This document shows, piece after piece, positions 1 to 64,000 of a stretch of 64,000 bases of DNA. The translations under genes were made by a program, and so were the position numbers. Source of the stretch: Anaerolineales bacterium (GTDB lineage Bacteria; Chloroflexota; Anaerolineae; Anaerolineales; E44-bin32); NCBI GenBank assembly GCA_041821665.1, contig JBGUDT010000006.1, positions 6,249 through 70,248 on the forward strand. Direction: 5' to 3'. How positions within the stretch are numbered: position 1 is the first letter of the stretch; each line of letters begins with the position of its first letter. The notes under the pieces were generated by a model that made no database searches, was not told where the DNA came from, and saw nothing but the letters and a program-made list of their open reading frames with translations.

Positions 1-99
1 GAAACAGAGGAGGGCACATATGCGCAAGGGCACAAAAGCGCAAAGGCAAAAGGGAATCAATACACCGGGGAGGGCGGGGTCAGGGAAAGAGTCTTAATA

Positions 100-176
100 G
101 ATGGAGGCCACCCCCGTCCCCCGCTTGCTATTCTTCCCTGCAAGCTAAAGGGTATTCTGGCCTTTTCCCATAAATT
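100..176 (-). repeat. Copy C of a ~60-100 nt intergenic repeat family; shares the 5' ~55 nt core with copies at 4144-4244 and 10798-10895
   Basis: The reverse complement reads tgggaaaaggccagaataccctttagcttgcagggaagaatagcaagcggggg. This aligns by eye to gggaaaaagccagcatatcc...gatgaatgacaaggcggggg at 4149 and to the reverse complement of 10830-10892. Confidence 0.6.
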
Positions 177-242
177 ACAAAGGTTGATTTGAAAGGTATT
201 TTTCCTTTTATATGAAGCAAAAATAGGTGATTTTTAGGCTGT

Positions 243-1298
243 GTGGTAGAATCATATTTCATGGAAAAATTGAATATGAACAGCGAAAAACGCCCCATTG
301 GCGTGTTCGCTTCGTTGATGGCTGGGTTTGATCGGATTGCTGGAAATCCCATCTTGATCATACCGCCACTGCTTCTTGATCTCTATCTCTGGTTTGGCCC
401 ACACCTGAAGATATCAACGCTCATCACGCAGTTTATGACGGATGTATATCGCACACCGGGTGTGGAGTCCTTGAACAGTGAACAGCTTGTCTTCCTGCGA
501 GAATCGATGACGGTACTTGGAGAGCGATACAACCTATTCTCAAATCTGAGCAGCATACCTGCCGGGATACCATTCAATATCATGTTTGCCATCCTGGCGA
601 GTTTTCTCATCGGCCTACCAAGCCTCATGGCACTGAGGATGCCGGTAACAACGCCGCTCGGTTTGCCCATCTCGTATGACCTTCAAGACCCGGTACTCGT
701 TGTATCACTCTGGCTTGTGTTCGGTTTGGTTGGGTTGGGTTTGGGCGGTCTGTATCATCGGAATTTAGCCAAACAGCTTGCCCCTGAAACAAATTTTGCC
801 AGTGGGTGGACGATTTGGATACGCTTAATCATTCTCGCGGTTCTTGGCTATCTAGTCGTCTTTATCTTTTTTACAGCATCTGCGCTAATCGGAGGCGAGG
901 CAGGAATAATGTATGTCGCACTTCCGATAGCATTCATCGCCGGCATGTACCTGGCGTTCACCCCTCACGGCATTGTGAGATTCAGATACGGTATTTTTAG
1001 AGCCATAAGAGAAAGTGTTCGACTGGTGAGATGGAACTTCTTTCCTGCCGTGGGCTACATTTTTATTGCGTTCATGGTTATGTGGGTGACGACGACCCAG
1101 ATTTGGGTGCTCCCAGATGAAGATTCCTGGTTCATGTTGTTGGCAATGCTGGGCCATGCTTTTCTGAGCGCGACACTGCTCGCCGGGAGTTACGCCTTTT
1201 TTCAAGACCGACACTCCTGGCTCACAGAAGGCTTGCCTGCTAAACGAGCAGAATCTTTGAATGAAGAATCTTCTGAAGGAGAATCTGCCGATACATGA
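243..1298 (+). CDS. Polytopic integral membrane protein, function unknown
   Basis: 351-aa ORF with multiple hydrophobic helices (ILIIPPLLLDLYLWFG, LVVSLWLVFGLVGLGLGG, LIILAVLGYLVVFIFF, FIAFMVMWVTT) and an acidic C-tail. No family recognised. The start could be GTG243 or ATG261. Confidence 0.6.
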   Translation: MVESYFMEKLNMNSEKRPIGVFASLMAGFDRIAGNPILIIPPLLLDLYLWFGPHLKISTLITQFMTDVYRTPGVESLNSEQLVFLRESMTVLGERYNLFSNLSSIPAGIPFNIMFAILASFLIGLPSLMALRMPVTTPLGLPISYDLQDPVLVVSLWLVFGLVGLGLGGLYHRNLAKQLAPETNFASGWTIWIRLIILAVLGYLVVFIFFTASALIGGEAGIMYVALPIAFIAGMYLAFTPHGIVRFRYGIFRAIRESVRLVRWNFFPAVGYIFIAFMVMWVTTTQIWVLPDEDSWFMLLAMLGHAFLSATLLAGSYAFFQDRHSWLTEGLPAKRAESLNEESSEGESADT

Positions 1299-1332
1299 GG
1301 ATGGCAGCCGGGAGGAATTGGCTAATAAATGA

Positions 1333-3321
<1,989 letters not shown>

Positions 3322-3340
3322 GACGTTCACACGTAATTAA

Positions 3341-3375
3341 AAAGCTCCTGGGGAAGGGATCAACTCAGGAGCTTT
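3341..3375. terminator. Hairpin between convergent gyrB and the nfu-like gene (candidate bidirectional terminator)
   Basis: aaagctcctg (3341-3350) pairs with caggagcttt (3366-3375). The hairpin has A/T-rich flanks and lies between two convergent stop codons. Confidence 0.5.
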
Positions 3376-3395
3376 CTCATTAAATGGGGAAGGTT

Positions 3396-3986
3396 TTATC
3401 CAAGAGCAGATTCGCCGCTTTTCGCTTCGTAAAATGGTTGGTCCCCCGAAGCATGGTCCGTCAGGTCGACGATATTCTGTACTTCTGAGACGGATTCACG
3501 GATCATCACCTCGACGCCTTGCTTGAGGGTTACATCAACTAAGCCACATCCCTGGCAACCGCCTCCAAAAGCGATGTAAGCAGTATCTTCCTTATATTCA
3601 ACAAGAGAAACAAAGCCGCCGTGGGAGGAGATCCCCGGGTTGACCTTGGAATCAAGAACATCCTGGATGGATTGCGCGGTCGGGTCTTCCCAGAGGGGAT
3701 TGGGATTATCCACCGAGAATCCTCGCTGGAAATTATCGTCCTTGTAATCAACGGTCGAACCTTCAAGGTTCTGGGCGCTGTTCTGATCGATGAGCACGTG
3801 GAAGGCATCCATGTTCAGCTCAATGTCATCGGGCGATTTCTCGTCAGCGGGTACAAAACGGAGCGAGTAAAGAAAGCCGCCAGGTCCTCTGCCCATGATT
3901 TGCATTCGCAGCATCATATCTTCCTGGGCTTTTGCTTCGATGATCTCTGTGATCTTTTCCCGGGCAGCCTCAGTAAACTCGACCAT
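3396..3986 (-). CDS. NfuA-type Fe-S cluster assembly/carrier protein (degenerate A-type N-domain + NifU-like C-domain)
   Basis: 196 aa. The N-terminal HesB/IscA-like fold lacks the Cys triad (EAAREKITEII...LRMQIMGRGPGGFLYSL). The C-terminal Nfu domain carries CxxC (IAFGGGCQGCGLVDVTLKQGVE). Confidence 0.85.
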   Translation of the reverse strand: MVEFTEAAREKITEIIEAKAQEDMMLRMQIMGRGPGGFLYSLRFVPADEKSPDDIELNMDAFHVLIDQNSAQNLEGSTVDYKDDNFQRGFSVDNPNPLWEDPTAQSIQDVLDSKVNPGISSHGGFVSLVEYKEDTAYIAFGGGCQGCGLVDVTLKQGVEVMIRESVSEVQNIVDLTDHASGDQPFYEAKSGESALG

Positions 3987-4099
3987 TTTTCCCTCCAGAC
4001 TGAATTATGGTCAATTATACCGCGATGGAAGGAATGAGAATGCCCAAAAACCGGGATTTCCTCCATTCATCCGACAAGAAATAATATTTATGATAAGTA

Positions 4100-4128
4100 T
4101 TGACTATATTTTTTAAACGTGCTAGCAT
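4100..4128 (+). promoter_or_regulatory. Candidate sigma-70 promoter for the sigma-factor gene
   Basis: TTGACT (4100-4105), a 17-nt spacer, then TAGCAT (4123-4128). It sits in the AT-rich divergent region between the nfu-like and sigma genes. Confidence 0.45.
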
Positions 4129-4143
4129 GAGGCCAAGACAGTG

Positions 4144-4244
4144 ATTATGGGAAAAAGCCAGCATATCCAGTAGGTACTGCGGGGATGAATGACAAGGCGG
4201 GGGGGTTTTTCCTTAGAAGATCGTGCTACGGGGTTCTTTATTCG
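4144..4244 (+). repeat. Copy A of the ~100-nt repeat family, located in the 5' leader of the sigma-factor gene
   Basis: Aligns over ~100 nt with the reverse complement of 10798-10895 (ggaaaaagccag..gatgaatgacaag..gggggg..tcctt.gaagatcgtgct...gttctt.a.tcg). The core is also present at 100-176. Confidence 0.65.
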
Positions 4245-4265
4245 AAGGTATCGTGGGGTGTGAAA

Positions 4266-5177
4266 ATGAATGGTCAGTCTGTTGGTAGGTTTGATACGAA
4301 CGCCTTAAGTCACGAATATATCGAAGAGATTACAAAAACGCCTCTGCTCACCGCCGAGGAGGAAATCAACCTTTCAGGACGGATCCGGCTGGCTCGTGAA
4401 GCGCGAGAGCAACTTGCTAAGGGAGTTAGTCAAGGTGAAAAAGCGTCCTTGAGTAGCATTATCGAGGATGGCGCTGCAGCCCGTGAGCACCTGCTCATGG
4501 CCAACACTCGTCTCGTGATTAGTGTGGCCAAACGATACACTGATCGTGGGATCCCATTTCTCGATCTCGTCCATGAAGGCATCATCGGCTTAATCCGGGC
4601 GACAAAGAAGTTCAATCCTGGGATGGGCAATCGGTTCAGCACATATGCCACCTGGTGGATCCGGCAGGCCATCACCCGAGCAATTGATAATCAGGGACGA
4701 ACAATTCGATTACCCGTGCATAAAAATGTTGAGATAAACCGTTTATCTGCTGCGAGAAATCGTCTCCTTCAAGATATGGGGCGCAATCCCACGATTGAAG
4801 AATTAGCACAAACGCTCGAACGCACTCAAGAAGAGATCCACGATATTTTACGGATTGGACAAGCGCCGATTTCATTGGAAACTCCCCAGGATGAAGACGA
4901 CGGGCGTGTGCTCGGTGATTCGCTTCCCGATGTCGATATGCCATCCCCGGAAGAGTCCACGACCCGATCCTTGATGCAGGAACAGGTGCGCGCCGTCATC
5001 GATGCACTTCCCATGAGGGAAGCCCAGGTCTTACTTTTAAGATACGGCTTCCACGACGGAAAATCGCATACGCTTCAGGAAGTAGGTGATCGCATGGGGA
5101 TCACGCGTGAACGCGTTCGACAGATAGAAAATCAGGCGCTCACCAAACTTCGCGTGACGGGAGACCGCATCAACTAA
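4266..5177 (+). CDS. RNA polymerase sigma factor, sigma-70 (RpoD/SigA-like) family
   Basis: Regions 1.2 through 4 are recognisable (PLLTAEEEINLS, NTRLVISVAKRYTDRGIPFLDLVHEGIIGLIRATKKFNP, FSTYATWWIRQAITRAI, TLQEVGDRMGITRERVRQIE). I chose ATG4266 as the start because the upstream in-frame part (4185-4265) lies inside a repeat element. Confidence 0.9.
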   Translation: MNGQSVGRFDTNALSHEYIEEITKTPLLTAEEEINLSGRIRLAREAREQLAKGVSQGEKASLSSIIEDGAAAREHLLMANTRLVISVAKRYTDRGIPFLDLVHEGIIGLIRATKKFNPGMGNRFSTYATWWIRQAITRAIDNQGRTIRLPVHKNVEINRLSAARNRLLQDMGRNPTIEELAQTLERTQEEIHDILRIGQAPISLETPQDEDDGRVLGDSLPDVDMPSPEESTTRSLMQEQVRAVIDALPMREAQVLLLRYGFHDGKSHTLQEVGDRMGITRERVRQIENQALTKLRVTGDRIN

Positions 5178-5205
5178 CAAAACATTGGCGCCAATAGGTG
5201 TGATT

Positions 5206-5244
5206 ATTATCCCGGATACTCCCAGTATTCGGGATACTTTTTTT
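5206..5244 (+). terminator. Rho-independent terminator built from a tandem 15-mer palindrome element
   Basis: atcccggatact / agtattcgggat forms a 12-bp stem (one G-U pair) with a 3-nt loop, followed by a T7 run (5238-5244). It lies 30 nt after the sigma gene stop. A near-identical 33-bp element occurs at 35481-35513. Confidence 0.75.
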
Positions 5245-5317
5245 GGAGATGGCGTTAGGTACGATCCCCTGCTGATGTGCAACTTTTTAGATGGATAAGG
5301 TGTAGTACTCTATAAGC

Positions 5318-5869
5318 ATGGAAGGTCCCTCTGACAGGAGTCTCGTTCTACGGACGCGTCAAGGCGATGATGAAGCGTACGGTGATTTGGTTTCTCGCCA
5401 CCAAAACCCGGTCTTCAATGTTTGCTATCGACTTATGGGTGAACGTAGAGAAGCTGAGGATATGAGCCAGGATGCATTCATCAGAGCCTACGCAAGACTG
5501 GATACGTTTGATGTTGAACGTCCATTTGGTCCGTGGATTCGACGGGTGGCGACCAACGTGTGCTTGAACCGGATCAAGAAGTTCAAACCCGGTCAGTACC
5601 AACTGGATGATGAGTTTGATGAGCCTACCGATAGGCGTAATCCTGGTCCTGAAGATCAGCGCATCCGAGTTGAGCGAGAGATCTCGGTCAGAAGTGCAAT
5701 TGTTGAGCTGCCCCCTCATTATCGAGCCGTGATCGAACTGAGACATTTTCAGGACCTCACCTATGCTGAGATTTCTGAGACGCTCGGAATTCCGATGAGT
5801 GATGTAAAGAGTCATCTCTATCGTGCTCGACGTGAACTTGCAGAAAGGCTCAATGTCAATGGCGAATAA
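5318..5869 (+). CDS. ECF (sigma-24/RpoE-like) sigma factor
   Basis: 183 aa. Region 2 (FNVCYRLMGERREAEDMSQDAFIRAY...PFGPWIRRVATNVCLNRIKK) and the region 4 HTH (LTYAEISETLGIPMSDVKSHLYRARREL) are present. Confidence 0.9.
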   Translation: MEGPSDRSLVLRTRQGDDEAYGDLVSRHQNPVFNVCYRLMGERREAEDMSQDAFIRAYARLDTFDVERPFGPWIRRVATNVCLNRIKKFKPGQYQLDDEFDEPTDRRNPGPEDQRIRVEREISVRSAIVELPPHYRAVIELRHFQDLTYAEISETLGIPMSDVKSHLYRARRELAERLNVNGE

Positions 5870-6452
5870 CACACACGTCCACCCTGAAGAAGACCGTCTA
5901 CACGAATACCTTGACGAACTCTTAAATTCTGAAGAGCGACTAGAGCTTGAAGCTCATACATCATCTTGCGAGCAGTGTGCCAGGGAACTTGAACGATTGT
6001 CGGGGGTATTCTCTGAATTATCTTTATTAGCGGAGATTCCCCTTGAAGCGGATCTATCGAGGGCGGTATTAGAGACCATCCATGAGAATGCTCGTCGTCG
6101 TGCAGGCGTACGAATAGCTATAGCGCTTCAGATCAGCCTGCTCCTGCTAATCACCTTCTTTATTGGTCCAAATATCTATTCCTTCTTGACGCGCCTATCA
6201 GGACTTCTCGAACCTTCAACTGTGTCAACCTGGCTTTTGGAGAGTTTTATCCTCTTCCAGGCGAGCATTGGTCTCTCGTTACAGAGCATTAGGCATGAGT
6301 TGGTTGAGCTTCTAGAGTTCAATTTTCTTCTCGACCAATTCTCCATACAAACGACACATCTGATCAGCCTTGTCGGTGGAGTTTTTATCTTGTGGTTGAT
6401 AGGGAACACAGTGTTGTTTCGTGATTCAAGCCGATTTAAACGATTTTTATAA
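5859..6452 (+). CDS. Membrane-anchored anti-sigma factor (zf-HC2 type)
   Basis: H-x3-C-x2-C motif (HTSSCEQCARELERL), then TM helices (IAIALQISLLLLITFFIG; LISLVGGVFILWLIG). The ATG overlaps the ECF sigma stop (atggcgaataa), indicating translational coupling. Confidence 0.8.
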   Translation: MANNTHVHPEEDRLHEYLDELLNSEERLELEAHTSSCEQCARELERLSGVFSELSLLAEIPLEADLSRAVLETIHENARRRAGVRIAIALQISLLLLITFFIGPNIYSFLTRLSGLLEPSTVSTWLLESFILFQASIGLSLQSIRHELVELLEFNFLLDQFSIQTTHLISLVGGVFILWLIGNTVLFRDSSRFKRFL

Positions 6453-6519
6453 CAGGCAAAAATCAATAATAAAGTGGGATGTTGTTTTTTGAATAACGTG
6501 GAGAAAAAAGGAGCAAATA

Positions 6520-7029
6520 ATGGATCAAGGATTCGCAATTATCTTCATCGCCATTGGGGTAGGTATCTCACTGGTTGCGTTTTTTACAGTCGTAAATATC
6601 CTCTTCGGCAGCCTGGTGACCAGGATCGAAGAGAAATCGGATGAATCACCTGGGAGATCTTTCTTCCTGGGCTTGCTTAACACCGCCTTCATCGCCGTGC
6701 TCTCTTTGGCGTTATGGTCGATCGCAGAAAACTCGGGCATTAGCATCCTTGCAGTTCCATCCCTCTTTCTCCTCGCCCTGTTCGCCGTCGGCGTGATTTT
6801 GGGCGGTACTGCCCTGGTCCGTACGATAGGGAAACGCCTTTACCCGGATCGGGAGGAGCGCACGCAGATGTTGTGGGGAGGCTTAATCACGGTGCTTGCC
6901 TGTGTGGTCCCCTATATCGGATGGTTCTTGCTCCTACCCTACCTGCTTCTTCGCGGGTTCGGTGCTTTCTTGATGACTTTAATGGCAGCGTATCGAGCTC
7001 GACGTGCACCTGCTGTTGAGACTGAATAA
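6520..7029 (+). CDS. 4-TM membrane protein, unknown function (paralog of 7447-7959)
   Basis: 169 aa with an AAGGAG RBS. It shares motif order with the next gene: TM1, then V(T/E)(R/K)xE...SP(G/W)(R/K)SF(F/W)LGL, TM2, TM3, G(K/R)R, GG(L/I), (V/F)P(Y/I)(I/V)GWFL(L/V)xP. Confidence 0.65.
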   Translation: MDQGFAIIFIAIGVGISLVAFFTVVNILFGSLVTRIEEKSDESPGRSFFLGLLNTAFIAVLSLALWSIAENSGISILAVPSLFLLALFAVGVILGGTALVRTIGKRLYPDREERTQMLWGGLITVLACVVPYIGWFLLLPYLLLRGFGAFLMTLMAAYRARRAPAVETE

Positions 7030-7446
7030 GCTTGGTCATGATCGAAGATTTCAGCACCTAAGTGGTTTATCGAAGACCACTTCCTCCGGGAGGATTGAAG
7101 ACCTTTGCGGATAGGAGAGGTACATTACAACCATGTAATGCATAATCAAAAACCACGCTGCTATTCTGATAGATCTTTCTTTGTACAAAAGGCTCAAAGA
7201 AATCGAATGCCTTGCATGAAGCATTCGATGTTTAAATGGATCCATATTCTTCTAACACTTCTCGTTATCCACAAATGCATCCTATCGGAACGAGGCCCTA
7301 CCAGCACATAATCATAGAATCGCAGTCGATTCTCCTCATCGAGTAATTCGCTAGATTCTTCTTCCACAGTCAAAACCGCGACATTTTCCAATCTCTTGCT
7401 GTAGTCCTATCAAATACCACGTCACTTTTTAGTGAAAGGATTGATC

Positions 7447-7959
7447 ATGTCTGATGTATACGCAGTTTTTGGAACTCTGCTTGCTCTGGGGATCGCATTT
7501 CCCGGGTTGCTCACAGCGTTCTGGCTGCTCTTCCCAGCCATCGTTGAGAAGACGGAAATGAGAATCGAGTCCGCACCCTGGAAGAGTTTCTGGCTCGGAT
7601 TGGGTTCGGCGATCGGCATTGGGGTACCAGTCGTGGTCCTGTTCAATCTTCCCCTCGGCGGGCTCCAGTTTCTCGGGTTTATGATCTTGTTGCTGGTTTT
7701 GGGGATTTCTACATTTGGCGCTGCCGGGATAGCGCTCCTCATGGGTAGGCGCATCCATGATCATTCTAATCATGGATTAAGCGCCACGAGGAGTTTCGTG
7801 TTTGGGGGGATCGCGCTTGCGCTTGCCGCGGCTTTCCCCATCGTGGGTTGGTTCCTGGTTATTCCCGCTTCACTCTTTATCTCGCTTGGCAGTTCGCTAT
7901 TCGTCTTGTTCAGAAAGCCTGGGACCAGCGGACAAATCGCCGAGTCAGCGGCAGATTGA
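7447..7959 (+). CDS. 4-TM membrane protein, unknown function (paralog of 6520-7029)
   Basis: ATG7447 is preceded by AAAGGA. The topology and conserved motifs (SAPWKSFWLGLG; FPIVGWFLVIP) match those of 6520-7029. Confidence 0.65.
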   Translation: MSDVYAVFGTLLALGIAFPGLLTAFWLLFPAIVEKTEMRIESAPWKSFWLGLGSAIGIGVPVVVLFNLPLGGLQFLGFMILLLVLGISTFGAAGIALLMGRRIHDHSNHGLSATRSFVFGGIALALAAAFPIVGWFLVIPASLFISLGSSLFVLFRKPGTSGQIAESAAD

Positions 7960-7970
7960 GGGGGAGACAG

Positions 7971-9458
7971 GTGCTCAACCGGAGAGCGTTTCTCCGAGCG
8001 GCTGGATTGGGAGCGGCGGGATCGCTGGCTGTCGCATGTACACCCATCTACCGCGAACTTGCCGGAGATACTGCAGAGTCTGGCGATTTCACAGAAACCC
8101 CTCTCTCTGACTTTCGCGCTTTGAGCAGGATGACATTCGGCGCCAGATTTGTGGACCGGCAGTTTGTGCTGATGCATGGTCTCAGCGCGTGGATTGAAGA
8201 GCAGCTAGATCCTGATACTATCGATGATTCCTCTGTTGAGTGGAGATTGCGATCACTGGAATCCCTGAAACTACCTCCCAAGGATGTTGAAGCCTGGGAG
8301 GAAAATGATGTGGTCGCTGAACTCTCACAGTCTGCGATTCTCAGAGCCACGTACAGCAACCGCCAACTATTTGAAGTGATGGTCCGGTTCTGGAGCGATC
8401 ATTTCAATATCTCCGTAGAAAAGGGAGAATGCTGGTTGTTGAAACCGACCGATGAGCGCGAAGTCATCCGTCCCCATACATTCGGTAGGTTCGAGGAATT
8501 GCTGGGCGCATCTGCACACTCTCCTGCCATGCTGGTGTACCTTGATAATCAGGCGAACATATGGGAAGCCCCGAATGAGAATTATGCCCGTGAAGTCTTG
8601 GAGCTTCATACGCTGGGGGTTGAGGGGGGCTACTCTCAAGATGATGTGATGGAGTTGGCCCGTATGCTCACGGGTTGGCGTGTGAAGGAACACTTCTGGA
8701 AGGGTGAGTTTACCTTTGAGGAAGATTGGCACGATCCCGGTGTGAAGACTTTCATGGGGGATGGGATCTCTCCAGCAGATATTCGGGAGGCGGAAGCTGT
8801 GCTGCTGTCCTTAGCGAACGCGCCGTCCACGGCTCGCCATATTTCGATAAAGTTGATACGTCGCTTTGTTTGTGATGATCCAGAACACGAGGCGCGGGAG
8901 CTGATCGAACGTGCCGCACGAACTTTCCTGGAAACTCGAGGGGATATCCAACAGGTGGTGAGGTTGATTCTATTGGATGGTCTATCCTCCCTGCCCGAGA
9001 CCCGGTTGCCGAAATTCAAACGACCCTTTGAATATGTCGTTTCCGCGTTACGGCTGCTCGGTGCTGATACTGATGGTGGAGCCCCGATTCAGGAGTATCT
9101 ACGGGTCATGGGTCAACCGCTCTACGCCTGGCCGACTCCGGATGGACCCGCTGATGATGCTTCTGCATGGGTGACTAATTTGCTTCCTAGATGGAATTTC
9201 GCGTTGGATCTTGTCGATGGCAACCTCGAAGGGACGGAGTTCCATCCTCGGGATTTTGTCCGCTCCCTTCTCGACGATCCTTCAGACGATTCCCTCGATC
9301 GTCTCTCCCACCTACTTATTGGTGAAGGTCCAAACCAAAGAATTAGCGATATCAAATTTGCCCACCTCCGCGCCGGGGATGAGGAGGATCTCGTGGATGA
9401 AGCTGCTTTTCTGACGGCAGCCGTCTTGCTTTCTCCCGAGTTCCAATGGCGTGGATAG
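7971..9458 (+). CDS. DUF1800 family protein with Tat signal
   Basis: GTG7971 follows GAGGGGGAGA. The Tat-like N-terminus reads LNRRAFLRAAGLGAAGSLAVA. DUF1800 hallmarks RFWSDHFNIS, VLELHTLGVEGGYSQDDV and ARHISIKLIRRFV are present. Confidence 0.85.
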   Translation: MLNRRAFLRAAGLGAAGSLAVACTPIYRELAGDTAESGDFTETPLSDFRALSRMTFGARFVDRQFVLMHGLSAWIEEQLDPDTIDDSSVEWRLRSLESLKLPPKDVEAWEENDVVAELSQSAILRATYSNRQLFEVMVRFWSDHFNISVEKGECWLLKPTDEREVIRPHTFGRFEELLGASAHSPAMLVYLDNQANIWEAPNENYAREVLELHTLGVEGGYSQDDVMELARMLTGWRVKEHFWKGEFTFEEDWHDPGVKTFMGDGISPADIREAEAVLLSLANAPSTARHISIKLIRRFVCDDPEHEARELIERAARTFLETRGDIQQVVRLILLDGLSSLPETRLPKFKRPFEYVVSALRLLGADTDGGAPIQEYLRVMGQPLYAWPTPDGPADDASAWVTNLLPRWNFALDLVDGNLEGTEFHPRDFVRSLLDDPSDDSLDRLSHLLIGEGPNQRISDIKFAHLRAGDEEDLVDEAAFLTAAVLLSPEFQWRG

Positions 9459-9506
9459 GCGTGAAAATAAACGGCATTAACCTCGATTGAGGAGGCATAG
9501 AGTGGT

Positions 9507-10766
9507 ATGAAGAAGATGAGGGTGGGCAGGCGAGATGTGCTGCGGTCAGGCGCTCTCTTAGGCGCTGGGGCTGTTTTGCCTCCGTGGATGCCAAGAATGA
9601 GCTTTACGGCAAAAAATTCTGGTATTCGCGGTGACGTGCTTGTTGTGGTTTTCCTTCGCGGTGCTGCCGATGGTCTTAACATGATCGTTCCCCATGGTGA
9701 AGAACTCTATTATCAATCGCGACCTACGCTTGCCATACCACAGCCTGATGCGAGGGGATCCTCACAAAACGCGCGAGTGATAGATCTCGATGGCTATTTT
9801 GGGCTTCATCCGGCGCTCCGACCGATCTTTCCGGTTTGGGAGCAAGGTCATTTCATCCCCGTGATCGCATGTGGTGCGCCCGATGAATCCCGAAGCCATT
9901 TCAAAGCGATGGAATTGATGGAGCGCGGGCTCACAAATGAACGCGGTCCGGCTTCAGGCTGGATTGGTCGTCATCTTGCCACTCTGGAGAATGGTAATCC
10001 CTCTCCCCTTCGTGCAGTCGGATTTGGTGAGGCTGCCCCCAGGAGCCTGCATGGATCGATCCCCATCACGGCGTTGAAGTCGATCACCGATTTCCACCTT
10101 AATGGGAATGAGGCTATGGCTTCTCGGATGCGATCTGTAATTTCCTCTCTCTACACTGGCGATCAAGCTTTACATCAAATAGGCAGGGAAACGCTGAGCG
10201 TGGTCGATACTATCGAGAAAATTTACCCCAGTGCAGATGTGGCATCCAGCATGACGGATTATCCGGAGACGGATTTTGGCTTCGGGCTTCGTCAAATAGC
10301 GCTTCTTATCGATGCTGATGTTGGCTTAGAGGTTGCCGCGCTCGATCTGGGTGGATGGGATACACATTTCACCCAGGGTGGGAGTGAGGGGATCATGGCG
10401 AGGCTTCTGGCAGAGCTCGGGGGTGGGTTGGCGGCATTCTACGACCAACTTCAGGATGATATGGATAACATCACTGTCGTGGTCATGACTGAATTCGGTC
10501 GACGGGTGAGAGAAAATGCCAGCCTGGGAACAGATCATGGACACGGATCGATCATGTTCCTCATGGGTGGTAACCTGCATGGGTCCGAGGTGCATGGCGT
10601 CTGGCCGGGTTTGGACGAAGGTCTGCTCATAGGTCCGGGAGATCTCGCGGTTACGACCGATTACAGGGACGTCCTGGCGGAAATCCTCGTGAAGCGCCTG
10701 CACAACCATGATGTTGAAGCCGTGTTTCCGGACTACGTACCCAACATTGGGAACGTGATTGCATAA
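9507..10766 (+). CDS. DUF1501 family (sulfatase-fold) protein with Tat signal
   Basis: The N-terminus reads RRDVLRSGALLGAGAV. The motifs LDLGGWDTH and MTEFGRRVRENASLGTDHGHG are present. This is the usual partner of DUF1800. Confidence 0.85.
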   Translation: MKKMRVGRRDVLRSGALLGAGAVLPPWMPRMSFTAKNSGIRGDVLVVVFLRGAADGLNMIVPHGEELYYQSRPTLAIPQPDARGSSQNARVIDLDGYFGLHPALRPIFPVWEQGHFIPVIACGAPDESRSHFKAMELMERGLTNERGPASGWIGRHLATLENGNPSPLRAVGFGEAAPRSLHGSIPITALKSITDFHLNGNEAMASRMRSVISSLYTGDQALHQIGRETLSVVDTIEKIYPSADVASSMTDYPETDFGFGLRQIALLIDADVGLEVAALDLGGWDTHFTQGGSEGIMARLLAELGGGLAAFYDQLQDDMDNITVVVMTEFGRRVRENASLGTDHGHGSIMFLMGGNLHGSEVHGVWPGLDEGLLIGPGDLAVTTDYRDVLAEILVKRLHNHDVEAVFPDYVPNIGNVIA

Positions 10767-10797
10767 ACATGTATGGATTGTAGCTCATGGGGTTCAC

Positions 10798-10895
10798 CGA
10801 GTGAAGAACTCTACAGCACGATCTTTCAAGGAACCCCCCTCGCTTGTCATTCATCGCTGCTGCAAGCTTCAGGGTATCCTGGCTTTTTCCTAAAA
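10798..10895 (-). repeat. Copy B of the ~100-nt repeat family, immediately 3' of the M14 peptidase stop codon
   Basis: The reverse complement (aggaaaaagccaggataccctgaagcttgcagcagcgatgaatgacaagcgaggggggttccttgaaagatcgtgctgtagagttcttcactcgg) aligns along its length with 4149-4244. Confidence 0.65.
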
Positions 10896-11876
10896 TTAAT
10901 AACCCGGAGGCTTCTCCCAGTGAAGGAGCGCTTCCATGACATCGAGATTCTGACGAAGATCAGAATCTTCATGATTGGTCAACTCGATATCCACGGAAGC
11001 AATTCCTTGCATGGAAGCCCAATCAATCAGTTGGCCTGTGTACGTGCAGCCGGTCTCGATCGGTGGGTATGGGTAATCGCTTACTTCGGCGAGAGTCTCG
11101 GCGAGGCTGATTGAACCAGCGTCGGGAGGCTGCCCACCCGGGAATATTCCCAGCGCGGCACTATGATACGAGATCATAGCCTCTATTTCATAGGTGAGTA
11201 GAAAATTCATCAGTGCGCGTGTCTCGGGTTCTGAGGCAGGATGACTCCCCCCGGTCACATAGGTGTATGTCCAGCATCCTTGTTTTGGCCAATCAGATTC
11301 CCATTGTGCTGGCCAGTTTCGATTCAGATCCACGAGGTTTTCGTTTACACGTCCTTTGTAGCTGTCGGATCTCACCTCCCCGTCTGGATTCAGGGCTCGG
11401 AGGATGTAGAGCGTGACGTCCTCCGGGAAGAGATCTGGACGCGAGGGCAGGATGGCAATAAGCTGATCCGCAAGCCTGATGGTGTTGCCCTCGTACCCCC
11501 CATGAATACCCGCAATGATTATATGTTTCCTGCCCCCCGAACCGAATTGAAATACCTCGAGAGGTCGACCAGAGACACTTTGTCCAATGACGATAGGCCC
11601 ACGTGAGAATGGAGTGGGCGTCAGAGTTGGGAGCGGGGTAGGCGATGGGGTAGAACTTGCTGACTGAGCCGGGGTTTCAGATTGAGTGTTCGTATCGACC
11701 CCTGGCGCGCTAGCAGACGGGTTTGATTTAGAGATTGGATCATTGACGTCGTCAAGTTGGGTGCCGATCGCCGCGCATCCGACCAGCAGTAGGAGTGATG
11801 CGAAGATGATCGAGGCTATTGCTAATCTCGATGGTGAGGCGAATCTGGGTTGGTCTTCAATCCTAATTTTGGACAT
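10896..11876 (-). CDS. M14 family zinc carboxypeptidase, lipoprotein
   Basis: Lipobox LLLLVGCAA, followed by a Thr/Pro/Ser linker. M14 motifs are present: IIAGIHGGYEGNT (HxxE), ALNPDG, VDLNRNW, and YHS in the MISYHSAA segment. Confidence 0.85.
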   Translation of the reverse strand: MSKIRIEDQPRFASPSRLAIASIIFASLLLLVGCAAIGTQLDDVNDPISKSNPSASAPGVDTNTQSETPAQSASSTPSPTPLPTLTPTPFSRGPIVIGQSVSGRPLEVFQFGSGGRKHIIIAGIHGGYEGNTIRLADQLIAILPSRPDLFPEDVTLYILRALNPDGEVRSDSYKGRVNENLVDLNRNWPAQWESDWPKQGCWTYTYVTGGSHPASEPETRALMNFLLTYEIEAMISYHSAALGIFPGGQPPDAGSISLAETLAEVSDYPYPPIETGCTYTGQLIDWASMQGIASVDIELTNHEDSDLRQNLDVMEALLHWEKPPGY

Positions 11877-12136
11877 CGTACCTGCGGTTCTTCACTAATT
11901 GGTTTCCGCTTTCAAGGGTCGATTTACATACTCCCAGGATCGAATCTTACTACAGCACGGGGATGAGACGCACGTAACGTAGTTTGCTTCGTATGACTTT
12001 TCCCTTAAATTGTCCTCCAGGTGTTAACTTACAGTATCCTTGCGTCTTCCTCCAGCATGTAGTCAAATCCCATGCCATTTGCTACAATTATTTTTGTCGT
12101 ATCAAGTAAGGCACGTATCCTTCGACCGAGTTGTCG

Positions 12137-14194
12137 ATGCCTCTCCAAACAGGAACAAGACTACATCACCGGTACCGTATCGAAGGGATCCTTGGGCAAG
12201 GCGGCATGGGGGCCGTCTACAATGCCTTCGATATCAACCTGGGTGTCTATGTTGCGGTAAAGGAAAATCTCTTTACCACGGATGAGTACGCGCGGCAATT
12301 TCGCCGCGAGGCCACTATCCTCGCCAGTCTCCGTCATACGAGTCTCCCAAGGGTTACCGATCACTTCGTCATCGAAGGCGAAGGCCAATATCTTGTGATG
12401 GACTTCATCCAGGGTGAGGACCTCCGCGAGAGGCTGGAGCGCGATGGCGCGATCTCGGAAGCAGAGTGCATTCCCTGGTTTATCGATATATGTGATGCCT
12501 TGGCGTACATGCACAGTCGAAATCCTCCCATCCTTCATCGAGATCTCAAGCCAGGAAATGTCAAGATTCTCCCGGACGGTCGTGCGATGCTTGTCGATTT
12601 CGGACTCGCCAAGATTATGGACAAGTCCGGGACGACGACAACAGGGGCAAAAGCGATGACCCCGGGCTTCTCGCCACCTGAACAATATGGTACGGGAAGT
12701 ACAGACGCACGCACCGATGTATATTCGCTCGGTGCGACAATGTACGCGTCATTGACCGCTACCATCCCGGAAGATTCTCTTGAACGGGCGATGGGTCGTG
12801 AGCAATTGACGCCAATCCGTAAACGGAACGCCAACATCAATCCTGCCCTCGTCAGGGTAATCTCGAAGGCCCTCGAAGTGCGCCCAGAGGACCGATATCA
12901 GAGCGTCAACGAGCTTGCATCCGCTTTGAACGCAGCTTCAAGTGCGAGCCGTCCGACCGTTATTCGCAATTACAACTATCTCGACCGCACTGTACCGGTG
13001 AGCACATTTCGTGAGAGCGAGACGGGATTGCCAGTATCCCAAAAGATTCGCGCGCGCAGATTTCCCAAGATTGCAGTCCTCTCCATCACGGGGCTTCTCA
13101 TCGTTGCGGGTGCCATCTTTTCCATCTCAAGGATCGCGCCCTCATTCGGTGGGATTTTCGGCGGCGGTAATTCGAATCCCACCGCGATTGACCCGACGAT
13201 CACAACGGCCATCGAGCCAACCCCCACAGGCGAGGTCGTCGTGGTGATTCCTGTAGCCACCGAAACGGGCGAGGAACCGACAGCAGCTGTTATTACAAAT
13301 ACCGTATCCGAGATTGCTACAGCCACGCCTGCGGGTGGCGGGGTCGGGCAAATTGCCTACGCTTCGGACCGCTCGGGTAAGCCGCAAATTCACCTCGTCA
13401 ACATCGATGGCACCGGGGATCAAATGCTCACGGACCTAGAGGAAGGCGCTTGTCAACCTGCCTGGACTCCTTCTGGAAAGCAACTAGTTTTCACTTCCCC
13501 GTGCAGGGCAAACCAACAGGAATATCCGGGTTCGAGCTTGTGGCTGATCGACGTCGATATGGATGGGAACGCCTCCGAATCTGAGCAGCTCCATACAGCT
13601 CCAGGAGGAGATTTCGATGCTGCTTGGTCTCCGGATGGAAGCGTTATCGCGTTTAGTTCTATTCGGGATGGAAGACCGCAGGTTTATGTCATGGCGCCGA
13701 ATGGCGCCCAGCTACAAAACCTGACCGGAGATCTGGCGCGTGATCGAGAACCTGCATGGTCCCCTATAGGTACGCAGCTTGTTTTTACAAGCTCCAGAGG
13801 GGGTACGACAGACATCTGGATCATGCCTGAGGAGGGGGGAACTGAACAGCGCTTCTCCCGTGGGGGTGATCGAGATGATACCCACCCAGACTGGTCGCAT
13901 GATGGGCAATTGGTCATTTTTGAGCGAAGTATCAGTGGTCTCCCACGGCTCGTCGTCGCACCCTTCGACGAGGGCGGCATCTTCGACTCACTCGTTTGCC
14001 CACAAGGGGATCGCTCAGTTCAACCTATGTCTGAGCCAAATTGGTCGCTTGATGATCAGTGGATTGTTTTTGAGACTTGGCCAGATGGTGTCAACCACGA
14101 CATTGCCATCATGCGTTCGAGTTGCACCAATTATGGTTCAATCACCACCGATCCATCGCGAGATTTTGACGCTGCCTGGCGGCCAAGTCCATAG
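12137..14194 (+). CDS. Ser/Thr protein kinase with single TM and C-terminal TolB-like (PD40/WD40-like) beta-propeller
   Basis: Hanks kinase motifs GQGGMGAVY, VAVKE, HRDLKPGNV, DFGLAK and TPGFSPPEQ. TM helix IAVLSITGLLIVAGAIF. Repeated PD40-like units follow (SDRSGKPQIHLVNIDG, AWSPDGSVIAFSSIRDGRPQVYVM, AWSPIGTQLVFTSSRGGTTDIWIM, DWSHDGQLVIFER). Confidence 0.9.
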   Translation: MPLQTGTRLHHRYRIEGILGQGGMGAVYNAFDINLGVYVAVKENLFTTDEYARQFRREATILASLRHTSLPRVTDHFVIEGEGQYLVMDFIQGEDLRERLERDGAISEAECIPWFIDICDALAYMHSRNPPILHRDLKPGNVKILPDGRAMLVDFGLAKIMDKSGTTTTGAKAMTPGFSPPEQYGTGSTDARTDVYSLGATMYASLTATIPEDSLERAMGREQLTPIRKRNANINPALVRVISKALEVRPEDRYQSVNELASALNAASSASRPTVIRNYNYLDRTVPVSTFRESETGLPVSQKIRARRFPKIAVLSITGLLIVAGAIFSISRIAPSFGGIFGGGNSNPTAIDPTITTAIEPTPTGEVVVVIPVATETGEEPTAAVITNTVSEIATATPAGGGVGQIAYASDRSGKPQIHLVNIDGTGDQMLTDLEEGACQPAWTPSGKQLVFTSPCRANQQEYPGSSLWLIDVDMDGNASESEQLHTAPGGDFDAAWSPDGSVIAFSSIRDGRPQVYVMAPNGAQLQNLTGDLARDREPAWSPIGTQLVFTSSRGGTTDIWIMPEEGGTEQRFSRGGDRDDTHPDWSHDGQLVIFERSISGLPRLVVAPFDEGGIFDSLVCPQGDRSVQPMSEPNWSLDDQWIVFETWPDGVNHDIAIMRSSCTNYGSITTDPSRDFDAAWRPSP

Positions 14195-14412
14195 ACATTT
14201 TCACGACCTCATGTACGTCATCTAGACTTCTTCAGGCTTTTCCGGGTAAGGATAAGTGTCAGGTCCATGGGCGGAACTCCGTACTTGTTCCAGCCACACT
14301 GCCTGAGTCATAATCTTGTTGATAAACTGTGCGTCTAGTACACGAGGCAGGTGTCACGAACAGTTTGCGCGTGTGGGACCTGATCGAACACCTACAGAAT
14401 GGAGTAAGAAAA

Positions 14413-15291
14413 ATGACTGCGAAGATCATCGATGGGAAGGCAATTGCGGCGGAACTGCGTGAAGAAGTTGCTAAGGGAGTTGAGGAACTGGTCGCTGCCG
14501 GGGGGACGAGACCTGGACTGGCTACCGTCCTGGTTGGTGCAGATCCCGCTTCTCACACTTATGTCCGCATGAAGCGGAAGGCTTGTGCAAAAGCGGGGAT
14601 CGAATCATTTCATCATGAACTCCCAGCAGATGCGTCTCAAGAAGAGGTGGAAGAGCTTGTTAAGGGATTAAATGCGGATGCGAATGTGCATGGCATCCTC
14701 GTCCAACTTCCACTTCCCGCAGGACTGGATGAGGAAGCAGTCTTACGAGCGATCGACATTGAGAAAGATGTGGACGGATTCCACCCCATCAATATCGGTC
14801 GTCTGGCGCAGAAGGGTCGGGAACCGCTCTTCGTGCCGTGTACTCCGGCCGGAACGATTGTGCTGTTAAAGAAAGCCGGGGCAGAACTTGAGGGTGCCCG
14901 GGCTGTGGTCGTGGGGCGTTCGAACATCGTGGGCATGCCCGCCGCCTTGCTCCTTGTGAAAGAGAATTCAACCGTGACCATCTGCCATTCGAGGACAAAG
15001 GATCTCCCGGGGGTCTGCCGTGAGGCGGATGTGCTCATTGCTGCTATCGGTCGCCCGGAGATGATCAAGGGCGATTGGATAAAACCAGGGGCTTTTGTCA
15101 TCGATGTCGGTGTCAACCGAGTAGATGATCCCGAACGGGAACGTGGATATCGGCTCACGGGTGATGTGGCCTTTGAGGAAGCGAAGGAAGTTGCGGGTGC
15201 CATCACGCCGGTGCCTGGCGGGGTTGGTCCGATGACCATCGCTGGACTGCTTAAAAACACGCTCCGTTCTGCCCAACGTGCGGCTTCCTGA
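14413..15291 (+). CDS. folD: Bifunctional methylenetetrahydrofolate dehydrogenase/methenyl-THF cyclohydrolase
   Basis: Starts [19 protein letters not shown] after GGAGTAAG. It contains [48 protein letters not shown] and [10 protein letters not shown]. Confidence 0.95.
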
Positions 15292-15742
15292 CCCTTAGGT
15301 CTGGGCAGGGGCGGGCCCGTGTACCCGCCCACTTTCGTATCAGATCCATACAGATCATCTAGCAACGGTCCTGATCATTGGACCCCTACGCGAAGGGGAT
15401 AGTTGAGGATTGCATCGCTCCGCTCGCAATGAAAATAAGTGAGGATGTGTCATTGCGAGGAGCGTCAGCGACATATGTCCTGAACGCTAGCGAAGGACCG
15501 CAATCTCCACCTTGGAATCAGGGAAAGCGATCTTGGGGATTGCTTCGCTTCGGCGCGAGCGCCTCTGCTCGCAATGACATAATAGGGCTTGGCCCGGATC
15601 TGTACTTCCGGGCTCAGTGATGACGATGGCCTCACCCAAAAAGAGAGGAAAATGTATAAATTCATCACTGGGACCGTGATCTCGAGAACATAAAGATTTA
15701 CCCTCACCCCAACCCCTCTCTCTGAAAAGGAGAGGGGTTTTT
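15292..15742. repeat. Mosaic of short interspersed repeats (three families) in a 658-bp intergenic region
   Basis: - 15306-15330 (aggggcgggcccgtgtacccgccc) is related to the 5' end of the 34121/34417 repeat.
- 15447-15510 (gtgtcattgcgagg...agcgaaggaccgcaatctccac) matches 34586-34654.
- An inverted partner (gctcgcaatgac) lies at about 15575.
- 15698-15742 (ttaccctcaccccaacccctctc-tctgaaaag-gagaggggttttt) matches, in inverted orientation, 35637-35663 and 37782-37824. Confidence 0.7.
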
Positions 15743-15896
15743 ATCATACGATCAACAAATTAATGAATTCCACGTACAAGTTTAGTCATGATAATTCATT
15801 TTGAATTCGTAAAACGCCCTGGTCTTTACGTTGATCACCTTGAATCATGCGGAGAATCAGGTGACAGAATTCATAAATCCCCATGTTGTCTGACAA

Positions 15897-15925
15897 TTGA
15901 CGAGGGAATCTGTCAGTGCTAGACT
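15897..15925 (+). promoter_or_regulatory. Candidate sigma-70 promoter of the deaminase operon
   Basis: TTGACG (15897-15902), a 17-nt spacer, then TAGACT (15920-15925), 25 nt upstream of ATG15950. It overlaps the palindrome TTGTCTGACAA (15886-15896) and the CTGTCAG heptamer at 15910-15916. Confidence 0.5.
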
Positions 15926-15949
15926 TTTTGCGATGGTTTTGGAGGTCCT

Positions 15950-17329
15950 ATGGCGACATTACTTGTGAAGAATGCCTCCGTTTTGGTCACGATGGATGGC
16001 AGCCGGCGAGAAATACCTGATGGAGCTCTTTTTGCTCGAGATGGCTTTATCGAACAAGTTGGACCTTCAGATGAATTACCACAGGAAGCTGACACGAACC
16101 TCGACCTTGCTGGACACGTCGTTCTCCCAGGTTTGATCAATACTCACCATCATCTATATCAAACATTAACTCGGGCTGTTCCAGACGCACAGAATGCAAA
16201 CTTGTTTACTTGGCTGAAGACTCTCTACCCAATCTGGGCAAACATGCGTGCAGAAGACATACGGCTCTCCACGAAATTGGGGTTAGCGGAGCTGGCCCTC
16301 TCCGGCTGTACAACAGCCTCGGATCATCACTACATCTTCCCAAACGATTGTCGTCTGGATGACCAGATTGAAGCTGCAGGACAAGTTGGATTGCGTCTTC
16401 ACGCCTCGCGCGGTTCGATGAGTCTTGGTGAAAGCCAGGGCGGGCTTCCGCCGGATAGCGTGGTTGAAACCGAAACAGCCATCCTCGAGGATACTCGCAG
16501 AGTCATCGAAACCTATCATGATGCAGAACCAGGATCAATGATCCAAATTGTCGTCGCTCCATGCTCACCATTTTCAGTGTCCAAAGATCTCATGAAGGAA
16601 TCTGCAGCTCTTGCCCGTGGGTATGGTGTTCGATTGCACACGCATTTGGCAGAAACGATGGACGAGGAAGTGTTCTGTCTCGAGCAATTCAATCGACGGC
16701 CACTCGGTTATGCGGAGGACCTTGATTGGGCGGGGGATGATGTGTGGTTTGCCCACGCGGTATGCATCAATCCCGAGGAAGTCGAACGCATGGCTGCAAC
16801 GAGGATTGGCGTGGCACACTGCCCTTCATCTAATATGCGGCTGGCTTCCGGTATTGCTCCAATTCGCAGGTACTTGAAAGCCGGGGTCCATGTGGGCATC
16901 GGAGTGGATGGCTCCGCAAGCAACGACAGCTCGAATTTGCTGGCTGAGACGAGGCAGGCGCTGTTGCTCTCTCGCGTCGGCGCAGCCGTCGCTCCTGATA
17001 TCGATGATGTTGAGGATCTGCTCACAGCGAGGCAGGCGCTCGAGTTGGCGACCATAGGCGGCGCTCAGGTATTAGGTCGTAATGATATTGGATCATTAGA
17101 ACCCGGAAAGTGTGCTGATTTTATAGCCGTACGATCGGACAAAATCGCATACGCTGGTGCAGGGCATGATCTCGTTGCAGCGCTTGTCCTTTGTGATCCC
17201 GCGCCGGTCGATTATGCGTATGTGCACGGTAAAGCAATTGTGTCTGAAGGCCGGCTCCAGACTGTTGATCTGGGGCCTCTGATGGAGGCGCATAACAAAG
17301 CAGCACTCCGTCTTACTGCGTCTGCATAG
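15950..17329 (+). CDS. COG0402 amidohydrolase (8-oxoguanine deaminase / AtzB-like aminohydrolase)
   Basis: 459 aa. N-terminal LLVKNASVLVTMDG...LPGLINTHHHLYQTLTR, downstream HLAETMDE, and a metal-binding Asp in GIGVDGSASND. Confidence 0.8.
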   Translation: MATLLVKNASVLVTMDGSRREIPDGALFARDGFIEQVGPSDELPQEADTNLDLAGHVVLPGLINTHHHLYQTLTRAVPDAQNANLFTWLKTLYPIWANMRAEDIRLSTKLGLAELALSGCTTASDHHYIFPNDCRLDDQIEAAGQVGLRLHASRGSMSLGESQGGLPPDSVVETETAILEDTRRVIETYHDAEPGSMIQIVVAPCSPFSVSKDLMKESAALARGYGVRLHTHLAETMDEEVFCLEQFNRRPLGYAEDLDWAGDDVWFAHAVCINPEEVERMAATRIGVAHCPSSNMRLASGIAPIRRYLKAGVHVGIGVDGSASNDSSNLLAETRQALLLSRVGAAVAPDIDDVEDLLTARQALELATIGGAQVLGRNDIGSLEPGKCADFIAVRSDKIAYAGAGHDLVAALVLCDPAPVDYAYVHGKAIVSEGRLQTVDLGPLMEAHNKAALRLTASA

Positions 17330-17368
17330 ATGGCGCATAGGCAAGCATCCAGAGAGAGGGAACGATAG

Positions 17369-19159
17369 ATGGACCCGAATATGATTAGCGAAAGGACCAG
17401 AGGACTCGTCGATGTGGCGATGGGGAGATCCCCTGCAGACATGTTGATCAGGAACGGTCGCTGGGTTTGTGTTCAAAGTGGAGAAATCATTGATCGTACA
17501 TCGGTAGCTGTCAAGGCTGGGCGGATTGCCTTCGTCGGTTCCGACGCAGAGCATACTGTGGGGCCTGATACACATATTTTGGATGCACTGGGAGCGCATC
17601 TCGTACCCGGATTACTCGATGGGCACATGCATGTTGAGTCGGGGATGATCACAGTGACAGAATTTGTGCGAGCCGTCATTCCCCATGGAACGACTGGAAT
17701 GTTCGTCGATCCCCATGAGATCGCAAACGTATTTGGGTTGAAGGGCGTTCGACTGATGGTGGACGAAGCCAGCATCCAGCCGATTCATGTCTGGGTCCAG
17801 GTGCCTTCATGTGTTCCCTCAGCGCCTGGATTAGAAACACCCGGTGCTGAAATCGGCCCGGATGAGGTCGCTGAAGCCATGAGCTGGGAAGGCATCATCG
17901 GACTAGGGGAGATGATGAATTTCCCGGGTGTGTTCATGAGTGATGAGAAGATGCACCTTGAAATGGCGGAGTCCCGGGAAGCACAGAAGGTCGTGGGCGG
18001 GCATTATGCCTCCCTTGATCTAGGCATGGCGTTCAACGCGTATGCCGCAGGTGGCCCAGAGGACGATCATGAGGGCACCAGGCTTGAGGATGCCCTCGCT
18101 CGTGTGCGCCAGGGCATGAAGGTTATGCTGCGCCTGGGATCGGCATGGCATGATGTCGCCAGCCAGATAAAAGCGGTAACAGAACTTGGCCTAGACCCTC
18201 GCCATTTCATACTGGTTACCGATGACAGCCACTCCGGCACGCTTGTGCACGAAGGCCACATGGATCGTGTGGTTCGCCACGCAATTTCCGAAGGTGCGTC
18301 ACCTATGACGGCGATCCAGATGGCGACGTTGAACACCGCTGAACACTTTGGTGTATCCCGTGAGGTAGGCCAAATAGCCCCAGGACGATTTGCTGATCTC
18401 CTGCTTGTGGAAGATTTGGAAGCCTTTGAAGTAGGAATGGTGATTGCCCGCGGAGAAATCGTGGCCAAGGGTGGAAAGCTCCAAATCGATTTGCCTGAGT
18501 TCAGTTACCCCGACGAAGTCATGTCCTCCATCAACTTAGGTAAGACGCTCCAGCCAGAAGATTTTCGCGTAACCACCGCTCTGGAGGGGGAAGTTGAAGT
18601 CAATGTCATCGGTGTGGTCGAAAACCAGGCGCCCACACAGCATCTCCGTTTAAAGGCTTTTATCGAAGATGGCGAGGTCAGGGCAGACCCATCGATCGAT
18701 CTCGCCAAGGTGGCTCTAATTGAGAGACATCGCGGCACGGGGGAGGTGCAAGTTGGCTTTGTGCAGGGATTCGGTTTTGAAAGTGGCTGTGCCGTCGGCT
18801 CGACGGTGGCACATGATTCACATCACATGATCGTCGTGGGTACCTCTGAGAGTGACATGGCGACAGCCGCAAATACACTTGGTGAGATCGGGGGTGGGCA
18901 AATCGTGGTTCAAGATGGTGCGGTCGTCGCACAAGTCGAGCTTCCCATCGCAGGTTTGATGTCCAACGAAAAAGCTCAGGTTGTCGCAGAAAAAGCAGAA
19001 AAATTACTCGTAGCTTTCGAAACGGTTGGGTGTAAGCTCAACAATGCCAACATGCAACTCAGTCTTCTGGCGTTGGTCGTCATTCCCGACCTCCGAATTT
19101 CGGACATGGGGCTGGTTGACGTCAATACGTTTTCAGTCATCCCATTGCTGAAAAAATAA
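17369..19159 (+). CDS. ade: Adenine deaminase
   Basis: 596 aa. PGLLDGHMHVESGMITVTEFVRAVIPHGTTGMFVDPHEIANVFG is typical of Ade. The C-terminal domain contains GCAVGSTVAHDSHHMIVVG. Confidence 0.9.
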   Translation: MDPNMISERTRGLVDVAMGRSPADMLIRNGRWVCVQSGEIIDRTSVAVKAGRIAFVGSDAEHTVGPDTHILDALGAHLVPGLLDGHMHVESGMITVTEFVRAVIPHGTTGMFVDPHEIANVFGLKGVRLMVDEASIQPIHVWVQVPSCVPSAPGLETPGAEIGPDEVAEAMSWEGIIGLGEMMNFPGVFMSDEKMHLEMAESREAQKVVGGHYASLDLGMAFNAYAAGGPEDDHEGTRLEDALARVRQGMKVMLRLGSAWHDVASQIKAVTELGLDPRHFILVTDDSHSGTLVHEGHMDRVVRHAISEGASPMTAIQMATLNTAEHFGVSREVGQIAPGRFADLLLVEDLEAFEVGMVIARGEIVAKGGKLQIDLPEFSYPDEVMSSINLGKTLQPEDFRVTTALEGEVEVNVIGVVENQAPTQHLRLKAFIEDGEVRADPSIDLAKVALIERHRGTGEVQVGFVQGFGFESGCAVGSTVAHDSHHMIVVGTSESDMATAANTLGEIGGGQIVVQDGAVVAQVELPIAGLMSNEKAQVVAEKAEKLLVAFETVGCKLNNANMQLSLLALVVIPDLRISDMGLVDVNTFSVIPLLKK

Positions 19160-19194
19160 TCTAGTTGTCAAAAGAGACTGATTGAGAGATATCA

Positions 19195-19965
19195 TTGGAA
19201 AATAGAACAGGTCACTCGAATATACGATCGCTGGGGAAGGGTTCGAAGAAGATTCCCCGATACCAGCAGACGACGGAGGCGTTATCCTCGCTGCTCGATG
19301 ATATGGAACCAGGCACGTACCTGCCATCAGAGCCAACGCTCGCACGACAGATTGGTGTATCAAGAGCAACGCTTCGGGAAGCGATGCGGACATTCGAAGG
19401 TCAGGGGCGAATCGTACGCAGACAAGGAGTAGGGACCTATGTGACCGATCCACCATCGGTCATCGATAGCGGGATAGAGACACTTGAAAGCATCGAGGTC
19501 CTGGCACAGAAGATCGGTCTAGAAGTGGAAATGGGGGATCTAACGTTCGTAGATCGAGCGCCGAGCGATGAAGAGACCCGTAAATTTGACATCCCACCTT
19601 TAAAACTCGTCACCGATATCTCGAGGGTCATCATCGCAAAAAATCGGCCAGTGGCGTTCTTAATAGACACGCTTCCTAAAGATGCCGTACCCGAAGATGC
19701 CAAATCTGATCATTTCCGTGGTTCCATCCTCGACCTTTTCTTGAACGGTGGTGAACCTATCTTGCAGCACTCCATTGCTGAAGTAACCGCGGTAGCCGCC
19801 GAATCTGAGATCGCCCGACATCTGCAGATCCAACGAGGCGATGTGTTGCTCTATTTCGAATCCTGGTTGTACGCAGATTTAGGTGAAGCTGTGGATTATT
19901 CGAAAAGTTATTTTCTACCAGGGACATTTCGTTTTCACCTTGTCCGAAAAGTAGCTTCTGGTTAA
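19195..19965 (+). CDS. GntR family transcriptional regulator (HutC-type, UTRA effector domain)
   Basis: wHTH region IPRYQQTTEALSSLL...LPSEPTLARQIGVSRATLREAMRTFEGQGRIVRRQGVGTYV, plus a ~150-aa C-terminal UTRA-like domain. The TTG start is uncertain. Confidence 0.8.
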   Translation: MENRTGHSNIRSLGKGSKKIPRYQQTTEALSSLLDDMEPGTYLPSEPTLARQIGVSRATLREAMRTFEGQGRIVRRQGVGTYVTDPPSVIDSGIETLESIEVLAQKIGLEVEMGDLTFVDRAPSDEETRKFDIPPLKLVTDISRVIIAKNRPVAFLIDTLPKDAVPEDAKSDHFRGSILDLFLNGGEPILQHSIAEVTAVAAESEIARHLQIQRGDVLLYFESWLYADLGEAVDYSKSYFLPGTFRFHLVRKVASG

Positions 19966-20020
19966 AGAAGGATAAAGTAATTCAAGTTAGATACTCTATA
20001 TCGAAAAAGGAGATACAGGA

Positions 20021-20974
20021 ATGAGAAGCTTTGCAGGACGTGACATACTCTCACTGAAGGGGTTTGAGCGGGAGGAATTTTTTAGAGTGTTCGAGGCATG
20101 CGATAGGGTCGCGCCGTTCGCGCGAGACCGCCGTAATACGGACTTGTTGGCTGAAAAGACACTAGTCACCGCGTTCTATCAACCGAGCACGCGCACCCGT
20201 TTGGCGCATGAGGCGGCAATGATTCGTCTGGGTGGCCAGGTGACTGGATTCGCAGACGCCAAGATGACTCGAGCTGGAGATTACTACCAGGAGTCGATAA
20301 AGGACACCGTGAAGATGTTGGAATTTTACGGTGACGTAATTGTGATGAGGCATTTTCAGCAGGGTGCTCCCCACGAAGCGGCGAAATGGGCTTCCATCCC
20401 GATTATCAACGGGGGAGATGGCTGGGGTGAACATCCCACCCAGATTCTTACCGATTTGTATACCGTGCATCAGGAAAAGGGACGTCTCGATGGCTTGCGA
20501 TGGCTGGCTGTTGGCGATATGCGCATGCGCACAATGCACTCTCTTGCTTATGGCCTCACCCAATTCGATTGCCCGATAACGTTCGTTTCTCCGCCGGATA
20601 TGTCGCTTACCGACGAGTTTAAAGAGGACATTTCTGAGTTCAGCCTGGACTTTTCCGAAGCGGACCATGTCGAAGAGGCGATTGCAGACGCGGATGTGAT
20701 CTTGGTGGAGCCAGTTGTTCAGCCTGATTACACCAAATCCAGGGACGAACGGGGTGATGATGTTGGATTGACCCCCGCAAATTATAAAATCACCCGAGAA
20801 CTGCTGAGCACGAAAGCAAAGTCAGATGCCATATTGCTTCATTCGCTGCCACGCATGGATGAGATCCCCCCGGATGTGGATGCGACACGCTGGTCGCGAT
20901 ACTGGGAGGAAGCGTTCAATGGCGTTGTGATGCGGATGGGGCTTCTTGCGCTGGTTCTCGGCGCCATGGAATGA
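20021..20974 (+). CDS. Divergent PyrB-like carbamoyltransferase (aspartate/ornithine carbamoyltransferase superfamily), substrate unclear
   Basis: 317 aa. The carbamoyl-phosphate motifs are retained (QPSTRTRLAHE, VMRH, EHPTQILTDL, HSLPR). The position equivalent to the ATCase TR(V/I)QKER aspartate-binding motif reads LVEPVVQPDY, and the KGE(S/T) loop reads YYQES. Confidence 0.75.
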   Translation: MRSFAGRDILSLKGFEREEFFRVFEACDRVAPFARDRRNTDLLAEKTLVTAFYQPSTRTRLAHEAAMIRLGGQVTGFADAKMTRAGDYYQESIKDTVKMLEFYGDVIVMRHFQQGAPHEAAKWASIPIINGGDGWGEHPTQILTDLYTVHQEKGRLDGLRWLAVGDMRMRTMHSLAYGLTQFDCPITFVSPPDMSLTDEFKEDISEFSLDFSEADHVEEAIADADVILVEPVVQPDYTKSRDERGDDVGLTPANYKITRELLSTKAKSDAILLHSLPRMDEIPPDVDATRWSRYWEEAFNGVVMRMGLLALVLGAME

Positions 20975-20993
20975 TACTAAAGGGATTTGGGAT

Positions 20994-21064
20994 CGGGGAT
21001 TAGGGATTAGGTTCAACGACCTGATCCCTGTTCCCTAACCCCTAATCCCGCCACTATTTTTTTT
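20994..21064 (+). terminator. Candidate intrinsic terminator separating the two carbamoyltransferase genes
   Basis: An imperfect long hairpin, cggggattagggattagg ... cctaacccctaatcccg, is followed 6 nt later by a T8 run (21057-21064). Confidence 0.45.
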
Positions 21065-21083
21065 ACAAAGGAGGCAGAAACTC

Positions 21084-22064
21084 ATGCAAACAGATTTAAG
21101 TAGTCGCGATCTCATTGGTGATCTTGACTTCAGCAAGGAAGAGGTAGAGACCGTCCTCGAAGTTGCGCTGGATTTGAAGCGAAAAAGAGCCTTGGGTGAA
21201 CCTCATGCGTACCTGCGGGACAAGGTCCTGGCGATGCTCTTTTTCTTTTCGAGCACTCGCACGCGTGGATCCTTTGAGGCTGGCATGGCCCAATTGGGAG
21301 GGCACGCGGCTTTCATAGAATCACGCACGACCCAAATATCTCACGGAGATACAGAAAAAGAGATGGGGGAAATCTTTGGACGCTACTTCGATGGAATCGC
21401 CATTCGACATGTCGATTGGGGAATTGGAAATCGGTACCTCAATCTTGTAGCCGAAGCATCCCGGGTGCCAGTCCTAAATATGCAATGTGAGTTTTACCAT
21501 CCCCACCAAATCCTCGCTGATCTGCTCACGATTATCGAGAAGAAGGGGAGAGATTTGCGCGGGAAGAAGATGGTGGTCTCGTGGGCGTATGCTTCCTCAT
21601 ATCTAAAACCAATATCGGTTCCTCAATCACTGATCCTGCAAATGCCGAGATTCGGGTTGGATGTCGTATTAGCGCACCCCCCTGAGTTTAAGCTCATGCC
21701 TGAAATCATGGATCAAGCAAAAGAGCAGGCCAAGAAATTCAAGACTGGTTTCGAAGTCGTAGATGACATGAAGGCTGCCGTGAAGGATGCCGATGTGGTG
21801 TATGCAAAATCATGGGGTCCGCTGCTCACGACGACGGATCCAGATGAGGGTAAGGAAATACAGGATCGCTATCAGGATTGGATCGCGGACGAGGCTAAGA
21901 TGAAATTGGCAAAAGACGATGCAATCTACATGCACCCCTTACCGGCAGATCGAAACATCGAAGTGACGGATGGCGTCATCGATGGCCCGCAAAGCGTCGT
22001 GTTTGATGAAGCAGAAAACCGTCTTCACGTCCAAAAAGCCGTGATGGCGCTCACAATGCGATAA
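21084..22064 (+). CDS. YgeW-like carbamoyltransferase
   Basis: 326 aa with an AAGGAGG RBS. It has SSTRTRGSFE, IAIRHVDWGIGNRYL, NMQCEFYHPHQILADL, VVSWAYASSYLKPISVPQS..RFGLDVVLAHP, DADVVYAKSWGP and HPLPADR. The WAYxxSYxKPxSVPQ and KSW(G/A)P blocks match my recollection of E. coli YgeW rather than OTC (which has DxxxSMG). Confidence 0.75.
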   Translation: MQTDLSSRDLIGDLDFSKEEVETVLEVALDLKRKRALGEPHAYLRDKVLAMLFFFSSTRTRGSFEAGMAQLGGHAAFIESRTTQISHGDTEKEMGEIFGRYFDGIAIRHVDWGIGNRYLNLVAEASRVPVLNMQCEFYHPHQILADLLTIIEKKGRDLRGKKMVVSWAYASSYLKPISVPQSLILQMPRFGLDVVLAHPPEFKLMPEIMDQAKEQAKKFKTGFEVVDDMKAAVKDADVVYAKSWGPLLTTTDPDEGKEIQDRYQDWIADEAKMKLAKDDAIYMHPLPADRNIEVTDGVIDGPQSVVFDEAENRLHVQKAVMALTMR

Positions 22065-22078
22065 AGGAGCTATCCCGA

Positions 22079-23038
22079 ATGTCAGAGAAAAAAGCCAAGA
22101 AGGTAGCAGTGGTAGCCGTGGGAGGAAACTCCCTTATTGTTGATAAGGCTCATCAGACCATCCCCGATCAATATGCCGCCACGAGTGAGTCGATGAAGCA
22201 TATTGCCGGCATGATCGAGTCTGGATGGGATGTCGTCATCACGCATGGTAATGGTCCTCAAGTGGGGTTCATCTTGCGGAGGGCAGAACTGGCTCTTAAT
22301 GAACTTCACCCTGTACCGTTGGACTATTGTGGAGCAGATACGCAGGGCGCGATCGGGTACATGTTCCAACGTGCACTTTACAATGAATTCAAGCTGCGCG
22401 GGTTAGATAAACAAGCGGCGACTGTGGTTACGCAGGTGCTTGTAGATCGAGAAGATCCAGCTTTTACAAATCCAACCAAGCCGATCGGGTCGTTCATGGA
22501 TGAGACGACCGCGACAGAACGAAGCCAAGCCGATGAATGGGTCGTCGTCGAGGATGCTGGACGGGGCTGGCGAAGAGTTGTACCCTCGCCTCAACCGATC
22601 CGGATCATCCAGGTCGATGCGATCAAAGCGCTCATCGACCGCGGATTTACGGTAGTCGGAGTTGGTGGAGGTGGCATTCCCGTAATCGAGGATGCGGAAG
22701 GGAACCTGGTCGGCGTAGAAGCGGTTATTGATAAGGATTTTGCCTCCGCTCTCCTGGCAAACAGCATCGGAGCGGATTTGCTGCTCATAACGACGGCTGT
22801 AGAGAAGGTCGCCTTGAATTTCAATAAACCTGATCAGCAGTGGTTGGACCATATGACTCTCCCCGAAGCCAAGGGTTATCTTGAAGAGGGTCATTTTGCC
22901 AAAGGCAGCATGGAGCCTAAAATGAAGGCCGTCGTTCAATTCCTTGAGGCTGGAGGCACAGAAGCCCTGATCACCGATCCAAAAAATATCGAACGTGCGA
23001 TTGCGGGTGAAAGCGGAACACGGATTACTAAGGAATAA
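22079..23038 (+). CDS. arcC: Carbamate kinase
   Basis: 319 aa. Contains VAVVAVGGNSL, VVITHGNGPQVG, DYCGADTQGAIGY and GVGGGGIPV. It starts 14 nt downstream of the YgeW-like gene. Confidence 0.92.
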   Translation: MSEKKAKKVAVVAVGGNSLIVDKAHQTIPDQYAATSESMKHIAGMIESGWDVVITHGNGPQVGFILRRAELALNELHPVPLDYCGADTQGAIGYMFQRALYNEFKLRGLDKQAATVVTQVLVDREDPAFTNPTKPIGSFMDETTATERSQADEWVVVEDAGRGWRRVVPSPQPIRIIQVDAIKALIDRGFTVVGVGGGGIPVIEDAEGNLVGVEAVIDKDFASALLANSIGADLLLITTAVEKVALNFNKPDQQWLDHMTLPEAKGYLEEGHFAKGSMEPKMKAVVQFLEAGGTEALITDPKNIERAIAGESGTRITKE

Positions 23039-23144
23039 TGGAGCTTGATTGAAAAGGAGGTGGTCGCGGACGCATAGGTTGTTGAATATTTGAATATTAG
23101 GAAGAGAAGAAGATTAAGTGTAATTAAATCAGGAGGAATACGAA

Positions 23145-24407
23145 ATGTATCGTAACAAGTTTTGGCTTGTATTCGGCTTGCTCGTCATCATGGCCATGGT
23201 GCTTGCGGCTTGTGGTGGCACCGCACCAGCAGGTGAAGAACCCGCTGGAGAGGAACCAGCAGCCGAGGAACCCGTTGCAGAAGAACCCGCAGAGGAAGTA
23301 GGCGGTTTCGAGATCCCTGCGATCGAAGAGGGGATGTTCAATGTGGGCATGGTGCTCATCGGTCCACATGACGATGGCGGCTGGTCACAGGCTCACTTCG
23401 AAGGGCTGGAGTACATCGACGAAAACGTCCCCAATACGCACGTTGCCTATATCGAGAACGTGCCCGAGGGTGCTGACTCGGAGCAGATTTTCCGCAGCCT
23501 CTCACGAAAAGGGTTTGATTTGATCTTAGGGACGTCCTTCGGTTACATGGATCCCATGGAGATCGTCGCAAGCGAGTTCCCGGACACAATGTTCATCCAT
23601 CTTACTGGTATCAAATCCAACATGGAGAACTTCGGTAATCTGATGGGCGCGATGGAGAACATGAAGTACATGGGTGGGATGCTTGCAGGAGCCCGTGCTC
23701 AGATGGATGGGAATCCTAAGCTGGGCTATATGGCCACATTCCCCATCCCTGAGGAAATCCGTCTCGGCAACGCCATTGCGCTTGGGATGAAAGAAACATG
23801 CCCTGAGTGCACGATGGATGTGCGTTGGATCAACACCTGGCACGATCCCATCATTGAGAAGGAAGCTGCTGCATCCCTCTTTGATGCTGGTGCCCAGGTT
23901 GTCTTCACTGGTGCAGACACACCCGCGGTCGCGGATGTCGCCCAGGAGAAGGGCAAGTGGGGCGTCACGTATGACTGGTATGGCTCCTGTAAAGTGGACG
24001 CCTGTCTGACTGCACCCTACTGGGTATGGGGACCCGAGTATGCACGCATCACCGAAGGCGTCATCGATGGTAGCTATGTCCCTGGCTGGGATTACTTCGA
24101 TGGTGAAACCGGCGCGCTCGGTTTATACGGCTTCATGGAGGGCGAGGAACTGACCCCTGGGGTCGCTGAGCTCCCAGAAGAAGTCATCCAGAAGGTTCGC
24201 GATCTGGTCGCAGCGATGCAGGCGGGCGAATTTACCCGCTTCGACGTTTTCTCCGGACCGATCTATGACAACCAGGGCAACCTGGTCGTCCCTGAAGGCG
24301 AAGCTCTGGAACAAATCGATCTGGACGCATTCCCCGAGTTCGGATTGGATTGCGAGTACTGCATGAAGTGGTGGGCCGAAGGCATCACCGCAGAACTGCC
24401 CGAGTAG
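23145..24407 (+). CDS. BMP-family (PnrA-like) ABC substrate-binding lipoprotein, probable purine/nucleoside binding
   Basis: Lipobox VLAACGG, then a Glu/Pro-rich linker, then the BMP fold start VGMVLIGPHDDGGWSQAHFEGL. It is followed by its cognate ATPase and two permeases. Confidence 0.85.
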   Translation: MYRNKFWLVFGLLVIMAMVLAACGGTAPAGEEPAGEEPAAEEPVAEEPAEEVGGFEIPAIEEGMFNVGMVLIGPHDDGGWSQAHFEGLEYIDENVPNTHVAYIENVPEGADSEQIFRSLSRKGFDLILGTSFGYMDPMEIVASEFPDTMFIHLTGIKSNMENFGNLMGAMENMKYMGGMLAGARAQMDGNPKLGYMATFPIPEEIRLGNAIALGMKETCPECTMDVRWINTWHDPIIEKEAAASLFDAGAQVVFTGADTPAVADVAQEKGKWGVTYDWYGSCKVDACLTAPYWVWGPEYARITEGVIDGSYVPGWDYFDGETGALGLYGFMEGEELTPGVAELPEEVIQKVRDLVAAMQAGEFTRFDVFSGPIYDNQGNLVVPEGEALEQIDLDAFPEFGLDCEYCMKWWAEGITAELPE

Positions 24408-24500
24408 TCAACGAAAACGTTGATCACACTGGGTCGGCGCTCATCAACGAGCGCCGACCCTTCATCAAGAAGAAGATTTGTAGGGCAATCGAGGCTTGCG

Positions 24501-26072
24501 ATGGATGATCAAAACATTGCTGTTGAAATGCGTGGGATCACCAAGGAATTCCCCGGTGTATTGGCGGCTGAGGATGTCGATTTCACGTTGAAGCGAGGCG
24601 AAATCCATGCGCTCCTCGGTGAGAACGGTGCAGGAAAAAGCACGCTTATGAATGTGCTTACCGGGCTATACATGCCCGAGAGAGGGACCATACGCGTGTA
24701 TGGTAAACAGGTTGATATCCGATCCCCAAGTGATGCGATTAGCAACGGTATAGGTATGGTGCATCAGCACTTCATGCTTGTACCTACTCAGACCGTCACG
24801 GAAAATATCCTCCTTGGGTTGGATAAGCCAAAGTTCCGATTGAATTTATCTCATTATCATGAAGTTGTCTCTGATCTCGGAGTGCAGTATGGACTTCACG
24901 TGGACCCGAGCGCACAAATCTGGCAGATCTCTGTCGGTGAGCAGCAGCGAGTTGAAATAATTAAGGTGCTCTACAGAGGTGCAACAATCCTCATCATGGA
25001 TGAACCTACGGCCGTACTCGCACCTCAGGAGATCGAAGAATTGTTTGTCACCCTGCGTGCGATGACAGATGAAGGAAAATCCATCATATTTATCAGCCAT
25101 AAACTCGATGAAGTAATAGCGATCGCAGATCGAATAACGGTCTTACGGAAGGGAAAGGTAAGTGCGGCGAATGTGCCCTTGAAAGGAACCACCAAGCAGG
25201 AGCTTGCTAATCTGATGGTGGGGAGGGAGGTATTCTTCGATTTACAGAAGGAAAAACAATCACCCGGAGATATCGTACTGAAGGTGGAGAATCTCAAGGC
25301 GGAAAACGATAAGGGTTTAGCGGCGCTGCGAGGGCTTTCAATACAAGTGCGATCGGGGGAGATCGTTGGGCTTGCCGGGGTTGCGGGGAATGGTCAGTCA
25401 GAGCTTGCTGAAGTTATCACCGGAATGCGGGCACCTACTGGGGGGAGGGTGATCGTACATGATGAGACTTTAATCGGCGAAGGTGCTGAAACGAAAAACG
25501 TAGCCCAGAGTGTACGGAAGATCATCGATGCCCGCGTGTCCCATATCCCCGAAGACCGGACGCATGTGGGAACCGCGCCGAATTTGAGCATCACGGATAA
25601 CGCGATTATGAAAAATTATCGCATTCCCCCCATCTCTAAAAAGTGGTCGGTGGATAAAATCGAGGCGAGGCAACATGCGGAGAGTCTTAAAGATTCGTAC
25701 GATATCATCGTGCCCACCGTAGAGACCCAGGCCAGGCTCCTCTCTGGAGGGAATTTGCAGCGATTAATTCTCGCCCGTGAAATGTCGAGTGAACCAGATC
25801 TTATGATTGCCATGCAGCCAACTCGTGGCCTTGATGTTGGAGCGATTGAAGGCGTGCAGCGGCTCTTGCTTGAGCAGCGTAAAAACGGCGCCGCTATCCT
25901 TCTTGTCTCAGAAGAATTGGATGAACTCATCGCACTTTCAGATAGGGTTTATGCCATCTACGAGGGAGAGATCATGGGCGAGATGACGGACGCCGATGCA
26001 GAAACACTGGGGTTGATGATGACAGGAACCCCACTCTCGGAGATAGCGAAGGATAAGGAGGCGCAGGGATGA
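24501..26072 (+). CDS. ABC transporter ATP-binding protein, tandem ATPase domains
   Basis: Starts MDDQNIAVEMRGITKEF. Walker A GENGAGKST and GVAGNGQSEL, signatures SVGEQQRVEI and LSGGNLQRLIL, Walker B ILIMDEPT. The upstream in-frame extension to 24420 is not homologous. Confidence 0.9.
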   Translation: MDDQNIAVEMRGITKEFPGVLAAEDVDFTLKRGEIHALLGENGAGKSTLMNVLTGLYMPERGTIRVYGKQVDIRSPSDAISNGIGMVHQHFMLVPTQTVTENILLGLDKPKFRLNLSHYHEVVSDLGVQYGLHVDPSAQIWQISVGEQQRVEIIKVLYRGATILIMDEPTAVLAPQEIEELFVTLRAMTDEGKSIIFISHKLDEVIAIADRITVLRKGKVSAANVPLKGTTKQELANLMVGREVFFDLQKEKQSPGDIVLKVENLKAENDKGLAALRGLSIQVRSGEIVGLAGVAGNGQSELAEVITGMRAPTGGRVIVHDETLIGEGAETKNVAQSVRKIIDARVSHIPEDRTHVGTAPNLSITDNAIMKNYRIPPISKKWSVDKIEARQHAESLKDSYDIIVPTVETQARLLSGGNLQRLILAREMSSEPDLMIAMQPTRGLDVGAIEGVQRLLLEQRKNGAAILLVSEELDELIALSDRVYAIYEGEIMGEMTDADAETLGLMMTGTPLSEIAKDKEAQG

Positions 26073-27202
26073 CCACCTCCAGCAGCTCCACGCAAAAGAG
26101 GCGACTCAGTCTTCCAATCTCCCTACGTCTCGAGCCGCGTTTAGAACAGCCGCGATGGCTCTCCCTCGCAGTCACGCTGGGAGCCGTGATCCTTGCCCTG
26201 CTTCTCGGAGCGTTGGTACTGAAGCTTGTAGGTGGCTCACCTCTGCTCGCCTACAGATTTATGATAAAAGCCGCATTTGGCAACATCGGCGTGTTTTCCG
26301 ATACGCTGACGAAAGCAACGCCCCTCATCTTCACCGGTCTTGCGGCTGTGGTCGCTTTCCGGATGCGGTTGTGGAACATCGGTGCCGAGGGACAGTTCTA
26401 CATGGGCGCCCTGGGAGCAAGCGCAGTTGTTCTGGCGCCGCTTCTCCCGGAAGAGGCGTCGCGATGGTTGATGATCCCGGCTATGATCATTGCGGGAGCA
26501 CTTGGCGGCGCGCTGTGGGCATTCCTCCCCGGATACCTTAAGGCGAAACTCAACGTCAATGAGATTATCACCACACTAATGATGAATTACATCGCGATTT
26601 CCTTTGTAAACTACTTTGTCTTCGATGTGTGGTCCGAAGGCGGATTTCAGATGAGCCGCCAATTCCCCAAGAATGCGTGGCTGCCAAAGCTGACAGATTT
26701 AGGCTCGCAGATCACCGAATTTCGCGGCCTTACTACACATCTTGGACTAATCATCGCTTGTATCGCAGCACTCATTGTTTGGTGGATCATCTACCGAAGT
26801 CGCTGGGGTTATGAAATCCGGCTGATCGGGGATAATCCACGGGCGGCGAAGTATGCCGGCATCAATATCGCCCGCAATATCATTCTGGTCATGTTGTTAT
26901 CCGGTGCATTAGCAGGGCTCGGTGGTATGTCGGAGATCACCGGTGTCGTACACCGTCTCCAGGGTTCCATTTCCCCTGGCTATGGTTTCACCGGGATCAT
27001 CATCGCCTGGCTGGCAAAACTTAACCCACTCTTAGTTGTGCCAATTTCGGTTTTGTTTGGCGCCTTGATCCTCGCAGGAAGAGAGATCCAGCCTTCAGGT
27101 GTCCCCATGCTTCTACAAGGTATCCTTCTCGTCTGTCTGATTGGAAGTGATTTTTTGATGCGTTTCCGTGTCCGATTAATTCACCTGCAGAGGGAGGCCT
27201 GA
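26069..27202 (+). CDS. ABC transporter permease (BMP/nucleoside system)
   Basis: 377 aa with about 9-10 TM helices. It overlaps the ATPase stop by 4 nt. The conserved region is WNIGAEGQFYMGAL. Confidence 0.85.
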   Translation: MTTSSSSTQKRRLSLPISLRLEPRLEQPRWLSLAVTLGAVILALLLGALVLKLVGGSPLLAYRFMIKAAFGNIGVFSDTLTKATPLIFTGLAAVVAFRMRLWNIGAEGQFYMGALGASAVVLAPLLPEEASRWLMIPAMIIAGALGGALWAFLPGYLKAKLNVNEIITTLMMNYIAISFVNYFVFDVWSEGGFQMSRQFPKNAWLPKLTDLGSQITEFRGLTTHLGLIIACIAALIVWWIIYRSRWGYEIRLIGDNPRAAKYAGINIARNIILVMLLSGALAGLGGMSEITGVVHRLQGSISPGYGFTGIIIAWLAKLNPLLVVPISVLFGALILAGREIQPSGVPMLLQGILLVCLIGSDFLMRFRVRLIHLQREA

Positions 27203-27204
27203 TC

Positions 27205-28173
27205 ATGGATCTCGTCATAATCCTCCACGCAGGTGTCGCTTCTGGAACTGTCCTTCTCTTCGCGACGATTGGAGAAATCTTCGCTGAACGCTCAGGCATC
27301 CTCAATCTAGGCGTCGAAGGTATGATGCTCATCGGGGCCATGAGTGGATTCAGCACCGCCCTGGCGACCGGTGATCCATGGCTCGGGGTACTCGCGGCTG
27401 TAATCGCCGCCGGACTCCTGAGCCAGGTCCATGCCTTCATCTGTATCACACTTCATGGAGATCAGGTCGTCAGCGGGCTTGCGCTCACTTTCCTCGGCAC
27501 AGGACTGAGCCTGGTCTTCGGAGAAGGATTGAGCAAGGCGGGCGCGGTTTCGCTGCTTCCGAGATTGTCGATCCCGTTCTTGTCGAGTATTCCCATCCTT
27601 GGTCCGATCCTTTTCCTGGATCAGAGCATCATGGTCTACGCGGGTTACTTGCTGGTCCCTTTGGCTGGATACTATATCTATCGCACACGACCGGGGATGC
27701 ATTTGCGAGCGGTTGGAGAATTCCCGGCCGCTGCTGATGCGCTCGGGATCAATGTATATGCGCTGCGCTACTTCTATGTGTTGATAGGGGGCATGCTGGC
27801 TGGCGTAGCGGGGGCTACGATTAGCCTAGCGGTGTCTCCGGGATGGTTCAGTCACCTCACAACCTCGGGTCAGGGATGGGTTGCGATCGGGCTTGTGATC
27901 TTTGCGCAATGGGATCCGCTCCGTGCTGCCCTGGGTGCTTACTCTTTTGGCGCACTGCGCCGGTTGATCCTCGATATCCAGGGACCCAGGTTTTTGTTCG
28001 GGCTGAAAAACCCTTTCTTCTTCAATCCATATTATGGCTTTTTCCTGCAAATGCTCCCGTATGCGTTCACGATCGTAGTCCTCGTGATCGGATCTCGGGA
28101 GGCGATTCGCAAGCGGATTGGCGCACCTGCGTCGCTGGGGCTGCCATACATCCGTGGTGAGCGAGGCGCTTGA
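27205..28173 (+). CDS. ABC transporter permease (BMP/nucleoside system)
   Basis: 322 aa, polytopic. Contains ERSGILNLGVEGMMLIGA. It starts 2 nt after the previous permease gene. Confidence 0.85.
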   Translation: MDLVIILHAGVASGTVLLFATIGEIFAERSGILNLGVEGMMLIGAMSGFSTALATGDPWLGVLAAVIAAGLLSQVHAFICITLHGDQVVSGLALTFLGTGLSLVFGEGLSKAGAVSLLPRLSIPFLSSIPILGPILFLDQSIMVYAGYLLVPLAGYYIYRTRPGMHLRAVGEFPAAADALGINVYALRYFYVLIGGMLAGVAGATISLAVSPGWFSHLTTSGQGWVAIGLVIFAQWDPLRAALGAYSFGALRRLILDIQGPRFLFGLKNPFFFNPYYGFFLQMLPYAFTIVVLVIGSREAIRKRIGAPASLGLPYIRGERGA

Positions 28174-29447
28174 TGAAGGAAAAATTTACTGGATATCAGT
28201 GTTCCGTTTGCCAAGAAACATATGAACCGGGAGAGGTCGTGTATACGTGTCCCTCCGATGGGGGGAACCTGGATGTCGTGCTTGATTATGATGCGATCTG
28301 GAATACGCTTTCTCCGGAACGAATCGCTGATACCGATGATACTTCTATCTGGCGTTACCTACCGCTTCTCCCCGTCCATGACCCCGGGCATCAGGGCTCA
28401 CCGCTGCGAGACGTGGGGTGGACACCGCTCTACAAACCTGACAGGCTTGCCAAAAAATTGGGAATGAAGGACTTTTGGTTGAAGGATGATGGACGCAATC
28501 CAACCGCATCGTTTAAGGATCGTGCCAGCGCAGTTGTGATCGCAAGGGCGGAGCAGATCAAGGCTGATGTAGTCGTCACTGCCTCAACGGGAAATGCGGG
28601 TGCTGCATTAGCTGGAATGGCAGCGGCGGCAGGGGTTCCAGCCGTAATTCTTGCACCGAAGAGCGCTCCGAAAGCCAAAGTCGCTCAGCTCTTAATCTTT
28701 GGTGCGAGCGTATTCCTCGTGGATGGCACCTACGACGATGCCTTCGACCTGACGATTGAAGCCGCGGATGCTTTTGGTTGGTATTGCCGCAACACAGGCT
28801 ATAACCCTTTCACGGCAGAGGGGAAAAAGACAGCTGCATTCGAGATATGTGAACAATTGTCCAGCGCAATTAGCGCAATCGATAGCCCCACTGGTCAATG
28901 GTTATCTCCAGATGCCCTCTTCGTGTCGGTGGGGGATGGCAATATTATTTCTGGCCTGCACAAGGGTTTCAAAGATCTGCATCGACTTGGGTGGATCCCG
29001 GGTGTTCCAAGGCTTTATGGGATCCAGTCTACGGGATCGGCGGCAATCACGAATGCATACTCGACGGGCACGGAGGAAATCAAACCGGTCAGAGCCGATA
29101 CACTGGCCGATAGCATCGCGGTAGATCTGCCTCGAGATGGACTGCGCGCCTTGCGTGCCGCAACACAAACCGGAGGTGCATATCTTGCGGTTCCAGATGA
29201 ATCGATCTTGAACGCGATGCGAGATCTCGCCCGGGATGGAGGCGTTTTCGCTGAACCTGCGGGTGCGACTGCATATGCGGGTGTGATTGAAGCGGTGGAA
29301 CAGGGACTGGTTGCCCCGCAAGAACGAGTCGTAGTGATGAATACCGGCAGTGGACTTAAAGATATCGATGCGGCGATGGATGCTGCTGGGGTTGCTACAG
29401 TTATTGAGCCGAATCTGGGTGCGCTGCAAGCCGCGATAGGTAATTGA
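28170..29447 (+). CDS. Threonine-synthase-family PLP enzyme (fold type II) with N-terminal Cys-rich ribbon
   Basis: 425 aa. N-terminal YQCSVCQETYEPGEVVYTCPSDGG, PLP-lysine motif NPTASFKDRAS, and TASTGNAGAALA. There is a 4-nt overlap (ATGA) with the permease stop. Confidence 0.75.
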   Translation: MMKEKFTGYQCSVCQETYEPGEVVYTCPSDGGNLDVVLDYDAIWNTLSPERIADTDDTSIWRYLPLLPVHDPGHQGSPLRDVGWTPLYKPDRLAKKLGMKDFWLKDDGRNPTASFKDRASAVVIARAEQIKADVVVTASTGNAGAALAGMAAAAGVPAVILAPKSAPKAKVAQLLIFGASVFLVDGTYDDAFDLTIEAADAFGWYCRNTGYNPFTAEGKKTAAFEICEQLSSAISAIDSPTGQWLSPDALFVSVGDGNIISGLHKGFKDLHRLGWIPGVPRLYGIQSTGSAAITNAYSTGTEEIKPVRADTLADSIAVDLPRDGLRALRAATQTGGAYLAVPDESILNAMRDLARDGGVFAEPAGATAYAGVIEAVEQGLVAPQERVVVMNTGSGLKDIDAAMDAAGVATVIEPNLGALQAAIGN

Positions 29448-29468
29448 CCACAGGAAGCGAGGCACGAG

Positions 29469-30407
29469 ATGCATAGTAAAGCTTCTCCAGTCTTATCGGT
29501 GATCGGCCCAGTTTATAACGAGGCAGAGATCCTCCCGTCGTTCTTTACCCGCATTCGAGATGTCATGGAGAAAATCGGGGAGCCATGGGAGCTCATCCTT
29601 GTCGATGACGGCAGTGGAGATGGATCTACCGAGATCATAAAGGATCTGGCCAGAGAGGATCCTCACGTTCGCCCGGTGGTGTTTTCGCGGAATTTCGGCC
29701 ATCAGGTTGCACTTACCGCAGGCCTGGATTACAGCCGTGGACAGGCCGTGGTGGTGATCGACACCGATTTGCAGGATCCGCCCGAGGCAATTCCCGACCT
29801 CATTGTGAAATGGCGCGAGGGGTTCGAAGTCGTTTATGCCGTGCGAGCAGAGCGTGAGGGTGAAACATTATTCAAGAAAGCCACTGCATCTTTCTTTTAC
29901 CGATTCATCAACCGGATTACGGATGTGGACATCCCCCTGGACACCGGAGATTTTCGACTGATGGACCGGAAGGTTGTGGATGTCTTGAACACGATGCGAG
30001 AAAAGCACAGGTTCCCGCGGGCGATGGCTTCTTGGGTGGGCTTCAAACAAATCGGTGTGGAATACAAGCGGGACGCACGGACGGCTGGGGAGACGAAATA
30101 TCCATTTCGTAAGATGTTTCGCCTGGCGCTCAACGCTATCACAAGCTTCTCCTATTTCCCGCTCCAGCTTGCAACCTATTTTGGGTTCATTTGCGCGGGG
30201 GTGAGCGCCCTGGCAATTGTGGTAGTCATTGTGATGCGTCTCATAGGAAATCAAGCCTTCTTCGGTCAAGCCACCACTTTGATTGCGGTGCTGTTCCTTG
30301 GGGGTGTTCAGCTCATATCATTGGGCATCATGGGTGAGTACGTCGGACGGTTATATGACGAAGCGAAAGGACGTCCACTTTACATCGTGCGTGAGGATCC
30401 CGAGTAA
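29469..30407 (+). CDS. Family 2 glycosyltransferase, polyprenyl-phosphate glycosyltransferase type (ArnC/GtrB-like)
   Basis: LSVIGPVYNEAE, ILVDDGSGDGS, VVIDTDLQDPPE, GDFRLMDRKV, and two C-terminal TM helices. Confidence 0.85.
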   Translation: MHSKASPVLSVIGPVYNEAEILPSFFTRIRDVMEKIGEPWELILVDDGSGDGSTEIIKDLAREDPHVRPVVFSRNFGHQVALTAGLDYSRGQAVVVIDTDLQDPPEAIPDLIVKWREGFEVVYAVRAEREGETLFKKATASFFYRFINRITDVDIPLDTGDFRLMDRKVVDVLNTMREKHRFPRAMASWVGFKQIGVEYKRDARTAGETKYPFRKMFRLALNAITSFSYFPLQLATYFGFICAGVSALAIVVVIVMRLIGNQAFFGQATTLIAVLFLGGVQLISLGIMGEYVGRLYDEAKGRPLYIVREDPE

Positions 30408-30449
30408 GGTGGGAACAATAAAAATCAACGCGAGGAGCATATTTTTATA

Positions 30450-31910
30450 ATGATAGATCTACAAGTAATGGAAGAGCGGTTGGAGCGAGTAGTAGAGCGA
30501 GCTCGTGAGAGGGATATCATTATTCCGACGGTCGCTCAAATGAAGGACCCCTCCCTGGTCCCGGATAAGATCAAGGAGGAGTTGGGCGGTTTGGGGCTTT
30601 GGGACATTACACCCAGAAATCTTTTCCGGATTACGTGGAAGAACGAACCAGTCGCATCCGGGGGTGGTTTTGGTGGTGTCAATTACATCGAATTCCCACC
30701 GGCGCTCACTGGCGTGAATGCTAGAATTATCGCACTGGTCGGCAAATGGTTCCCTACAGGCTCTCACAAGGTGGGCGCTGCGTTTGGCTGTCTTGTACCT
30801 CCATTGGTGACTGGACAGTTCGATCCAACCCTTCAGAAAGCAGTTTGGCCCTCAACTGGAAATTATTGTCGCGGTGGCGCCTATGATTCCTCGTTGTTGG
30901 CATGTGATTCGATCGCCATTCTTCCGGAAGGCATGAGCAAGGAGCGTTTCGATTGGCTGGCAAGCGTGGCTGGAGAAACGATCAAGACTCCAGGCAGCGA
31001 ATCCAACGTCAAGGAAATATTTGATAAGTGCTGGGAGCTGCGAGAATCGGGCGAAGATCTGATGATCTTCAACCAATTTGATGAGTTCGGTAACTATCTA
31101 TGGCATTATGAGCTGACGGGTCATGCCATGGAGGAGGTCCTTAAGGCGGAGATGGGTCCAGATGACCGCTATCGCGGTGTGGCGCTGACGACGGGCTCGG
31201 CCGGGACGATCGGCTGTGGTGACTATCTCAAACAGCTATTCCCTGACAGCAAGATTGCTGCAGGAGAGGCGGTACAGTGCCCCACGCTTCTGGAAAACGG
31301 ATTTGGCGCCCACCGCATCGAGGGGATCGGGGATAAGCACGTTCCGTGGATTCACAACATGAAAAACACCGACATGATCATCGCGCTCGATGACAATGTG
31401 ATTGTGAATGTGGCTCGTTTGTTTAACGAACCAGCGGGAAAAGCCCATCTTGTGAATGAGGGTGTTCCCGAATCGCTCGTGAACCAATTGGATCTGCTCG
31501 GTTTCTCGAGCATTGCCAATCTTTCCATGGCGATTAAATTTTCAAAGTACTATGAGTTAGGGGAAAACGATGTCGTGTTAACCGTTTTCACCGATTCAAT
31601 GGAACTCTACCAGAGTCGGTTGAAGGAGATGCATGAAGAACACGGCAAGTACTCTGAAGCGGACGCATCAGCAGATTATGCTCGCTATATTCAGGGTCTC
31701 TCAACGGACGATTTGCTCGAATTGCGCTATACAGATCGTCGCCGGGTACACAACCTGAAGTACTTCACTTGGGTGGAACAACAAGGCAAGACCTTCGAAG
31801 AGATTAATACGCTATGGTATGAAGATGATTTCTGGACCAACATCCAGGGTCAGGTAGGTGAGATCGATCAACTCATCGAAACCTTTAATGAGAAGGTGGG
31901 TCTGTTGTAA
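30450..31910 (+). CDS. Fold-type-II PLP-dependent enzyme (Trp-synthase-beta/cysteine-synthase-like), long 486-aa form, specificity unknown
   Basis: Candidate PLP-lysine in KWFPTGSHKVGAAFG, an STGN loop (WPSTGNYCRGGAY) and a G-rich loop (TTGSAGTIGCGDY). A ~130-aa C-terminal extension has no recognisable family. Confidence 0.6.
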   Translation: MIDLQVMEERLERVVERARERDIIIPTVAQMKDPSLVPDKIKEELGGLGLWDITPRNLFRITWKNEPVASGGGFGGVNYIEFPPALTGVNARIIALVGKWFPTGSHKVGAAFGCLVPPLVTGQFDPTLQKAVWPSTGNYCRGGAYDSSLLACDSIAILPEGMSKERFDWLASVAGETIKTPGSESNVKEIFDKCWELRESGEDLMIFNQFDEFGNYLWHYELTGHAMEEVLKAEMGPDDRYRGVALTTGSAGTIGCGDYLKQLFPDSKIAAGEAVQCPTLLENGFGAHRIEGIGDKHVPWIHNMKNTDMIIALDDNVIVNVARLFNEPAGKAHLVNEGVPESLVNQLDLLGFSSIANLSMAIKFSKYYELGENDVVLTVFTDSMELYQSRLKEMHEEHGKYSEADASADYARYIQGLSTDDLLELRYTDRRRVHNLKYFTWVEQQGKTFEEINTLWYEDDFWTNIQGQVGEIDQLIETFNEKVGLL

Positions 31911-32028
31911 GCGCCGTCCAAGTAATCTCAGAAACATGCATGGCGGATTGCCTATCCATAAGATACGCAGTCCGCTTTGTCTGTATGCTAGAATGAAATC
32001 GAGTCCAAAGGATCGACAAGGGGGACAC

Positions 32029-32550
32029 ATGAGGGTAATTCTTCCAGATGATCTTATTCTCATTGCCATATTGAAGGAACCACGCGATCTTGAGATTGCG
32101 AGGGTGCTGGGCTGGTATCGGATTCCACTCGCTTCGGCCCCCAAGACAGTTCGGGTTGACTGGCTTGCTTTCTACCTTCCGTCGACGTTCGGCGAGTTGA
32201 AATGGTCTATCCGTTTTCTGGCGCCAGTTAAAGGGTATGAACTTCTCACCCGGATTGAATTGCTCAGAGAAGATGTGAATCATCCGCGTAAAGACGATCC
32301 CTATTTCAAGCTGCAGCTTGGTCCACTCATGGAGCTCCAAGAACCGATCACCACAGAACGCTGGCGGCGGTTCACTTTTCTGTACACGACGGGGGAACGA
32401 ATGCTAATGGCAAAGGAAATCAAAGACTTGCGGGTGCCACCATCAAACACCCGCGATCGGCTTTGGAAGATTTTGCGTGAGCGGGGCGATCTAGTTGAGA
32501 GCTCCAATCTTGAGGACACGGATCAGACGGTGGATGACCTGATAAATTAA
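32029..32550 (+). CDS. Hypothetical protein (173 aa), no recognised family
   Basis: ATG32029 follows AAGGGGGA. The sequence begins MRVILPDDLILIAILKEPRDLEIARVLGWYRIPL...VDWLAFYLPSTFGE. The ORF-track start at 31858 would overlap the preceding gene. Confidence 0.5.
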   Translation: MRVILPDDLILIAILKEPRDLEIARVLGWYRIPLASAPKTVRVDWLAFYLPSTFGELKWSIRFLAPVKGYELLTRIELLREDVNHPRKDDPYFKLQLGPLMELQEPITTERWRRFTFLYTTGERMLMAKEIKDLRVPPSNTRDRLWKILRERGDLVESSNLEDTDQTVDDLIN

Positions 32551-32658
32551 CAGAGGCTGATCCCAGCAGTTTCCATCGAAAAGACCACGGTCTATAATCC
32601 CTGAAATCGTCGAATTCTTAAGATACACTCAATTCACCGGTATAGTGGAGGATGCTCC

Positions 32659-34080
32659 ATGCCACATAAGCTAATTCATTCGGGTACGATCATTACAGCG
32701 AGCGAAATTATCAGGGCTGATCTCCTTATTGAAGATGAAAAAATTGTAGCCATAGGATCGGACATTCCACCTGACGTTCACGAGTCGATTGATGCTGAGG
32801 GGAAATTCATCCTACCCGGAGGTGTTGATCCGCATACTCATTTGGATTTACCGATGTTTGATACGGTTTCTTCAGATGATCACTATACCGGTCATAAAGC
32901 CGCCGCTTTCGGCGGTACCACCACGGTCATAGACTTCGTTCCACAGGACTATGCCTCCCTCAAACAGGCGGTGGATGCATGGCATGAGAAAGCGGATGGA
33001 AAAGCCGCCATTGACTTTGGTTTTCACATGAACATCACACAATTGGATGATGAAATTGAAACCCAAATTCCAGATTTGATCTCCGAGGGGATCACCACCT
33101 TGAAGGTGTTTACGGCTTATAACGGTCGTCTGAGATTGCAGGATGGGGAAATCTTCCGTGTGATGCGCGTTGGGGCGGAGCACGGCATGCTCACGATGCT
33201 GCATGCCGAGAATGGTGATGTCATAGACGTTCTCACGAAGGAGGCATTGGCGGCTGGTCACACCGAGCCTGAATGGCATGCGCAAACTCGGCCCGCGTGG
33301 GGCGCAGTCGAGTCCGTCTTGCGCGGGATCGCTTTAGCGCAGCAAGCCGGCGCGCCTCTTTATGTGGTTCACCTGAACACCGCTGGGGGTTTGGAGCAAA
33401 TCCAGTACGGTCGGGCGCATGGGGTGGCTGTCATGGCGGAGACATGCCCGCAGTATTTGTTTTTCACAGAAGAACACTTAAGGAGCCCAGATGGCGCCAA
33501 GTGGATATGCTCCCCTCCGTTGCGGGGGGAAGATGACAATATAGCGTTATGGCGTGGAATTGCGGATGGCAGTATTCAGACTTTAGGTACGGATCATTGC
33601 CCCTTCTACTTTGATGGAACGACGCCGATCGAATATGAGGGGTCGCAGATCGCAATTCCCGGGAAGGAGCTAGGCGCTGATGATTTCACTAAAATTCCGA
33701 ATGGTCTTCCCGGTGTAGGTGATCGGATGCCCATCCTCTGGACGACGGGTGTAGGTGAAGGCCGGATTACGATGAATCAATTCGTCGAGCTAACGAGTAC
33801 GAACCCGGCGAAAATTTTCGGCCTATATCCGAAGAAAGGTGCGTTACTCCCGGGGTCGGATGCAGATATTGTTATCTGGGATCCCTCCCTGAAGGTCGAG
33901 TATGGTGTCGCGCACGCAAAACATCGGACGGATTACAACTTATATGAAGGTTGGGAGCTCATGGGGTTCCCAGAGAAAGTCTTTCTAAGAGGCGAGTTGA
34001 TCGTGGATGGGGGCCAATGGATGGGGAAACGTGGCCAGGGAAAGTTTATTATGCGCCGCCCCGGCGGGGAGATTTTGTAA
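32659..34080 (+). CDS. Dihydropyrimidinase / D-hydantoinase (cyclic amidohydrolase; HyuA/YgeZ-like)
   Basis: 473 aa. Contains PGGVDPHTHLDLPM, the carboxylated-Lys context GITTLKVFTAY, MLHAENGD and LGTDHCPF. Confidence 0.9.
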   Translation: MPHKLIHSGTIITASEIIRADLLIEDEKIVAIGSDIPPDVHESIDAEGKFILPGGVDPHTHLDLPMFDTVSSDDHYTGHKAAAFGGTTTVIDFVPQDYASLKQAVDAWHEKADGKAAIDFGFHMNITQLDDEIETQIPDLISEGITTLKVFTAYNGRLRLQDGEIFRVMRVGAEHGMLTMLHAENGDVIDVLTKEALAAGHTEPEWHAQTRPAWGAVESVLRGIALAQQAGAPLYVVHLNTAGGLEQIQYGRAHGVAVMAETCPQYLFFTEEHLRSPDGAKWICSPPLRGEDDNIALWRGIADGSIQTLGTDHCPFYFDGTTPIEYEGSQIAIPGKELGADDFTKIPNGLPGVGDRMPILWTTGVGEGRITMNQFVELTSTNPAKIFGLYPKKGALLPGSDADIVIWDPSLKVEYGVAHAKHRTDYNLYEGWELMGFPEKVFLRGELIVDGGQWMGKRGQGKFIMRRPGGEIL

Positions 34081-34120
34081 TCCGATATAGTTGAACCTAT
34101 TCTACATGTCTAAGATTATT

Positions 34121-34207
34121 CCGTAGGCGTGGACCCGTGTGTCTGCCCGAGGAGTATCCAGGATACTGGTTAGAGGGCCGCCACGAAGGGCGGCCCCCAC
34201 ACAAATG
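34121..34207 (+). repeat. ~87-nt direct repeat, copy 1
   Basis: ccgtaggcgtggacccgtgtgtctgcccgaggagtatccaggatactggttagagggccgccacgaagggcggcccccacacaaatg is nearly identical to 34417-34505. It contains the palindrome agtatccaggatact and the hairpin gggccgcc/ggcggccc. Confidence 0.85.
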
Positions 34208-34416
34208 TCATTTCGAACCTTCCAGAGGAAGGTGAGAAATCCCCCCTCAAGACTGGATAAGCAGATAGCTGGATTGGTAAAAGAACATCCCTCCTTCCCA
34301 GTAGAGGGTCGTTTGCGATGAAGGAGAAGGAGATTTCTCGTCGCTATCGCTCCTCGAAATGACATTAATCGAGGGAAAAAGGATCATTAGCTGTCCCCTA
34401 CAAACAATGGATCAAC

Positions 34417-34505
34417 CCGTAGGGGCGGACCCGTGTGTCTGCCCGATGAGTATCCAGAATACTGGTTAGAGGGCCGCCACGAAGGGCGGCCCCTACAAAC
34501 AATGG
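34417..34505 (+). repeat. ~87-nt direct repeat, copy 2
   Basis: ccgtaggggcggacccgtgtgtctgcccgatgagtatccagaatactggttagagggccgccacgaagggcggcccctacaaacaatgg. The 3' tag cccctacaaacaatgg also occurs just upstream at 34395-34410. Confidence 0.85.
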
Positions 34506-34585
34506 GGCAAGTAGAGACGCCCCGGCGGGACGTCTCTACCATCGTGACCTCCCAAAATGGCAAACAATAGACGGCCTGGTCGAAT

Positions 34586-34654
34586 GTGTCATTGCGCGGG
34601 AACCCGTAAGGACGACGTGAGTCCGGAGCGTAAGCGAAGGACCGCAATCTTCAC
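34586..34654 (+). repeat. Short hairpin-type repeat (cattgcg...cgcaat family), counterpart of 15447-15510
   Basis: Both copies start with gtgtcattgcg and end with agcgaaggaccgcaatct(c/t)cac. A related inverted copy lies at about 34327-34368 (rc: gtcatttcgaggagcgatagcgacgagaaatctc). Confidence 0.7.
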
Positions 34655-34695
34655 ATGGATGATCTTTGAACTGAGATGAGGTTGTTGAAAACGGA

Positions 34696-34727
34696 TGAAA
34701 AAAACCTACAGCAAAGTGCTGTAGGTT
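34696..34727 (-). terminator. Rho-independent terminator of the DUF937 gene
   Basis: On the minus strand, aacctacagc / gctgtaggtt forms a 10-bp stem with a 5-nt loop, followed by a U7-8 run (complement of gaaaaaaa at 34696-34703). It starts 28 nt after the stop codon. Confidence 0.8.
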
Positions 34728-34754
34728 CTTATTTGTATAATCAGCGAGAACCAC

Positions 34755-35342
34755 TTACTTCTTCATAAAACTCTGCAGTAGGTTAGCGCCGAGCGTCACC
34801 ATATCATCGGAGATGTCTCCGTCCCCGTCCATGTCCAGGAGAGAGCTAAGCTCTGGAGCGTTGCTCTTTGCGGTCTCCCGGTTTTGCTGCAGCATAGAGG
34901 AGACATCTGAGGCGTTCATATTTTTTTCCTGCTTCTGTTGTCCCATTACGCCAAGCACGACCGGCGCGAGCATGCTCATGAGCATCGCAACGTTTTTCGG
35001 ATCGATGCCTGTGGAGCGGCCAATGCTGCTCTCAATACCTTTTTCCTGCTGACCCAGTACGTGGCCGATAATTGCAGAACCATCATCCATCACCTCTTGG
35101 CGGGTGATGTTGCCAGACACATCCTGCAAGATGGTTCCATCGTGATCTCGTGCTAGGGCGTTCGTGAGCGATTCGGCGCCTTCATCGGTCGATGTATTTC
35201 GGCTGAGTGCACCGAGGAGAACTGGAAGCGCCAGGCCGATGGCCGCCTGGGTTGACTCATCTTCAACACCAAGTGCGCTACTCATCTGTGCGATGGTATT
35301 GCTGTCCAGTTGCCCAGCAATATTTTGTAGAAGGGGGTCCAT
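34755..35342 (-). CDS. DUF937 family protein with C-terminal EF-hand-like acidic loop
   Basis: 195 aa. MDPLLQNIAGQLDSNTIAQMSSALGVEDESTQAAIGLALPVLLGALSRNT is typical of DUF937. The C-terminus contains LDMDGDGDISDD. Confidence 0.75.
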   Translation of the reverse strand: MDPLLQNIAGQLDSNTIAQMSSALGVEDESTQAAIGLALPVLLGALSRNTSTDEGAESLTNALARDHDGTILQDVSGNITRQEVMDDGSAIIGHVLGQQEKGIESSIGRSTGIDPKNVAMLMSMLAPVVLGVMGQQKQEKNMNASDVSSMLQQNRETAKSNAPELSSLLDMDGDGDISDDMVTLGANLLQSFMKK

Positions 35343-35480
35343 GTTTATAAATCTCCTTTTTCCATTCGTAAGTATCTCGAGTCTATCGAGATATCGAGGT
35401 TGATGTCCTTATTCTAACCTGATTTCTTAGACGCAAAACCCGGCGTTACTCCTATCCGTTAGAAGCGCGCCATCGGAAAC

Positions 35481-35513
35481 AGTATCCCGGATACCCATAG
35501 TATCCGGGATACT
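35481..35513. repeat. Tandem 15-mer palindrome element forming a perfect 14-bp hairpin (second copy of the 5206-5238 element)
   Basis: agtatcccggatac (35481-94), ccata, then gtatccgggatact (35500-13). There is no adjacent T-run. It lies in the divergent region between the DUF937 and ABC-2 ATPase genes. Confidence 0.75.
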
Positions 35514-35636
35514 CTTGTATGTCCGGCATGGGCGTTGGCTGGATGGTGAGGGACCCTTACAGAGGTTGATCACACTAATTGTTCGAATACATACATCTTC
35601 CAAAATCGACGAATAAAAGCCCAGCTCCCAGAAAAA

Positions 35637-35663
35637 GGGAGAGAGGTTGGGGTGAGGGTAACC
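35637..35663 (+). repeat. Partial copy of the ggttggggtgagggt repeat family
   Basis: gggagagaggttggggtgagggtaacc has the same orientation as 37782-37824 and is inverted relative to 15698-15742. Confidence 0.7.
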
Positions 35664-35775
35664 TATATCAAATCCATGAGGAAGAAAGTAATCCTTGCGT
35701 TTTTATAATCCGAGTGACATGATTGCTTGGTATTTCCAATCTTGGGATCAAAGCGTGCAGGAAAACATCCATTCG

Positions 35776-36744
35776 ATGCCTGATAAACCCGCGATCAAAA
35801 CCTCCGGGTTGAGCAAAACCTTCAAGAAAGGCAAGCACGAAGTACACGCTGTCCGGGACTTGAACCTCGAAATTCAACCGGGGCTGGTTTTCGGGTTCCT
35901 GGGACCAAACGGGGCGGGTAAAACAACGACGATTCGCCTTCTTATCGATCTCATCCACCCCACCCAAGGTTCAGCAGAAATATTCGGGGAGGCCGTTCTG
36001 GGAAACCCGAGTTCGCTCAACCGAGTCGGCACGTTGGTGGAAGATGCAACATTCTACAACTACATGAGTGGACGCTCGAATCTAGAAATCCTTTCCCGAA
36101 CATCAAACATAAACATCCCTCAAAGGATCGATGAACTGTTAGAAAAAGTTCATTTAGAGGAAGACAGAGACAGGCAGGTAGGCGATTATTCCACCGGAAT
36201 GAAGCAGCGGCTCGGGCTTGCTGCAGCCCTCCTCACAGATCCAGATTTGCTCATTCTGGATGAACCTACAAATGGCCTCGACCCAGGGGGGATCCTGGAA
36301 ATGCGCTCATTTATCCGCGACCTGGTATATGGTGACGGGAAAACGGTCTTCCTCTCAAGTCACCTGCTGAATGAAGTTGAACAAGTGTGTGACCGTGTGG
36401 CGATCATCAGTGAGGGGGTGATGATTCGAGAGGGGGCAGTCAAAGATCTTCTCTCCGAAGGTACAGCACTTCTGGAAATTGAAGTTGCCCCGGTAAAACA
36501 AGCCATCGAAGCGCTGAAACCGCGTAGGTCTTCTATCCTCGAGATCAAGCGGCGAGATGGGTCTTCCCGCGCCTGGATAACGCTCGATGTTCCTGAGGAA
36601 GAAACTCCCGAGGTGGTCTACCGATTGATCGAGAATAAAATCCGTGTGTATCAGGTGATCAACCGCAAGCCGTCGCTGGAAGAGTATTTCTTAACCGCAA
36701 CTGCAGAGAAGGATCCTGCTGCGAAGAAGGAAACCTCCCCGTGA
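35776..36744 (+). CDS. ABC-2 type transporter ATP-binding protein
   Basis: Starts MPDKPAIKTSGLSKTFKKG. Walker A GPNGAGKTT, signature YSTGMKQRLGLA, Walker B LLILDEPTNGLD. Confidence 0.9.
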   Translation: MPDKPAIKTSGLSKTFKKGKHEVHAVRDLNLEIQPGLVFGFLGPNGAGKTTTIRLLIDLIHPTQGSAEIFGEAVLGNPSSLNRVGTLVEDATFYNYMSGRSNLEILSRTSNINIPQRIDELLEKVHLEEDRDRQVGDYSTGMKQRLGLAAALLTDPDLLILDEPTNGLDPGGILEMRSFIRDLVYGDGKTVFLSSHLLNEVEQVCDRVAIISEGVMIREGAVKDLLSEGTALLEIEVAPVKQAIEALKPRRSSILEIKRRDGSSRAWITLDVPEEETPEVVYRLIENKIRVYQVINRKPSLEEYFLTATAEKDPAAKKETSP

Positions 36745-37634
36745 ACTTATTTCTGGCCGAATGGATGAAGGTCAACCGAAACTACAAAGTGGTCGCCTTT
36801 CTCGTGTGGATAATTCCGATCGGCTTGACAGCCCTCTATCTTGTTTTAATCGGGATGGCTTTGATCGACGATCGCGCGAGCGGCGGACTTGATGGTGTGG
36901 CATCCGGGAAGTGGATCCAGGATGCGGTCAACGTTTGGAACATGGTGATCTTCTTCCCGGGTAATACGGTCGGTAGAATGCTCCCTCTTGCATTTATGGC
37001 TGTGGTGTTCGCTGGTGAATACGAGTGGCGCACCTGGAAAAACACTGTACCCCGCACAAACCGATACCGCTTGATCCTCGTCAAACTGAGCGTGCTTGTC
37101 CTGGTCGTGGTGATCGGGTTTAGCCTCGCATCTCTGATCTCCGGAGCAGCCAATCTCTTCGGTCGCCACATCACCGATGTCCCCTATTCCCCGGTCTTCA
37201 GTCCAACCAGTTTCGGCGAGTTCATTCTTGCCTTTACGAAAGCGACAGCTCTAGGACTGCTATCGATAATCTATCTGGGCACACTCGCTGCATTGGCAGC
37301 GATAATCACACGGTCGATCTTAGGTGCACTGCTCGTGAGTTATGGGCTGTCGCTCATCGATGCTCTCTCGCTGGGAATCCTCGCCCTTATCAAACAGCTA
37401 TTCAATCTTCCTGTTGAACTATTGAATCTCTACCAGCTCACACCCACATATCACATCGAGAATCTCTGGTCATGGGTGTTTTTCGATCAAGCCGCCACCT
37501 CACTTTCGGGCAACCTGGCTATTTTTACCTCTGCACCTAGCATGGCTCTGTCTGCGCTGATCTATGGTCTCTGGATAATGGCGTTGATCGCGGCCGCGAT
37601 CCTCCTCTTTCAACGGCAGGATCTCACATCTTGA
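36741..37634 (+). CDS. ABC-2 type transporter permease
   Basis: 297 aa, about 6 TM helices, 4-nt overlap with the ATPase stop. This is the typical ABC-2 exporter gene pair. Confidence 0.75.
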   Translation: MNLFLAEWMKVNRNYKVVAFLVWIIPIGLTALYLVLIGMALIDDRASGGLDGVASGKWIQDAVNVWNMVIFFPGNTVGRMLPLAFMAVVFAGEYEWRTWKNTVPRTNRYRLILVKLSVLVLVVVIGFSLASLISGAANLFGRHITDVPYSPVFSPTSFGEFILAFTKATALGLLSIIYLGTLAALAAIITRSILGALLVSYGLSLIDALSLGILALIKQLFNLPVELLNLYQLTPTYHIENLWSWVFFDQAATSLSGNLAIFTSAPSMALSALIYGLWIMALIAAAILLFQRQDLTS

Positions 37635-37781
37635 CAACCCCGCTCTTTCCACCAGCTGAATAGCTTTTGCCTCGTACGGAGAGGAGAAAGCCTCGAAATC
37701 AAGTAGCAACTCAAGTCGACGAATGTTGGGAAGATGAGGCGTTCTCCACAGCAATCATATTTTCGAATCGGAGAACCAAAG

Positions 37782-37824
37782 CCCCTCTCCCTGAATAGAG
37801 GAGAGGGGTTGGGGTGAGGGTGAC
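37782..37824 (+). repeat. Full copy of the hairpin + ggttggggtgagggt repeat family
   Basis: cccctctcc-ctgaatag-aggagagggg followed by ttggggtgagggtgac. Compare 15698-15742 (inverted) and 35637-35663 (direct). Confidence 0.75.
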
Positions 37825-37864
37825 TAATATCGACCGTGCACCAACAGCGTTCTCTTGATGACGA

Positions 37865-37893
37865 CTTCCCAGCATGCTACAATCCAAATACCT
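37865..37893 (+). promoter_or_regulatory. Candidate sigma-70 promoter of the hydroxylase super-operon
   Basis: TTGATG (37865-70), a 17-nt spacer, then TACAAT (37888-93). This predicts a ~100-nt leader before ATG37995. Confidence 0.55.
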
Positions 37894-37994
37894 CGGATCG
37901 GAGGTCGGTCGTGGGGCGTGCCTACGAGCGGCGTTGAGCATTCAGGGTCATCGATAAGTGCCAGCCGATCCTCAAACCCTCGCTGAATTTGAGA

Positions 37995-38870
37995 ATGAAA
38001 CTTTGGAACTTATATCAACTCCCGGAAACTGTTGAGGAAGCAGTCGCTCTCCTTGGTGCGCGCACGGCGGTAATTGCCGGGGGCACCGATTTGCTTCTCG
38101 ATCTCCAGCAAGATCGTCACCCTCCTGTTGAAGCTATTGTCGATGTGAATCATATCGATGAGATGCAGAGAATTGAAGAGAGGGAGGATAGCATCTATGT
38201 CGGAGCCGCCGTATCTCTCCATCGGATAATTGAAAGTGACCTTCTTAATCATCATGCTCTCGGATTGGTGGATGCCTGTCGCCGCATCGGGGGACCTCAA
38301 GTGCGAAATGTAGCTACGCTTGGAGGGAATGTGGGTCATGCGTTGCCGGCGGGAGATGGCACGATTGCGCTTATGAGTCTTAATACAGAAGCCCAATTAG
38401 CATCGGAAGAAGGCCGGCGATGGGTTCCGTTGGAGGGCCTCTTCGCAGGACCGGGTCGCCCCACTTTCGATCGATCCCAGGAAATTATTACGGACTTCAG
38501 ATTTTCCAAACGAGCTGCGCTTGAAGGCTCATCATCGACTCGTGTGATGCGACCCCAGGGTGTGGCTATCGCGATATTGAACATGGCCGTATGGCTGCGC
38601 CTCAATAAAGACAGTGAGATTGCAGACGCTCGCATTGCTGTAGGTCCTGCCGGGCCCACGCCTCTCCGGGCTCGAGAGACGGAGATTCGCTTAAAGGGGC
38701 AATCGAAGGGGGAGTCGATGTTTGCATCTGGTGTCGACGGACTTCTTCAGGAGGCGCAGCTGCGCACAAGTCCGTATCGGGCGACAAAGGAGTACCGGCG
38801 GCATTTGCTGGAAGTATTGCTTCGCAGGTGTATGGAGGAGGCGTTCTTATCAGCCCTTCCTGGAAATTAA
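37995..38870 (+). CDS. Xanthine dehydrogenase family FAD-binding subunit (CoxM/XdhB-like), enzyme 1
   Basis: 291 aa. Contains AGGTDLLLDL, NVATLGGNVGHA, and a C-terminal CO_deh_flav_C-like region (ATKEYRRHL). Confidence 0.88.
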   Translation: MKLWNLYQLPETVEEAVALLGARTAVIAGGTDLLLDLQQDRHPPVEAIVDVNHIDEMQRIEEREDSIYVGAAVSLHRIIESDLLNHHALGLVDACRRIGGPQVRNVATLGGNVGHALPAGDGTIALMSLNTEAQLASEEGRRWVPLEGLFAGPGRPTFDRSQEIITDFRFSKRAALEGSSSTRVMRPQGVAIAILNMAVWLRLNKDSEIADARIAVGPAGPTPLRARETEIRLKGQSKGESMFASGVDGLLQEAQLRTSPYRATKEYRRHLLEVLLRRCMEEAFLSALPGN

Positions 38871-38915
38871 TTAACGGCGCATCGTCATTAGGTGATGCGT
38901 TAATTTTGAGGTGGC

Positions 38916-41696
38916 ATGGATTTCATTCTGAATGGTAAAAGCGTCCAAATTGTACCTGAGCCAGGGGAGATGCTGGCTGATCTTCTACGAGTTCGTCTTG
39001 GATTGACGGGCACGAAAATTGGATGCAATGAATCAGAATGCGGTTCGTGCACCGTGCTTATCGATGACGCCCCGATCTTATCGTGCAGCTATCCTGCCCC
39101 ACGGGCGAGCGGGCGTAAGATCCGCACCATCGAAGGACTTAATCAGGACGGGGAGCTTCATCCAATTCAGGAAGCGTTTATTAAACAGGGCGCTGTTCAA
39201 TGTGGGTTTTGCATACCTGGTCAGATCATGACTGCGGTCTCTCTGGTTGAGAAAAACCCAGACCCGAACGAAGATGAGATAAAGAAAGCCCTCAAGGATA
39301 CGCTCTGTCGCTGCGCTGGGTATCCTTCGATCATCGCCGCTATTCAGGATGGCGCACGAGCTCTACGCACCGGCGAACCATTACAAAATGTATCTCTTGT
39401 GGAAGCGGATTCAACAACGGCGATCGGTCATATCCAGCCTCGTCCAGATTCGCGGGCAAAGGTGACCGGGGAAGCGTTGTACGCTGATGATTTTACTTTC
39501 CCCGATATGCTCATCGGAAGGACGCTCAGAGCGGGGATCCCGCATGCTGTCTTGACGAGCTTAGATGTGGGAACCGCAAAAGAACTCAATGGCGTCGCAG
39601 CAGTCCTGACCGCCAAAGATGTTCCCGGAGAACAGAACCATGGGTTGGTCATTCGGGATTGGCCCGTGCTGATCGGCGTGGGTGAGCGAATTCGCTATGT
39701 AGGTGATGCGCTCGCCATTGTAGCCGCCGAGGATGACGAGACCGCACGCCAGGCTCTTGATCTCATTGATGTAACCTACGAACCCCTTGAGGTCGTGAGC
39801 GATCCAGTGCGAGCAAGGTTGGCTGAAAGTCCTGAACTTCACGATCAGGGCAATCTGTTAAAACATATCAAGGTCCGGAAGGGTGATATCGAAGACGGTT
39901 TTAGGGGTGCTGAGATCATCCTCGAGGGAGAGTACCATACGCCCTCCACCGATCACGCTTTTCTCGAGCCGGAGTGCAGTATTGCACGGATCACTGAGGA
40001 CGGGAGAATCGAAGTCGTTGTGGGATCGCAAATTCCATATGCTGATCGGGAGCAAATTGCAGCGTGTCTCGATGTCCCGGTTAACCAGGTCAGGGTTAGG
40101 GGAGCCCTCATCGGCGGCGGTTTCGGAGGCAAGGAGGACATTGCCGGGCAGATCCATGCGGCGCTGCTCGCAAAGGCTACAAATCGACCTGTGAAAATAC
40201 TTTATGATCGTCATGAGAGCCTGATTGTTCATCCGAAAAGGCACGCGACACAAATACGAGTGCGCATGGGCGCCAAACGGGGCGGGGAACTAATCGCGAT
40301 CGAAACCGAGCTTTATGGGGATACCGGCGCATATGCCTCCCTCGGTGAGAAGGTTATGACTCGGGCGATAACACATTCCGCTGGTCCGTATAATCTCCCC
40401 CACGTTAAGGCCGATTGCTATGCGATGTATACCAACAATCCTCCTGCAGGCGCATTTCGTGGATTCGGCGTGACACAATCCTGTTATGCGGTGGAATCGA
40501 TGATGGATCGATTGGCTGAGGAATTGATGATCGATTCCATTGAGATACGGAGGATGAACGCTCTTCAAGTCGGTGATATCACCAACACCGGTCAGCTTCT
40601 CACCGAGAGTGTAGGGCTCCTCGAATGTATCGAGCGTGTTGAGGATGAGCTAAAGAGGGTGTGTAAGGGAGGCGATCCGTTTGCATCCCGGGTTGTGGAT
40701 TCGCAAGAACGAATGCGTCGAGCCTGGGGAATCGCGGCGGCGTATAAGAACACCGGTCTCGGCGGTGGAGCGCCGGATAAAGCTGCTGCTGAGGTAGAGC
40801 TCTATGAGGATGGAACTGCGGAAGTAAGAACCTCTTCGGCGGATATGGGCCAGGGTCTTGTCACCGTCTTACAGCTTATCGCAGCGGAGGAATTCAGTCT
40901 TCACCCGGATAAAGTGCGGGTCTTGCTTTCAGATACAGATTTGACACCGGATGGCGGTCCGACGACAGCTTCACGGCAGACGTATGTAACCGGGAATGCC
41001 GTTCGATATGCATCCGAAGTCCTTCGTCAAGCTGTTACAGCGACACTTGCGGAACGATTTGATGCACCCCCGGATGATGTTCGGTTTGATGAGGGTCTCG
41101 CTCAGGTTAACGGCAGGGAAGTTACCCTGGGAGAATGCGTAAAAATGATGATGTCCGAGGGGAAAGAGCCAGTTGCTTCTTATGAATACTGGGCGCCCGA
41201 GACGCAGCCGTTGGGAGCGGGGGGAGACATGCACTTTGCCTACTCCTTCGCCGTTCAAGCGGCTGAAGTGGAAGTCAATCTTGATACTGGCGAAGTGAAG
41301 GTTTTGCGCGTCATTGCCGCTAACGATGTTGGACGTGTGCTTAATCCTCTGGGCTTGAAGGGCCAGATTGAGGGCGGCGTGATGATGGGGCTTGGCAACG
41401 CGCTAACCGAGGAGTTCATCCTGGATGATGGCGTGATATTTACAGACCGCCTTGCGCGCTATCGGATGCCATCGATCGTGGATACGCCAGAAATTATCTC
41501 TCTTGTGGTTGAGCATCCGACCAGGGACGGTCCTTTCGGTGCGAAAGGCGTAGGTGAAATTTCAAGCATACCCACGACACCCGCGATTACGAATGGGATA
41601 TACAATGCATGTGGCGTGCACATTCAAAACTTGCCCGTGGACCAGGATTGGCTCGCACTTGAACTGGCGAGATTGGAAGGATCAGAAGGTGGATGA
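38916..41696 (+). CDS. Fused [2Fe-2S] + molybdopterin-binding subunit, xanthine dehydrogenase family (XdhD-like), enzyme 1
   Basis: 926 aa. The N-terminus has GCNESECGSCTV, QCGFCIPG and CRCAGY. The Mo domain has IGGGFGGKEDIAG, GAFRGFGV and GAKGVGEIS (candidate catalytic Glu). Confidence 0.9.
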   Translation: MDFILNGKSVQIVPEPGEMLADLLRVRLGLTGTKIGCNESECGSCTVLIDDAPILSCSYPAPRASGRKIRTIEGLNQDGELHPIQEAFIKQGAVQCGFCIPGQIMTAVSLVEKNPDPNEDEIKKALKDTLCRCAGYPSIIAAIQDGARALRTGEPLQNVSLVEADSTTAIGHIQPRPDSRAKVTGEALYADDFTFPDMLIGRTLRAGIPHAVLTSLDVGTAKELNGVAAVLTAKDVPGEQNHGLVIRDWPVLIGVGERIRYVGDALAIVAAEDDETARQALDLIDVTYEPLEVVSDPVRARLAESPELHDQGNLLKHIKVRKGDIEDGFRGAEIILEGEYHTPSTDHAFLEPECSIARITEDGRIEVVVGSQIPYADREQIAACLDVPVNQVRVRGALIGGGFGGKEDIAGQIHAALLAKATNRPVKILYDRHESLIVHPKRHATQIRVRMGAKRGGELIAIETELYGDTGAYASLGEKVMTRAITHSAGPYNLPHVKADCYAMYTNNPPAGAFRGFGVTQSCYAVESMMDRLAEELMIDSIEIRRMNALQVGDITNTGQLLTESVGLLECIERVEDELKRVCKGGDPFASRVVDSQERMRRAWGIAAAYKNTGLGGGAPDKAAAEVELYEDGTAEVRTSSADMGQGLVTVLQLIAAEEFSLHPDKVRVLLSDTDLTPDGGPTTASRQTYVTGNAVRYASEVLRQAVTATLAERFDAPPDDVRFDEGLAQVNGREVTLGECVKMMMSEGKEPVASYEYWAPETQPLGAGGDMHFAYSFAVQAAEVEVNLDTGEVKVLRVIAANDVGRVLNPLGLKGQIEGGVMMGLGNALTEEFILDDGVIFTDRLARYRMPSIVDTPEIISLVVEHPTRDGPFGAKGVGEISSIPTTPAITNGIYNACGVHIQNLPVDQDWLALELARLEGSEGG

Positions 41697-41844
41697 TGCA
41701 TCAAAGATCTATATAGGGAACGTCTGATCATGGATCATGTTTGAAGACCCGGGAAGAGTAGGGTCTCCAGTAAATGTGCCGAAGTACAGAGTGAACCATG
41801 GGGATGCAAGTATCATTAGAACTGTGTACGTATGAATAGGATGG

Positions 41845-43206
41845 ATGGTTATGCTGATCTATAACGCCCGCGTAGTGACCTGGGGTGATACTCCGGAGAT
41901 CCTTGAAGATCACGCTGTGATTATTAAATCCGGCATGATTGATGATATCGGGACGACGGAAGCGCTCTCTAAGAAGTACAGCGGAGATACACGCCTCGAC
42001 GCACGCAACCAGCTCCTCATGCCAGGAAATATTTGTGCTCATACACATTTTTACGGCGCATTTGCACGAGGCATGGCGATCCCGGGACAACCACCGAAAG
42101 ATTTCCCTGCGATCTTGAGCAAGCTGTGGTGGCCATTGGATAAGGCGCTCACCGAAGAGGACGTGCGCTACTCCGCGTTGGTGTGTCTCGTGGATGCTAT
42201 TAAGCATGGGACGACGACGTTGGTAGACCACCACGCATCGCCGAATGCCATCACCGGTTCACTGGATGCCATTGGGAATGCTGTTGATGAATCGGGTCTT
42301 CGAGCGGTGCTGTGTTACGAAGTTACGGATCGTGATGGGAGTGAAAAGGCAAAATTCGGTATTGAGGAAAACCTGCGCTTCCTGAAGAGAATGCGTAACA
42401 ATGGCGTTGCGGGCGGTCGCTTGGCGGGGACCTTTGGTCTCCATGCCAGCCTCACGCTGTCGGATGAGACATTACAATTGTGCCGTGATCGCGCACCCGA
42501 CGACGTTGGATTTCACATCCACGTGGCAGAACATGAAGCGGATGAATATGACAGCCTGGCGAAGTCGGGTATGCGCGTTGTAGATCGACTTAATTCGTAC
42601 GACTTATTGGGGGAAAATTCGATCGTCGCGCATGCGATACATATCGATGCACGCGAAGTTGAGCTGCTTGCAGAAAGCGGCACCTGGGTGACTCACCAAC
42701 CGAGATCGAACATGAACAACGGTGTTGGCGTCGCCGAGATTGAGTCTCTGATCCGTGCGGGTGTGAGGGTTTGCCTCGGCAATGATGGATTTTCAAATGC
42801 GATGTGGGAGGAATGGAAAACCGCCTATCTCTTACACAAAGTATGGCATCGAGACCCACGCCGCATGCCGGGTGACCTGGTGGTGAAAATGGCAGTGGAG
42901 AATAATGGCGCCCTCCTGGGAAGATTCTTTCAGGATGGTCCCCTCGGTACGATCACGCCAGGCGCCTATGCAGATCTAATCCTCGTGGATTACCATGCGA
43001 CAACCCCGCTTACAGAAGGGAATCTACCATGGCATATCCTGTTTGGATTTCACGAGTCGATGGTCACATCGACGATCGTCGCTGGAACGCTGCTCATGCA
43101 CGACAAGAAATTGCTCACGTTGGATGAAGCCGAGATTACAGCACGGTCTCGCGAATTAGCGCCTGATGTTTGGGATCGTTACCAGGCATTCGTACCGGCA
43201 GATTGA
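41845..43206 (+). CDS. ssnA: SsnA-type amidohydrolase (putative aminohydrolase of selenium-dependent hydroxylase clusters)
   Basis: 453 aa. Contains LIYNARVVTWGD...MPGNICAHTHFYGAFARGM, HVAEHEADE and GNDGFS. Confidence 0.8.
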   Translation: MVMLIYNARVVTWGDTPEILEDHAVIIKSGMIDDIGTTEALSKKYSGDTRLDARNQLLMPGNICAHTHFYGAFARGMAIPGQPPKDFPAILSKLWWPLDKALTEEDVRYSALVCLVDAIKHGTTTLVDHHASPNAITGSLDAIGNAVDESGLRAVLCYEVTDRDGSEKAKFGIEENLRFLKRMRNNGVAGGRLAGTFGLHASLTLSDETLQLCRDRAPDDVGFHIHVAEHEADEYDSLAKSGMRVVDRLNSYDLLGENSIVAHAIHIDAREVELLAESGTWVTHQPRSNMNNGVGVAEIESLIRAGVRVCLGNDGFSNAMWEEWKTAYLLHKVWHRDPRRMPGDLVVKMAVENNGALLGRFFQDGPLGTITPGAYADLILVDYHATTPLTEGNLPWHILFGFHESMVTSTIVAGTLLMHDKKLLTLDEAEITARSRELAPDVWDRYQAFVPAD

Positions 43207-43227
43207 CGACCGAGAAATGGAGATAGC

Positions 43228-43887
43228 ATGACCGAACGTTTGATCCTCACCATCGGACTTATTGGGGGAACTGGAAACCTGGGTCCAGGTTTGGCAACAC
43301 GCTGGGCGAGCGCAGGCTATGGCGTCATCATCGGCTCTCGCAGCGAAAAAAAGGCTCAGGGGATCGCGGAAGAGCTAAATACGAAACTCGACATCGAGAG
43401 CATCCGGGGAATGAAGAACGAGGATGCTATCGAAGCAGCAGATATTTGTGTCCTGACGGTGAACCATTCTGCTCACGGGAAGACCATTGAAGTGATCAAG
43501 GATCATCTTGGAGGCAAAATCCTGGTCGACGCGACCGCAAGGGTCGATTTTCGAGATCCGGTCCCACCAGACCCTCCAGCAGCCGCCCGGCTCGCCCAGG
43601 ATGTTATCGGAGAGGCCGGCAGGGTGGTAGCTGCGTTTCAGACAGTTCCTGCCCACGCACTTCAGGAAAATATCGGCATGCCGCTTGACCTCGATGTACT
43701 CGTATGTGCGGACGATGATGAAGCCGCTGCCGAAGTCGTCAAACTGGTCAAAGGCGCGGATATGCGTGCCTATTACGCTGGGAAACTGGACAACGCTATT
43801 GTAGCGGAAGGGATGACTGCTCTACTTATCGCGATGAATAAGAAGTACGAATCCAGGACCGGGACCATTCGAATCTCGGGGTTATGA
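43228..43887 (+). CDS. npdG: NADPH-dependent F420 reductase
   Basis: 219 aa. Rossmann motif IGLIGGTGNLGPGLATRWASAGYGVIIGSR, and a C-terminal GTIRISGL typical of Fno/NpdG. Confidence 0.85.
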   Translation: MTERLILTIGLIGGTGNLGPGLATRWASAGYGVIIGSRSEKKAQGIAEELNTKLDIESIRGMKNEDAIEAADICVLTVNHSAHGKTIEVIKDHLGGKILVDATARVDFRDPVPPDPPAAARLAQDVIGEAGRVVAAFQTVPAHALQENIGMPLDLDVLVCADDDEAAAEVVKLVKGADMRAYYAGKLDNAIVAEGMTALLIAMNKKYESRTGTIRISGL

Positions 43888-44669
43888 ACGCACAGAGCGC
43901 ATCTTCACTCGTCCTTACGGCTCTTTCGGGTATTCCGGTTGTCCAACCCGGTGATGACCTGACCAAACTAACGATCACAGGACTGAGTGACTCTGGCATC
44001 GCTCTCTCACACGGCGACGTTTTGGTGTTCGCGCAGAAAATTGTATCTAAAGCTGAGGATCGTTTCGTCAATCTTGACAAAGTCACGCCATCATCTAAGG
44101 CGAAAAAGTTAGCTGATGAAACTGGCAAAGATGCGCGGCTGGTTGAAGTTATCTTACAGGAAAGTGTGCGTGTCGTACGTACTCGGGAAAATCTCATCAT
44201 TGTGGAGCATCGGTTGGGCTTTGTGTGCGCCAATGCTGGCGTGGACCATTCGAATGTCGCCTCTCCAAGTGGTCAGCCAGGGGAATGGGTCTTGCTCCTC
44301 CCAGAAAATCCTGACGAATCGGCTCAACGCTTGTGGAAAGAAATCCAGGACAGCACGGGTGCAAACATCGGTGTATTGATTATCGACTCGCATGGGCGCG
44401 CCTGGAGACTTGGGACCGTGGGGGTTGCGATTGGAATCGCTGGTTTCCCTGCATTGTTGGATATGCGAGGCAAGCCGGACCTCTACGGAGACACTCTCAT
44501 GGTTACGCAAGTGGGTCTCGCGGATGAGGTGGCTGCTGGGGCTTCAGCACTTATGGGTCAGGCTGATGAAGGTCGCCCAATTGTGCATGTGTGCGGACTC
44601 CCGTATGAGCTGCGTGAAGGCAACTTACGTGAACTGATTCGACCGAAAGACGAAGACCTGTTTCGATAG
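43884..44669 (+). CDS. cofE: Coenzyme F420-0:L-glutamate ligase
   Basis: 261 aa. Contains PGDDL, VFAQKIVSKAEDR, GFVCANAGVDHSNV and IIDSHGRAWRLGTVGVAIG. 4-nt overlap with npdG. Confidence 0.9.
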   Translation: MNAQSASSLVLTALSGIPVVQPGDDLTKLTITGLSDSGIALSHGDVLVFAQKIVSKAEDRFVNLDKVTPSSKAKKLADETGKDARLVEVILQESVRVVRTRENLIIVEHRLGFVCANAGVDHSNVASPSGQPGEWVLLLPENPDESAQRLWKEIQDSTGANIGVLIIDSHGRAWRLGTVGVAIGIAGFPALLDMRGKPDLYGDTLMVTQVGLADEVAAGASALMGQADEGRPIVHVCGLPYELREGNLRELIRPKDEDLFR

Positions 44670-44690
44670 GTTAATGTGCAAAGGTACCGT

Positions 44691-45089
44691 ATGGAACTTA
44701 TTCCCAACTCTCACCTAGATCTTCTCCAGGACGACCGAAAAGCCATAGCCATACTTTCGACGGTTATGGCGGATGGCAGCCCCCAATCCACACCCGTATG
44801 GTTTGACACTGACGATGGTTTGATACGGGTGAATACCGCCCATGGGCGTGTGAAAGACAATAACATGACCCTTCGACCGCAGGTGGCCGTGGTCATACTT
44901 GATCCAGAGTCGATATATCGCTATGTTCAGATCCGAGGTCTCGTTGTGAAATCATCGGAAGATGGCGCTCGAGCGCATATTGATTTACTGGCGAAGAAGT
45001 ATCTCGGACAACGGACTTACGAAAACTACGATGGAGAGACGCGTGTGATGTATTTCATCAAACCCATCTCCGTCAGCGTGATGGGATGA
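44691..45089 (+). CDS. PPOX-class (pyridoxamine-5'-phosphate-oxidase fold) probable F420-dependent enzyme
   Basis: About 132 aa. Split-barrel signature ILSTVMADGSPQSTPVWFDTDDGLIRVNTAHGRVKDNNM. The start could be GTG44676. Confidence 0.75.
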   Translation: MELIPNSHLDLLQDDRKAIAILSTVMADGSPQSTPVWFDTDDGLIRVNTAHGRVKDNNMTLRPQVAVVILDPESIYRYVQIRGLVVKSSEDGARAHIDLLAKKYLGQRTYENYDGETRVMYFIKPISVSVMG

Positions 45090-45700
45090 TGGACTCAAAC
45101 AAAACATTCTCTGAAGTCGTTGTTGGAAGACGGTCGATAAGGGTATTCAAGGATACGCCCGTACCCCGGCACGCCCTGGAGTCAGCGCTAACCTACGCTA
45201 CGTTTGCGCCTTCGGCACACAACCGTCAGCCATGGCGATTTGCCGTAATCACCGACAAAGAACAGAAAGTCAGTCTGGCGAATTCCATGGGGCAGAGGCT
45301 GAAGCGAGAACGCGTACAGGATGGCGATGACCAAACGGTGATCGAAAAGGATTTAGCCCAATCCTTCACAATGTTGACAAAAGCGGGTGCGATCATACTA
45401 ATTTGTCTCACCATGGAGGATATGGATTCTTACCCGGATGCTCCTCGGAATCTCCATGAACTGCATTTGGCCATTCAGAGCGTGGCCATGGCAGGTCAGA
45501 ATCTGCTGCTCGGTTTGCAGGCTGAAGGCCTTGGAGCTTGTTGGATGTGTGCACCGCTCTTCGCCCCAGAAGAAGTTGCAGCCTGTTTCGATCTGCCTAC
45601 ATCATGGGAACCGCAGGGGCTCATCATCGTTGGATATCCACTTAAGCCGGCGTTGAAAAAGGACCATAAATCCACCGAGGAATTAATTAAGTGGCTTTGA
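45086..45700 (+). CDS. Nitroreductase-fold protein, stand-alone equivalent of the FbiB C-terminal (dehydro-F420-0 reductase) domain
   Basis: 204 aa. Contains RRSIRVFKDTPVPRHALESALTYATFAPSAHNRQPWRFAVI and GACWMCAP. It lies between cofE/PPOX and cofD with 4-nt and 10-nt overlaps. Confidence 0.7.
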   Translation: MMDSNKTFSEVVVGRRSIRVFKDTPVPRHALESALTYATFAPSAHNRQPWRFAVITDKEQKVSLANSMGQRLKRERVQDGDDQTVIEKDLAQSFTMLTKAGAIILICLTMEDMDSYPDAPRNLHELHLAIQSVAMAGQNLLLGLQAEGLGACWMCAPLFAPEEVAACFDLPTSWEPQGLIIVGYPLKPALKKDHKSTEELIKWL

Positions 45701-46641
45701 AGCTCGTTGCCCTCGCAGGCGGTGTGGGCGGCGCAAAACTCGCCCACGGTTTGGCGCGCTTGGAAGGTGCAGAAGAGCTGACCGTCGTAGTAAACACTGG
45801 GGATGATTTTGTACACCTTGGTTTAAAAATATGTCCAGATCTGGATACTGTGACGTACACCCTTGCCGGGGTTGCGAATCCTGAGACGGGCTGGGGACGT
45901 GCGGATGAAACCTGGAGTTTCATTGCTGCGCTGCAGGAGTTGAATGGACCCACCTGGTTCCGTCTGGGGGACCGTGATCTTGCCACCCACGTATTCCGCA
46001 CCCACAAACTTATGAACGGGTATAAATTGAGCGCAATCACGAAAGAGATCTGCGAGAGCTATGGCATTCAGACACGATTGCTTCCCATGACGGACGATAC
46101 GGTCAATACCATCGTGCAGACTTCGAACGGAGATCTTCCTTTCCAGGAGTATTTCGTGGCTAGGTCATGTCAGCCCGTCGTAGAAGGCTTTTATTTTGAG
46201 GGGGTAGAAACCGCGCAACCGGCACCGGGCGTATTAGAATCCATACAGGACGCTGATGCTGTGATCCTTTGCCCCTCCAATCCCTGGGTAAGCCTGGATC
46301 CCATCCTGGCGATCCCTGGCATCCGGGACGCGTTGATGTCAAAGATCGTGATTGGTGTAAGCCCGATTATTCAGGGTCGAGCTTTGAAGGGACCAGCCGG
46401 GAAAATGTTTCAGGAACTCGGAATTGAACCATCAGCAGCCGCCGTTGCAGAGCATTATCAGGACCTGCTCACCGGCTTTGTGCTAGATATTAAAGATAAA
46501 GACCTTGCTGGTGAGATCAGCAATTTTGGAATCGAAGTGAAAATCACCGATACAATGATGACGTCGGATGAGAAACGTCTCACACTTGCGGAGGAAATCT
46601 TGGAAACCATTGCTTCACGAACGATGACGGAGGAAACATAG
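45691..46641 (+). CDS. cofD: 2-phospho-L-lactate (or enolpyruvyl) transferase, F420 biosynthesis
   Basis: 316 aa. Contains LAGGVGGAKLAHGL, NTGDDFVHLGLKICPDLDTVTYTLAG, WGRADETW and CPSNPWVS. Confidence 0.92.
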   Translation: MALKLVALAGGVGGAKLAHGLARLEGAEELTVVVNTGDDFVHLGLKICPDLDTVTYTLAGVANPETGWGRADETWSFIAALQELNGPTWFRLGDRDLATHVFRTHKLMNGYKLSAITKEICESYGIQTRLLPMTDDTVNTIVQTSNGDLPFQEYFVARSCQPVVEGFYFEGVETAQPAPGVLESIQDADAVILCPSNPWVSLDPILAIPGIRDALMSKIVIGVSPIIQGRALKGPAGKMFQELGIEPSAAAVAEHYQDLLTGFVLDIKDKDLAGEISNFGIEVKITDTMMTSDEKRLTLAEEILETIASRTMTEET

Positions 46642-47276
46642 TGACATTATGGGCGATCGTACCGATCAAGCCCCTGGGGCGTGCAAAATCGAGGCTCTCA
46701 AGTGTGTTATCACGAGAGGAGAGAACGACTCTGAGCCGGGACATGATGGTGCACCTGCTCGATGTGCTCGGGGAAGTTCCAGGGATCGAGCGCACGCTCG
46801 TGGTCAGTCGAGACACCCAGGCCCTGGCCCTGGCTCGGGAGCATGGCGCCAGGACGGTTGCCGAATGGGGAACACCAGATCTCAACCCGGCTCTCGTACG
46901 CGCCACCATCGTCGCTAAGCAATACGGAGTCTCAGGCGTGCTTGTATTACCCGCTGATCTCCCTCTAATCTCTCCCCAGGATGTGGAGACATTAATCTCC
47001 AAAGCGGATCAACCCCCGGTCGTCGTGATCGCCCCAGATAGGCACCGCAGTGGGACGAACGCGCTGCTGGCGATTCCACCCGGTTTGATAGAATATGATT
47101 TTGGGCCGGACAGCTTCCAACGTCATCTCGATAGGGCGGAACAAGCAGGAGTGCGTGTGGAAGTCTGTGAGCTACCCTCGCTGGGCTTGGATGTGGACAT
47201 ACCCGAGGACCTTGAAATCCTGCGACAGGAAAAGTCCCCCATCTCCATAGGTGCAATTGAGGAGGAACAAGAATGA
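46641..47276 (+). CDS. cofC: Phospholactate/phosphoenolpyruvate guanylyltransferase, F420 biosynthesis
   Basis: 211 aa. Contains [46 protein letters not shown], and [14 protein letters not shown] start with a 1-nt overlap with cofD. Confidence 0.88.
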
Positions 47277-48274
47277 GCTTCGATCGAGTGGCACTCTATC
47301 TACAAGATGCGCATGATTTACGAGAAGGATTAGATTACGTTCGGTATGCTGAAGAAAAGGGCTTTGACGCAGTCTGGCAGGCAGAATCGCGGCTTGTGCG
47401 CGATGCAATCGTGCCCATGGCAGCGTATGCAGCGGTCACCGAGAAGATCACAATTGGTTCCGGGGTTATTAATAATTGGACAAGGAACATTGGTTTGCTT
47501 GCGTCGACTTATTTGACTTTGGATGATCTCGCTCCCAACCGCATCATTTGCGGTATAGGTGCATGGTGGGATCCTCTTGCGAAAAATGTCGGAATCGAAC
47601 GGCGAAAACCACTGCTCGCTATGAAGGAGACTATTGAGGTATTTCGAAGACTGCTCAATATGGAGCAGGTGACATTTCATGGGGAGTTTCATCAGGTTGA
47701 CGGGATTGAGCTTGATGTGGTCCACGGTCGGCGTGAACCGAGGAATGTCCCCGTTTATATCGGTGCGACGGGACCAAAGATGATGGAACTAACCGGTGAG
47801 ATCGCAGACGGTGTCGTTTTGAACTATTGTGTTCCACCAGATTACAACAATCAGGCAATGGAGCGTCTTGAGGTTGGAGCAAAGAGAGCAGGTCGTTCCG
47901 TGGATGATCTTGATCGCCCTCAACTCGTTGTATGTTCCGTTGATATGGACGAGGACAAGGCGTTGGACACCAGCCGGGAGCTCCTCACGCAATACCTGGC
48001 ACAGCAGCCACATATCGCTAAAGCCAGCGGTGTGTCCCAGGACATTGTGGATGAGATTCAAGCCATTCTCGGTTGGCCCGCGACACACGAACAAATTGTG
48101 CAAGCGAAACACCTTGTGCCGGATGAGCTCGTTACGCGTATCACGGCATCAGGAACTCCAGAGCAAGCCAAGGCGAAAGTTCAGGAATATATTGATAACG
48201 GTTCAACCTGTCCGATACTTTACCCTGTGGGTGGCGATATTAAACTGCTCATCGATACTTTCAGCCCAGGCTAA
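47273..48274 (+). CDS. Luciferase-like (LLM class) F420-dependent oxidoreductase
   Basis: 333 aa. TIM-barrel LLM features [55 protein letters not shown]. 4-nt overlap with cofC. Confidence 0.8.
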
Positions 48275-48319
48275 AGCGTTACCTGTCCTCCATCCTCATC
48301 GCAGACAAGGAAGTGATCC

Positions 48320-48817
48320 ATGGACGAGGCGGAGAGAAAGTCTATGCAAAATTCTCGCATCAAGCAGCCTAATTCAAAAAATTGTTTCGCTTGTGGCGTG
48401 GAGAACGAGCATGGTCTCGGAGTGCAGTTTTACGAAATTAACGGGGATGAGCTCGTTGCTGAATATGTCGTTCCTGAGCAATTCGAGGGATTCCCCGGCA
48501 TCGTCCATGGGGGCATTACCGCCTCCATCCTTGACGAAATGTTATCTAGAGTAGCGATGATCGGTGAACCCGATCGATTTTGGATGACCGCAAAGATGGA
48601 GCTCCGTTACCGCGCGCCTGTGCCCACGGGTCAGATGCTCAAGCTCCGTGCCGTTATTGAGAAGCGGAGAGGACGCATAATCTTCACCAAAGCCGAGTTG
48701 AGGCTCCCCGATGGAACAGTGGCGGCCGAGGCAAATGGAATGATGGTTAACGCCGATGAAGCTCTATTGGAGGGCGCAAATCTTGAGGAGCTCGGCTGGA
48801 AGGTCTATCCAGATTAG
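48320..48817 (+). CDS. PaaI/4HBT-type hotdog-fold thioesterase
   Basis: 165 aa. Contains NCFACGVENEHGLGVQFY and GIVHGGITASILDEMLS. Confidence 0.8.
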   Translation: MDEAERKSMQNSRIKQPNSKNCFACGVENEHGLGVQFYEINGDELVAEYVVPEQFEGFPGIVHGGITASILDEMLSRVAMIGEPDRFWMTAKMELRYRAPVPTGQMLKLRAVIEKRRGRIIFTKAELRLPDGTVAAEANGMMVNADEALLEGANLEELGWKVYPD

Positions 48818-48842
48818 GGAGAGCATAATTCATGAGGTCACT

Positions 48843-49622
48843 ATGTCAGAATTGAAATACTCACGACCCTCCAAGATGAAGAAAGCACTCAAGCTCATCG
48901 AAACTGGCGACCCCCTCGCTGGTGGCACATCAATCACACCGCGTCGGGGAAGTTATACCAGGCTGGTGGATATCCAAGACTTGGGGTTGGATTCAATAGA
49001 AGTTAACGATGAATTTATTAAGGTGGGCGCTGGGGCTAAGCTGCAAAAATTCCTTGAAGAGATTGGGGAATATTCAGAACCGCTTGCAAAAGCCTGCCGG
49101 TTAGAAGCAGGCTTGAATATACGTCTGATGTCATCTCTCGGCGGTACGATTGTCGAAGCCGATGGACGTTCGCCTTTCCTGACGGCATTGCTTGCTATGG
49201 ATACTACGGTCATTCTCGAACCTGGGGCCAAGAACCTACCTTTGGAAAAACTCCTGAAAAATAGGAAGAAACGTATTGCAGACCGACTTATTACGGAAAT
49301 TGTTCTGCGCATACCTGAAAAGATGGCATTTGAATATGTGGCACGATCTCCAGCGGATCGCCCGTTGGTCTGTTCTGCGGCTGCATTGTACAGGGAAGGG
49401 ACGAATCAAAGCATATTCATATCTCTTGGTGGTTTTGGTGCAGTACCCATTCGCATCGCTAAATCGGAGAAGGAGATTATGGATAGAGGCAATCTCGAAG
49501 CGGCCACCCGGATAGCATCACAAATGTATGCGGAAGCGGAGGATTCGTTTGCGAGTGGAGAATATCGAAGCCATGTCTCCGGTGTCCTGGTAAAACGAGT
49601 TCTCGAGGAGGTCCTTTCCTGA
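48843..49622 (+). CDS. YgfM-like FAD-binding subunit of a xanthine dehydrogenase family enzyme, enzyme 2
   Basis: 259 aa from ATG48843 (MSELKYSRPSKMKKALKLI). Contains PLAGGTSI and SSLGGTIVEADGRSP. It lies directly upstream of the XdhD-like gene with a 1-nt overlap. Confidence 0.75.
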   Translation: MSELKYSRPSKMKKALKLIETGDPLAGGTSITPRRGSYTRLVDIQDLGLDSIEVNDEFIKVGAGAKLQKFLEEIGEYSEPLAKACRLEAGLNIRLMSSLGGTIVEADGRSPFLTALLAMDTTVILEPGAKNLPLEKLLKNRKKRIADRLITEIVLRIPEKMAFEYVARSPADRPLVCSAAALYREGTNQSIFISLGGFGAVPIRIAKSEKEIMDRGNLEAATRIASQMYAEAEDSFASGEYRSHVSGVLVKRVLEEVLS

Positions 49623-52615
49623 TGCTTATCGACTTCCTTCTTAACGGAGAATCTATCCAGGTTGGAGTAAGTCCTGACAAGACACTCCTATCGCTTTTAC
49701 GTGAAGATCTTGGATTGTTTGGCGTGAAACATGGTTGTGAAACTGGCGAGTGTGGCGCATGTACGGTGCTGCTCGATGGCGCTCCGATGAATGCGTGCGT
49801 CATGCTCGCCGTGCAGGTCGATGGTCATGCTATCACCACGATTGAATCCGTGGGTGAGCATCCGGATCAAGGTTGGCATAAGACCGAGGGTCTGGATGCT
49901 ATCCAGGCGGCATTTGTGGAGACCGGTGCCATCCAGTGCGGCTTTTGCACCCCTGCCATGGTGCTTTCCGCCAGGATGCTTTTAGAGAAGAATCCGAATC
50001 CGACCGAAGCCGATGTCCGGGAAAATCTCTCGGGGATCCTCTGCCGCTGCACTGGTTACCTCAAACCAGTGCAGGCCATCCTGCGAGCCGCCGCGGTTCT
50101 ACGCGGTGAAACGGTGAACCCGATAGAGGGTGGGGAACCATTAATAATGGATGTTTTACCCTCCGAAGATCTGCCGAGACCGGAAGGAGACTGGGAACGG
50201 GGCGGACCTGATGTGGTCACCCGCACAGAAGTCATGCCCAGGATCCAGATCGCATCGCACCAGCAGCCACACCAGACGGTGGGGAAACCAGAACCGAAAG
50301 TCGACGCACTGAAGCTTGTGCAAGGTAAACCAGCATTCACGGCAGACATCGAAATGCGCGGCATGCTTGTCGCAAAAGTCCTGCACAGCCCGGTTTCGCA
50401 TGCCAGGATAACGAGCATCGATGCGGAGAAGGCGCGTGCAATTCCAGGTGTTGCTGCGGTGCTCACTTGGGAGGACATCCCCAGAGTGGTCTACTCCACG
50501 GCTGGGCAGTCCGATCCAATTCCAGGTCCGCTGGACACGTTCTCTCTGGATCATAAGGTTCGGTTTGTTGGTGATCGTGTCGCATTTGTCGCAGCCGAGA
50601 CCGAGGCAATCGCGGAGGAGGCAATATCGCTCATTGACGTGGAGTACGAGATCCTTCCCCCGATCATCGACTACACCACCGCGCTCGATAAAGACGCACC
50701 GCAGATCCACGATGAGCCCGAATATGTCAATTTTGCGGAATCTGATCCAAGCAGGAATCTAGCCGCCCAGATTAAGATTGATATTGGTGATGTGGAGATG
50801 GGTTTTTTGGAAGCTGACCGTATCTTTGAAGAGACGTATGAGGTCCCAAAAGTTAACCCAGCGCATATCGAACCGCATGTTGTCGTGACTTATTGGGACG
50901 AAGACGATCGTCTGGTCATTCGTACGAGCACACAAGTTCCATTCCACGTGCGGCGTATAATTTCACCCGCCCTTGATCTGCCACCGAAACGCATACGTGT
51001 CATCAAACCACGCATCGGCGGCGGCTTTGGCGGGAAACAGGAAGTTTTGATTGAAGACGTCGCCGCCCACCTGACCATCGCGACGGGTCGACCGGTACGG
51101 TTCGAGTACACACGGGAGGAAGAGTTTATCGCAGCTCGCTCACGTCATCCCATGCAAATCCGCATGAAGACCGGGGTTAAGCTTGATGGCACGATCACCG
51201 CAAATGAAATGCTCGTGGTAAGTGACACAGGTGCGTACGGCTGTCACGCGCTCACCGTCACCGGAAATACCGGTCACAAGGCGATGGCGCTGTATGTTGG
51301 GGATGGTGCGTATAGAAAATCACCGAATATTCGCTTCTACGCGGACGTTGTGTATTCCAATACGCCACCTTCAGGAGCATATCGTGGATATGGTGTCCCT
51401 CAGGGCTTCTGGCCGGTAGAGAGGCAGATGGAGAAGATTGCTCGGGAGCTGGGTCATGATCCGATTGAATTCCGCCTGAAGAACGCGCTGCGGGCAGGTG
51501 AACTGCATCCATTCAGCTCAGCCTGGTCAGAGGGTCGCGAACCGCGACCGGAGACAATTAACACTTGTGGGCTTGAGGATTGCGCCGCGCAGGGCGCAGC
51601 CGCAATTGGTTGGCAGGTAAAGTTCTCGGATGATGCCTGGCATGAAGTGGCCGGCAAGCCTCATCTTAGACGCGGGATAGGGGTTGCCCTTGTTATGCAA
51701 GGGACTGCGATTCCGTACCTCGATATGGGCGGCGCAAGCATTAAGATGAACGATGATGGTTCCTTTAATCTTCTCGTCGGTGCAACCGATCTGGGGACAG
51801 GTTCGGATACTGTGCTCGCCCAGCTGGCAGCGGAGGTTCTGGGAACTCCTGTGGATGATATCATCGTGTATTCATCGGACACCGACTTTACGCCATTCGA
51901 CAAAGGCGCATACGCTTCCAGCACGACGTATATCTCAGGAGCCGCAGTCGTCCGTGCGGCGGAAGCTGTCGCGGCACGCATCTGTGACCGTGCCGCAAGA
52001 TTACTCAGTGAAGAAGGAAACAAAGTACTGCCCGCCGACATCCGGCTTCATGATCGTGCGGCATGGGGGCCGGATGGGCGTTCGATTTCCCTGGGAGAGA
52101 TTGCTCTGAATGCACTGCACCACGAGGATCAAGAGCAAATCATGGCCGTGGGATCATTTATGTCCACCGTAGCCCCTCCGCCGTTTGGGGCACAGTTCGC
52201 GGAGGTGCTCGTCGATATCGAAACGGGTGCTGTGAAAGTACAAAAGCTGGTCATGGCCGTGGATTCCGGTGTGATCGTCAACCCTCTCACGGCATCGGGG
52301 CAAATTGAGGGGGGCATGACCCAGGCGCTGGGGTATGCGGTTTGCGAGGAGATGATCTACGATGATGCGGGACGACCACGTGAAATTGACTTCACGGATT
52401 ACCATATATTCGCCGCGCATGAGATGCCAGAACTTGAAACCATCTTTGTCGAGACGATCGAACCATCTCATCCCTTTGGCGTGAAAGCGGTCGCCGAAAT
52501 TCCGATGGATGGCGTTGCCCCAGCTGTGGGGAACGCCGTCTTGGATGCTTGCGGGGCGGATGTACATACACTACCGGTGACACCGGAACGGGTTTGGAGG
52601 GCATTACGGGGATAG
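49622..52615 (+). CDS. Fused [2Fe-2S] + molybdopterin-binding subunit, xanthine dehydrogenase family (XdhD-like), enzyme 2
   Basis: 997 aa. Contains GCETGECGACTV, QCGFCTPA, CRCTGY, IGGGFGGKQEVLI, GAYRGYGVPQ and GVKAVAEIP. Confidence 0.9.
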   Translation: MLIDFLLNGESIQVGVSPDKTLLSLLREDLGLFGVKHGCETGECGACTVLLDGAPMNACVMLAVQVDGHAITTIESVGEHPDQGWHKTEGLDAIQAAFVETGAIQCGFCTPAMVLSARMLLEKNPNPTEADVRENLSGILCRCTGYLKPVQAILRAAAVLRGETVNPIEGGEPLIMDVLPSEDLPRPEGDWERGGPDVVTRTEVMPRIQIASHQQPHQTVGKPEPKVDALKLVQGKPAFTADIEMRGMLVAKVLHSPVSHARITSIDAEKARAIPGVAAVLTWEDIPRVVYSTAGQSDPIPGPLDTFSLDHKVRFVGDRVAFVAAETEAIAEEAISLIDVEYEILPPIIDYTTALDKDAPQIHDEPEYVNFAESDPSRNLAAQIKIDIGDVEMGFLEADRIFEETYEVPKVNPAHIEPHVVVTYWDEDDRLVIRTSTQVPFHVRRIISPALDLPPKRIRVIKPRIGGGFGGKQEVLIEDVAAHLTIATGRPVRFEYTREEEFIAARSRHPMQIRMKTGVKLDGTITANEMLVVSDTGAYGCHALTVTGNTGHKAMALYVGDGAYRKSPNIRFYADVVYSNTPPSGAYRGYGVPQGFWPVERQMEKIARELGHDPIEFRLKNALRAGELHPFSSAWSEGREPRPETINTCGLEDCAAQGAAAIGWQVKFSDDAWHEVAGKPHLRRGIGVALVMQGTAIPYLDMGGASIKMNDDGSFNLLVGATDLGTGSDTVLAQLAAEVLGTPVDDIIVYSSDTDFTPFDKGAYASSTTYISGAAVVRAAEAVAARICDRAARLLSEEGNKVLPADIRLHDRAAWGPDGRSISLGEIALNALHHEDQEQIMAVGSFMSTVAPPPFGAQFAEVLVDIETGAVKVQKLVMAVDSGVIVNPLTASGQIEGGMTQALGYAVCEEMIYDDAGRPREIDFTDYHIFAAHEMPELETIFVETIEPSHPFGVKAVAEIPMDGVAPAVGNAVLDACGADVHTLPVTPERVWRALRG

Positions 52616-52656
52616 CCCGACCACCCGTTACACTTTGGAATGAGTGAAAAACAATC

Positions 52657-54000
52657 ATGAGTACGATTTACGTTATTGGACATGTTAATCCGGACATCGA
52701 TGCAATCGCATCTGCGATGGGCTACGCATGGCTTCTCGCCTCTCAAAATGGGGATGATTTCATCGCCGCACGAGCTGGTCCGATAAATGCCCAGACAGCC
52801 TGGGCGCTCGAACGGTTGGATTTGAAGCCACCAATCATCCTCACGGACGCGTCTCCACGGTTTGAAGCAGTGGCACGACGGTTCGACACCGTCACACCCG
52901 ATCGCCCGTTGCGAGAGGCGTGGACAATCGTGAATCGGACAGGTACGGTGGCTCCGCTGGTAGAAACGGATGGAACACCCGTTGGTCTTGTGACAGGATT
53001 GAGCCTATTTCGGTCAATGAGCCAGTTTATCGGCACCCGTCCTGAAACCCAGGAGATGAGCCTGAGCGAACTTTTCAATGTACCCAGTCGTGAAGCCGCA
53101 GACGTCGATGTGCCCAAATTCCGGGCGAATTCAAGAATCAGAGATGGACTCCCTCGTGTCCTGCGTGGAGAGAGAAACAATTTCTGGGTTATCGATAATG
53201 AAGATCGTTATGTGGGTGTATGTCGGCAGCGCGATCTTCTCAATCCTCCCAGATTGCAATTGATCCTCGTCGATCATAATGAAGTTGGGCAGTCCATCGG
53301 TTCACTTGATGAAGCAGATTTGATAGAAGTGCTCGATCATCATCGTGTGAATAATCCGCCCACGCGCCTTCCCATCAGTTTCCGTGTGGATCCAGTGGGG
53401 AGCACTAGTACGCTTGTATCGGAACGCATTGAAGAGTCTGGCTTGAGCGCACCACCCGAGTTGGCGGGATTGCTGCTCGGGGGCGTTCTTTCCGATACGC
53501 TGCGGTTCAGCTCTCCGACGACAACGGAACGCGATCGTGAAGCTGCCGAGCGGCTCGCAAGATGGGCATTTGTGGGAGGCTCACCTCTTGAGGGTGAGGG
53601 CATCGACTCGTTTGGATTGGAATTACTCCAGTCGAGCTCCGGACTCTCAACCCGTGATCCGAAAGAAATCGTAACGAGCGATCTCAAGGTATACGACTCC
53701 GTCGGTTTGCATTTCGGGATTGCACAGGTTGAAGTGACCGATCTCGTCGCCGTGGGTGACTATCTTGAAGAATTATGCGGGGCGCTGCAGGATTTGATCG
53801 AGGGGGAGAAACTCAATTTTGCCATGCTCATGGTGACGGATATTGTGGATGGCTCCAGCCGGCTTTTGATGCGGTCCGAACCCCCGGTACTCAGTGAGCT
53901 GCCCTATAAACGACTTCCCGATGGCACGATGGATGCGCGCGGGGTTGTATCCCGCAAGAAACAGCTTTTACCCGTCGTCCTGGCTCTCCTGGAAGCCTAG
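52657..54000 (+). CDS. CBS-domain-containing family II (DHH/DHHA2) inorganic pyrophosphatase
   Basis: 447 aa. Contains IGHVNPDIDAIASA, a ~130-aa CBS-pair insertion, LVDHNE, VLDHHR, FSSPTTTERD and VVSRKKQLLP. Confidence 0.8.
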   Translation: MSTIYVIGHVNPDIDAIASAMGYAWLLASQNGDDFIAARAGPINAQTAWALERLDLKPPIILTDASPRFEAVARRFDTVTPDRPLREAWTIVNRTGTVAPLVETDGTPVGLVTGLSLFRSMSQFIGTRPETQEMSLSELFNVPSREAADVDVPKFRANSRIRDGLPRVLRGERNNFWVIDNEDRYVGVCRQRDLLNPPRLQLILVDHNEVGQSIGSLDEADLIEVLDHHRVNNPPTRLPISFRVDPVGSTSTLVSERIEESGLSAPPELAGLLLGGVLSDTLRFSSPTTTERDREAAERLARWAFVGGSPLEGEGIDSFGLELLQSSSGLSTRDPKEIVTSDLKVYDSVGLHFGIAQVEVTDLVAVGDYLEELCGALQDLIEGEKLNFAMLMVTDIVDGSSRLLMRSEPPVLSELPYKRLPDGTMDARGVVSRKKQLLPVVLALLEA

Positions 54001-54801
54001 ATGACGATCTATGAGCGTCTCGCAGATCTCGAACGCACAGGTGTCTCCGCTGCACTCGCGACTGTGATTCGCACCGAAGGTTCCGTCCCCCGTCGCGAGG
54101 GGACGAAGATGATCGTGCTCTTCGATGGGGTCATTGAAGGTACGATCGGGGGCGGCGAGATGGAGAACCAGGTTATTAAAGAAGCTCTCCTGACACTTTC
54201 TGATGGTCAACCCCGGCGCTTGACGTACGCTTTTCGAGATCCCGAAGAAGGAGATGTGGGCGTTTGTGGCGGCGAGATGGAGATTTATATCGAACCCTTG
54301 ATCTTGGTCCCGTCGTTGATCATCTTTGGCAGCGGGCATGTTGGGAGAGCGCTCGCATATCTTGGAAAATGGCTGGGTTACAGAATCGTTGCTGCGGATG
54401 ACCGGGCGGATTACGCGGTACCCGAACTGATTCCGGAAGCGCAGGAATATATCCACTGTGAGCTTGCCGATCTCCCTGATCGTGTGAAAATAACCCCTGA
54501 TTCCTATATCGTTCTCACGACGCGTGGTGTAGATATTGATGTAAGCGGCTTACCGAGCTTGCTAGAGACGGATGCGGCTTATATCGGCGTGATAGGGTCG
54601 CGCAGGCGTTGGGAGACAACTGCAGCGAAGTTGCGCGAGAATGGTGTAGATAAAGGGAAGATCGAGCGGGTCGTGTCACCAATGGGGTTGGAATTATGCG
54701 CTGAGACGCCGGAAGAAATCGCACTATCGATCATGGCACAGGTGGTCCTGGAGCGACGCGGCGGCACTGGCGAGAAAATGGCACACGCACCAAAGCTATA
54801 A
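54001..54801 (+). CDS. xdhC: XdhC/CoxI-family molybdenum cofactor insertion/maturation chaperone
   Basis: 266 aa. N-terminal XdhC_CoxI region (ALATVIRTEGSVPRREGTKMIV...GTIGGGEME) and a Rossmann-like C-domain (LIIFGSGHVGRALA). It starts at the nucleotide after the PPase stop. Confidence 0.88.
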   Translation: MTIYERLADLERTGVSAALATVIRTEGSVPRREGTKMIVLFDGVIEGTIGGGEMENQVIKEALLTLSDGQPRRLTYAFRDPEEGDVGVCGGEMEIYIEPLILVPSLIIFGSGHVGRALAYLGKWLGYRIVAADDRADYAVPELIPEAQEYIHCELADLPDRVKITPDSYIVLTTRGVDIDVSGLPSLLETDAAYIGVIGSRRRWETTAAKLRENGVDKGKIERVVSPMGLELCAETPEEIALSIMAQVVLERRGGTGEKMAHAPKL

Positions 54802-54830
54802 TCAAGCATCGGAGAAATTCAAACATTCCA

Positions 54831-56249
54831 ATGTGGATAAAGTATTACACTCCAAAAACCATCGATGAAGCCATCAACCTGTTAGGGGACATGGCGGATC
54901 GAGCCCGCATAGTAGCCGGGGCGACGGATCTCTTGCTGGAACTTGAGCGAGGTCAACGTCCGGGAATCGATGTGTTGATCGATATCAGTCGTATACCTGG
55001 GTTGGATCTTATCTCCATGGATGGGGATCGTATCAGGCTGGGACCGCTCGTAACCCACAACCATTGTGCCGCCTCTAAGTTCATCAGGAAAAGAGCCTTT
55101 ACGCTAGCACGCGCCTGTTGGGAGGTCGGGGCACCTCAAATTCGAAATCGCGGCACAGTAGCAGGTAACCTCATTACGGCTTCGCCGGCGAACGATTCAA
55201 TTCCTGCGCTCATGGCGCTCGGTGCAGAAGTTGAGCTGCGGTCACGAGGGGGGGATCGCACTGTCTCGTTGGCAGATTTCTATACCGGAGTTCGGAAGAC
55301 CGTGATGCGCCCTGACGAAATACTCGCCTCCATCTCCTTCCCGATTCCAGTTGAGAATACACGCAGCACCTTTATCAAGCTGGGTTTGCGACAAGCCCAA
55401 GCTATTGCTGTCATCAATGCGGCAGTACTCATCGAAATGGAGGATGAGACTGTCCAGCGTGCGGTCATCACGCTTGGCTCGGTAGCGCCTACGATCATCC
55501 ACGCAGAGAAGGCGGAATCCTTTCTCATCGGTAAAACACTTTCTTCTGAAGTCATCGATCATGCTGCTGAGCTTGCGGCTCAAGCAGCACAACCAATCGA
55601 TGATTTGCGCAGCTCAGCACAGTATCGCAGGGACATGATCCGCCTCTGCACGAGTAGGGGGTTACGCGCCATTGCCCAGGGGGAAGAGCAAGCATCGTTT
55701 CCGGAGGATCCCGTTCTGCTCTGGGGACCAGGTGAACGACAGATTATGCAGTCAAGAGATGATTCAACTGAGCACAATGGTCAAGAACCCATCGTCACGA
55801 CCATTAATGGAAAGCAATTTTCTTTTACTACTGGATATCGAAAGTCGCTTCTCCGTCTGCTTCGTGAGGAAGGCGAGCTTATCGGAACCAAGGAAGGTTG
55901 TGCTGAAGGTGAGTGCGGTGCATGCACGGTGTTCCTGGACGGCATGGCGGTGATGGCGTGTTTGGTACCAGCACCAAGAGCGCATGGTGCAGAAATTATC
56001 ACCATCGAAGGTCTGGCCGGTGATGAAGAGCTGCACCCTCTGCAGGAAGCGTTTATCGAAGCAGCGGCGGTGCAATGTGGATATTGCACCCCCGGATTTA
56101 TCATGTCTGGTGTGAAGCTTTTAGAAGAAAAAACCACACCCGAGCTCTTTGACATTCAACAGGCCATCAGTGGCAATCTATGCAGATGCACGGGATACTA
56201 CAAAATCATCCATGCCATCGAGATGGCAGCAGAATCTGGAGAGAGATAA
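54831..56249 (+). CDS. Fused FAD-binding + [2Fe-2S] subunit of a xanthine dehydrogenase family enzyme, enzyme 3
   Basis: 472 aa. The N-terminus has AGATDLLLELERG, GTVAGNLITASPANDS and SSAQYRRDM. The C-terminus has GCAEGECGACTV, QCGYCTPG and CRCTGY. Confidence 0.9.
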   Translation: MWIKYYTPKTIDEAINLLGDMADRARIVAGATDLLLELERGQRPGIDVLIDISRIPGLDLISMDGDRIRLGPLVTHNHCAASKFIRKRAFTLARACWEVGAPQIRNRGTVAGNLITASPANDSIPALMALGAEVELRSRGGDRTVSLADFYTGVRKTVMRPDEILASISFPIPVENTRSTFIKLGLRQAQAIAVINAAVLIEMEDETVQRAVITLGSVAPTIIHAEKAESFLIGKTLSSEVIDHAAELAAQAAQPIDDLRSSAQYRRDMIRLCTSRGLRAIAQGEEQASFPEDPVLLWGPGERQIMQSRDDSTEHNGQEPIVTTINGKQFSFTTGYRKSLLRLLREEGELIGTKEGCAEGECGACTVFLDGMAVMACLVPAPRAHGAEIITIEGLAGDEELHPLQEAFIEAAAVQCGYCTPGFIMSGVKLLEEKTTPELFDIQQAISGNLCRCTGYYKIIHAIEMAAESGER

Positions 56250-56346
56250 ACTCTGTATACTTGTAAGAGTGAAGATGGAATGAAGTAACCCATAGGGCGG
56301 CAAGCAGCACGCATCACACAATTACAGGGACGAAAGAGAGGATGCT

Positions 56347-56739
56347 ATGGGGAGAGAGACATATAGATTCGCCGGGCTCGATGATGATAGGACGCAAAGG
56401 AAGAGGTTAGATCCTATCTGGCGTGGTGCTGGTTGCCTCATCATAGTTTTCATCGTGGTATTTGGATATCTCCTAGCCACATGGTTCATTCGAGAAAACT
56501 CTGTCCAGAACTGGATTTTCATTCCGGCCGAAGCATACAATCCAGAAATTCATCCCCTCATCGATCGATATATCGGTAAAGGTATATTGGTTCGCTTATC
56601 CATCACTTTCATACTGATGATATTCAGTTTTGGGATTATTACGTCCATCTATTCCATCGCATTTCCTATTGAACCGAAGGAGATGGATGTGGGTCCTCCA
56701 AGCAAGAGGAGAGCCCGCCGCTGGAAGAAAAAGAGATAA
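56347..56739 (+). CDS. Small 2-TM membrane protein with Lys/Arg-rich C-tail, unknown function
   Basis: 130 aa with RBS AAGAGAGG. TM helices CLIIVFIVVFGYLLATWFI and ITFILMIFSFGIITSIYSIAF. The tail reads SKRRARRWKKKR. Confidence 0.5.
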   Translation: MGRETYRFAGLDDDRTQRKRLDPIWRGAGCLIIVFIVVFGYLLATWFIRENSVQNWIFIPAEAYNPEIHPLIDRYIGKGILVRLSITFILMIFSFGIITSIYSIAFPIEPKEMDVGPPSKRRARRWKKKR

Positions 56740-56743
56740 CATC

Positions 56744-58447
56744 GTGGATCGCACCGTACCGAGAACGGGCTCGGAAGAGATCGAGCTCTACATTCGAACT
56801 TATTATTCTCTTCTGCGCTCAACGACCGATGTTCGCATCCGCACGCTTGAAGAAGTCCATGCGAATATGGGCTCCTCCCTGCACGCTGGTGCTCGTGCAA
56901 CACTGCCTGACACTTCAGCACTTATCTACAGCTCCCTGCGTTTGCCGCCGCAAATCGTCAAGGTCGAGCGGATTGTCTTAGGACAGGGCCCCACGACTTT
57001 TAAGCGACGTGGATTTTCCCAGGTGGAAACCTGGGAACCAGCGAACGCGGTCGCGCGACGACGACGTAGTTTTTTCGATGGTGTCAACACATTGGCATGC
57101 TATATTGCCAGCCGGTCCGACATCGATGACATGGTCCCATTGCTTACTGCGTACCAGATAGAATGGAATAAGCTGCATCGAATGATGCAGGGTGAGCAGG
57201 TTCGAGAGTTCCTAAATGACCCAGTCGAATCCGAAGAGGGTGTCATTTTTCTGGCACACGGTATCGGCATTGACCAGGAGGAACTCGAACGGCTCCTCAT
57301 CATATGGGGGGAAGATTTCTGGACGATCATGCAGAGGATCTCTGAGAAGCCGAAAGATTTCCGAGTTCAGCTTCTTGGGGGAACCCTCAGTGAGTACCGC
57401 CGTGCGACGGAAAATTGGTGGGGTGAGATAGAGAGGAACCTGCCCTCCATTCTCGAGCGCCCGGTGTATTTTGTATCCGGGAATGCGCATAGCATCGTGA
57501 ATCTGCTGAGCGGGTTTGCGCTCCGGCATGAATCTTTGCTTCTGGATTTCATTCGGCAGCCTGAATGTGGCGAGCTCTTGGACGAGTGGCGTGATATTGA
57601 ATCTCGTCAGGTACCCTCGAACCGGGAGAATTTTCTTTACTACACATTAAAGAAATATCTGACCACACCTGAGGGCCAGGAGCTTGTCTCTGCAAGACGG
57701 GAGGCCGAGGGCAAAGCCGGCATCTCCCGTGTTCAAAGTGTGCACGCATTCGACGTGGAAGCCCAATTGATCGAAGTGAAGAATATCCATCACGAGTATA
57801 TGGACCCTCGCCTGCGCCAATCGGATCTCAAGAAACTCGCCAAGAGCGATGCCGTGGTGCTTAATATTGATTACCCGCTTGGAGAGGCTGCTTACCTCAT
57901 TCTTTCTCATCTGGCATCAAGGGTTGGAGAATTACGAGGGGTCTACATCATGGGGAAAGCTGCGACTTTGAATGGTGTCATCGGCGATGTTGCTATCCCG
58001 GCGGTCGTTCACGATGAGCAATCCCAGAACACCTATCTTTTCGACAACTGCTTTAGTGCGATCGACGTTCGAGATCACCTGGTTTACGGGACAGTTCTAG
58101 ATAATCAGAAAGCGGTCAGCGTGCAAGGCACATTCCTGCAAACCCCACGTTATATGGACGTTTTCTATCGTGAGGGGTACACGGATATTGAGATGGAATC
58201 CGGACCTTATCTGTCGGCAGTTTACGAGACTCATCGTCCAAAAAGATACCCAAATAACGAAATCGTAGATATGCACGGCTTATCCTTCGACCTGGGTATT
58301 CTTCATTATGCTTCCGACACACCCCTCAGCGAAGGGAAGAATCTAGGAGCGGGATCGCTCTCATACTTTGGCATGGATCCCACTTATGCGATAAGTATTG
58401 CGATCTTGCGACGAATTCTGCAGCTCGAATCCACACGGACCGAATAA
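56744..58447 (+). CDS. Uncharacterised protein: novel ~350-aa N-terminal region + C-terminal nucleoside phosphorylase/AMP-nucleosidase-like (PNP_UDP_1) domain
   Basis: 567 aa from GTG56744, which lies 5 nt after the previous stop. By eye the C-terminal third aligns block-for-block with AMP nucleosidase/PNP: VVLNIDYPLGEAAYLILSHLA..YIMGKAATLNGVIGDVAIPAVVHDE, TDIEMESGPYLSAV, LGILHYASDTPL. The ORF-track start at 56630 would overlap the previous gene out of frame. Confidence 0.6.
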   Translation: MDRTVPRTGSEEIELYIRTYYSLLRSTTDVRIRTLEEVHANMGSSLHAGARATLPDTSALIYSSLRLPPQIVKVERIVLGQGPTTFKRRGFSQVETWEPANAVARRRRSFFDGVNTLACYIASRSDIDDMVPLLTAYQIEWNKLHRMMQGEQVREFLNDPVESEEGVIFLAHGIGIDQEELERLLIIWGEDFWTIMQRISEKPKDFRVQLLGGTLSEYRRATENWWGEIERNLPSILERPVYFVSGNAHSIVNLLSGFALRHESLLLDFIRQPECGELLDEWRDIESRQVPSNRENFLYYTLKKYLTTPEGQELVSARREAEGKAGISRVQSVHAFDVEAQLIEVKNIHHEYMDPRLRQSDLKKLAKSDAVVLNIDYPLGEAAYLILSHLASRVGELRGVYIMGKAATLNGVIGDVAIPAVVHDEQSQNTYLFDNCFSAIDVRDHLVYGTVLDNQKAVSVQGTFLQTPRYMDVFYREGYTDIEMESGPYLSAVYETHRPKRYPNNEIVDMHGLSFDLGILHYASDTPLSEGKNLGAGSLSYFGMDPTYAISIAILRRILQLESTRTE

Positions 58448-58512
58448 AGACGGATTAAGTGTGCTCGAGTACTTCTGTGGATAATTTCACCTAATTTATT
58501 GAGGCAGGTTGT

Positions 58513-60735
58513 ATGTCTGTACTTGGAAAATCCGTGAATCGACTGGATGCAGAGGGGAAAGTTCGCGGCGCAACCCATTTTCCTGGAGATATTTCACGTC
58601 CCAACCAACTCTATATGAAGATTCGCTTTGCCCATCGTCCGCATGCCCGTATCACCAAGCTCGATACGTCGGCAGCCGAGGCGCTTCCGGGTGTCGTGGC
58701 GGTGTTTACGGCCAAGGATGTCCCGGTGAACGAATACGGTCTCATCATGCCGGACCAACCCGTGCTCTGTGGTCCGGGGTCGGAGAAACCTTACACAGAT
58801 CATGTGCGATTTATCGGGGATCAAATCGCGGCTGTCGTTGCAGAAAGCGAGGAAATTGCGGCTGAAGCTGTCGATCTCATTGACGTGACCTTCGAGGATC
58901 TACCCGTCGTCCTCGATCCCATGGAAGCCATTGGGGACAGCTCAATCCGCGTTCACCCTGAAACGGAGTCGAACGTGTTCTGCCATTACCGCATCCGCAA
59001 AGGGGATGTTGATGAAGGATTCGACCAGTCAGACGTCGTCATTGAGCATGAGTATCGCACACCGGCTCAGGAACATGCTTACCTTCAGCCCGAGGCTGGG
59101 ATCGCTTATATCGATGAGGACGGGCGTGTAACGGTTGAAGTCGCCGGACAGTGGACGCATGAGGATCGTGAGCAAATCGCCCATGCGCTTGGGCTTCCTG
59201 AAGATCGGATCCGAGTCATATATCCTGCTATTGGCGGGGCGTTTGGTGGGCGTGAGGACATGTCTGTGCAGATCGTCCTCGCCCTTGCCGTCTGGAGGTT
59301 GCACGAACGCGGGATCGATCGCCCGGTGAAGATCATCTGGTCACGGGAAGAATCGATTATCGGACATCATAAACGTCACCCCTTTATCATCCGGGCGAAA
59401 TGGGGCGCAACTCGGGATGGGAAAATCGTCGCTGCCGAGTGCGACCTCATCCAGGATGGCGGGGCATACGCTTACACTTCGACCAAGGTGCTCGGAAATG
59501 CCATCCTCATGTGCACCGGTCCCTATCTCATTCCACATGTGAAGGTGGATGCCCGCTCGGTTTATACAAATCACATCCCCGGGGGGGCGTTCCGTGGTTT
59601 TGGTGGACCTCAAGGTGCGTTTGCGGCTGAGAGCCAGATGAACAAGCTGGCTGAAGAACTTGGCATGGACCCTGTTGAGATCCGGGCTCGAAATATCTTG
59701 AAAGAGGGCGATAACCTCTCAGTAGGATCTCCACTTCCTGAGGGTGTTTCAATCGATCAGGTTCTCGCCGGTGCTGCCGAGGAAGGCGGGTGGGAGCTTT
59801 CCAGTGAGGGTTGGAGACGGTTGACTAAGCCCGAGGGACCCGAAGAGCCCCATCTCCGGCGGGGAATCGGCATGGCATGTGGTTTTAAAAATGTGGGATT
59901 CTCCTTTGGAGCGCCAGAGCGATGCTGGGCTGAAGTGGAACTTCATGGAGAGGATAAAATCGAAGAAGTCGTGCTGCACCATGCTGGGGCGGATATGGGG
60001 CAGGGTGCCCACACGGTAATGGCACAAATGGTCGCGGATGCGGTCGGTGTCGAACTGGAAAAGGTTCGTCTGCTTGTCTCGGATACTGCCACATCGGAAA
60101 ATTCCGGATCGGCATCAGCTTCACGGCTGACTTTTATGTCTGGAAACTCGATAAGAGGCGCCGCAGAGGCGGCGCTGGAGAAATGGCGGAACGAAGAGCG
60201 ACCCGCAATTGCTATGTTCACCTACCATGCGCCCCCAACGACACCTTTGGATCCCGAAACCGGTGAATCGGATCCCAATTTCGCCTATGGATATGTTGCA
60301 CAAGTTGCCGCGGTGGAGGTTGATACGGAAACGGGGGTGGTGCGGATATTGGAGATCATCTCGGCAAACGATGTCGGACGAGCGCTCAACCCCATTCAGA
60401 TAGAGGGACAGATCGAGGGCGCGGTCGTTCAAGCCGCAGGGTATGTGTTGCTAGAAGATTTTCAGAACCATGGCGGCTTCGTTCAGACCGACCTTCTATC
60501 CACTTACCTCATCCCGACGGTCCTGGACGTCCCGACCAGGGTTAAATCCGTCATCGTTGAACATCCCGATCCGATAGGTCCGTGGGGGGCACGCGGGATG
60601 GCGGAGATGCCCTATATTCCGCTCGCCCCAGCCGTGACGGCTGCTGTGCATGATGCCATCGGTATTTGGTTTGATGAATTTCCGCTGACCCAGGAGAGGG
60701 TGTATCAGAAGATAAAACCCTCTCTCGAGACATGA
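58513..60735 (+). CDS. Molybdopterin-binding large subunit, xanthine dehydrogenase family, enzyme 3 (candidate selenium-dependent hydroxylase)
   Basis: 740 aa. The a/b-hammerhead region has GKVRGATHFPGD. Also present are IGGAFGGREDMSV, GAFRGFGGPQ and GARGMAEMP. It is followed with a 4-nt overlap by yqeB. Confidence 0.9.
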   Translation: MSVLGKSVNRLDAEGKVRGATHFPGDISRPNQLYMKIRFAHRPHARITKLDTSAAEALPGVVAVFTAKDVPVNEYGLIMPDQPVLCGPGSEKPYTDHVRFIGDQIAAVVAESEEIAAEAVDLIDVTFEDLPVVLDPMEAIGDSSIRVHPETESNVFCHYRIRKGDVDEGFDQSDVVIEHEYRTPAQEHAYLQPEAGIAYIDEDGRVTVEVAGQWTHEDREQIAHALGLPEDRIRVIYPAIGGAFGGREDMSVQIVLALAVWRLHERGIDRPVKIIWSREESIIGHHKRHPFIIRAKWGATRDGKIVAAECDLIQDGGAYAYTSTKVLGNAILMCTGPYLIPHVKVDARSVYTNHIPGGAFRGFGGPQGAFAAESQMNKLAEELGMDPVEIRARNILKEGDNLSVGSPLPEGVSIDQVLAGAAEEGGWELSSEGWRRLTKPEGPEEPHLRRGIGMACGFKNVGFSFGAPERCWAEVELHGEDKIEEVVLHHAGADMGQGAHTVMAQMVADAVGVELEKVRLLVSDTATSENSGSASASRLTFMSGNSIRGAAEAALEKWRNEERPAIAMFTYHAPPTTPLDPETGESDPNFAYGYVAQVAAVEVDTETGVVRILEIISANDVGRALNPIQIEGQIEGAVVQAAGYVLLEDFQNHGGFVQTDLLSTYLIPTVLDVPTRVKSVIVEHPDPIGPWGARGMAEMPYIPLAPAVTAAVHDAIGIWFDEFPLTQERVYQKIKPSLET

Positions 60736-61547
60736 ATTGTGCAGCCCCCCTCGTTCTGATCCGGGGAGGGGGTGACCTCGCAACAAGTGTCGCTGTTCGC
60801 CTTCACCGCTGTGGTTTCCACGTCGTCATCACAGAAATTAAAAAACCACTCGCCGTCCGCCGACTAGTCGCTTTCGCGCAGGCTGTTTATGCATCCGAGT
60901 GTCTGGTGGAGGACGTCCGTGGCAGGCTGGCAGCGAATCCCTCTGAAGCAATTAGCATCCTGGAAGACGGGGATGTCCCTGTGATGATTGATCCTCCCGC
61001 GGATTGCTGTAAAGAATTGGAACCCGCCGTGCTTGTGGATGCACGCATGCGTAAGGTAGCCCCCGAGATCGGGTCGGAAGCTGCTGACTTTGTCGTTGCT
61101 TTGGGACCGGGATTCAGAGTTGGGCGGGATTGTCATGCCGTCGTCGAAACCAACCGCGGTCACGACATGGGTCGGGTGATATGGGAGGGGAGTGCGGAAG
61201 CTGATACTTCGGTGCCAGAATCCGTTGTCGGAAATGATGTCGATCGTGTCCTCAGGTCCCCTGATGACGGTATGCTCATGGGCGGCATCCCGCTGACAAG
61301 TCTTGTGGATGAAGGTGATCAAGTCGCCTGTGTGGGGAATACGACCATCATTGCGCCCTTTCGTGGAATTTTGCGTGGTCTTCTCCACGACGGTGTTTCA
61401 GTACACGCAGACATGAAAGTGGGAGACCTCGATCCGCGCATGGAGCCTACTTATGCCACGCGGATTTCCGATAAGGCGCTCGCCGTCGGTGGGGGTGTCC
61501 TGGAAGCGATTTTGTCTCAAAAGGAAATCCGGAAAACACTGAGGTAA
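60732..61547 (+). CDS. yqeB: YqeB-family selenium-dependent molybdenum hydroxylase system protein
   Basis: 271 aa. LVLIRGGGDLATSVAVRLHRCGFHVVITEIKKPLAVRRLVAFAQAVY matches my recollection of the EF2563/YqeB family N-terminus. Genomic context supports the call. Confidence 0.75.
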   Translation: MNCAAPLVLIRGGGDLATSVAVRLHRCGFHVVITEIKKPLAVRRLVAFAQAVYASECLVEDVRGRLAANPSEAISILEDGDVPVMIDPPADCCKELEPAVLVDARMRKVAPEIGSEAADFVVALGPGFRVGRDCHAVVETNRGHDMGRVIWEGSAEADTSVPESVVGNDVDRVLRSPDDGMLMGGIPLTSLVDEGDQVACVGNTTIIAPFRGILRGLLHDGVSVHADMKVGDLDPRMEPTYATRISDKALAVGGGVLEAILSQKEIRKTLR

Positions 61548-61551
61548 GATT

Positions 61552-62880
61552 TTGAGACTCACGGATGCACTCCGCATTCGACCTGGTATAGTTGCGGCTT
61601 TGACTGGCGCGGGTGGAAAGTCAACCGCCATGGGTCTTATTGCGCGTGAACTTAAGGGACAAATCCCCCTCCTTCTGACGACCACAACCAAATTGGGATT
61701 AGAACAATCGGATCTTGCCGAAAACCACGTCGTCCTTGAGGGGGATGAGCTAGATTTGGAGCTTGAATCTGTGATTGGGGAAGGGGCCTCAGTCTTAATC
61801 ACGGGTCCACGGGGCGATGATGGGTTGAAGTGGTCGGGGATATCGTTAGATTTACTCAGCAAACTTATCGTGCAGTCCAAGGATATTAACGCGGTGACGA
61901 TCGTCGAGGCAGATGGATCTCGTGGACGATCTCTTAAGTTTCCAGCTGAACATGAGCCGGTCGTACCACGAGAGACCGACCTCGTTGTCCCAGTAGTTGG
62001 GCTCGATGTGATCGGCAAAGAGCTTCATGAAAGCGACGTACATCGTGCGGTGCGTTTCAGCGAACACCTTTGTATAGACCTCGGCGCTTTGGTCAAATGT
62101 GATCACATCATCCAATATTTTTCCGACAAGAGAGGGGGTTTGAAAAGGGTCCCCTCTGGTTCTGATGTACGAGTTCTTTTAAATAAGACAGATTCGGAAA
62201 TTGAGCTGCGCCATGGTAGAGAAATCGCAGATGGTCTCATCCAGAACAAAGCAATTCGTTCCGTATGTTTAGGTTCAATGCTTTCCAGCGACCCTATCAT
62301 TGAAAGTGCTTCGCGTGTCGCGGCCGTGATCCTCGCAGCGGGAGGTTCGACCAGGATGGGTGGTGCAAAGGTGACACTCGAATGGGATGGGAAACCGATG
62401 ATCACACGGGCGGTTGGGGCGGCAAGGGAAGCGGGGTTATGGCCGATCACTGTTGTGATAGGAGCATACGGCGAACTTGTCCAAGAGGCGCTGCAAGGTG
62501 AGCCGGTGGAAATTGTGGAGAACGAAGCCTGGGAAGAAGGGCAGAGTTCATCCGTAAAAGCCGGCCTGGATGCGGTTCGGGATCGGGCTGAGGCCGTCGT
62601 CTTTCTTCTGGCGGATATGCCGCTTGTGGATGGGGAACTGGTAAAAGCGCTGGTGAATGAACACAGAAAGACATTAAGTCCCATCATCGCGCCATGGGTG
62701 GGAGGAAGGCGCGGGAATCCAATTCTGTTCGATGCGAACACGTTTCATGCGTTGGAAGGATTAAGCGGGGATCAGGGGGCGCGTGCTTTGACCAATCAGT
62801 TTCCTGTTAGCCGAATAGAATGGGATGAGCGTGCTCTGATCGATGTAGACTTTCCTGGCGATCTTCCGAGAATCTCTTAA
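61552..62880 (+). CDS. Fusion protein: YqeC-family selenium cofactor biosynthesis protein + MocA-like molybdenum cofactor cytidylyltransferase
   Basis: 442 aa with a TTG start. The N-terminal ~240 aa carry P-loop VAALTGAGGKSTAM and VEADGSR (YqeC-like). The C-terminal ~190 aa carry AAVILAAGGSTRMGGAKV, GQSSSVKAG and LADMPLV (MobA/MocA NTP-transferase). Confidence 0.8.
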   Translation: MRLTDALRIRPGIVAALTGAGGKSTAMGLIARELKGQIPLLLTTTTKLGLEQSDLAENHVVLEGDELDLELESVIGEGASVLITGPRGDDGLKWSGISLDLLSKLIVQSKDINAVTIVEADGSRGRSLKFPAEHEPVVPRETDLVVPVVGLDVIGKELHESDVHRAVRFSEHLCIDLGALVKCDHIIQYFSDKRGGLKRVPSGSDVRVLLNKTDSEIELRHGREIADGLIQNKAIRSVCLGSMLSSDPIIESASRVAAVILAAGGSTRMGGAKVTLEWDGKPMITRAVGAAREAGLWPITVVIGAYGELVQEALQGEPVEIVENEAWEEGQSSSVKAGLDAVRDRAEAVVFLLADMPLVDGELVKALVNEHRKTLSPIIAPWVGGRRGNPILFDANTFHALEGLSGDQGARALTNQFPVSRIEWDERALIDVDFPGDLPRIS

Positions 62881-63020
62881 CACAACCTACCCGGCAAAGG
62901 AGTTTAATAACTGAAGTACAATCCACCCCTTTACAGCTGGCGTAGCATCAAGCGGGGCATTCAATTGTATAATGCAGATAAAGGTGTTTCGCATTGGAAT
63001 AAACATTGGTTGAAAGCATC

Positions 63021-63950
63021 ATGGGACATATATCGAACATCATGACGAACGATACAGCGGTCTTGGCACAAACTATCACCCAGCATGGCAGTAAACAGAC
63101 ATACTTCACTGCCCGCATCATGGTGGACAAGGATCTGAAGAGCGATTTCTTCAGATCTTATGCTTACTTTCGTTGGGTGGACGACGTCATCGACATCCAC
63201 GCTCAAACGGACGAGGAGCGGATCAACTTCATCGAGCGACAGAGAAACATCCTTGATGGCCTTTTTAAGAATGAGCTTTTCGAAGAATTATCCATCGAAG
63301 AACAGATCATTGATGACCTCATCCGAAATCCTCGCACAGAAGGAAGTGGATTGGAGTCATTTATTCGAAACATGTTTGCAATTATTGAGTTCGATGCCCG
63401 GCGCAAGGGCCGGCTGATCAGTCGTGATGAATTAATATGGTACACAAGCAAATTGGGGAAATCCGTCACGGACGGGATTTTGTATTTTGTTGGGAATGGT
63501 CATCCCTATCCAAAAAACGAATACAAATATCTAGCGGCGACTGCCGCGCACATCACCCACCTGCTCCGTGATATGCTGAGAGATATTGCCGACGGATTTA
63601 TCAATATTCCCAGAGAATATCTTGAGGAGAACGGTATCGGCCCCGAGAATATCGATAGCTATCCATTTAAATCATGGGTACAGGAAAGAGTTGTCCAGGC
63701 CAGGGTTTACTTTCGAGACGGAAAGATTTATCTGGATGAATTGGATGTCTTGCGTAGCAAGATCGTTGGTCATTGGTATTGCGCTCGGTTCGAGGGCATC
63801 CTGGATGCGATTGAGCGAGATGGTTTCATTTTGCGCGATAGGTATCCAGAAACCCAAAGCTCTTTGGCCTGGTTTAGTTTTGCCTTGATCGCTTTTTCGG
63901 TCACCATGCGGCATCTTGCCCATCGATTGTCGAAGGCCATCAGGCGGTAG
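63021..63950 (+). CDS. Squalene/phytoene synthase family protein
   Basis: About 309 aa. First Asp-rich motif YFRWVDDVIDI and second motif LLRDMLRDIADG. A hydrophobic C-terminal helix is present. The start could be TTG63006. Confidence 0.8.
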   Translation: MGHISNIMTNDTAVLAQTITQHGSKQTYFTARIMVDKDLKSDFFRSYAYFRWVDDVIDIHAQTDEERINFIERQRNILDGLFKNELFEELSIEEQIIDDLIRNPRTEGSGLESFIRNMFAIIEFDARRKGRLISRDELIWYTSKLGKSVTDGILYFVGNGHPYPKNEYKYLAATAAHITHLLRDMLRDIADGFINIPREYLEENGIGPENIDSYPFKSWVQERVVQARVYFRDGKIYLDELDVLRSKIVGHWYCARFEGILDAIERDGFILRDRYPETQSSLAWFSFALIAFSVTMRHLAHRLSKAIRR

Positions 63951-64000
63951 ATGTGTTTGATGGTTTGATCGGTGTCTTGAATTACTTGTTTTTGCTGTGT

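Follow-up and report, generated by a model that had tools for sequence, protein, structure and literature searches.

The question raised by this locus is how purines might be degraded to pyruvate by a gene set that resembles the reductive urate pathway of Escherichia coli but has neither YgeY nor YgeX. The reductive urate (2,8-dioxopurine) route, described in 2025 with reconstitution of the E. coli and C. difficile enzymes, leads from urate through 2,8-dioxopurine, ureidomethylhydantoin, 2,3-diureidopropionate, and 2,3-diaminopropionate to pyruvate (PMC12507026; 10.1101/2025.04.24.650524). Li et al. briefly mention that in Chloroflexota the gene clusters with SsnA have an F420/LLM reductase in place of YgfK. 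The 64-kb stretch of DNA analyzed here (the window), from an uncultured Anaerolineales (Chloroflexota) bacterium, contains SsnA, npdG, cofE, fbiB-C, cofD, cofC, and LLM genes at 41845-48274, and an 18-kb block of 15 genes at 15950-34080. To judge from sequence comparison, this block probably encodes the entry of substrates into that pathway and its lower half, in the F420-dependent Chloroflexota form and with double phosphorolysis. A tblastn search detected no homologues of YgeY, YgeX, YgfK, or UacT/XanQ in the window; their absence is established for these 64 kb, and YgeY, YgeX, or a second PyrB may be encoded elsewhere in the genome.

All 15 genes are on the + strand, with intergenic gaps of -4 to 118 bp, and the families assigned with Pfam and NCBIfam profiles (bit scores are given against curated cutoffs) match the gene content and orientation claimed in an earlier, sequence-only reading. 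That reading started the block at 15897, where a promoter-like site is located (TTGACG-17-TAGACT with an upstream TG, 15897-15925, + strand); the first gene starts at 15950. The site is a consensus match only, and the region has no more sites of this kind than expected from shuffling. The upstream FolD unit ends with a terminator-like hairpin (15711-15739), and the genes upstream of 15.9 kb are housekeeping ones (gyrB, sigma factors, FolD).

The first gene (15950-17329) encodes a 459-aa COG0402 amidohydrolase of the 8-oxoguanine deaminase family (NF006055, 672 bits; cutoff 532), 26% identical to E. coli GuaD, that probably feeds amino-oxopurines into urate. It is followed by genes for a 596-aa adenine deaminase containing the Adenine_deam_C domain (17369-19159; TIGR01178, 507 versus 472) and a 256-aa GntR/HutC-type regulator (19195-19965; Pfam GntR and UTRA). 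The two deaminases would strip exocyclic amino groups from purines brought in by the Bmp/PnrA-type ABC importer encoded farther downstream (23145-28173; Pfam Bmp, two ABC_tran, and two BPD_transp_2 domains). The importer consists of a binding lipoprotein (23145-24407, lipobox LAAC), an ATPase with both ABC_tran domains that starts at 24420 or, more probably, at 24501 and ends at 26072, and two BPD_transp_2 permeases (26069-27202 and 27205-28173). It is the sole importer in the island, where no UacT/XanQ/GhxQ homologue is found, and the Haloarcula marismortui cluster also includes a BMP ABC system. The earlier designation as a nucleoside importer holds for the four-gene Bmp-type architecture; specificity for nucleosides was not confirmed. 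The GntR/UTRA protein would be the local regulator, its gene lying directly 5' of CT1 in 19 related loci. An operator common to the promoters, which the earlier reading had suggested looking for, did not emerge: our search of the region for sites of this regulator found none.

A gene-by-gene comparison with the E. coli ygeW-xdhD region, suggested in the sequence-only reading, which had described the ssnA/xdhD/ygeW neighborhood correctly, yielded mostly reciprocal best matches. The second carbamoyltransferase, CT2, is 34% identical to YgeW (1e-57, reciprocal best hit within the E. coli cluster), HyuA is 41% identical to its E. coli namesake over 469 aa, carbamate kinase (CK) is 51% identical to YqeA, SsnA is 34% identical to E. 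coli SsnA, and XDH2 is 36% identical to XdhD; the best matches of YgfM, YqeB, and YqeC/MocA are also within the window.

We gathered 80 related loci by similarity to the ThrC-like protein of the block, and all co-occurrence counts are conditional on its presence. The conserved order across these loci is CT1-CT2-CK-ABC-ThrC-like-GT2-PLP486-orf173-HyuA-(XDH)-SsnA-npdG-cofE. The next gene after HyuA is SsnA in 12 loci and the XDH FAD subunit in 10 (together 22 of 23), so the 15950-34080 block and the block at 37.9-62.9 kb form one conserved unit, as the earlier proposal of a purine-catabolic island continuous with 37865-62880 had it. In the window, a lineage-specific insertion (34081-37988) separates HyuA from the XDH/SsnA/F420 genes. 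None of the 23 relatives reaching that far has it between HyuA and the following pathway gene, and it is outside the pathway; it contains a DUF937 gene (34755-35342, - strand; Pfam), an ABC-2 exporter (35695-37634, + strand; Pfam), and otherwise repeat-rich intergenic DNA. Ureidomethylhydantoin would be made by the downstream block, with three XDH-like enzymes, an F420-dependent LLM reductase replacing YgfK, and SsnA, and would be opened to 2,3-diureidopropionate by HyuA, a 473-aa D-hydantoinase/dihydropyrimidinase-type enzyme (32659-34080; TIGR02033, 544 versus 393).

The subsequent removal of the two ureido groups is where the locus departs from E. coli. CT1 (20021-20974, 317 aa) is an ATCase-like carbamoyltransferase that exceeds the ATCase model by 5 bits (TIGR00670, 242 versus 237), so that curated HMMs would label it PyrB. 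The STRTR, HPTQ, and HSLPR motifs are invariant among 28 CT1 orthologues, with the carbamoyl-phosphate-binding motifs intact. However, the 240s loop reads (V/M)EPVVQPDYTK where ATCase has the aspartate-binding RxQ (RxQxER), which identifies CT1 as a pseudo-ATCase, RxQ loss being the defining trait of that group (Barba 2013, PMC4016543); the nearest non-orthologous relatives (41-47% identity) likewise lack RxQ. One characterized pseudo-ATCase phosphorolyses allantoate, a one-carbon-shorter analogue of diureidopropionate. Another pseudo-ATCase gene, in Nocardioides, adjoins a ygeW homologue, xdhABC, and hyuA (Barba 2013, PMC4016543). CT2 (21084-22064, 326 aa), an OTC/AOTC/YgeW-like protein, falls under every NCBIfam cutoff and is named ornithine or N-acetylornithine carbamoyltransferase by JGI and NCBI. 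Its shared features are the Pro-rich loop WAYxxSYxKPxSVPQ, a 120s loop that is extended, and KSWG; missing are DxxxSMG and HCLP of OTCase, the insertions of YgeW, and the Trp-containing 80s loop of AOTCase. We propose that CT2, a compact knotted carbamoyltransferase related to YgeW and AOTCase, is equivalent to YgeW on 2,3-diureidopropionate and that CT1, replacing the YgeY amidase, splits one ureido group with phosphate. The motif losses in both proteins speak against a place in the pyrimidine and arginine clades, a placement that the sequence-only reading had named as fatal to itself.

CT1 is immediately 5' of CT2 in 29 of 29 loci, and CK (22079-23038, 319 aa; TIGR00746, 372 versus 358) comes next in 26; in four relatives, the Bmp gene directly follows CT1-CT2, without CK in between. 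This adjacency, together with CK and the absence of YgeY, suggests phosphorolytic cleavage of both ureido groups in 2,3-diureidopropionate, the second carbamoyltransferase likely compensating for the missing YgeY. CT2 and CT1 would each remove one group by phosphorolysis, in either order, rather than by phosphorolysis and hydrolysis, and CK would convert the two carbamoyl phosphates and ADP into two ATP, a stoichiometry that we infer along with the substrates. The earlier suggestion that carbamoyltransferase plus CK yields ATP agrees with the similarities of CT2 to YgeW and of CK to YqeA and with the CT1-CT2-CK order. Related clusters without CT1 and CT2 have hydrolytic ureido-cleaving enzymes in their place: a YgeY-family hydrolase (NF009555, 463 versus 321) and a D-aminoacylase-like amidohydrolase in Desulfovibrio caledoniensis, and a D-aminoacylase with an enzyme of the carbamoylase/allantoate amidohydrolase family in Haloterrigena and Natrinema. 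One Anaerolineae locus encodes CT1 and CT2 plus a YgeY-like M20 protein (40%).

Two fold-type-II PLP enzymes are candidates for the last step. The ThrC-like enzyme (28170-29447, 425 aa, with an N-terminal Cys motif), whose gene begins before the permease gene has ended, passes the threonine synthase model (TIGR00260, 197 versus 167) and would be labeled ThrC by curated HMMs. All 80 homologues retain the PLP lysine, in SFKDR or a closely similar motif. Threonine synthases bind phosphate through an arginine, found in NPxR(L/I)EGQKT of four solved structures; in its place, the ThrC-like protein has T/M, and the haloarchaeal proteins have Q. We propose that this protein substitutes for YgeX on 2,3-diaminopropionate or its mono-ureido precursor. 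Purine clusters that lack YgeX repeatedly encode it in Chloroflexota, Desulfobacterota, and haloarchaea, and no YgeX homologue was found in the 80 loci; its gene adjoins YgeY-type or carbamoylase genes in Desulfovibrio, an unclassified MAG, and haloarchaea. In Haloprofundus, the ThrC-like gene is immediately adjacent to an M20 gene, an arrangement like that of ygeX and ygeY in E. coli. In the haloarchaeal F420-type clusters, which include LLM and XDH proteins 60% and 47% identical to those of the window along with SsnA-like, HyuA-like, and npdG genes, it is the only PLP enzyme. PLP486 (30450-31910, + strand, 486 aa), a CysK/CBS-like PALP enzyme with N- and C-terminal extensions, is paired with it in Anaerolineae and Desulfobacterota. 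The lysine motif TG(A/S)HKVGA is kept in 60 of 60 homologues (one TRSHK, one SGAHK), and its closest counterparts in the PDB, in sequence as well as in fold, are CysK, CBS, beta-cyanoalanine synthase, and Fn1055, in line with a proposed beta-lyase acting on a beta-substituted alanine. The ThrC-like enzyme would deaminate 2,3-diaminopropionate to pyruvate with PLP486 helping or complementing it, a division of labor that we infer; the replacement of YgeX by this pair and the absence of YgeY, both anticipated earlier, agree with the tblastn results and with the related loci.

PLP486 is also central to a different, rather unlikely, version of the same pathway, in which CT2 alone cleaves diureidopropionate, CT1 acts on another ureide (allantoate/ureidoglycine or N-carbamoyl-beta-alanine), and the second ureido group is lost through PLP486, which would act on beta-ureidoalanine (albizziin) and eliminate urea or carbamate, or through an unlinked amidase. 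This version would give each PLP enzyme a job and fits the allantoate activity of the characterized pseudo-ATCase. The CysK/CBS family makes aminoacrylate from beta-substituted alanines, and PLP486 homologues (41-42%) that occur alone on Rhizobiales plasmids, near TauE sulfite exporters and RidA, suggest a beta-lyase. However, the CT1-CT2 adjacency is invariant, with CK next, the window contains no urease, allantoinase, or uricase gene, and the two separate hydrolases of the haloarchaeal and Desulfovibrio clusters imply two enzymatic de-ureidation steps; double phosphorolysis remains the preferred reading.

Two further genes are conserved within the operon, yet have no place in the proposed model. 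GT2 (29469-30407, 312 aa; Glycos_transf_2), a polyprenyl-phosphate-type glycosyltransferase with two C-terminal membrane helices that is PgfS/ArnC-like at scores under the cutoffs, is directly 3' of the ThrC-like gene in 52 loci (64-90% identity) and is missing from the Desulfobacterota and haloarchaeal clusters among the related loci. The other, orf173 (32029-32550), listed earlier as an orphan, is a real conserved gene with 2255 homologues, every one named hypothetical, and is flanked by PLP486 and HyuA in 29-40 loci; it is shorter than originally listed, at 173 aa, the length called by NCBI in a near-identical contig. It has no Pfam match, and an AlphaFold2 model (mean pLDDT, 82.6) with best Foldseek matches to McrB-N, ASCH, and YTH (E about 1e-3; TM, 0.4-0.57) predicts a PUA-like fold.

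The lack of an obvious catabolic role for GT2 and orf173 would be explained if they and the PLP pair were non-catabolic, either handling sulfur or selenium for selenium-dependent molybdenum hydroxylases or forming an unrelated passenger module. Selenide and sulfide are possible substrates of CysK-like enzymes. In some Desulfobacterota (Desulfobulbus-type loci), the pair lies beside YqeB/YqeC-type maturation genes and a COG0402 amidohydrolase, and no gene for ureido cleavage lies within 10 kb; homologues (47-50%) of the COG0402 amidohydrolase of the block adjoin the pair in Desulfobulbaceae and relatives. We consider this improbable: such a pair is missing in the E. coli and clostridial selenium-dependent systems, the ThrC-like gene overlaps a transporter permease gene, YgeY-type or M20 genes directly follow it in three other lineages, and in haloarchaea it stays among SsnA, HyuA, LLM, and carbamoylase genes. 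A reductive pyrimidine/hydantoin operon, or biosynthetic PyrB and ArgF, as might be read from the dihydropyrimidinase score of HyuA, the ATCase score of CT1, and the database names of CT2, is very improbable, given that the window has no dihydropyrimidine dehydrogenase, pyr, or arg genes, the ATCase, OTCase, and AOTCase signature motifs are all missing, the genes are fixed beside CK, adenine deaminase, XDH, and SsnA, and E. coli HyuA belongs to the same family.

Compared with the E. coli pathway, the reading that we favor thus has two carbamoyltransferases feeding CK, possibly with two ATP per urate rather than one, and a last step carried out by another pair of PLP (vitamin B6) enzymes. The two carbamoyltransferases without YgeY, the alternative PLP enzymes without YgeX, and the conserved GT2 and orf173 apparently go beyond published accounts.

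The block at 15950-34080 consists of fifteen genes, all on the plus strand and spaced -4 to 118 bp apart; they are preceded by a promoter-like site at 15897, the coordinate at which the sequence-only reading had begun the block. Family searches identified a COG0402 enzyme of the 8-oxoguanine deaminase family, an adenine deaminase, a GntR/UTRA regulator, two carbamoyltransferases (CT1 and CT2), and carbamate kinase (CK), followed by a four-gene Bmp ABC importer, a threonine synthase-like pyridoxal phosphate (PLP) enzyme (ThrC-like), a family 2 glycosyltransferase (GT2), a 486-aa PLP enzyme (PLP486), an unannotated open reading frame, and a D-hydantoinase (HyuA, 32659-34080). Every item of the earlier gene list was thereby confirmed; its orphan ORF is a genuine gene, shorter than listed (173 aa at 32029-32550 in the NCBI call on a near-identical contig; orf173 hereafter). 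Bases 1-14 kb contain housekeeping genes, which rules out a first purine block in this upstream region and places the start of the purine island at about 15.9 kb. PLP486 is 100% identical to a protein from the Anaerolineales MAG GCA_041821465.1, CT2 itself has no exact database entry, and its best 120 matches are 89-99% identical, those with names all coming from Anaerolineales, Anaerolineae, or Chloroflexi MAGs.

Using the ThrC-like protein, we retrieved 80 genomic loci and mapped all proteins of the window onto them. In this set, Anaerolineae keep the gene order GntR-CT1-CT2-CK-[Bmp ABC]-ThrC-like-GT2-PLP486-orf173-HyuA. The gene after HyuA encodes SsnA in 12 loci and, 150 bp on, the FAD subunit of a xanthine dehydrogenase (XDH) in 10 loci. 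This adjacency, together with the conserved order, backs the single purine island proposed from the sequence. A DUF937/ABC-2 segment was found in no relative among the loci compared, and window positions 34081-37988 therefore represent a lineage-specific insertion.

Several repeats and accessory genes were observed along the window. The 674-bp intergenic stretch at 34081-34754 carries a duplicated hairpin, GGGCCGCCACGAAGGGCGGCCC, at 34175 and 34471, and further inverted repeats, with no match in Rfam. A REP-like, terminator-like hairpin, CCTCACCCCAACCCCTCTC...GAGAGGGGTT, occurs in three copies (0.01 expected by chance), namely, at 15702-15739 (plus strand), marking the left edge of the island, and at 35639-35657 and 37801-37819 (both minus strand), where the two copies flank the ABC-2 exporter genes. 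The FolD unit before the island ends in a terminator-like hairpin at 15711-15739. The palindrome GTATCCnGGATAC (8 matches with at most 2 mismatches vs 1.8 expected) is paired at 5207/5225, upstream of an ECF sigma factor gene, at 34154/34450, in the HyuA-DUF937 spacer, and at 35482/35500, upstream of the ABC-2 ATPase gene; it is likely an operator of some regulator and has no relation to the purine promoters. Shortly before FolD and the purine island, the window encodes a Ser/Thr protein kinase with a fused TolB-like beta-propeller (12131-14194).

The pathway encoded in the ygeW-xdhD region of Escherichia coli was reconstituted in two 2025 studies (PMC12507026; 10.1101/2025.04.24.650524), with a commentary (PMC12990295). 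Urate is converted to 2,8-dioxopurine by XdhD/YgfM and dearomatized by YgfK, or by UacX in Clostridioides difficile; ring opening by SsnA yields ureidomethylhydantoin, from which HyuA produces 2,3-diureidopropionate; YgeW then uses phosphate to release carbamoyl phosphate, which YqeA converts to ATP; and, finally, hydrolysis by YgeY gives 2,3-diaminopropionate, which YgeX converts to pyruvate (PMC12507026; 10.1101/2025.04.24.650524). In Chloroflexota SsnA clusters, an F420-dependent LLM oxidoreductase replaces YgfK, a variant to which Li et al. devote one sentence (PMC12507026).

The window contains this Chloroflexota F420-type variant, with SsnA encoded beside npdG, F420 biosynthesis genes, and the LLM oxidoreductase. 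The downstream block (37.9-62.9 kb) encodes SsnA (NF005540 score of 519 against a cutoff of 444), npdG, cofE, fbiB-C, cofD, cofC, LLM, three XDH-like enzymes, XdhC, YqeB, and a YqeC-MocA fusion. A gene-by-gene comparison bore out the affinity to the E. coli region noted earlier: HyuA (41% identity), CK (to YqeA, 51%), SsnA (34%), XDH2 (to XdhD, 36%), the second XDH FAD subunit (to YgfM, 28%), and YqeB (47%) have their best E. coli matches there, and the best match of CT2 within the E. coli cluster is YgeW (34%). SsnA, XDH2 with its YgfM-like subunit, LLM/F420, HyuA, CT1, CT2, CK, and the PLP enzymes are co-located in one conserved array, as in a reductive urate cluster. Judging from homology, motifs, and the gene order that uncultured genomes share, on which all functional statements here are based, the block is predicted to encode the lower half of the F420-type reductive urate pathway of Chloroflexota, which supports the original purine-catabolic interpretation and makes it more precise. 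The F420 set (npdG, cofE, the fbiB C-terminal domain, cofD, and cofC) is complete and lies with LLM at 43228-48274, between the SsnA and XDH genes. Among the neighboring genes are a 4HBT thioesterase-fold ORF after the F420/LLM genes (48320-48817), a DHH-family protein between XDH2 and XdhC that is annotated as a putative Mn-dependent inorganic pyrophosphatase, with scores below cutoffs (52657-54000), and a 605-aa DUF6909 protein (733 bits) between XDH subunit genes (56630-58447).

CT1 (20021-20974) resembles aspartate carbamoyltransferase (ATCase, PyrB): it passes the ATCase model TIGR00670 by 5 bits (242 against a cutoff of 237), and its carbamoyl phosphate motifs STRTR, HPTQ, and HSLPR, unchanged across 28 orthologs, conform to the ATCase pattern SxRT/HPxQ/HxLP. 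Despite this, CT1 has HSLP where ATCase has HP[LG]P, and the missing RxQxER motif speaks against its assignment as PyrB. This aspartate-binding 240s-loop motif, which includes R229 and Q231 in the E. coli enzyme (PMC4581275, PMC4016543), is replaced in all 28 orthologs by (V/M)EPVVQPDYTK, 8 residues longer. The neighbors of CT1 are GntR, CT2, and CK, and never pyrC or pyrI in the loci compared. Because STRT and HPTQ are intact, HxLP is altered, RxQ is missing, and the gene context is catabolic (purine genes and CK), CT1 is a predicted pseudo-ATCase as this group is delimited by Barba et al. 2013 (PMC4016543) and by Shi et al. 2015, the latter on ureidoglycine carbamoyltransferase (PMC4581275). 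Among the described enzymes, the group 1 pseudo-ATCase from Rubrobacter phosphorolyses allantoate and its gene adjoins that of carbamate kinase, and the gene for the group 2 enzyme from Nocardioides JS614 adjoins a ygeW homolog, xdhABC, and hyuA (PMC4016543). When set against the published groups by their three 240s-loop signatures (AIA-type, GX[SC], and VXP; PMC4016543), EPVVQPDYTK of CT1 matches none as far as alignable, a VQP triplet being present out of register. The nearest nonorthologous relatives of CT1 among 1.8 billion representative proteins (41-47% identity) likewise have no RxQ, and their 80s loop has the common form TRAGD(Y/F)Y; true ATCases rank after them, at about 36-42% identity. 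The search against plasmids retrieved nothing beyond true pyrB genes (35-40% identity). Allantoate, the substrate of the Rubrobacter enzyme, is diureidoacetate, and CT1 is proposed to act on diureidopropionate.

Knotted carbamoyltransferases are marked by a proline-rich loop and an extended 120s loop (PMC4581275). In CT2 (21084-22064), the proline-rich loop WAYASSYLKPISVPQS aligned with AYSPSYGKPLSVPQG of YgeW, and the 120s loop, HVDWGIGNRYL, has the extension seen in YgeW and N-acetylornithine carbamoyltransferase (AOTCase); by loop alignment, CT2 belongs to the knotted clade (AOTCase/SOTCase/YgeW), the knot being predicted from the sequence. CT2 and YgeW have in common AYxxSYxKPxSVPQ, KSW(G/A)P, and a short, Gln-containing 80s loop (TTQISHGDTE in CT2). 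YgeW equivalogs are defined by additional helices at both termini, two more helices within the 240s loop, the short Gln 80s loop, CK adjacency, and the HMM score. CT2 does adjoin CK, but it is without the insertions and terminal extensions of YgeW (326 vs 396 aa, 70 aa shorter) and scores 188-193 bits against curated YgeW models with cutoffs of 453-500. The label originally given to it, “YgeW-like”, is fair, although CT2 does not score as a YgeW equivalog. AOTCases are recognized by a long 80s loop with a substrate-binding Trp, HCLP, Lys302, and an arginine biosynthesis context. The 240s loop of CT2 (DVVYAKSWG...) closely resembles that of the AOTCase 3kzc; compared with 3kzc, however, CT2 lacks 9 residues in the region of the Trp-containing loop, reads HPLP, and has Glu at the position of Lys302, which, with a score of 258 against the AOTCase cutoff of 288, rules out this assignment. 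Ornithine carbamoyltransferase (OTCase) is ruled out by the missing DxxxSMG and HCLP motifs (YAKSWGPLL of CT2 aligns with YTDVWASMG of Pyrococcus furiosus, and 28 of 29 orthologs have HPLPA) and by scores below cutoff for all OTC models. Given the YgeW-type motifs and 80s loop, the near-AOTCase 240s loop, and the missing Trp loop, HCLP, and Lys302 of AOTCase, CT2 is best described as a predicted knotted enzyme of compact size, intermediate between YgeW and AOTCase.

The ThrC-like enzyme (425 aa, 28170-29447) retains the PLP lysine in 80/80 homologs and gives mixed HMM scores, above cutoff for TIGR00260 (197 vs 167) and below it for PRK08197 (285 vs 303). The four solved threonine synthases compared (2zsj, 6cgq, 2d1f, and 1uim) all have the arginine of the NPxR(L/I)EGQKT motif; in Thermus thermophilus threonine synthase, R160 reportedly binds the substrate phosphate, according to a 2003 study by Omi et al. 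The ThrC-like proteins have T or M in its place, or Q in haloarchaea including Haloterrigena, and this replacement within N(S)xNPxR(L/I)EGQKT speaks against threonine synthase. Neither PLP enzyme belongs to the YgeX/DpaL family: the ThrC-like enzyme is 29% identical to YgeX over 173 aa and PLP486 30% over 46 aa, and there is no DpaL model among the NCBIfam matches listed. The ThrC-like protein is the sole PLP enzyme in haloarchaeal F420-type clusters; in Haloprofundus, its gene overlaps an M20 peptidase gene, resembling the ygeX-ygeY arrangement in E. coli; and a YgeX homolog is found in 0 of the 80 loci. For these reasons, the ThrC-like enzyme is the best candidate, from gene context, for a functional replacement of YgeX, in agreement with the early suggestion that PLP enzymes stand in for YgeX.

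PLP486 (30450-31910) is most similar, by both sequence and fold, to CysK, CBS, and Fn1055 (about 20% identity). Its lysine motif is conserved in 60/60 homologs; its score against the CysK model is 78, with a cutoff of 351, and it has an extra 80-100 aa or so at each end. The AlphaFold2 model (pLDDT 65, core poorly modeled) was used for family-level matching alone. PLP486 accompanies the ThrC-like enzyme in Anaerolineae and Desulfobacterota, directly adjacent in 17 loci and with GT2 between them in 44. Homologs with 41-42% identity stand alone on Rhizobiales plasmids, those of Rhizobium sp. NXC24 (pRspNXC24a) and Bosea vaviloviae, next to genes for TauE/SafE sulfite exporters, M20 peptidases, amino acid ABC or TRAP transporters, a TPP enzyme, and RidA. 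Because these homologs lie beside TauE exporters, M20 genes, and RidA, the evidence points to a putative beta-lyase acting on beta-substituted alanines, and the family may include sulfo-amino-acid beta-lyases. In the urate pathway, PLP486 could act on the other enantiomer or on beta-ureidoalanine, or catalyze a replacement step before dehydration.

GT2 (29469-30407) has two C-terminal membrane helices and is PgfS/ArnC-like, with scores below cutoffs; it lies between the two PLP genes in Anaerolineae only. For orf173, we found 2255 homologs, no Pfam match even at E = 10, and no PADLOC match; fold search with its model (pLDDT 82.6) showed a weak likeness to PUA-like ASCH/YTH/McrB-N domains (E ~1e-3, TM 0.4-0.57). 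The GC and GC3 of both genes equal those of neighboring genes, ruling out horizontal insertion. Both are conserved genes without an assigned role and appear to be undescribed in the literature within reach. The Bmp system (23145-28173) is the only importer in the island, with a nucleoside or base as the predicted ligand class. The shared GntR operator anticipated in the sequence-only reading was not found: the HutC-type GTnTAnAC motif is not enriched (6 matches vs 5 expected), and no 11-mer or palindrome is common to the candidate purine promoters. Upstream of CT1 in 24 relatives, the ribosome-binding site is the sole conserved element, and the whole window has no match to Rfam RNAs or riboswitches.

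Haloarchaeal megaplasmids carry related F420-type clusters, in Haloterrigena turkmenica pHTUR01 (198704-218579), Natrinema sp. DC36, and Haloarcula marismortui pHMA411. Compared with the window, LLM is 60%, XDH 47% (to the XdhD-like XDH2), ThrC-like 40%, and npdG 37% identical, and, like the window, these clusters encode SsnA-like and HyuA-like amidohydrolases. PLP486, GT2, and orf173 are absent from them; cofH is present in the Natrinema cluster, and a BMP ABC transporter and an NCS2 permease in that of Haloarcula. The 2025 papers surveyed bacteria only (PMC12507026; 10.1101/2025.04.24.650524). In Desulfovibrio caledoniensis (CP195092.1, 3063444-3084682), a YgeV-like sigma-54 regulator and a TRAP transporter are followed by ThrC-like, PLP486, a YgeY-family hydrolase, and a D-aminoacylase-like amidohydrolase; the locus resembles a self-contained module for the lower pathway, which might serve a ureido acid taken up by the importer. 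In four loci from Desulfobulbus, Desulfocapsa, and Desulfobacterales MAGs (L061, L063, L075, and L078), the ThrC-like/PLP486 pair adjoins a 42-50% identical homolog of the 8-oxoguanine deaminase family protein, with no ureido-cleaving enzyme within 10 kb. YqeB-like (XdhC-family) genes occur in L061, L075, and L078, and Bmp ABC genes in L061 and L075; L061, the only one of the four annotated in detail, also encodes YqeC, DUF5020, and a P-loop protein. In L063, genes for XDH and a xanthine permease take their place.

Two ureido groups have to be taken off in the pathway, and CT1 directly precedes CT2 in 29/29 loci, with CK after CT2 in 26. No hydrolase of either type seen in other clusters is encoded nearby in the Anaerolineae loci, except for a 40% identical YgeY-like gene in one (L065); they have the two carbamoyltransferases instead. 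The simplest reading is that CT2 and CT1 would phosphorolyze both ureido groups of 2,3-diureidopropionate, giving two carbamoyl phosphates and hence two ATP per urate. The fuller proposal, a fully phosphorolytic Anaerolineales pathway with the ATP yield doubled to two per urate, a hitherto unrecognized ThrC-derived enzyme, conserved from Chloroflexota to haloarchaea, that would degrade diaminopropionate in F420-type clusters rather than make threonine and would act together with a new CysK-like lyase, and orf173 and GT2 as further components, is put forward tentatively, as a possibility less likely than not. The proposed replacement of YgeW and YgeY by a pseudo-ATCase and a compact knotted carbamoyltransferase appears to be undescribed in the literature within reach, as does that of YgeX by the ThrC-like enzyme (with the CysK-like one), which extends to Desulfobacterota and haloarchaea. 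We found no literature on the PLP pair or on urate clusters with two carbamoyltransferases, and none on Anaerolineae purine/F420 clusters beyond Li et al., whose sequence similarity network analysis scored Pfam presence alone (PF00185, PF00291, and PF01546) within 15 genes and does not mention the doubled carbamoyltransferases, the lack of YgeY and YgeX, the pairing of ThrC-like and CysK-like enzymes, GT2, or orf173 (PMC12507026).

It was not until 2025 that the reductive urate pathway was elucidated, in gut bacteria, and the cluster in the window would be a version rebuilt from other parts by abundant environmental anaerobes, as haloarchaea apparently also did. Digesters and sediments commonly harbor Anaerolineales. 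Phosphorolysis of both ureido groups, if it takes place, doubles the ATP yield per urate; this matters for the energetics of purine fermentation and for selecting enzymes for engineered uricolytic probiotics, a subject explicitly raised by Li et al. The order of ureido cleavage is disputed even for E. coli, the two 2025 studies disagreeing (PMC12990295), and the CT1/CT2 pair is a natural experiment on which group goes first. The analysis also provides testable functions for three families misannotated on a large scale: the pseudo-ATCase is currently named aspartate carbamoyltransferase, CT2 ornithine or N-acetylornithine carbamoyltransferase, and the ThrC-like enzyme, in the haloarchaeal records examined, threonine synthase.

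With the E. coli system, the window shares HyuA, CK, a YgeW-related knotted carbamoyltransferase, SsnA, an XdhD/YgfM-like XDH, and YqeB/YqeC/MocA, as well as the predicted logic, in which the ring is opened to diureidopropionate, carbamoyl phosphate gives ATP, and a PLP enzyme acts last. Unlike E. coli, it encodes no YgeY, YgeX, YgfK, or UacT in its 64 kb (nor XanQ or YgeV) and has a second carbamoyltransferase, the pseudo-ATCase, the ThrC-like and CysK-like PLP pair, the Bmp ABC importer, the F420/LLM reductase, and a GntR regulator where E. coli has YgeV. Ureido groups are cleaved in E. coli by the carbamoyltransferase YgeW and the amidase YgeY and in C. difficile by two hydrolases, UacY (a D-aminoacylase) and YgeY. 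The same intermediates are expected in the C. difficile variant; its cleavages are both hydrolytic, whereas those in the window, with CT2 and CT1 as the predicted candidates, would be phosphorolytic and energy-conserving. The relatives of the window cluster use the C. difficile-type hydrolytic solution, D. caledoniensis with the YgeY-family hydrolase (NF009555, 463 against a cutoff of 321) and the D-aminoacylase-like amidohydrolase, and Haloterrigena and Natrinema with a D-aminoacylase and a hydrolase of the carbamoylase/allantoate amidohydrolase family, the haloarchaeal clusters having neither carbamoyltransferases nor carbamate kinase. The chemistry proposed for the window, in which a ureido group and phosphate yield carbamoyl phosphate and then ATP, is that of the arginine deiminase pathway, with its catabolic OTCase and CK; the substrates differ, and both CT1 and CT2 are without ornithine-binding motifs.

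Follow-up and report, generated by a model that had tools for sequence, protein, structure and literature searches.

Why does a gene named as aspartate carbamoyltransferase (ATCase, PyrB) lie among genes of purine breakdown, beside a second carbamoyltransferase and a carbamate kinase? The initial annotation of the 64-kb stretch of Anaerolineales DNA analysed here (the window) took the gene for a PyrB-like carbamoyltransferase that keeps the carbamoyl-phosphate site and has lost the aspartate-binding motif, and proposed a novel specificity with a catabolic role on a purine-derived ureido acid. What, then, would its substrate be?

An ATCase-like fold

20021-20974, + strand: pseudo-ATCase gene (PyrB-like carbamoyltransferase), an open reading frame of 317 aa

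The reading frame begins with ATG, with GGAG 8 nt 5' of the start, and its product matches Pfam OTCace_N (1e-41) and OTCace (3e-23). It barely passes TIGR00670, the NCBIfam ATCase equivalog (242.0 bits versus a cutoff of 236.95), and scores below the cutoff of NCBIfam NF002032 (214 versus 263 bits). With the YgeW equivalog models it reaches 29.0 and 26.8 bits, where 453 and 500 are required, and its identity to E. coli YgeW is 20%. The AF2 model has a pLDDT of 94.7, falling to 69-74 across residues 231-250, and its best PDB match is Pyrococcus abyssi ATCase 1ml4 (TM 0.88/0.91). An ATCase-like fold is thus predicted with high confidence, the two specificity loops alone being less certain. Both NCBI and JGI name the protein ATCase.

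A complete carbamoyl-phosphate site and an altered aspartate site

Two alignments served to map the residues: one made with HMMER against P. abyssi ATCase 1ml4, whose structure has PALA bound, and one made with MAFFT that included E. coli PyrB together with 95 cluster representatives.

20186-20197, + strand: STRT, phosphate-binding motif of the carbamoyl-phosphate site, S56-T59 (E. coli S52-T55), kept
20267-20296, + strand: T83-R-A-G-D-Y-Y-Q-E-S92, replacing the 80s loop (HMMER and MAFFT alignments)
20432-20443, + strand: HPTQ carbamoyl-binding motif, H138-Q141 (E. coli H134-Q137), kept
20516-20539, + strand: D166-M-R-M-R170-T-M-H173, with the alpha-carboxylate ligand kept as Arg170 (Arg167 in E. 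coli)
20708-20734, + strand: E230-P-V-V-Q-P-D-Y-T238 in place of ATCase T-R229-x-Q231-x-E-R, the beta-carboxylate site (HMMER and MAFFT alignments)
20840-20854, + strand: HSLPR, H274-R278, the HxLP motif with Ser where ATCases carry Pro (HPLPR)

The carbamoyl-phosphate site is complete. STRT (S56-T59), Arg110, HPTQ and HSLP are all present and invariant across 58 diverse homologues, and R110-H111 (within MRH) corresponds to E. coli R105-H106. Since this site is common to all transcarbamylases, it does not discriminate ATCase from the others. Discrimination comes from the second substrate. In ATCase, Arg167 and Lys84 position the alpha-carboxylate of aspartate, while Arg229 and Gln231 anchor the beta-carboxylate (PMC4581275); Ser80 and Lys84 reach the site from the neighbouring subunit, on its 80s loop. 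Arg170 is kept, in a GDMRMRTMH stretch one residue shorter than in E. coli ATCase. Glu50 of the FxExSTRT signature has become Gln54 (FYQPSTRT), Ser80 has become Arg84, Lys83-Lys84 have become Tyr88-Tyr89, and E. coli T228-R229-V-Q231-K-E-R234 reads E230-P231-V-V233-Q-P-D236. Both alignments bear out what had been read by eye: the presence of STRTR, (M)RH, HPTQ and (S)LPR, the K84 loop KGE(S/T) changed to YYQES, the TR(V/I)QKER segment replaced by EPVVQPDY and, with these, a carbamoyl-phosphate site kept alongside an aspartate motif lost. The modelled structure agrees with the ATCase fold, and in the alignment with PALA-bound ATCase equivalents of Arg229 and Gln231 are absent.

Could the protein nevertheless be a genuine ATCase with an unusual aspartate site? 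Its pass of TIGR00670, its database names and its nearest solved structures, which are ATCases, all point that way, and the P. abyssi and E. coli enzymes share with it the fold (TM 0.88-0.91), 34-39% identity, the carbamoyl-phosphate site and the Arg167 equivalent. Against this, the protein lacks the ATCase hallmarks Arg229, Gln231, Arg234, Lys83/84 and Glu50, HPLP is replaced by HSLP, and NF002032 is failed. Neither the 64-kb window nor any of 80 related loci (the best 80 of at least 568 GTDB matches, picked by similarity to the PyrB-like protein and counted over 10 kb on either side) contains pyrI, pyrC or another pyr gene, and the gene is linked instead to a catabolic carbamate kinase. Moreover, according to Barba et al. 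(PMC4016543), organisms with a pseudo-ATCase have an authentic ATCase as well. We consider a genuine PyrB extremely improbable.

Conservation and membership of a known pseudo-ATCase kind

Is the altered site decayed or re-specified? Across 84 orthologues, four motifs are conserved: the 80s loop D-A-K-M-T-R-A-G-D-[F/Y]-Y-Q-E-S, G-D-M-R-M-R-T-M-H-S, E-P-V-V-Q-[P/A]-D-Y-T and L-H-S-L-P-R-M-D-E. Most of their residues are invariant and the remainder reach at least 95%, the sole exception being the Tyr88 position, occupied by Phe in 78 orthologues. Replacement motifs this constant argue that the site has been re-specified rather than lost by decay. Conservation of the 80s- and 240s-loop motifs, extending to an actinobacterial orthologue, indicates selection on a new binding site.

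That orthologue is A1SH59 of Nocardioides sp. JS614, 64% identical over 308 aa. In a neighbor-joining tree, the protein forms a clade with P0121, P0122 and A1SH59 in 99 of 100 bootstraps, with authentic ATCases outside, so that its placement in the superfamily is apart from them. The motifs of A1SH59 are near-identical (TRAG(D)FYQES, GDMRMRTMHS, MEPVVQADYT and LHSLPRMDE); STRT and HPTQ are likewise kept, HSLP stands for HPLP, and RxQ is absent. The alignment published by Barba and colleagues itself displays the replacement of RxQxER in A1SH59. Both genes adjoin a ygeW-type transcarbamylase and have xdh genes and hyuA as neighbours. The two differ in host, an actinobacterium versus a member of the Chloroflexota, and after Arg105 A1SH59 reads MRS where the present protein has MRH, and Asp87 is missing from it.

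Barba et al. described "pseudo-ATCases" in 2013 and placed A1SH59, next to a ygeW homologue, xdhABC and hyuA, in subgroup 2 of their text, as the only member then known and with no function proposed (PMC4016543). The motif rows of their Table 1 disagree with the labels of their own tree and alignment, so we used their sequences and not the table. By sequence, the protein is an orthologue of A1SH59 and belongs to a pseudo-ATCase family already described. The novel specificity claimed initially therefore stands as regards a non-aspartate site, which the motifs bear out, but the kind of enzyme is not new. Our subfamily claim is restricted to the A1SH59 type. A single clade of all pseudo-ATCases with the Ser80-to-Arg change and a lost Lys84 was considered and rejected, as these sequences formed a basal grade in neighbor-joining trees and were monophyletic in 0 of 60 bootstraps.

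The family comprises at least 568 matching stretches in GTDB species genomes, the best 80 of which are almost all from Chloroflexota. Its members are systematically named "aspartate carbamoyltransferase" although they lack the residues of the aspartate-specific beta site. The present protein is thus one of a known pseudo-ATCase kind that is widely misannotated, and metabolic reconstructions of Anaerolineae and their relatives would count a pyrB that is not one.

The only characterised pseudo-ATCase is UGTCase of Rubrobacter xylanophilus (Rxyl_2847, Q1AS69), which phosphorolyses allantoate. It too is an ATCase-branch paralogue without RxQ, with H(T/S)LP and FxQPSTRT, and within a gene cluster for purine degradation it adjoins a carbamate kinase. 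Its reaction is a precedent as well, since it cleaves a diureido acid at the N-alpha ureido group, allantoate being one carbon shorter than 2,3-diureidopropionate (DUPA). The two proteins are, however, only 32% identical. UGTCase keeps the Ser/Lys 80s loop (SSSAAKEES), carries GCS in place of RxQ and serves an oxidative uricase/allantoinase route that is absent from the window. Of the site residues proposed by Shi et al. (S102* and K106* of the 80s loop, R189, S258, K261 and T298 of H(T/S)LP), the Arg and H(S)LP are common to both enzymes, whereas Ser/Lys is replaced here by R84/Y89 and PGCSAPK by EPVVQ.

Genomic neighbourhood

What do the neighbouring genes encode?

15950-17329, + strand: 8-oxoguanine deaminase-like amidohydrolase (NF006055, 672 bits versus 532)
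17369-19159, + strand: adenine deaminase (TIGR01178, 507 versus 472.5)
19195-19965, + strand: GntR/HutC-type regulator with UTRA effector domain, directly upstream of the pseudo-ATCase gene (Pfam)
21084-22064, + strand: partner carbamoyltransferase of the OTC/AOTC/YgeW branch, 326 aa, with STRTR, IRH, HPHQ and HPLP
22079-23038, + strand: catabolic carbamate kinase, ArcC/YqeA type (TIGR00746, 371.6 versus a cutoff of 358.25)
23145-28173, + strand: BMP/PnrA-family ABC transporter (binding protein, ATPase and two permeases; Pfam and related loci)
28170-29447, + strand: threonine-synthase-like PLP enzyme (profile matches)

These gene calls confirm the order first described, a GntR regulator upstream and a YgeW-like transferase and carbamate kinase downstream, with pyrI and pyrC absent. 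The partner transferase falls under every NCBIfam cutoff, is 34% identical to E. coli YgeW and lies about equidistant from OTCase, AOTCase and YgeW structures. The kinase is 48% identical to E. coli YqeA. The PLP enzyme has weak similarity to YgeX (29% over 173 aa), the only match to YgeX within the window, and is a candidate substitute for that diaminopropionate ammonia-lyase.

Much of this arrangement recurs in the best 80 of the at least 568 related loci. The OTC/YgeW-like paralogue adjoins the PyrB-like gene in 72 of the 80, a carbamate kinase lies nearby in 62, and the GntR/UTRA regulator is upstream in 64. The PLP enzyme is found in 36, in many of them directly after the kinase, and both genes of the purine-base deaminase type (15950-19159) are syntenic in about half. 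In one locus (L053), the PyrB-like gene stands directly among YgeY, SsnA, XDH and HyuA genes. Two remoter relatives, P0126 (47%) and P0131 (45%), lie outside urate clusters and so are of no use for inferring the substrate here.

Farther downstream, the window holds the genes of a purine pathway.

32659-34080, + strand: D-hydantoinase, HyuA-like (TIGR02033, 544 versus 393; 40% identity to E. coli HyuA)
37989-41696, and 54831-56249 plus 58513-60735: two further XDH sets, making three sets in all
41845-43206, + strand: SsnA amidohydrolase, marker enzyme of the reductive urate pathway (NF005540, 519 versus 444; 34% identity to E. coli SsnA)
43228-48274, + strand: F420 block of Fno-like, CofE, nitroreductase-type, CofD, CofC and LLM oxidoreductase genes (profile matches)
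47273-48274, + strand: F420-dependent LLM oxidoreductase (profile matches)
48756-52615, + strand: XdhD/YgfM-like molybdenum hydroxylase (best match to E. coli XdhD, 36%)

YqeB and YqeC are also encoded in the window, on the strand that carries the SsnA, HyuA, XdhD-like, LLM oxidoreductase and carbamate kinase genes. The reductive urate (2,8-dioxopurine) pathway, established in 2025 for E. coli and Clostridium, leads from urate to 2,8-dioxopurine and on to its dihydro form; SsnA yields ureidomethylhydantoin, and HyuA yields DUPA, which has two ureido groups. YgeW and YqeA of E. coli make ATP from DUPA (10.1101/2025.04.24.650524). A Chloroflexota variant of the cluster has been reported in which an F420-dependent LLM oxidoreductase is the proposed dioxopurine reductase (PMC12507026). 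The window is the Chloroflexota version of this cluster. One enzyme of the E. coli route, the M20 hydrolase YgeY, has no homologue in the 64-kb window, although one elsewhere in the genome is possible. A second ureido-cleaving activity is therefore otherwise missing here.

Proposed function

Taking together the residues kept and replaced, their constancy among orthologues, the linked genes and the surrounding pathway, we infer that the protein would be a catalytically competent pseudo-ATCase working phosphorolytically in the reductive urate pathway on a ureido group of DUPA, a reading to which we give about an even chance. The catabolic role on a purine-derived ureido acid, as first suggested, gains support from the carbamoyl-phosphate site, the conserved altered motif, the kinase linkage and the urate cluster. 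The carbamoyl-phosphate site (STRT, Arg110, HPTQ and HSLP) would attack one ureido group of DUPA with phosphate. The carbamoyl phosphate released would be converted by the co-transcribed carbamate kinase to ATP, NH3 and CO2, the adjoining OTC/YgeW-like paralogue would take the other ureido group, and the resulting 2,3-diaminopropionate would pass to pyruvate through a PLP enzyme.

This logic has counterparts. YgeW (YTCase) and YqeA of E. coli and Clostridium likewise pair a transcarbamylase with a carbamate kinase to turn a DUPA ureido group into ATP; YgeW, however, belongs to the AOTC/SOTC branch and is a knotted protein of 396 aa whose 120s and 240s loops are extended. Catabolic OTCase with ArcC, and putrescine carbamoyltransferase with its carbamate kinase, also phosphorolyse a ureido compound and then form ATP (in the arginine and agmatine deiminase pathways), but they belong to another branch of the superfamily, with other substrates and specificity loops.

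Which ureido group would be removed? Because Arg170 is kept while Pro, Val, Tyr and Asp stand in for Arg229, Gln231, Lys84 and Arg234, the substrate is likely to be an N-alpha-carbamoyl amino acid with a side chain other than a carboxylate. The group would then probably be the N-alpha one (the 2-ureido group, whether in DUPA or in 3-amino-2-ureidopropionate), which we propose more tentatively. The invariant Arg84 of the 80s loop may fill the role of Lys84, which weakens an argument from charge. The intermediate proposed for the pathway is of D (R) configuration whereas ATCase uses L-aspartate, which makes residue-by-residue transfer of roles uncertain. Nor does analogy show how the work is shared between the enzymes, since the two papers of 2025 have YgeW removing different ureido groups. 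Side-by-side transcarbamylases of the ATCase and OTC types offer a natural experiment on DUPA regiochemistry, in a pathway solved only in 2025.

Would the enzyme simply replace YgeY? E. coli has one transcarbamylase and the YgeY hydrolase, whereas this locus has two transcarbamylases and related loci mostly have no YgeY nearby. As a general rule, replacement is nevertheless rejected, because 18 of the 80 loci, and also L085, carry a YgeY-like M20 hydrolase gene in the operon itself. Such loci have three candidate enzymes for two ureido groups. That E. coli manages with one transcarbamylase also counts against a proposal that needs two.

Do the two paralogues act as a unit? They could be obligate partners, perhaps joined in a physical hetero-complex, and together strip both ureido groups of DUPA by phosphorolysis. 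We regard this as decidedly improbable in its physical or obligate form, to which that estimate applies; two independent phosphorolytic steps are the best explanation. The pair, again possibly as a hetero-complex, could instead supply one YgeW-equivalent activity, with YgeY hydrolysing the second ureido group, an arrangement that seems to us quite unlikely. Pairing of this sort fits genes that adjoin in 72 of 80 loci, often with a gap of 2-50 nt, the same pairing in Nocardioides, the co-occurrence of YgeY in 18 loci, and transcarbamylase active sites that span subunit interfaces. It also fits the median conservation of the PyrB-like and OTC-like proteins (85.5% and 81%, versus 61-66% for operon neighbours), a ranking biased by the choice of loci on similarity to the PyrB-like protein. 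On the other hand, both proteins keep complete catalytic motifs, so that neither resembles a dead scaffold; UGTCase is active alone; and a hetero-oligomeric transcarbamylase is not mentioned in the family review (PMC4581275). Fusion of the two was found in none of 150 representatives. Three candidate fusions were set aside: P0258 and P0266, of 653 aa, have the canonical ATCase motif (MTRYQKERM and MTRKQRERL) and a long C-terminal extension unlike the OTC-like protein, and P0127 looks like a read-through or chimera.

Were the obligate pair real, each purine degraded anaerobically by Chloroflexota and some Actinobacteria would give two carbamoyl phosphates, and with them two ATP, where E. coli obtains one, and N-alpha-carbamoyl-2,3-diaminopropionate (or DUPA) carbamoyltransferase would be a new activity. 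If both decarbamoylations are phosphorolytic, this segment of purine fermentation would yield twice the substrate-level ATP, which bears on slow-growing fermenters in digesters and sediments and on the engineering of urate-lowering probiotics.

Could the phosphorolytic substrate be something other than DUPA? Oxalurate, ureidoglycolate and carbamoyl-beta-alanine were suggested initially; of that proposal the ureido nature of the substrate stands, while the 2025 papers narrow the compound to the ureido groups of DUPA. A wider set would include N-carbamoyl-beta-alanine, beta-ureidoisobutyrate, allantoate/ureidoglycine, oxalurate or another N-carbamoyl amino acid. Beta-ureido candidates arise from pyrimidines through a dihydropyrimidinase-type HyuA, and the HyuA-like protein of the window passes the dihydropyrimidinase/D-hydantoinase model TIGR02033. 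In loci that encode YgeY, two enzymes besides this one would already cleave DUPA. The pseudo-ATCases with Arg at position 80 occur in quite different contexts, which argues that specificity is labile, and a beta-alanine transcarbamylase has been predicted by Shi et al. Yet carbamoyl-beta-alanine would need the opposite of what is seen, a kept Arg170 with the beta-carboxylate ligands lost. Genes for uricase, HIU hydrolase, allantoinase, and allantoate or ureidoglycolate conversion are absent from the 64-kb window, the Lys and GCS motif of UGTCase are lacking in this protein of 32% identity, and linkage to purine genes holds throughout the related loci. Another ureido compound is therefore unlikely, if a credible minority reading, and DUPA is the substrate we favour.

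The direction of the reaction is a separate matter. An anabolic enzyme would carbamoylate an amine with carbamoyl phosphate made by the kinase, as for a modified metabolite. The transcarbamylase equilibrium does favour carbamoylation, and P0126, a relative with the same Arg at position 80, sits in a seemingly biosynthetic cluster. The surrounding 45 kb, by contrast, is all catabolic or uptake-related, the kinase matches catabolic ArcC/YqeA models, and the counterpart module of E. coli yields ATP (10.1101/2025.04.24.650524). We judge an anabolic role very unlikely and retain phosphorolysis.

A hairpin between the two carbamoyltransferase genes

20982-21064, + strand: long imperfect hairpin with arms at 20982-21012 and 21019-21049, a 7-nt spacer and T8 at 21057-21064 (fold)

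The terminator-like hairpin noted earlier between the two transferase genes is real: its fold energy is -48 kcal/mol (z = -4.75), and T8 follows after the 7-nt spacer. A simple terminator scan did not call it, an Rfam search of the window returned no match, and its sequence occurs once in the window. The corresponding intergenic gap is variable, 2-125 nt in most related loci. The inserts in larger gaps were considered as extra pathway genes and rejected, since by sequence alone they resemble small selfish genes. The hairpin is terminator- or attenuator-like and local to this genome.

Active-site replacements in a PyrB-like carbamoyltransferase

The gene studied here, which encodes a PyrB-like carbamoyltransferase (pseudo-ATCase), is followed by genes for a second transcarbamylase and a kinase:

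20021-20974, +, pseudo-ATCase, 317 aa, ATG start
21084-22064, +, OTC/YgeW-like transcarbamylase (OTC-like)
22079-23038, +, carbamate kinase

A ribosome-binding site, GGAG, lies 8 nt 5' of the pseudo-ATCase ATG. Pfam detects both halves of the aspartate/ornithine carbamoyltransferase fold (OTCace_N, 5.5e-41; OTCace, 3.3e-23), and the AlphaFold2 model (pLDDT 94.7, pTM 0.93) dips in pLDDT only in the two specificity loops (residues 81-90 and 231-250). Its closest structure is the PALA-bound ATCase 1ml4 (TM 0.88/0.91). Is the protein an ATCase? It carries the name "aspartate carbamoyltransferase [Anaerolineales bacterium]" at NCBI and JGI; it scores 242.0 bits against the NCBIfam ATCase equivalog TIGR00670 (cutoff 236.95) and 214 bits against NF002032, below the cutoff of 263. 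The public annotation is misleading.

Residues were mapped by HMMER alignment to Pyrococcus abyssi 1ml4 with PALA bound and by a MAFFT alignment that included E. coli PyrB as well as 95 full-length cluster representatives. Both mappings concur with the eye alignment of the initial annotation and confirm what it had reported, a kept carbamoyl-phosphate site and a lost aspartate motif. The former is complete in both alignments (S56-T-R-T59, R110-H111, H138-P-T-Q141). H274-S-L-P-R278 is present, with Ser in place of the ATCase Pro, and the Arg167 equivalent is retained as R170. In ATCase, Arg229 and Gln231 hold the aspartate beta-carboxylate, Arg167 and Lys84 place the alpha-carboxylate, and RxQxER is present in every known member (PMC4581275). 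Here, E. coli T-R229-V-Q231-K-E-R234 is replaced by E230-P-V-V-Q-P-D236, the 80s loop S80-L-G-K83-K84-G-E by R84-A-G-D-Y88-Y89-Q-E, and the signature Glu50 (FxExSTRT) by Gln54.

We aligned 84 orthologs, of which 80 come from GTDB species; the others are the protein itself, Nocardioides A1SH59 and two cluster representatives. Residues of the replacement motifs are mostly invariant and the remainder at least 95% conserved, save at Tyr88, where 78 of the 84 carry Phe. Conserved motifs comprise D-A-K-M-T-R-A-G-D-[F/Y]-Y-Q-E-S, G-D-M-R-M-R-T-M-H-S, E-P-V-V-Q-[P/A]-D-Y-T and L-H-S-L-P-R-M-D-E. This pattern indicates that the replacements are the product of selection, not decay. The invariant Arg84 of the 80s loop could be a functional stand-in for Lys84, which counts against a simple reading of the losses.

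Assignment to a pseudo-ATCase subfamily

Barba et al. (2013; PMC4016543) used the name pseudo-ATCase for ATCase paralogs with STRT and HPTQ and without RxQ, found alongside authentic ATCases in the same organisms. One of them, Rubrobacter Rxyl_2847, is experimentally a ureidoglycine carbamoyltransferase (UGTCase); its substrate is allantoate and its gene adjoins a carbamate kinase gene. UGTCase differs from our protein, with just 32% identity, a retained Ser/Lys 80s loop and GCS replacing RxQ. "Subgroup 2" of the same study holds one protein only, Nocardioides sp. JS614 A1SH59, encoded beside a ygeW homolog, xdhABC and hyuA, for which Barba et al. (PMC4016543) proposed no function. Its sequence, taken from their supplementary alignment, is 64% identical to ours over 308 aa, with near-identical motifs. 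In a neighbor-joining tree, our protein, two 71-72% identical representatives and A1SH59 cluster in 99 of 100 bootstraps. The novelty claimed initially must therefore be narrowed: this is not a new kind of enzyme, as the subgroup had already been described, but the subgroup is uncharacterized.

An 80s loop of T-R-[A/S]-G without RxQ is common to a broad set of representatives in the MAFFT alignment; a single clade of all of them was recovered in 0 of 60 bootstraps. Because contexts in this broader set differ and no single clade is supported, we limit the assignment to the A1SH59-type subfamily, which now has a place in a pathway worked out in 2025. One 47%-identical relative with the T-R-A-G-D loop (P0126, contig Logan SRR29199365) neighbors an HMGL-like/IPMS-type enzyme, an aminotransferase and LuxR/SARP-type regulators, a context that looks biosynthetic, not purine-catabolic. 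A 45%-identical paralogous pseudo-ATCase (P0131; motifs TRAGDYYAES, GTTTPSY and HPLPR) lies near a carbamate kinase 78% identical to that of the window (locus L082, 1480-2433 and 3055-3564; also L083), which suggests a second, distinct pseudo-ATCase/carbamate kinase catabolic module in related organisms.

The motif rows in Table 1 of PMC4016543 disagree with the authors' own tree and alignment labels and sequences (Additional files 5-6), so the table is unfit for classification. In the tree, the marine group has HPLA, Rubrobacter HTLP and GCS, and Nocardioides HSLP and PVV.

A reductive urate cluster and a proposed role

The host is an Anaerolineales (Chloroflexota) MAG, and nearly the entire stretch (15950-62880) is one same-strand purine-catabolic supercluster. 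It encodes two deaminase-type amidohydrolases, a regulator, the two transcarbamylases, carbamate kinase, an ABC transporter, two PLP enzymes, HyuA, SsnA, three XDH-family sets (two besides the XdhD-like enzyme) and the Mo-cofactor maturation proteins XdhC, YqeB and a YqeC-MocA fusion. Its pathway genes include:

32659-34080, D-hydantoinase/HyuA, 40% identical to E. coli HyuA
41845-43206, SsnA, 519 bits (cutoff 444)
43228-48274, F420 genes (Fno-like, cofE, nitroreductase-type, cofD, cofC) and adjoining LLM oxidoreductase
47273-48274, that F420-dependent LLM oxidoreductase
49622-52615, XdhD-like enzyme, 36% identical to E. coli XdhD

The E. coli and Clostridium pathway starts with the reduction of urate to 2,8-dioxopurine, which is then dearomatized. 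SsnA yields ureidomethylhydantoin, which HyuA opens to 2,3-diureidopropionate (DUPA). YgeW phosphorolyzes one ureido group of DUPA, YqeA converts the carbamoyl phosphate to ATP, the M20 hydrolase YgeY takes off the other ureido group and YgeX converts 2,3-diaminopropionate to pyruvate. Which group YgeW attacks is a point on which the 2025 E. coli and Clostridium studies conflict, and the Percudani commentary lists it as open; neither these studies nor the commentary mention a PyrB-like enzyme. A Chloroflexota variant has an F420 "luciferase-family" reductase in YgfK's place (PMC12507026). The window cluster is this variant, and the LLM oxidoreductase fits the F420-dependent dioxopurine reductase, itself only hypothesized for Chloroflexota in that paper. 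The window contains no YgeY homolog and only a weak YgeX-like match, but it does encode two transcarbamylases and a carbamate kinase.

We hypothesize that each of the two transcarbamylases, the pseudo-ATCase and its OTC-like partner, would remove one ureido group of DUPA by phosphorolysis. Retention of Arg170 with loss of Arg229, Gln231, Arg234 and Lys84, and the gain of Glu230, Asp236 and Asp87, suggest as substrate an N-alpha-carbamoyl amino acid whose side chain is not a carboxylate. On that reading, the pseudo-ATCase would attack a 2-ureido group, in either DUPA or 3-amino-2-ureidopropionate. UGTCase, whose substrate is the lower homolog of DUPA, is a precedent that fits this N-alpha-ureido reading. 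The residue changes and urate-cluster context thus support the earlier proposal of a non-aspartate, purine-catabolic transcarbamylase.

Three neighboring features deserve mention. A DUF6909 protein (PF21850, 733 bits; 605 aa; 56630-58447) is encoded between the FAD/Fe-S (54831-56249) and molybdopterin (58513-60735) subunits of one XDH-family enzyme. The second PLP-dependent protein (30450-31910, 486 aa), weakly CysK-like (78 bits; cutoff 351) and flanked by glycosyltransferase and HyuA-like genes, could act on a beta-substituted alanine (albizziin, diaminopropionate). A DUF1800/DUF1501 gene pair (7848-10766) lies 5' of the cluster and is apparently unrelated to the pseudo-ATCase.

Linkage across related loci

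At least 568 stretches encoding a relative turned up in a pattern scan of GTDB species genomes. The best 80 of these are 84-97% identical to the pseudo-ATCase and nearly all from Chloroflexota, with labels of several different groups.

Genes near the PyrB-like gene in the 80 loci
OTC/YgeW-like transcarbamylase: 72
GntR regulator: 64
Carbamate kinase: 62
Adenine deaminase-type amidohydrolase: 42
8-oxoguanine deaminase-type amidohydrolase: 40
Threonine-synthase-like PLP enzyme: 36
BMP-type ABC transporter: 28

YgeY homologs (36-41% identical to E. coli YgeY) occur in the operon at 18 of the 80 loci, mostly directly upstream of the PyrB-like gene. At a further locus (L085, 1-4058) the order is adenine-deaminase-like, pseudo-ATCase (a 71%-identical ortholog), YgeY-like M20 and OTC-like, so a hydrolase is inserted between the two transcarbamylases in that lineage. 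Replacement of YgeY alone therefore does not account for the pseudo-ATCase, and we rejected it as a general rule.

Median identity is 85.5% for the PyrB-like and 81% for the OTC-like protein; the neighbors are much less conserved, with carbamate kinase at 64%, the deaminases at 65-66% and the PLP enzyme at 61%. Evolution of both transcarbamylases is unusually slow for catabolic enzymes, in a ranking partly biased by the choice of loci for PyrB-like similarity. This conservation and the tight linkage would be compatible with an obligate pair or hetero-complex; full catalytic motifs are retained in both enzymes, however, and no fusion of the two was found among 150 representatives, and we regard such a pairing as improbable beside two enzymes each acting on one ureido group.

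Spacing between the PyrB-like and OTC-like genes is mostly below 125 nt, and wider gaps contain apparent small selfish genes. Here, this gap holds a GGGATT-rich imperfect palindrome followed by T8 (20982-21064), a sequence unique in the window:

20982-21012 and 21019-21049, imperfect inverted repeat with 31-nt arms
21057-21064, T8, 7 nt past the hairpin

It was not called by a simple terminator scan and is not conserved across the related loci. The predicted fold has an energy of -48 kcal/mol and z = -4.75, and the hairpin may attenuate read-through in this genome.

Follow-up and report, generated by a model that had tools for sequence, protein, structure and literature searches.

An F420 gene block within a reductive uric-acid pathway cluster of Anaerolineales, and a proposed F420-dependent substitute for YgfK

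The reductive uric-acid (2,8-dioxopurine) pathway, whose reconstitution in E. coli was reported in 2025, is represented by two reference clusters: that of E. coli, with the order ygeW-ygeX-ygeY-hyuA-yqeA ... ygfK-ssnA-ygfM-xdhD, and that of C. sporogenes (Li et al. 2025, PMC12507026; Liu et al. 2025, bioRxiv 10.1101/2025.04.24.650524). Its dearomatizing reductase is YgfK, an NAD(P)H/FMN/FAD/Fe-S enzyme (DOPOR). YgfK yields product only if it is coupled to SsnA, and in the C. difficile variant of the pathway UacX, a PydA-like, ferredoxin-dependent reductase, stands in its stead (Li et al. 2025, PMC12507026). A single sentence of the same paper (Life Metab) places a putative F420-dependent LLM in the position of YgfK in Chloroflexota. 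The idea of an F420-LLM swap is therefore not new, and the link between F420 and purine fermentation, of which the initial annotation of the DNA studied here knew no description, had already been proposed.

The DNA that we analyzed, termed the window, is a 64,000-nt stretch of the Anaerolineales bacterium MAG GCA_041821665.1 (contig JBGUDT010000006.1, positions 6,249-70,248 of the forward strand). Most of the reductive uric-acid pathway is encoded within it; what had been read as generic purine hydroxylase chemistry is this specific reductive urate route. Like the reference clusters, the window contains SsnA and counterparts of E. coli XdhD (with the Glu606 insertion), YgfM, HyuA, YgeW, YqeA (carbamate kinase), YqeB, YqeC, and MocA, and the local order ssnA ... 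ygfM-xdhD is common to both. Unlike them, it has no YgeY or YgeX orthologues, and its lower pathway thus differs from the characterized one. Two more sets of Mo-hydroxylase genes are present in addition, along with genes for a hotdog protein, DUF6909, and a DHH pyrophosphatase-like protein. Counts given below for upstream genes refer to the 57 species-level loci of Anaerolineales whose upstream flank was long enough, and those for downstream genes to 60 loci.

The pathway genes outside the F420 block are on the + strand. Purines are fed into the pathway by an 8-oxoguanine deaminase-like amidohydrolase (15950-17329; NF006055, 672 bits, cut-off 532) and an adenine deaminase (17369-19159; Adenine_deam_C Pfam domain). 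Ureido cleavage yielding ATP falls to a YgeW-like carbamoyltransferase (21084-22064; 33.5% identity to EcYgeW; YgeW model score 188 versus a cut-off of 500) and a YqeA-like carbamate kinase (22079-23038; 48% identity to EcYqeA; NF009007, 413.7 bits, cut-off 266). The HyuA-type D-hydantoinase/dihydropyrimidinase (32659-34080) scores 543.8 bits with TIGR02033 (cut-off 393) and is 40.5% identical to E. coli HyuA. A promoter-like site at 37855-37883 is the likely start of an operon that begins with an XdhB-like FAD subunit (37989-38870) and a selenium-dependent-XDH-like FeS/Mo subunit (38916-41696; TIGR03311, 798 bits, just below the cut-off of 830). SsnA (41845-43206; NF005540, 518.9 bits, cut-off 444; 34% full-length identity to E. 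coli SsnA) is the ring-opening amidohydrolase and the marker enzyme for the reductive urate pathway.

Beyond the F420 genes lie a YgfM-like FAD subunit (48843-49622; 28% identity to EcYgfM) and an XdhD-like FeS/Mo subunit (49622-52615; 36% full-length identity to EcXdhD, 506 bits). Within the window, the XdhD-like protein alone carries the XdhD-specific insertion with the equivalent of Glu606, a residue of E. coli XdhD that has been linked to 2,8-dioxopurine formation (Li et al. 2025, PMC12507026). Together, the two subunits are a putative urate 6-dehydroxylase producing 2,8-dioxopurine. The genes at 52657-62880 encode, in order, a DHH-CBS-DHHA2 pyrophosphatase-like protein, an XdhC maturation factor, an FAD+FeS subunit, DUF6909, a PucD-like Mo subunit, YqeB, and YqeC-MocA, the last of which serve selenium-dependent Mo-cofactor maturation. 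A hotdog-fold (4HBT/PaaI-like) protein (48344-48817; PF03061; 31 of 60 loci) precedes the YgfM-like gene; its position is conserved, yet the published pathway gives no role to a hotdog protein. FolD is encoded at 14329-15291.

As initially annotated, seven co-directional + strand genes occupy positions 43228-48274 between ssnA and hotdog-ygfM-xdhD, and family profiles agree with their assignments. The first is NpdG/Fno, a reductase that recharges F420 with electrons from NADPH (43228-43887; TIGR01915, 165.4 bits, cut-off 149.8), followed by CofE, the F420-0:gamma-glutamyl ligase (43884-44669; TIGR01916, 268.6 bits, cut-off 180.65). Next come a PPOX-class (FDOR-B-like) F420 split-barrel protein (44691-45089, with an alternative GTG start at 44676; TIGR03618, 90.7 bits, cut-off 79.05; best PDB match 3f7e) and a stand-alone nitroreductase-fold protein of FbiB-C-terminal/FbiE-like type (45086-45700; best family the FbiB C-terminal domain, TIGR03553, 138.6 bits, below the cut-off of 249.55). 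The best PDB match of the latter is the C-terminal domain of M. tuberculosis FbiB (4xom, E 1e-25), and we regard it as a putative dehydro-F420 reductase. CofD, a 2-phospho-L-lactate (or enolpyruvyl) transferase (45691-46641; TIGR01819, 332.6 bits, cut-off 257.45; 51 of 57 loci), and the CofC/FbiD guanylyltransferase (46641-47276; TIGR03552, 167.8 bits, cut-off 105), whose FGPDS motif with its diagnostic Gly is of the 2-PL/PEP type, precede the LLM-class F420-type oxidoreductase (47273-48274; PF00296, 226.6 bits).

Overlaps of 1-10 nt, initially described throughout the block, are present at five of its six junctions: 4 nt at npdG/cofE, PPOX/nitroreductase, and cofC/LLM, 10 nt at nitroreductase/cofD, and 1 nt at cofD/cofC. 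The exception is cofE/PPOX, with a 6- or 21-nt gap. The end of ssnA (43206) lies 21 nt ahead of npdG, and the spacing from the LLM gene to the hotdog gene is 45 or 69 nt. The overlaps suggest translational coupling of the block, and its genes are probably co-transcribed with the pathway enzymes; no internal promoter or terminator signals above chance were found that would point to independent transcription. The module had been called complete, which holds for tail assembly but not for the whole cofactor. Because neither the window nor any flank contains an Fo synthase, the module alone is unable to make F420.

A tblastn search with E. coli YgfK as the query (E <= 1e-5) gave no match in the window, as had been noted from the sequence, and YgfK is absent at all 80 related genome loci. 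The E. coli order ygfK-ssnA-ygfM-xdhD has its parallel in ssnA-[F420 genes-LLM]-hotdog-ygfM-xdhD, with an F420-type LLM, NpdG, and cofC/D/E instead of YgfK. Reduction of 2,8-dioxopurine is the sole pathway step that lacks a candidate enzyme. We propose that the LLM is an F420H2:2,8-dioxopurine reductase, a non-homologous replacement for YgfK, and consider it reasonably probable that the locus encodes an Anaerolineales version of the pathway in which a two-protein, F420-mediated hydride relay has taken the place of YgfK. Urate would be dehydroxylated to 2,8-dioxopurine by XdhD-YgfM and/or the Se-XDH-like enzyme. NpdG would use NADPH to form F420H2, from which the LLM would move a hydride to 2,8-dioxopurine and dearomatize the ring. 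Hydrolytic ring opening by SsnA would pull this unfavorable reduction, and HyuA, the YgeW-like carbamoyltransferase, and carbamate kinase would carry the pathway onward. CofC, CofD, the FbiE-like nitroreductase, and CofE would convert Fo to F420-n, and their co-transcription with the pathway enzymes would co-regulate cofactor supply with the pathway. F420H2 is just marginally more reducing than NADPH, and this slight edge counts against the swap, as do the absence of an Fo synthase and that of YgeY and YgeX orthologues.

Conservation of the neighborhood in relatives, on which the initial annotation made its proposal depend, proved strong. The order ssnA-npdG-cofE-...-cofC-LLM is retained in about 55 of the 57 species-level Anaerolineales loci (CofC in 56, CofE in 55, NpdG in 55, SsnA in 54), and cofC is directly upstream of the LLM gene in 76 of 80 loci. 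Genes upstream of ssnA vary among lineages; thus, the block is retained despite rearrangement. XdhD is found downstream in 46 of 60 loci; at 14 of 60, the first 10 kb downstream are devoid of Mo-hydroxylase genes, which counts against the proposed relay. Several relatives without the nitroreductase have a 2H-phosphoesterase-like gene in its place. The most conserved protein is the LLM, with 78-87% identity versus 43-63% for its neighbors.

The PPOX-class protein, the other reductase suggested initially, could in principle be the purine-ring reductase, leaving another role to the LLM. Its score exceeds the cut-off of the F420-dependent PPOX family, and FDORs reduce activated C=C bonds of heterocycles (Grinter & Greening 2021, PMC8498797; general knowledge). 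However, it is present at just 24 of 57 loci, is missing in cultured Anaerolinea, Pelolinea, and Bellilinea and in all Gaiellaceae-type clusters, and is conserved far less well than the LLM (mean identity 52% versus 81%). This distribution makes it a most improbable pathway reductase, and we treat it as accessory.

The LLM, in contrast, accompanies the purine genes without the cofactor genes. Genes of its family in Gaiellaceae (Actinomycetota) overlap ssnA by 4 nt, with no cof genes nearby, and 14 high-GC metagenome loci and a Gaiellaceae MAG have the order Se-XDH-SsnA-LLM-FAD-FeS, with 4-nt overlaps and without cof genes. At one locus (L017), the LLM gene stays beside hotdog-ygfM-xdhD with no cof genes upstream, and some lineages without XdhD and YgfM still have SsnA and the LLM. 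The linkage of the LLM to purine genes is conserved across two phyla. Because of the Gaiellaceae overlap, the LLM behaves as a pathway enzyme rather than as a passenger of a cofactor operon, and this overlap together with the synteny supports the functional tie between F420 and purine genes that was first suggested. The linkage is frequent rather than universal, since 18 of 54 relatives from metagenomes (62-80% identity) stand alone in unrelated neighborhoods, and part of the synteny may reflect inheritance rather than selection, because most of it comes from one order.

The LLM looks like an F420-type rather than an FMN-type enzyme, as initially expected. All 16 of its best NCBIfam families are F420-class LLMs, the best scoring 181.8 bits versus 37.6 bits for the first FMN-dependent family (SsuD). 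Its top PDB sequence matches are Mer, FGD, and Adf, and the top 27 Foldseek PDB matches of its predicted structure (pLDDT 94.5) are all F420 enzymes. Among relatives of 62-87% identity in all genomic contexts, Y9, Q11, Q36, S39, and Q240 are invariant and H14 and H151 nearly so; this seven-residue signature is rare among other LLMs.

With Mer as the best family and PDB match, and with JGI annotating the LLM as Mer, the block might be a housekeeping F420 operon that sits beside purine genes through shared ancestry, its LLM acting in C1 metabolism like Mer, for instance as a methylene-H4F/H4MPT reductase, or being some other, unrelated enzyme. The presence of FolD in the window (14329-15291) and near a sister-clade locus (L090) fits this account, as does the third of LLM metagenome relatives that lie away from purine genes. 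However, the LLM falls under both Mer cut-offs (181.8 versus 276; 175.4 versus 348.7), is 30% identical to jMer, and has an invariant Tyr9 aligned with Glu6, the residue mutated in the Mer E6Q structure. By sequence, it is not Mer. Given also the overlap with ssnA in a Mo-hydroxylase operon without cof genes and the retention of the block while its surroundings rearrange, we judge the housekeeping account quite unlikely.

The substrate of the LLM and the direction of hydride flow are those that we infer; the evidence establishes linkage rather than substrate. The LLM could therefore act elsewhere in the same pathway, by reducing urate, xanthine, or a ring-opened ureide, by feeding electrons to XdhD-YgfM or Se-XDH, or as an F420-reducing dehydrogenase that oxidizes an intermediate. 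The YgfM-like subunit is highly divergent (25-45% identity), which leaves room for a change of its electron donor, and the clostridial DOPDH does not use NAD(P)H (Dodd-lab data). This placement is unlikely: it leaves dioxopurine reduction unassigned, the tightest partner of the LLM is SsnA and not a Mo enzyme (as seen in the Gaiellaceae overlap and in the lineages without XdhD and YgfM), and the presence of NpdG speaks for consumption of F420H2 in the operon rather than its production.

Replacement of YgfK by the LLM as 2,8-dioxopurine reductase would have a precedent in C. difficile UacX, in which the dearomatizing reductase is likewise an exchangeable module matched to the redox carrier of the host. 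UacX has an FMN/DHODH fold (PF01180), whereas the replacement in the window would be a TIM-barrel LLM whose cofactor the operon must build. For the cofactor genes, the nearest parallel is F420 biosynthesis in Thermomicrobium roseum, also of the Chloroflexota, where a homologue of the FbiB C-terminal domain occurs as a protein of its own, "FbiE" (Braga et al. 2020, as related in PMC8498797). As in that account, the window has separate CofC, CofD, and CofE and a stand-alone nitroreductase-fold candidate for the dehydro-F420 reductase; as distinct from it, the F420 genes lie inside a catabolic operon with no Fo synthase nearby, and about half of the relatives do without the nitroreductase (present at 28 of 57 loci).

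Among solved structures, the LLM is closest to methanogen Mer, an F420-dependent methylene-H4MPT reductase (PDB 8qpl, 1z69; TM 0.88, rmsd 2.3 A). The two share their fold and presumably their F420-binding architecture; in addition to the Tyr9 substitution, the LLM clade is set apart by three inserted residues, H151-G152-R153, and by further polar residues of its signature. The Npd system of picrate degradation in Rhodococcus/Nocardioides combines NpdG with the LLM-class F420H2 hydride transferases NpdI/NpdC ("Fht") (Grinter & Greening 2021, PMC8498797, Table 1; partly general knowledge). The window, whose NpdG fits the NpdG equivalog model, would follow the same two-component logic, from NADPH through NpdG and F420H2 to an LLM-fold transferase that dearomatizes an electron-poor ring. 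The substrate is a nitroaromatic in the one and a purine in the other, and the likeness is one of component logic and does not imply orthology of the LLM with NpdI. Npd serves xenobiotic degradation in aerobic actinomycetes, whereas the system in the window would serve primary catabolism in anaerobes.

The reductive pathway of anaerobic urate degradation was reconstituted in two studies in 2025 (Li et al., PMC12507026; Liu et al., bioRxiv 10.1101/2025.04.24.650524). In this pathway, urate is converted to 2,8-dioxopurine by XdhD-YgfM or by a selenium-dependent XdhAC. YgfK then uses NAD(P)H to reduce and dearomatize 2,8-dioxopurine, and SsnA opens the ring. The later steps, which lead to pyruvate, involve HyuA, YgeW/YqeA (or UacY, the partner of UacX), YgeY, and YgeX. 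The YgfK product was seen only with SsnA present.

Family scans reveal that the window carries a large purine-catabolic island. Its genes encode, in order, an 8-oxoguanine deaminase-like protein, adenine deaminase, a GntR regulator, two carbamoyltransferases, carbamate kinase, a Bmp-type ABC transporter, two PALP enzymes, D-hydantoinase, an XdhB-like FAD subunit, and a Se-XDH-like Mo protein. These are followed by SsnA, a block of F420-related genes, a hotdog protein, YgfM-like and XdhD-like proteins, a DHH pyrophosphatase-like protein, XdhC, an FAD/FeS subunit, DUF6909, a PucD-like Mo subunit, YqeB, and YqeC-MocA. A gyrB gene is located near the window start (1396-3321), and thus the island is less than ~60 kb from a typical origin-proximal gene.

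Proteins of the E. coli K-12 cluster were searched against the window. The marker enzyme SsnA (41845-43206, + strand) scores 518.9 bits against model NF005540 (cut-off 444) and is 34% identical to E. coli SsnA over its full length. Among the three Mo proteins of the window, the XdhD-like protein is the best match to E. coli XdhD (36% identity, full length, 506 bits), and the YgfM-like FAD subunit is 28% identical to E. coli YgfM. Glu606 of E. coli XdhD, which has been tied to 2,8-dioxopurine formation (Li et al., PMC12507026), sits in an insertion that, among the window proteins, only the XdhD-like protein shares, with a conserved Glu. Judged by these similarities, the XdhD-type Mo hydroxylase and YgfM FAD subunit belong to the pathway as a putative urate 6-dehydroxylase. 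Matches were also obtained for HyuA hydantoinase (TIGR02033 543.8 bits, cut-off 393; 40.5% identity to E. coli HyuA) and carbamate kinase (413.7 bits, cut-off 266; 48% to YqeA), and E. coli YqeB, YqeC, and MocA have counterparts in the window. The YgeW-like carbamoyltransferase is 33.5% identical to its E. coli counterpart, and its 188 bits fall below the YgeW model cut-off of 500.

The initial annotation stated that the window lacks a YgfK homolog, and a tblastn search of the window with E. coli YgfK (IPR017701) indeed produced no match. The window also has no DHODH-fold gene that could encode UacX (PF01180), no match to YgeY, no counterpart of YgfS/T, and no YgeX ortholog; a weak YgeX match (29% over 173 amino acids) is a ThrC-like PLP enzyme. 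The regions 20021-22064, 28170-29447, and 30450-31910 encode an ATCase-like carbamoyltransferase (TIGR00670 242 bits, cut-off 237), the YgeW-like one, and two PALP-family enzymes. Such genes occur with ssnA in other lineages too (loci L092-L095 and L172 among those carrying LLM relatives). The two PALP-family enzymes and the second carbamoyltransferase may substitute for YgeY/YgeX, and the lower pathway in the window is probably not identical to that of E. coli. The gene order ygfK-ssnA-ygfM-xdhD of E. coli compares with ssnA-[npdG ... cofC-LLM]-hotdog-ygfM-xdhD in the window.

ORF listing and family scans confirmed the seven co-directional genes of the F420 block (43228-48274, + strand) that had been read from the sequence. 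These genes encode, in order, an NpdG/Fno NADPH-dependent F420 reductase (TIGR01915 equivalog 165.4 bits, cut-off 149.8), CofE (268.6 bits, equivalog cut-off 180.65), a PPOX-class F420 protein of the FDOR-B group (TIGR03618 90.7 bits, cut-off 79.05; closest PDB entry 3f7e), a stand-alone nitroreductase, CofD/FbiA (332.6 bits, equivalog cut-off 257.45), CofC/FbiD (167.8 bits, equivalog cut-off 105), and an LLM protein, that is, a luciferase-like oxidoreductase (47273-48274; PF00296 226.6 bits). The nitroreductase is best matched by the FbiB_CTERM family, although its 138.6 bits are below the cut-off of 249.55, and a PDB search gives the C-terminal domain of M. tuberculosis FbiB as its best solved relative (4xom, E 1e-25).

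Junctions within the block are -4, +6/+21, -4, -10, -1, and -4 nucleotides from 5' to 3'. The overlaps of 1-10 nucleotides that had been noted throughout therefore exist at five junctions, whereas the remaining one is a short gap. In addition, npdG begins 21 nucleotides after the end of ssnA, and 45-69 nucleotides separate LLM from the next gene. We infer that the genes of the block are translationally coupled. Between 37000 and 56900, promoter-like and terminator-like sites show no excess over shuffled sequence (11 versus 16.3 expected; 15 versus 15.6), and the + strand inside the block has only weak 9/12 matches in these scans. An Rfam scan of the entire window produced no match.

A scan of species-representative genomes for LLM detected at least 564 relatives, of which the best 80 loci were analyzed. 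All 80 belong to Anaerolineales or unclassified Chloroflexota, and they include the cultured Anaerolinea thermophila and Pelolinea submarina as well as MAGs of Bellilinea, Levilinea, Longilinea, and Leptolinea. A contig of Anaerolineales MAG GCA_041821465.1 encodes an LLM identical to that of the window and shares its gene order, which places the window in Chloroflexota rather than in a purine fermenter of the clostridial type. The neighborhood is conserved in these relatives, in keeping with the association proposed in the initial annotation: where at least 6.5 kb of sequence precedes LLM (57 loci), CofC is present in 56, CofE and NpdG in 55 each, SsnA in 54, and CofD in 51. The nitroreductase is present in 28 of the 57 and missing in 29. 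An XdhD-type or PucD-type Mo subunit lies downstream in 46 of the 60 loci with at least 5 kb of downstream sequence. The genes 5' of ssnA vary (Se-XDH, hydantoinase, another Mo subunit, or unrelated), so the F420 block persists through rearrangement. The block is real and well conserved, and it offers a good candidate for an enzyme activity that is new.

No protein of the set is better conserved than LLM (78-87% identity, mean 81%). Mean identity is 63% in SsnA, 61.5% in XdhD, 56-59% in the products of the cof genes, and 43% in NpdG. The cofC gene adjoins LLM in 76 of the 80 loci, which is circumstantial evidence that LLM uses F420. The PPOX protein, itself of an F420-related class, could instead be the reductase; its gene is present in 24 of the 57 loci, and we consider this assignment very improbable.

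YgfK was also absent from the 80 related loci by tblastn, except for partial GltD-domain similarity in three Anaerolineales loci (L009, L035, and L067). The similarity resides in an 834-amino acid PreT+PreA/dihydropyrimidine dehydrogenase-like fusion encoded beside LLM (L009 3528-6032; L035 7418-9910; L067 11204-13708), which is composed of GltD-like, DHODH-like, and 4Fe-4S parts. In all three loci, the fusion adjoins a second SsnA paralog (44-45% identity). The fusion together with this paralog could be a second, UacX/PydA-like reductase-hydrolase pair.

Several other genes recur in the cluster. Of 60 related loci, 31 have a gene for a hotdog-fold (4HBT/PaaI-like) protein between LLM and ygfM (48320/48344-48817 in the window), and a homolog is found near the sister-clade cluster L090; thioester chemistry is not known in the published reductive urate pathway. 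A 605-amino acid DUF6909 protein (56630-58447; 733 bits) is encoded among Mo-hydroxylase genes, and also occurs in other Anaerolineae orders (L092, L103, L104, and L110). At 28 of 60 loci, the cluster also contains the gene for a DHH-CBS-DHHA2 protein resembling Mn-dependent pyrophosphatases (52657-54000 in the window). Speculatively, this protein might clear PPi from CofC or MocA.

The 16 best-scoring NCBIfam families for LLM are all of the F420 class. PDB sequence matches include Mer (E 9e-41), FGD, and Adf, with FMN-dependent SsuD trailing at E 3e-6. A 71-sequence alignment was used to build an AlphaFold model, whose mean pLDDT is 94.5 and whose top 27 Foldseek matches in PDB are all F420 enzymes. 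The model superimposes on jMer with bound F420 with a TM score of 0.88 and an rmsd of 2.3 Å, versus a TM score of ~0.70 for FMN enzymes such as MsuD. The sequence and the predicted structure thus indicate a TIM-barrel protein of the LLM fold whose nearest relatives are F420-dependent rather than FMN-dependent, as in the F420-dependent luciferase-like hydride transferases (LLHT).

Mer, the 5,10-methylene-H4MPT reductase, is the first-ranked NCBIfam family for LLM, and the block could accordingly be viewed as an F420 operon of housekeeping function whose LLM is Mer-like. However, LLM falls below both Mer cut-offs (equivalog 181.8 bits versus 276; 175.4 versus 348.7) and is 30% identical to jMer. 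Moreover, Mer Glu6 (E6Q in PDB 8qq8) corresponds to Tyr9 of LLM by a constant three-residue HMMER offset, the alignment of the first 20 residues being inferred. We therefore reject identity with Mer itself, and consider the housekeeping explanation improbable. Sewell et al. (2017) describe canonical MetF only, with no proposal of a Mer-like MTHFR for Chloroflexi.

Across the 80 genome orthologs and 80 metagenome relatives, in any context, Y9, Q11, Q36, S39, and Q240 of LLM are invariant, and H14 and H151 are nearly so. These signature residues are found in no more than 10% of LLM proteins at 30-42% identity. These polar residues lie at or just past the ends of β-strands 1-2 and in a clade-specific insertion, H151-G152-R153. 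Judged by the fold, this placement would put them in the substrate-pocket region of the barrel.

The most economical model is that LLM and F420 are a non-homologous replacement of YgfK. NpdG would use NADPH to form F420H2, LLM would pass a hydride from F420H2 to 2,8-dioxopurine, and SsnA would pull this reduction forward. The F420 tail-assembly genes would share an operon with the pathway, so F420 would be available when the pathway is on. We regard this specific assignment as probable. The weaker claim, that LLM and F420 serve this purine pathway in some way, is likely, and we hold it with more confidence than the specific assignment.

A metagenome scan seeded with more distant LLM relatives revealed four architectures. 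Type A is window-like (LLM 79-85% identical to that of the window). Type B is found in other Anaerolineae orders (LLM ~70%), with the order ssnA-npdG-cofE-NTR-cofD-cofC-LLM, where NTR is the nitroreductase gene, and a membrane orphan in place of hotdog-ygfM-xdhD. Type C comprises high-GC loci (~70% GC; LLM 63-67%) with the order Se-XDH-like - SsnA - LLM - FAD/FeS and no cof genes. In type D, LLM is divergent from NTR-cofD-cofC. The orphan that follows LLM in other Anaerolineae orders (818-821 amino acids; L090 11002-13458; L084 1891-4356; also L092, L094, L103, L104, L113, and L116) has at least six predicted TM segments and no Pfam or PDB sequence match. Its homologs are named "hypothetical", apart from one with DUF2079 and one with a glycosyltransferase-like name. 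We considered it as a purine-chemistry protein and judged it probably unrelated.

The high-GC type C loci belong to Gaiellaceae, of the phylum Actinomycetota. In Gaiellaceae MAG GCA_054308045.1, a Se-XDH - SsnA - LLM - FAD - FeS operon without cof genes is present (L172 6202-11005). Its Mo enzyme scores 961 bits against the Se-dependent XDH equivalog (cut-off 830), SsnA is the sole strong family of the next gene (404 bits, cut-off 444), and the Mo/SsnA and SsnA/LLM junctions are 4-nucleotide overlaps. Further loci are similar (L115, L119, L143, L146, L148-L151, L162, and L165-L167). In this operon LLM is separate from the genes for the cofactor and joined to SsnA, as would be expected of a YgfK replacement. 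Thus, the F420-urate link seems to span two phyla.

Usable upstream sequence was available at 54 metagenome loci. Directly 5' of LLM lies cofC in 21 of them, ssnA in 14, a Mo gene of the Se-XDH-like kind in 1 (L117), and an unrelated gene in 18. Lone LLM genes of this last kind retain the full signature residues at 62-80% identity (L098, L100, L108, L120, L125, L127, L133, L136, L147, L157, L163, and L164), with neighbors such as an AMP-dependent ligase, ABC permeases, a GAF histidine kinase, QueG, and a DAO oxidoreductase. The clusters next closest to LLM in a representative library (clustering at 50% identity) are only ~51% identical to it, and relatives grade from there to Mer-like proteins at 30-35%. 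Relatives at 43-51% have mixed contexts: some adjoin cofC (L084 and L090), one overlaps a TRZ/ATZ-type amidohydrolase gene rather than SsnA (L085), one lies between hydantoinase-like and SsnA-like genes (L088), and one has an unrelated context (L091). These contexts are suggestive, not decisive. That an F420-dependent LLM acts at a different step of the same pathway is unlikely, though it deserves some weight.

PEP as the CofC substrate requires a dehydro-F420 reductase (PMC8498797), a role that the stand-alone nitroreductase, by its similarity to the FbiB C-terminal domain, would fit (as that domain or as FbiE). Biogas sludge can contain 3PG-F420 (PMC8764529), and we considered whether lineages without the nitroreductase make this form. 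In all 71 CofC sequences that could be read, including that of the window, the diagnostic position of motif FGxxS is the Gly of the 2-PL/PEP type, which makes 3PG-F420 unlikely, and we rejected the idea. At 15 loci, a 2H-phosphoesterase-superfamily protein of 180-196 amino acids (Pfam 2_5_RNA_ligase2, E ~1e-11 to 1e-12) is encoded between cofE and cofD, in the place of the window's PPOX and nitroreductase genes (for example, Anaerolinea thermophila L019 7853-8401; L075 865-1455). This protein and the nitroreductase are almost mutually exclusive (14 loci with the former alone, 29 with the nitroreductase alone, 1 with both), and it may point to a variant F420 side-chain route.

Fo synthase (CofG+CofH or FbiC) is absent from the window, and no CxxxCxxC radical-SAM ORF of Fo synthase size lies in the flanks of the 80 genome loci. 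Literature searches on cofH in Anaerolinea or F420 in Anaerolineae yielded nothing usable. The lack of an Fo synthase gene in the window and these flanks and the co-operonic tail genes are compatible with Fo salvage. In its full form, this proposal holds that the operon is a self-contained cofactor-salvage and enzyme cassette: Anaerolineales would make no Fo, import what methanogens or other producers nearby release, and convert it to F420 only during purine fermentation, solely for a dearomatizing F420H2:2,8-dioxopurine reductase. We consider the full proposal rather unlikely. If true, anaerobic purine degradation in an abundant digester and sediment group would hinge on deazaflavin cross-feeding.

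The initial annotation was not aware of a described link between F420 and purine fermentation, but the idea was already in print in 2025 as a bioinformatic remark. Li et al. (PMC12507026), the only paper in the literature searched that ties F420 to the reductive urate pathway, name Chloroflexota alone for an F420-type replacement, and offer neither experiments nor a word on the cofC/D/E and npdG genes located nearby. A 2021 F420 review (PMC8498797) has "Fht" and "Fno" entries for picrate-system enzymes and leaves purines unmentioned. Thus, we add no new concept to the published prediction. What is new here is comparative evidence and a directly testable enzyme: the embedded and conserved genes for assembling and recycling the cofactor, the extreme conservation and signature residues of LLM, the ssnA coupling in a second phylum, and the question of the Fo source.

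If LLM is an F420H2-dependent 2,8-dioxopurine reductase, central purine catabolism would gain its first F420 enzyme, and F420 its first assigned physiological role in anaerobic Chloroflexota. The assignment would also explain the presence of a gene mis-annotated as "Mer" in hundreds of Anaerolineae and Gaiellaceae genomes. As a small (333 amino acids), single-domain, F420-requiring candidate without Fe-S clusters, LLM could interest those engineering urate-lowering probiotics. For the most difficult step in the anaerobic degradation of urate, it would add a third, non-homologous solution to YgfK and UacX. The NpdG/NpdI picrate system of actinomycetes relies on F420H2 and a hydride transferase of the LLM fold to dearomatize an electron-poor ring. 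This system appears to be the closest mechanistic analog of the model proposed for LLM, in which F420H2 and an LLM-fold enzyme would likewise dearomatize a ring.
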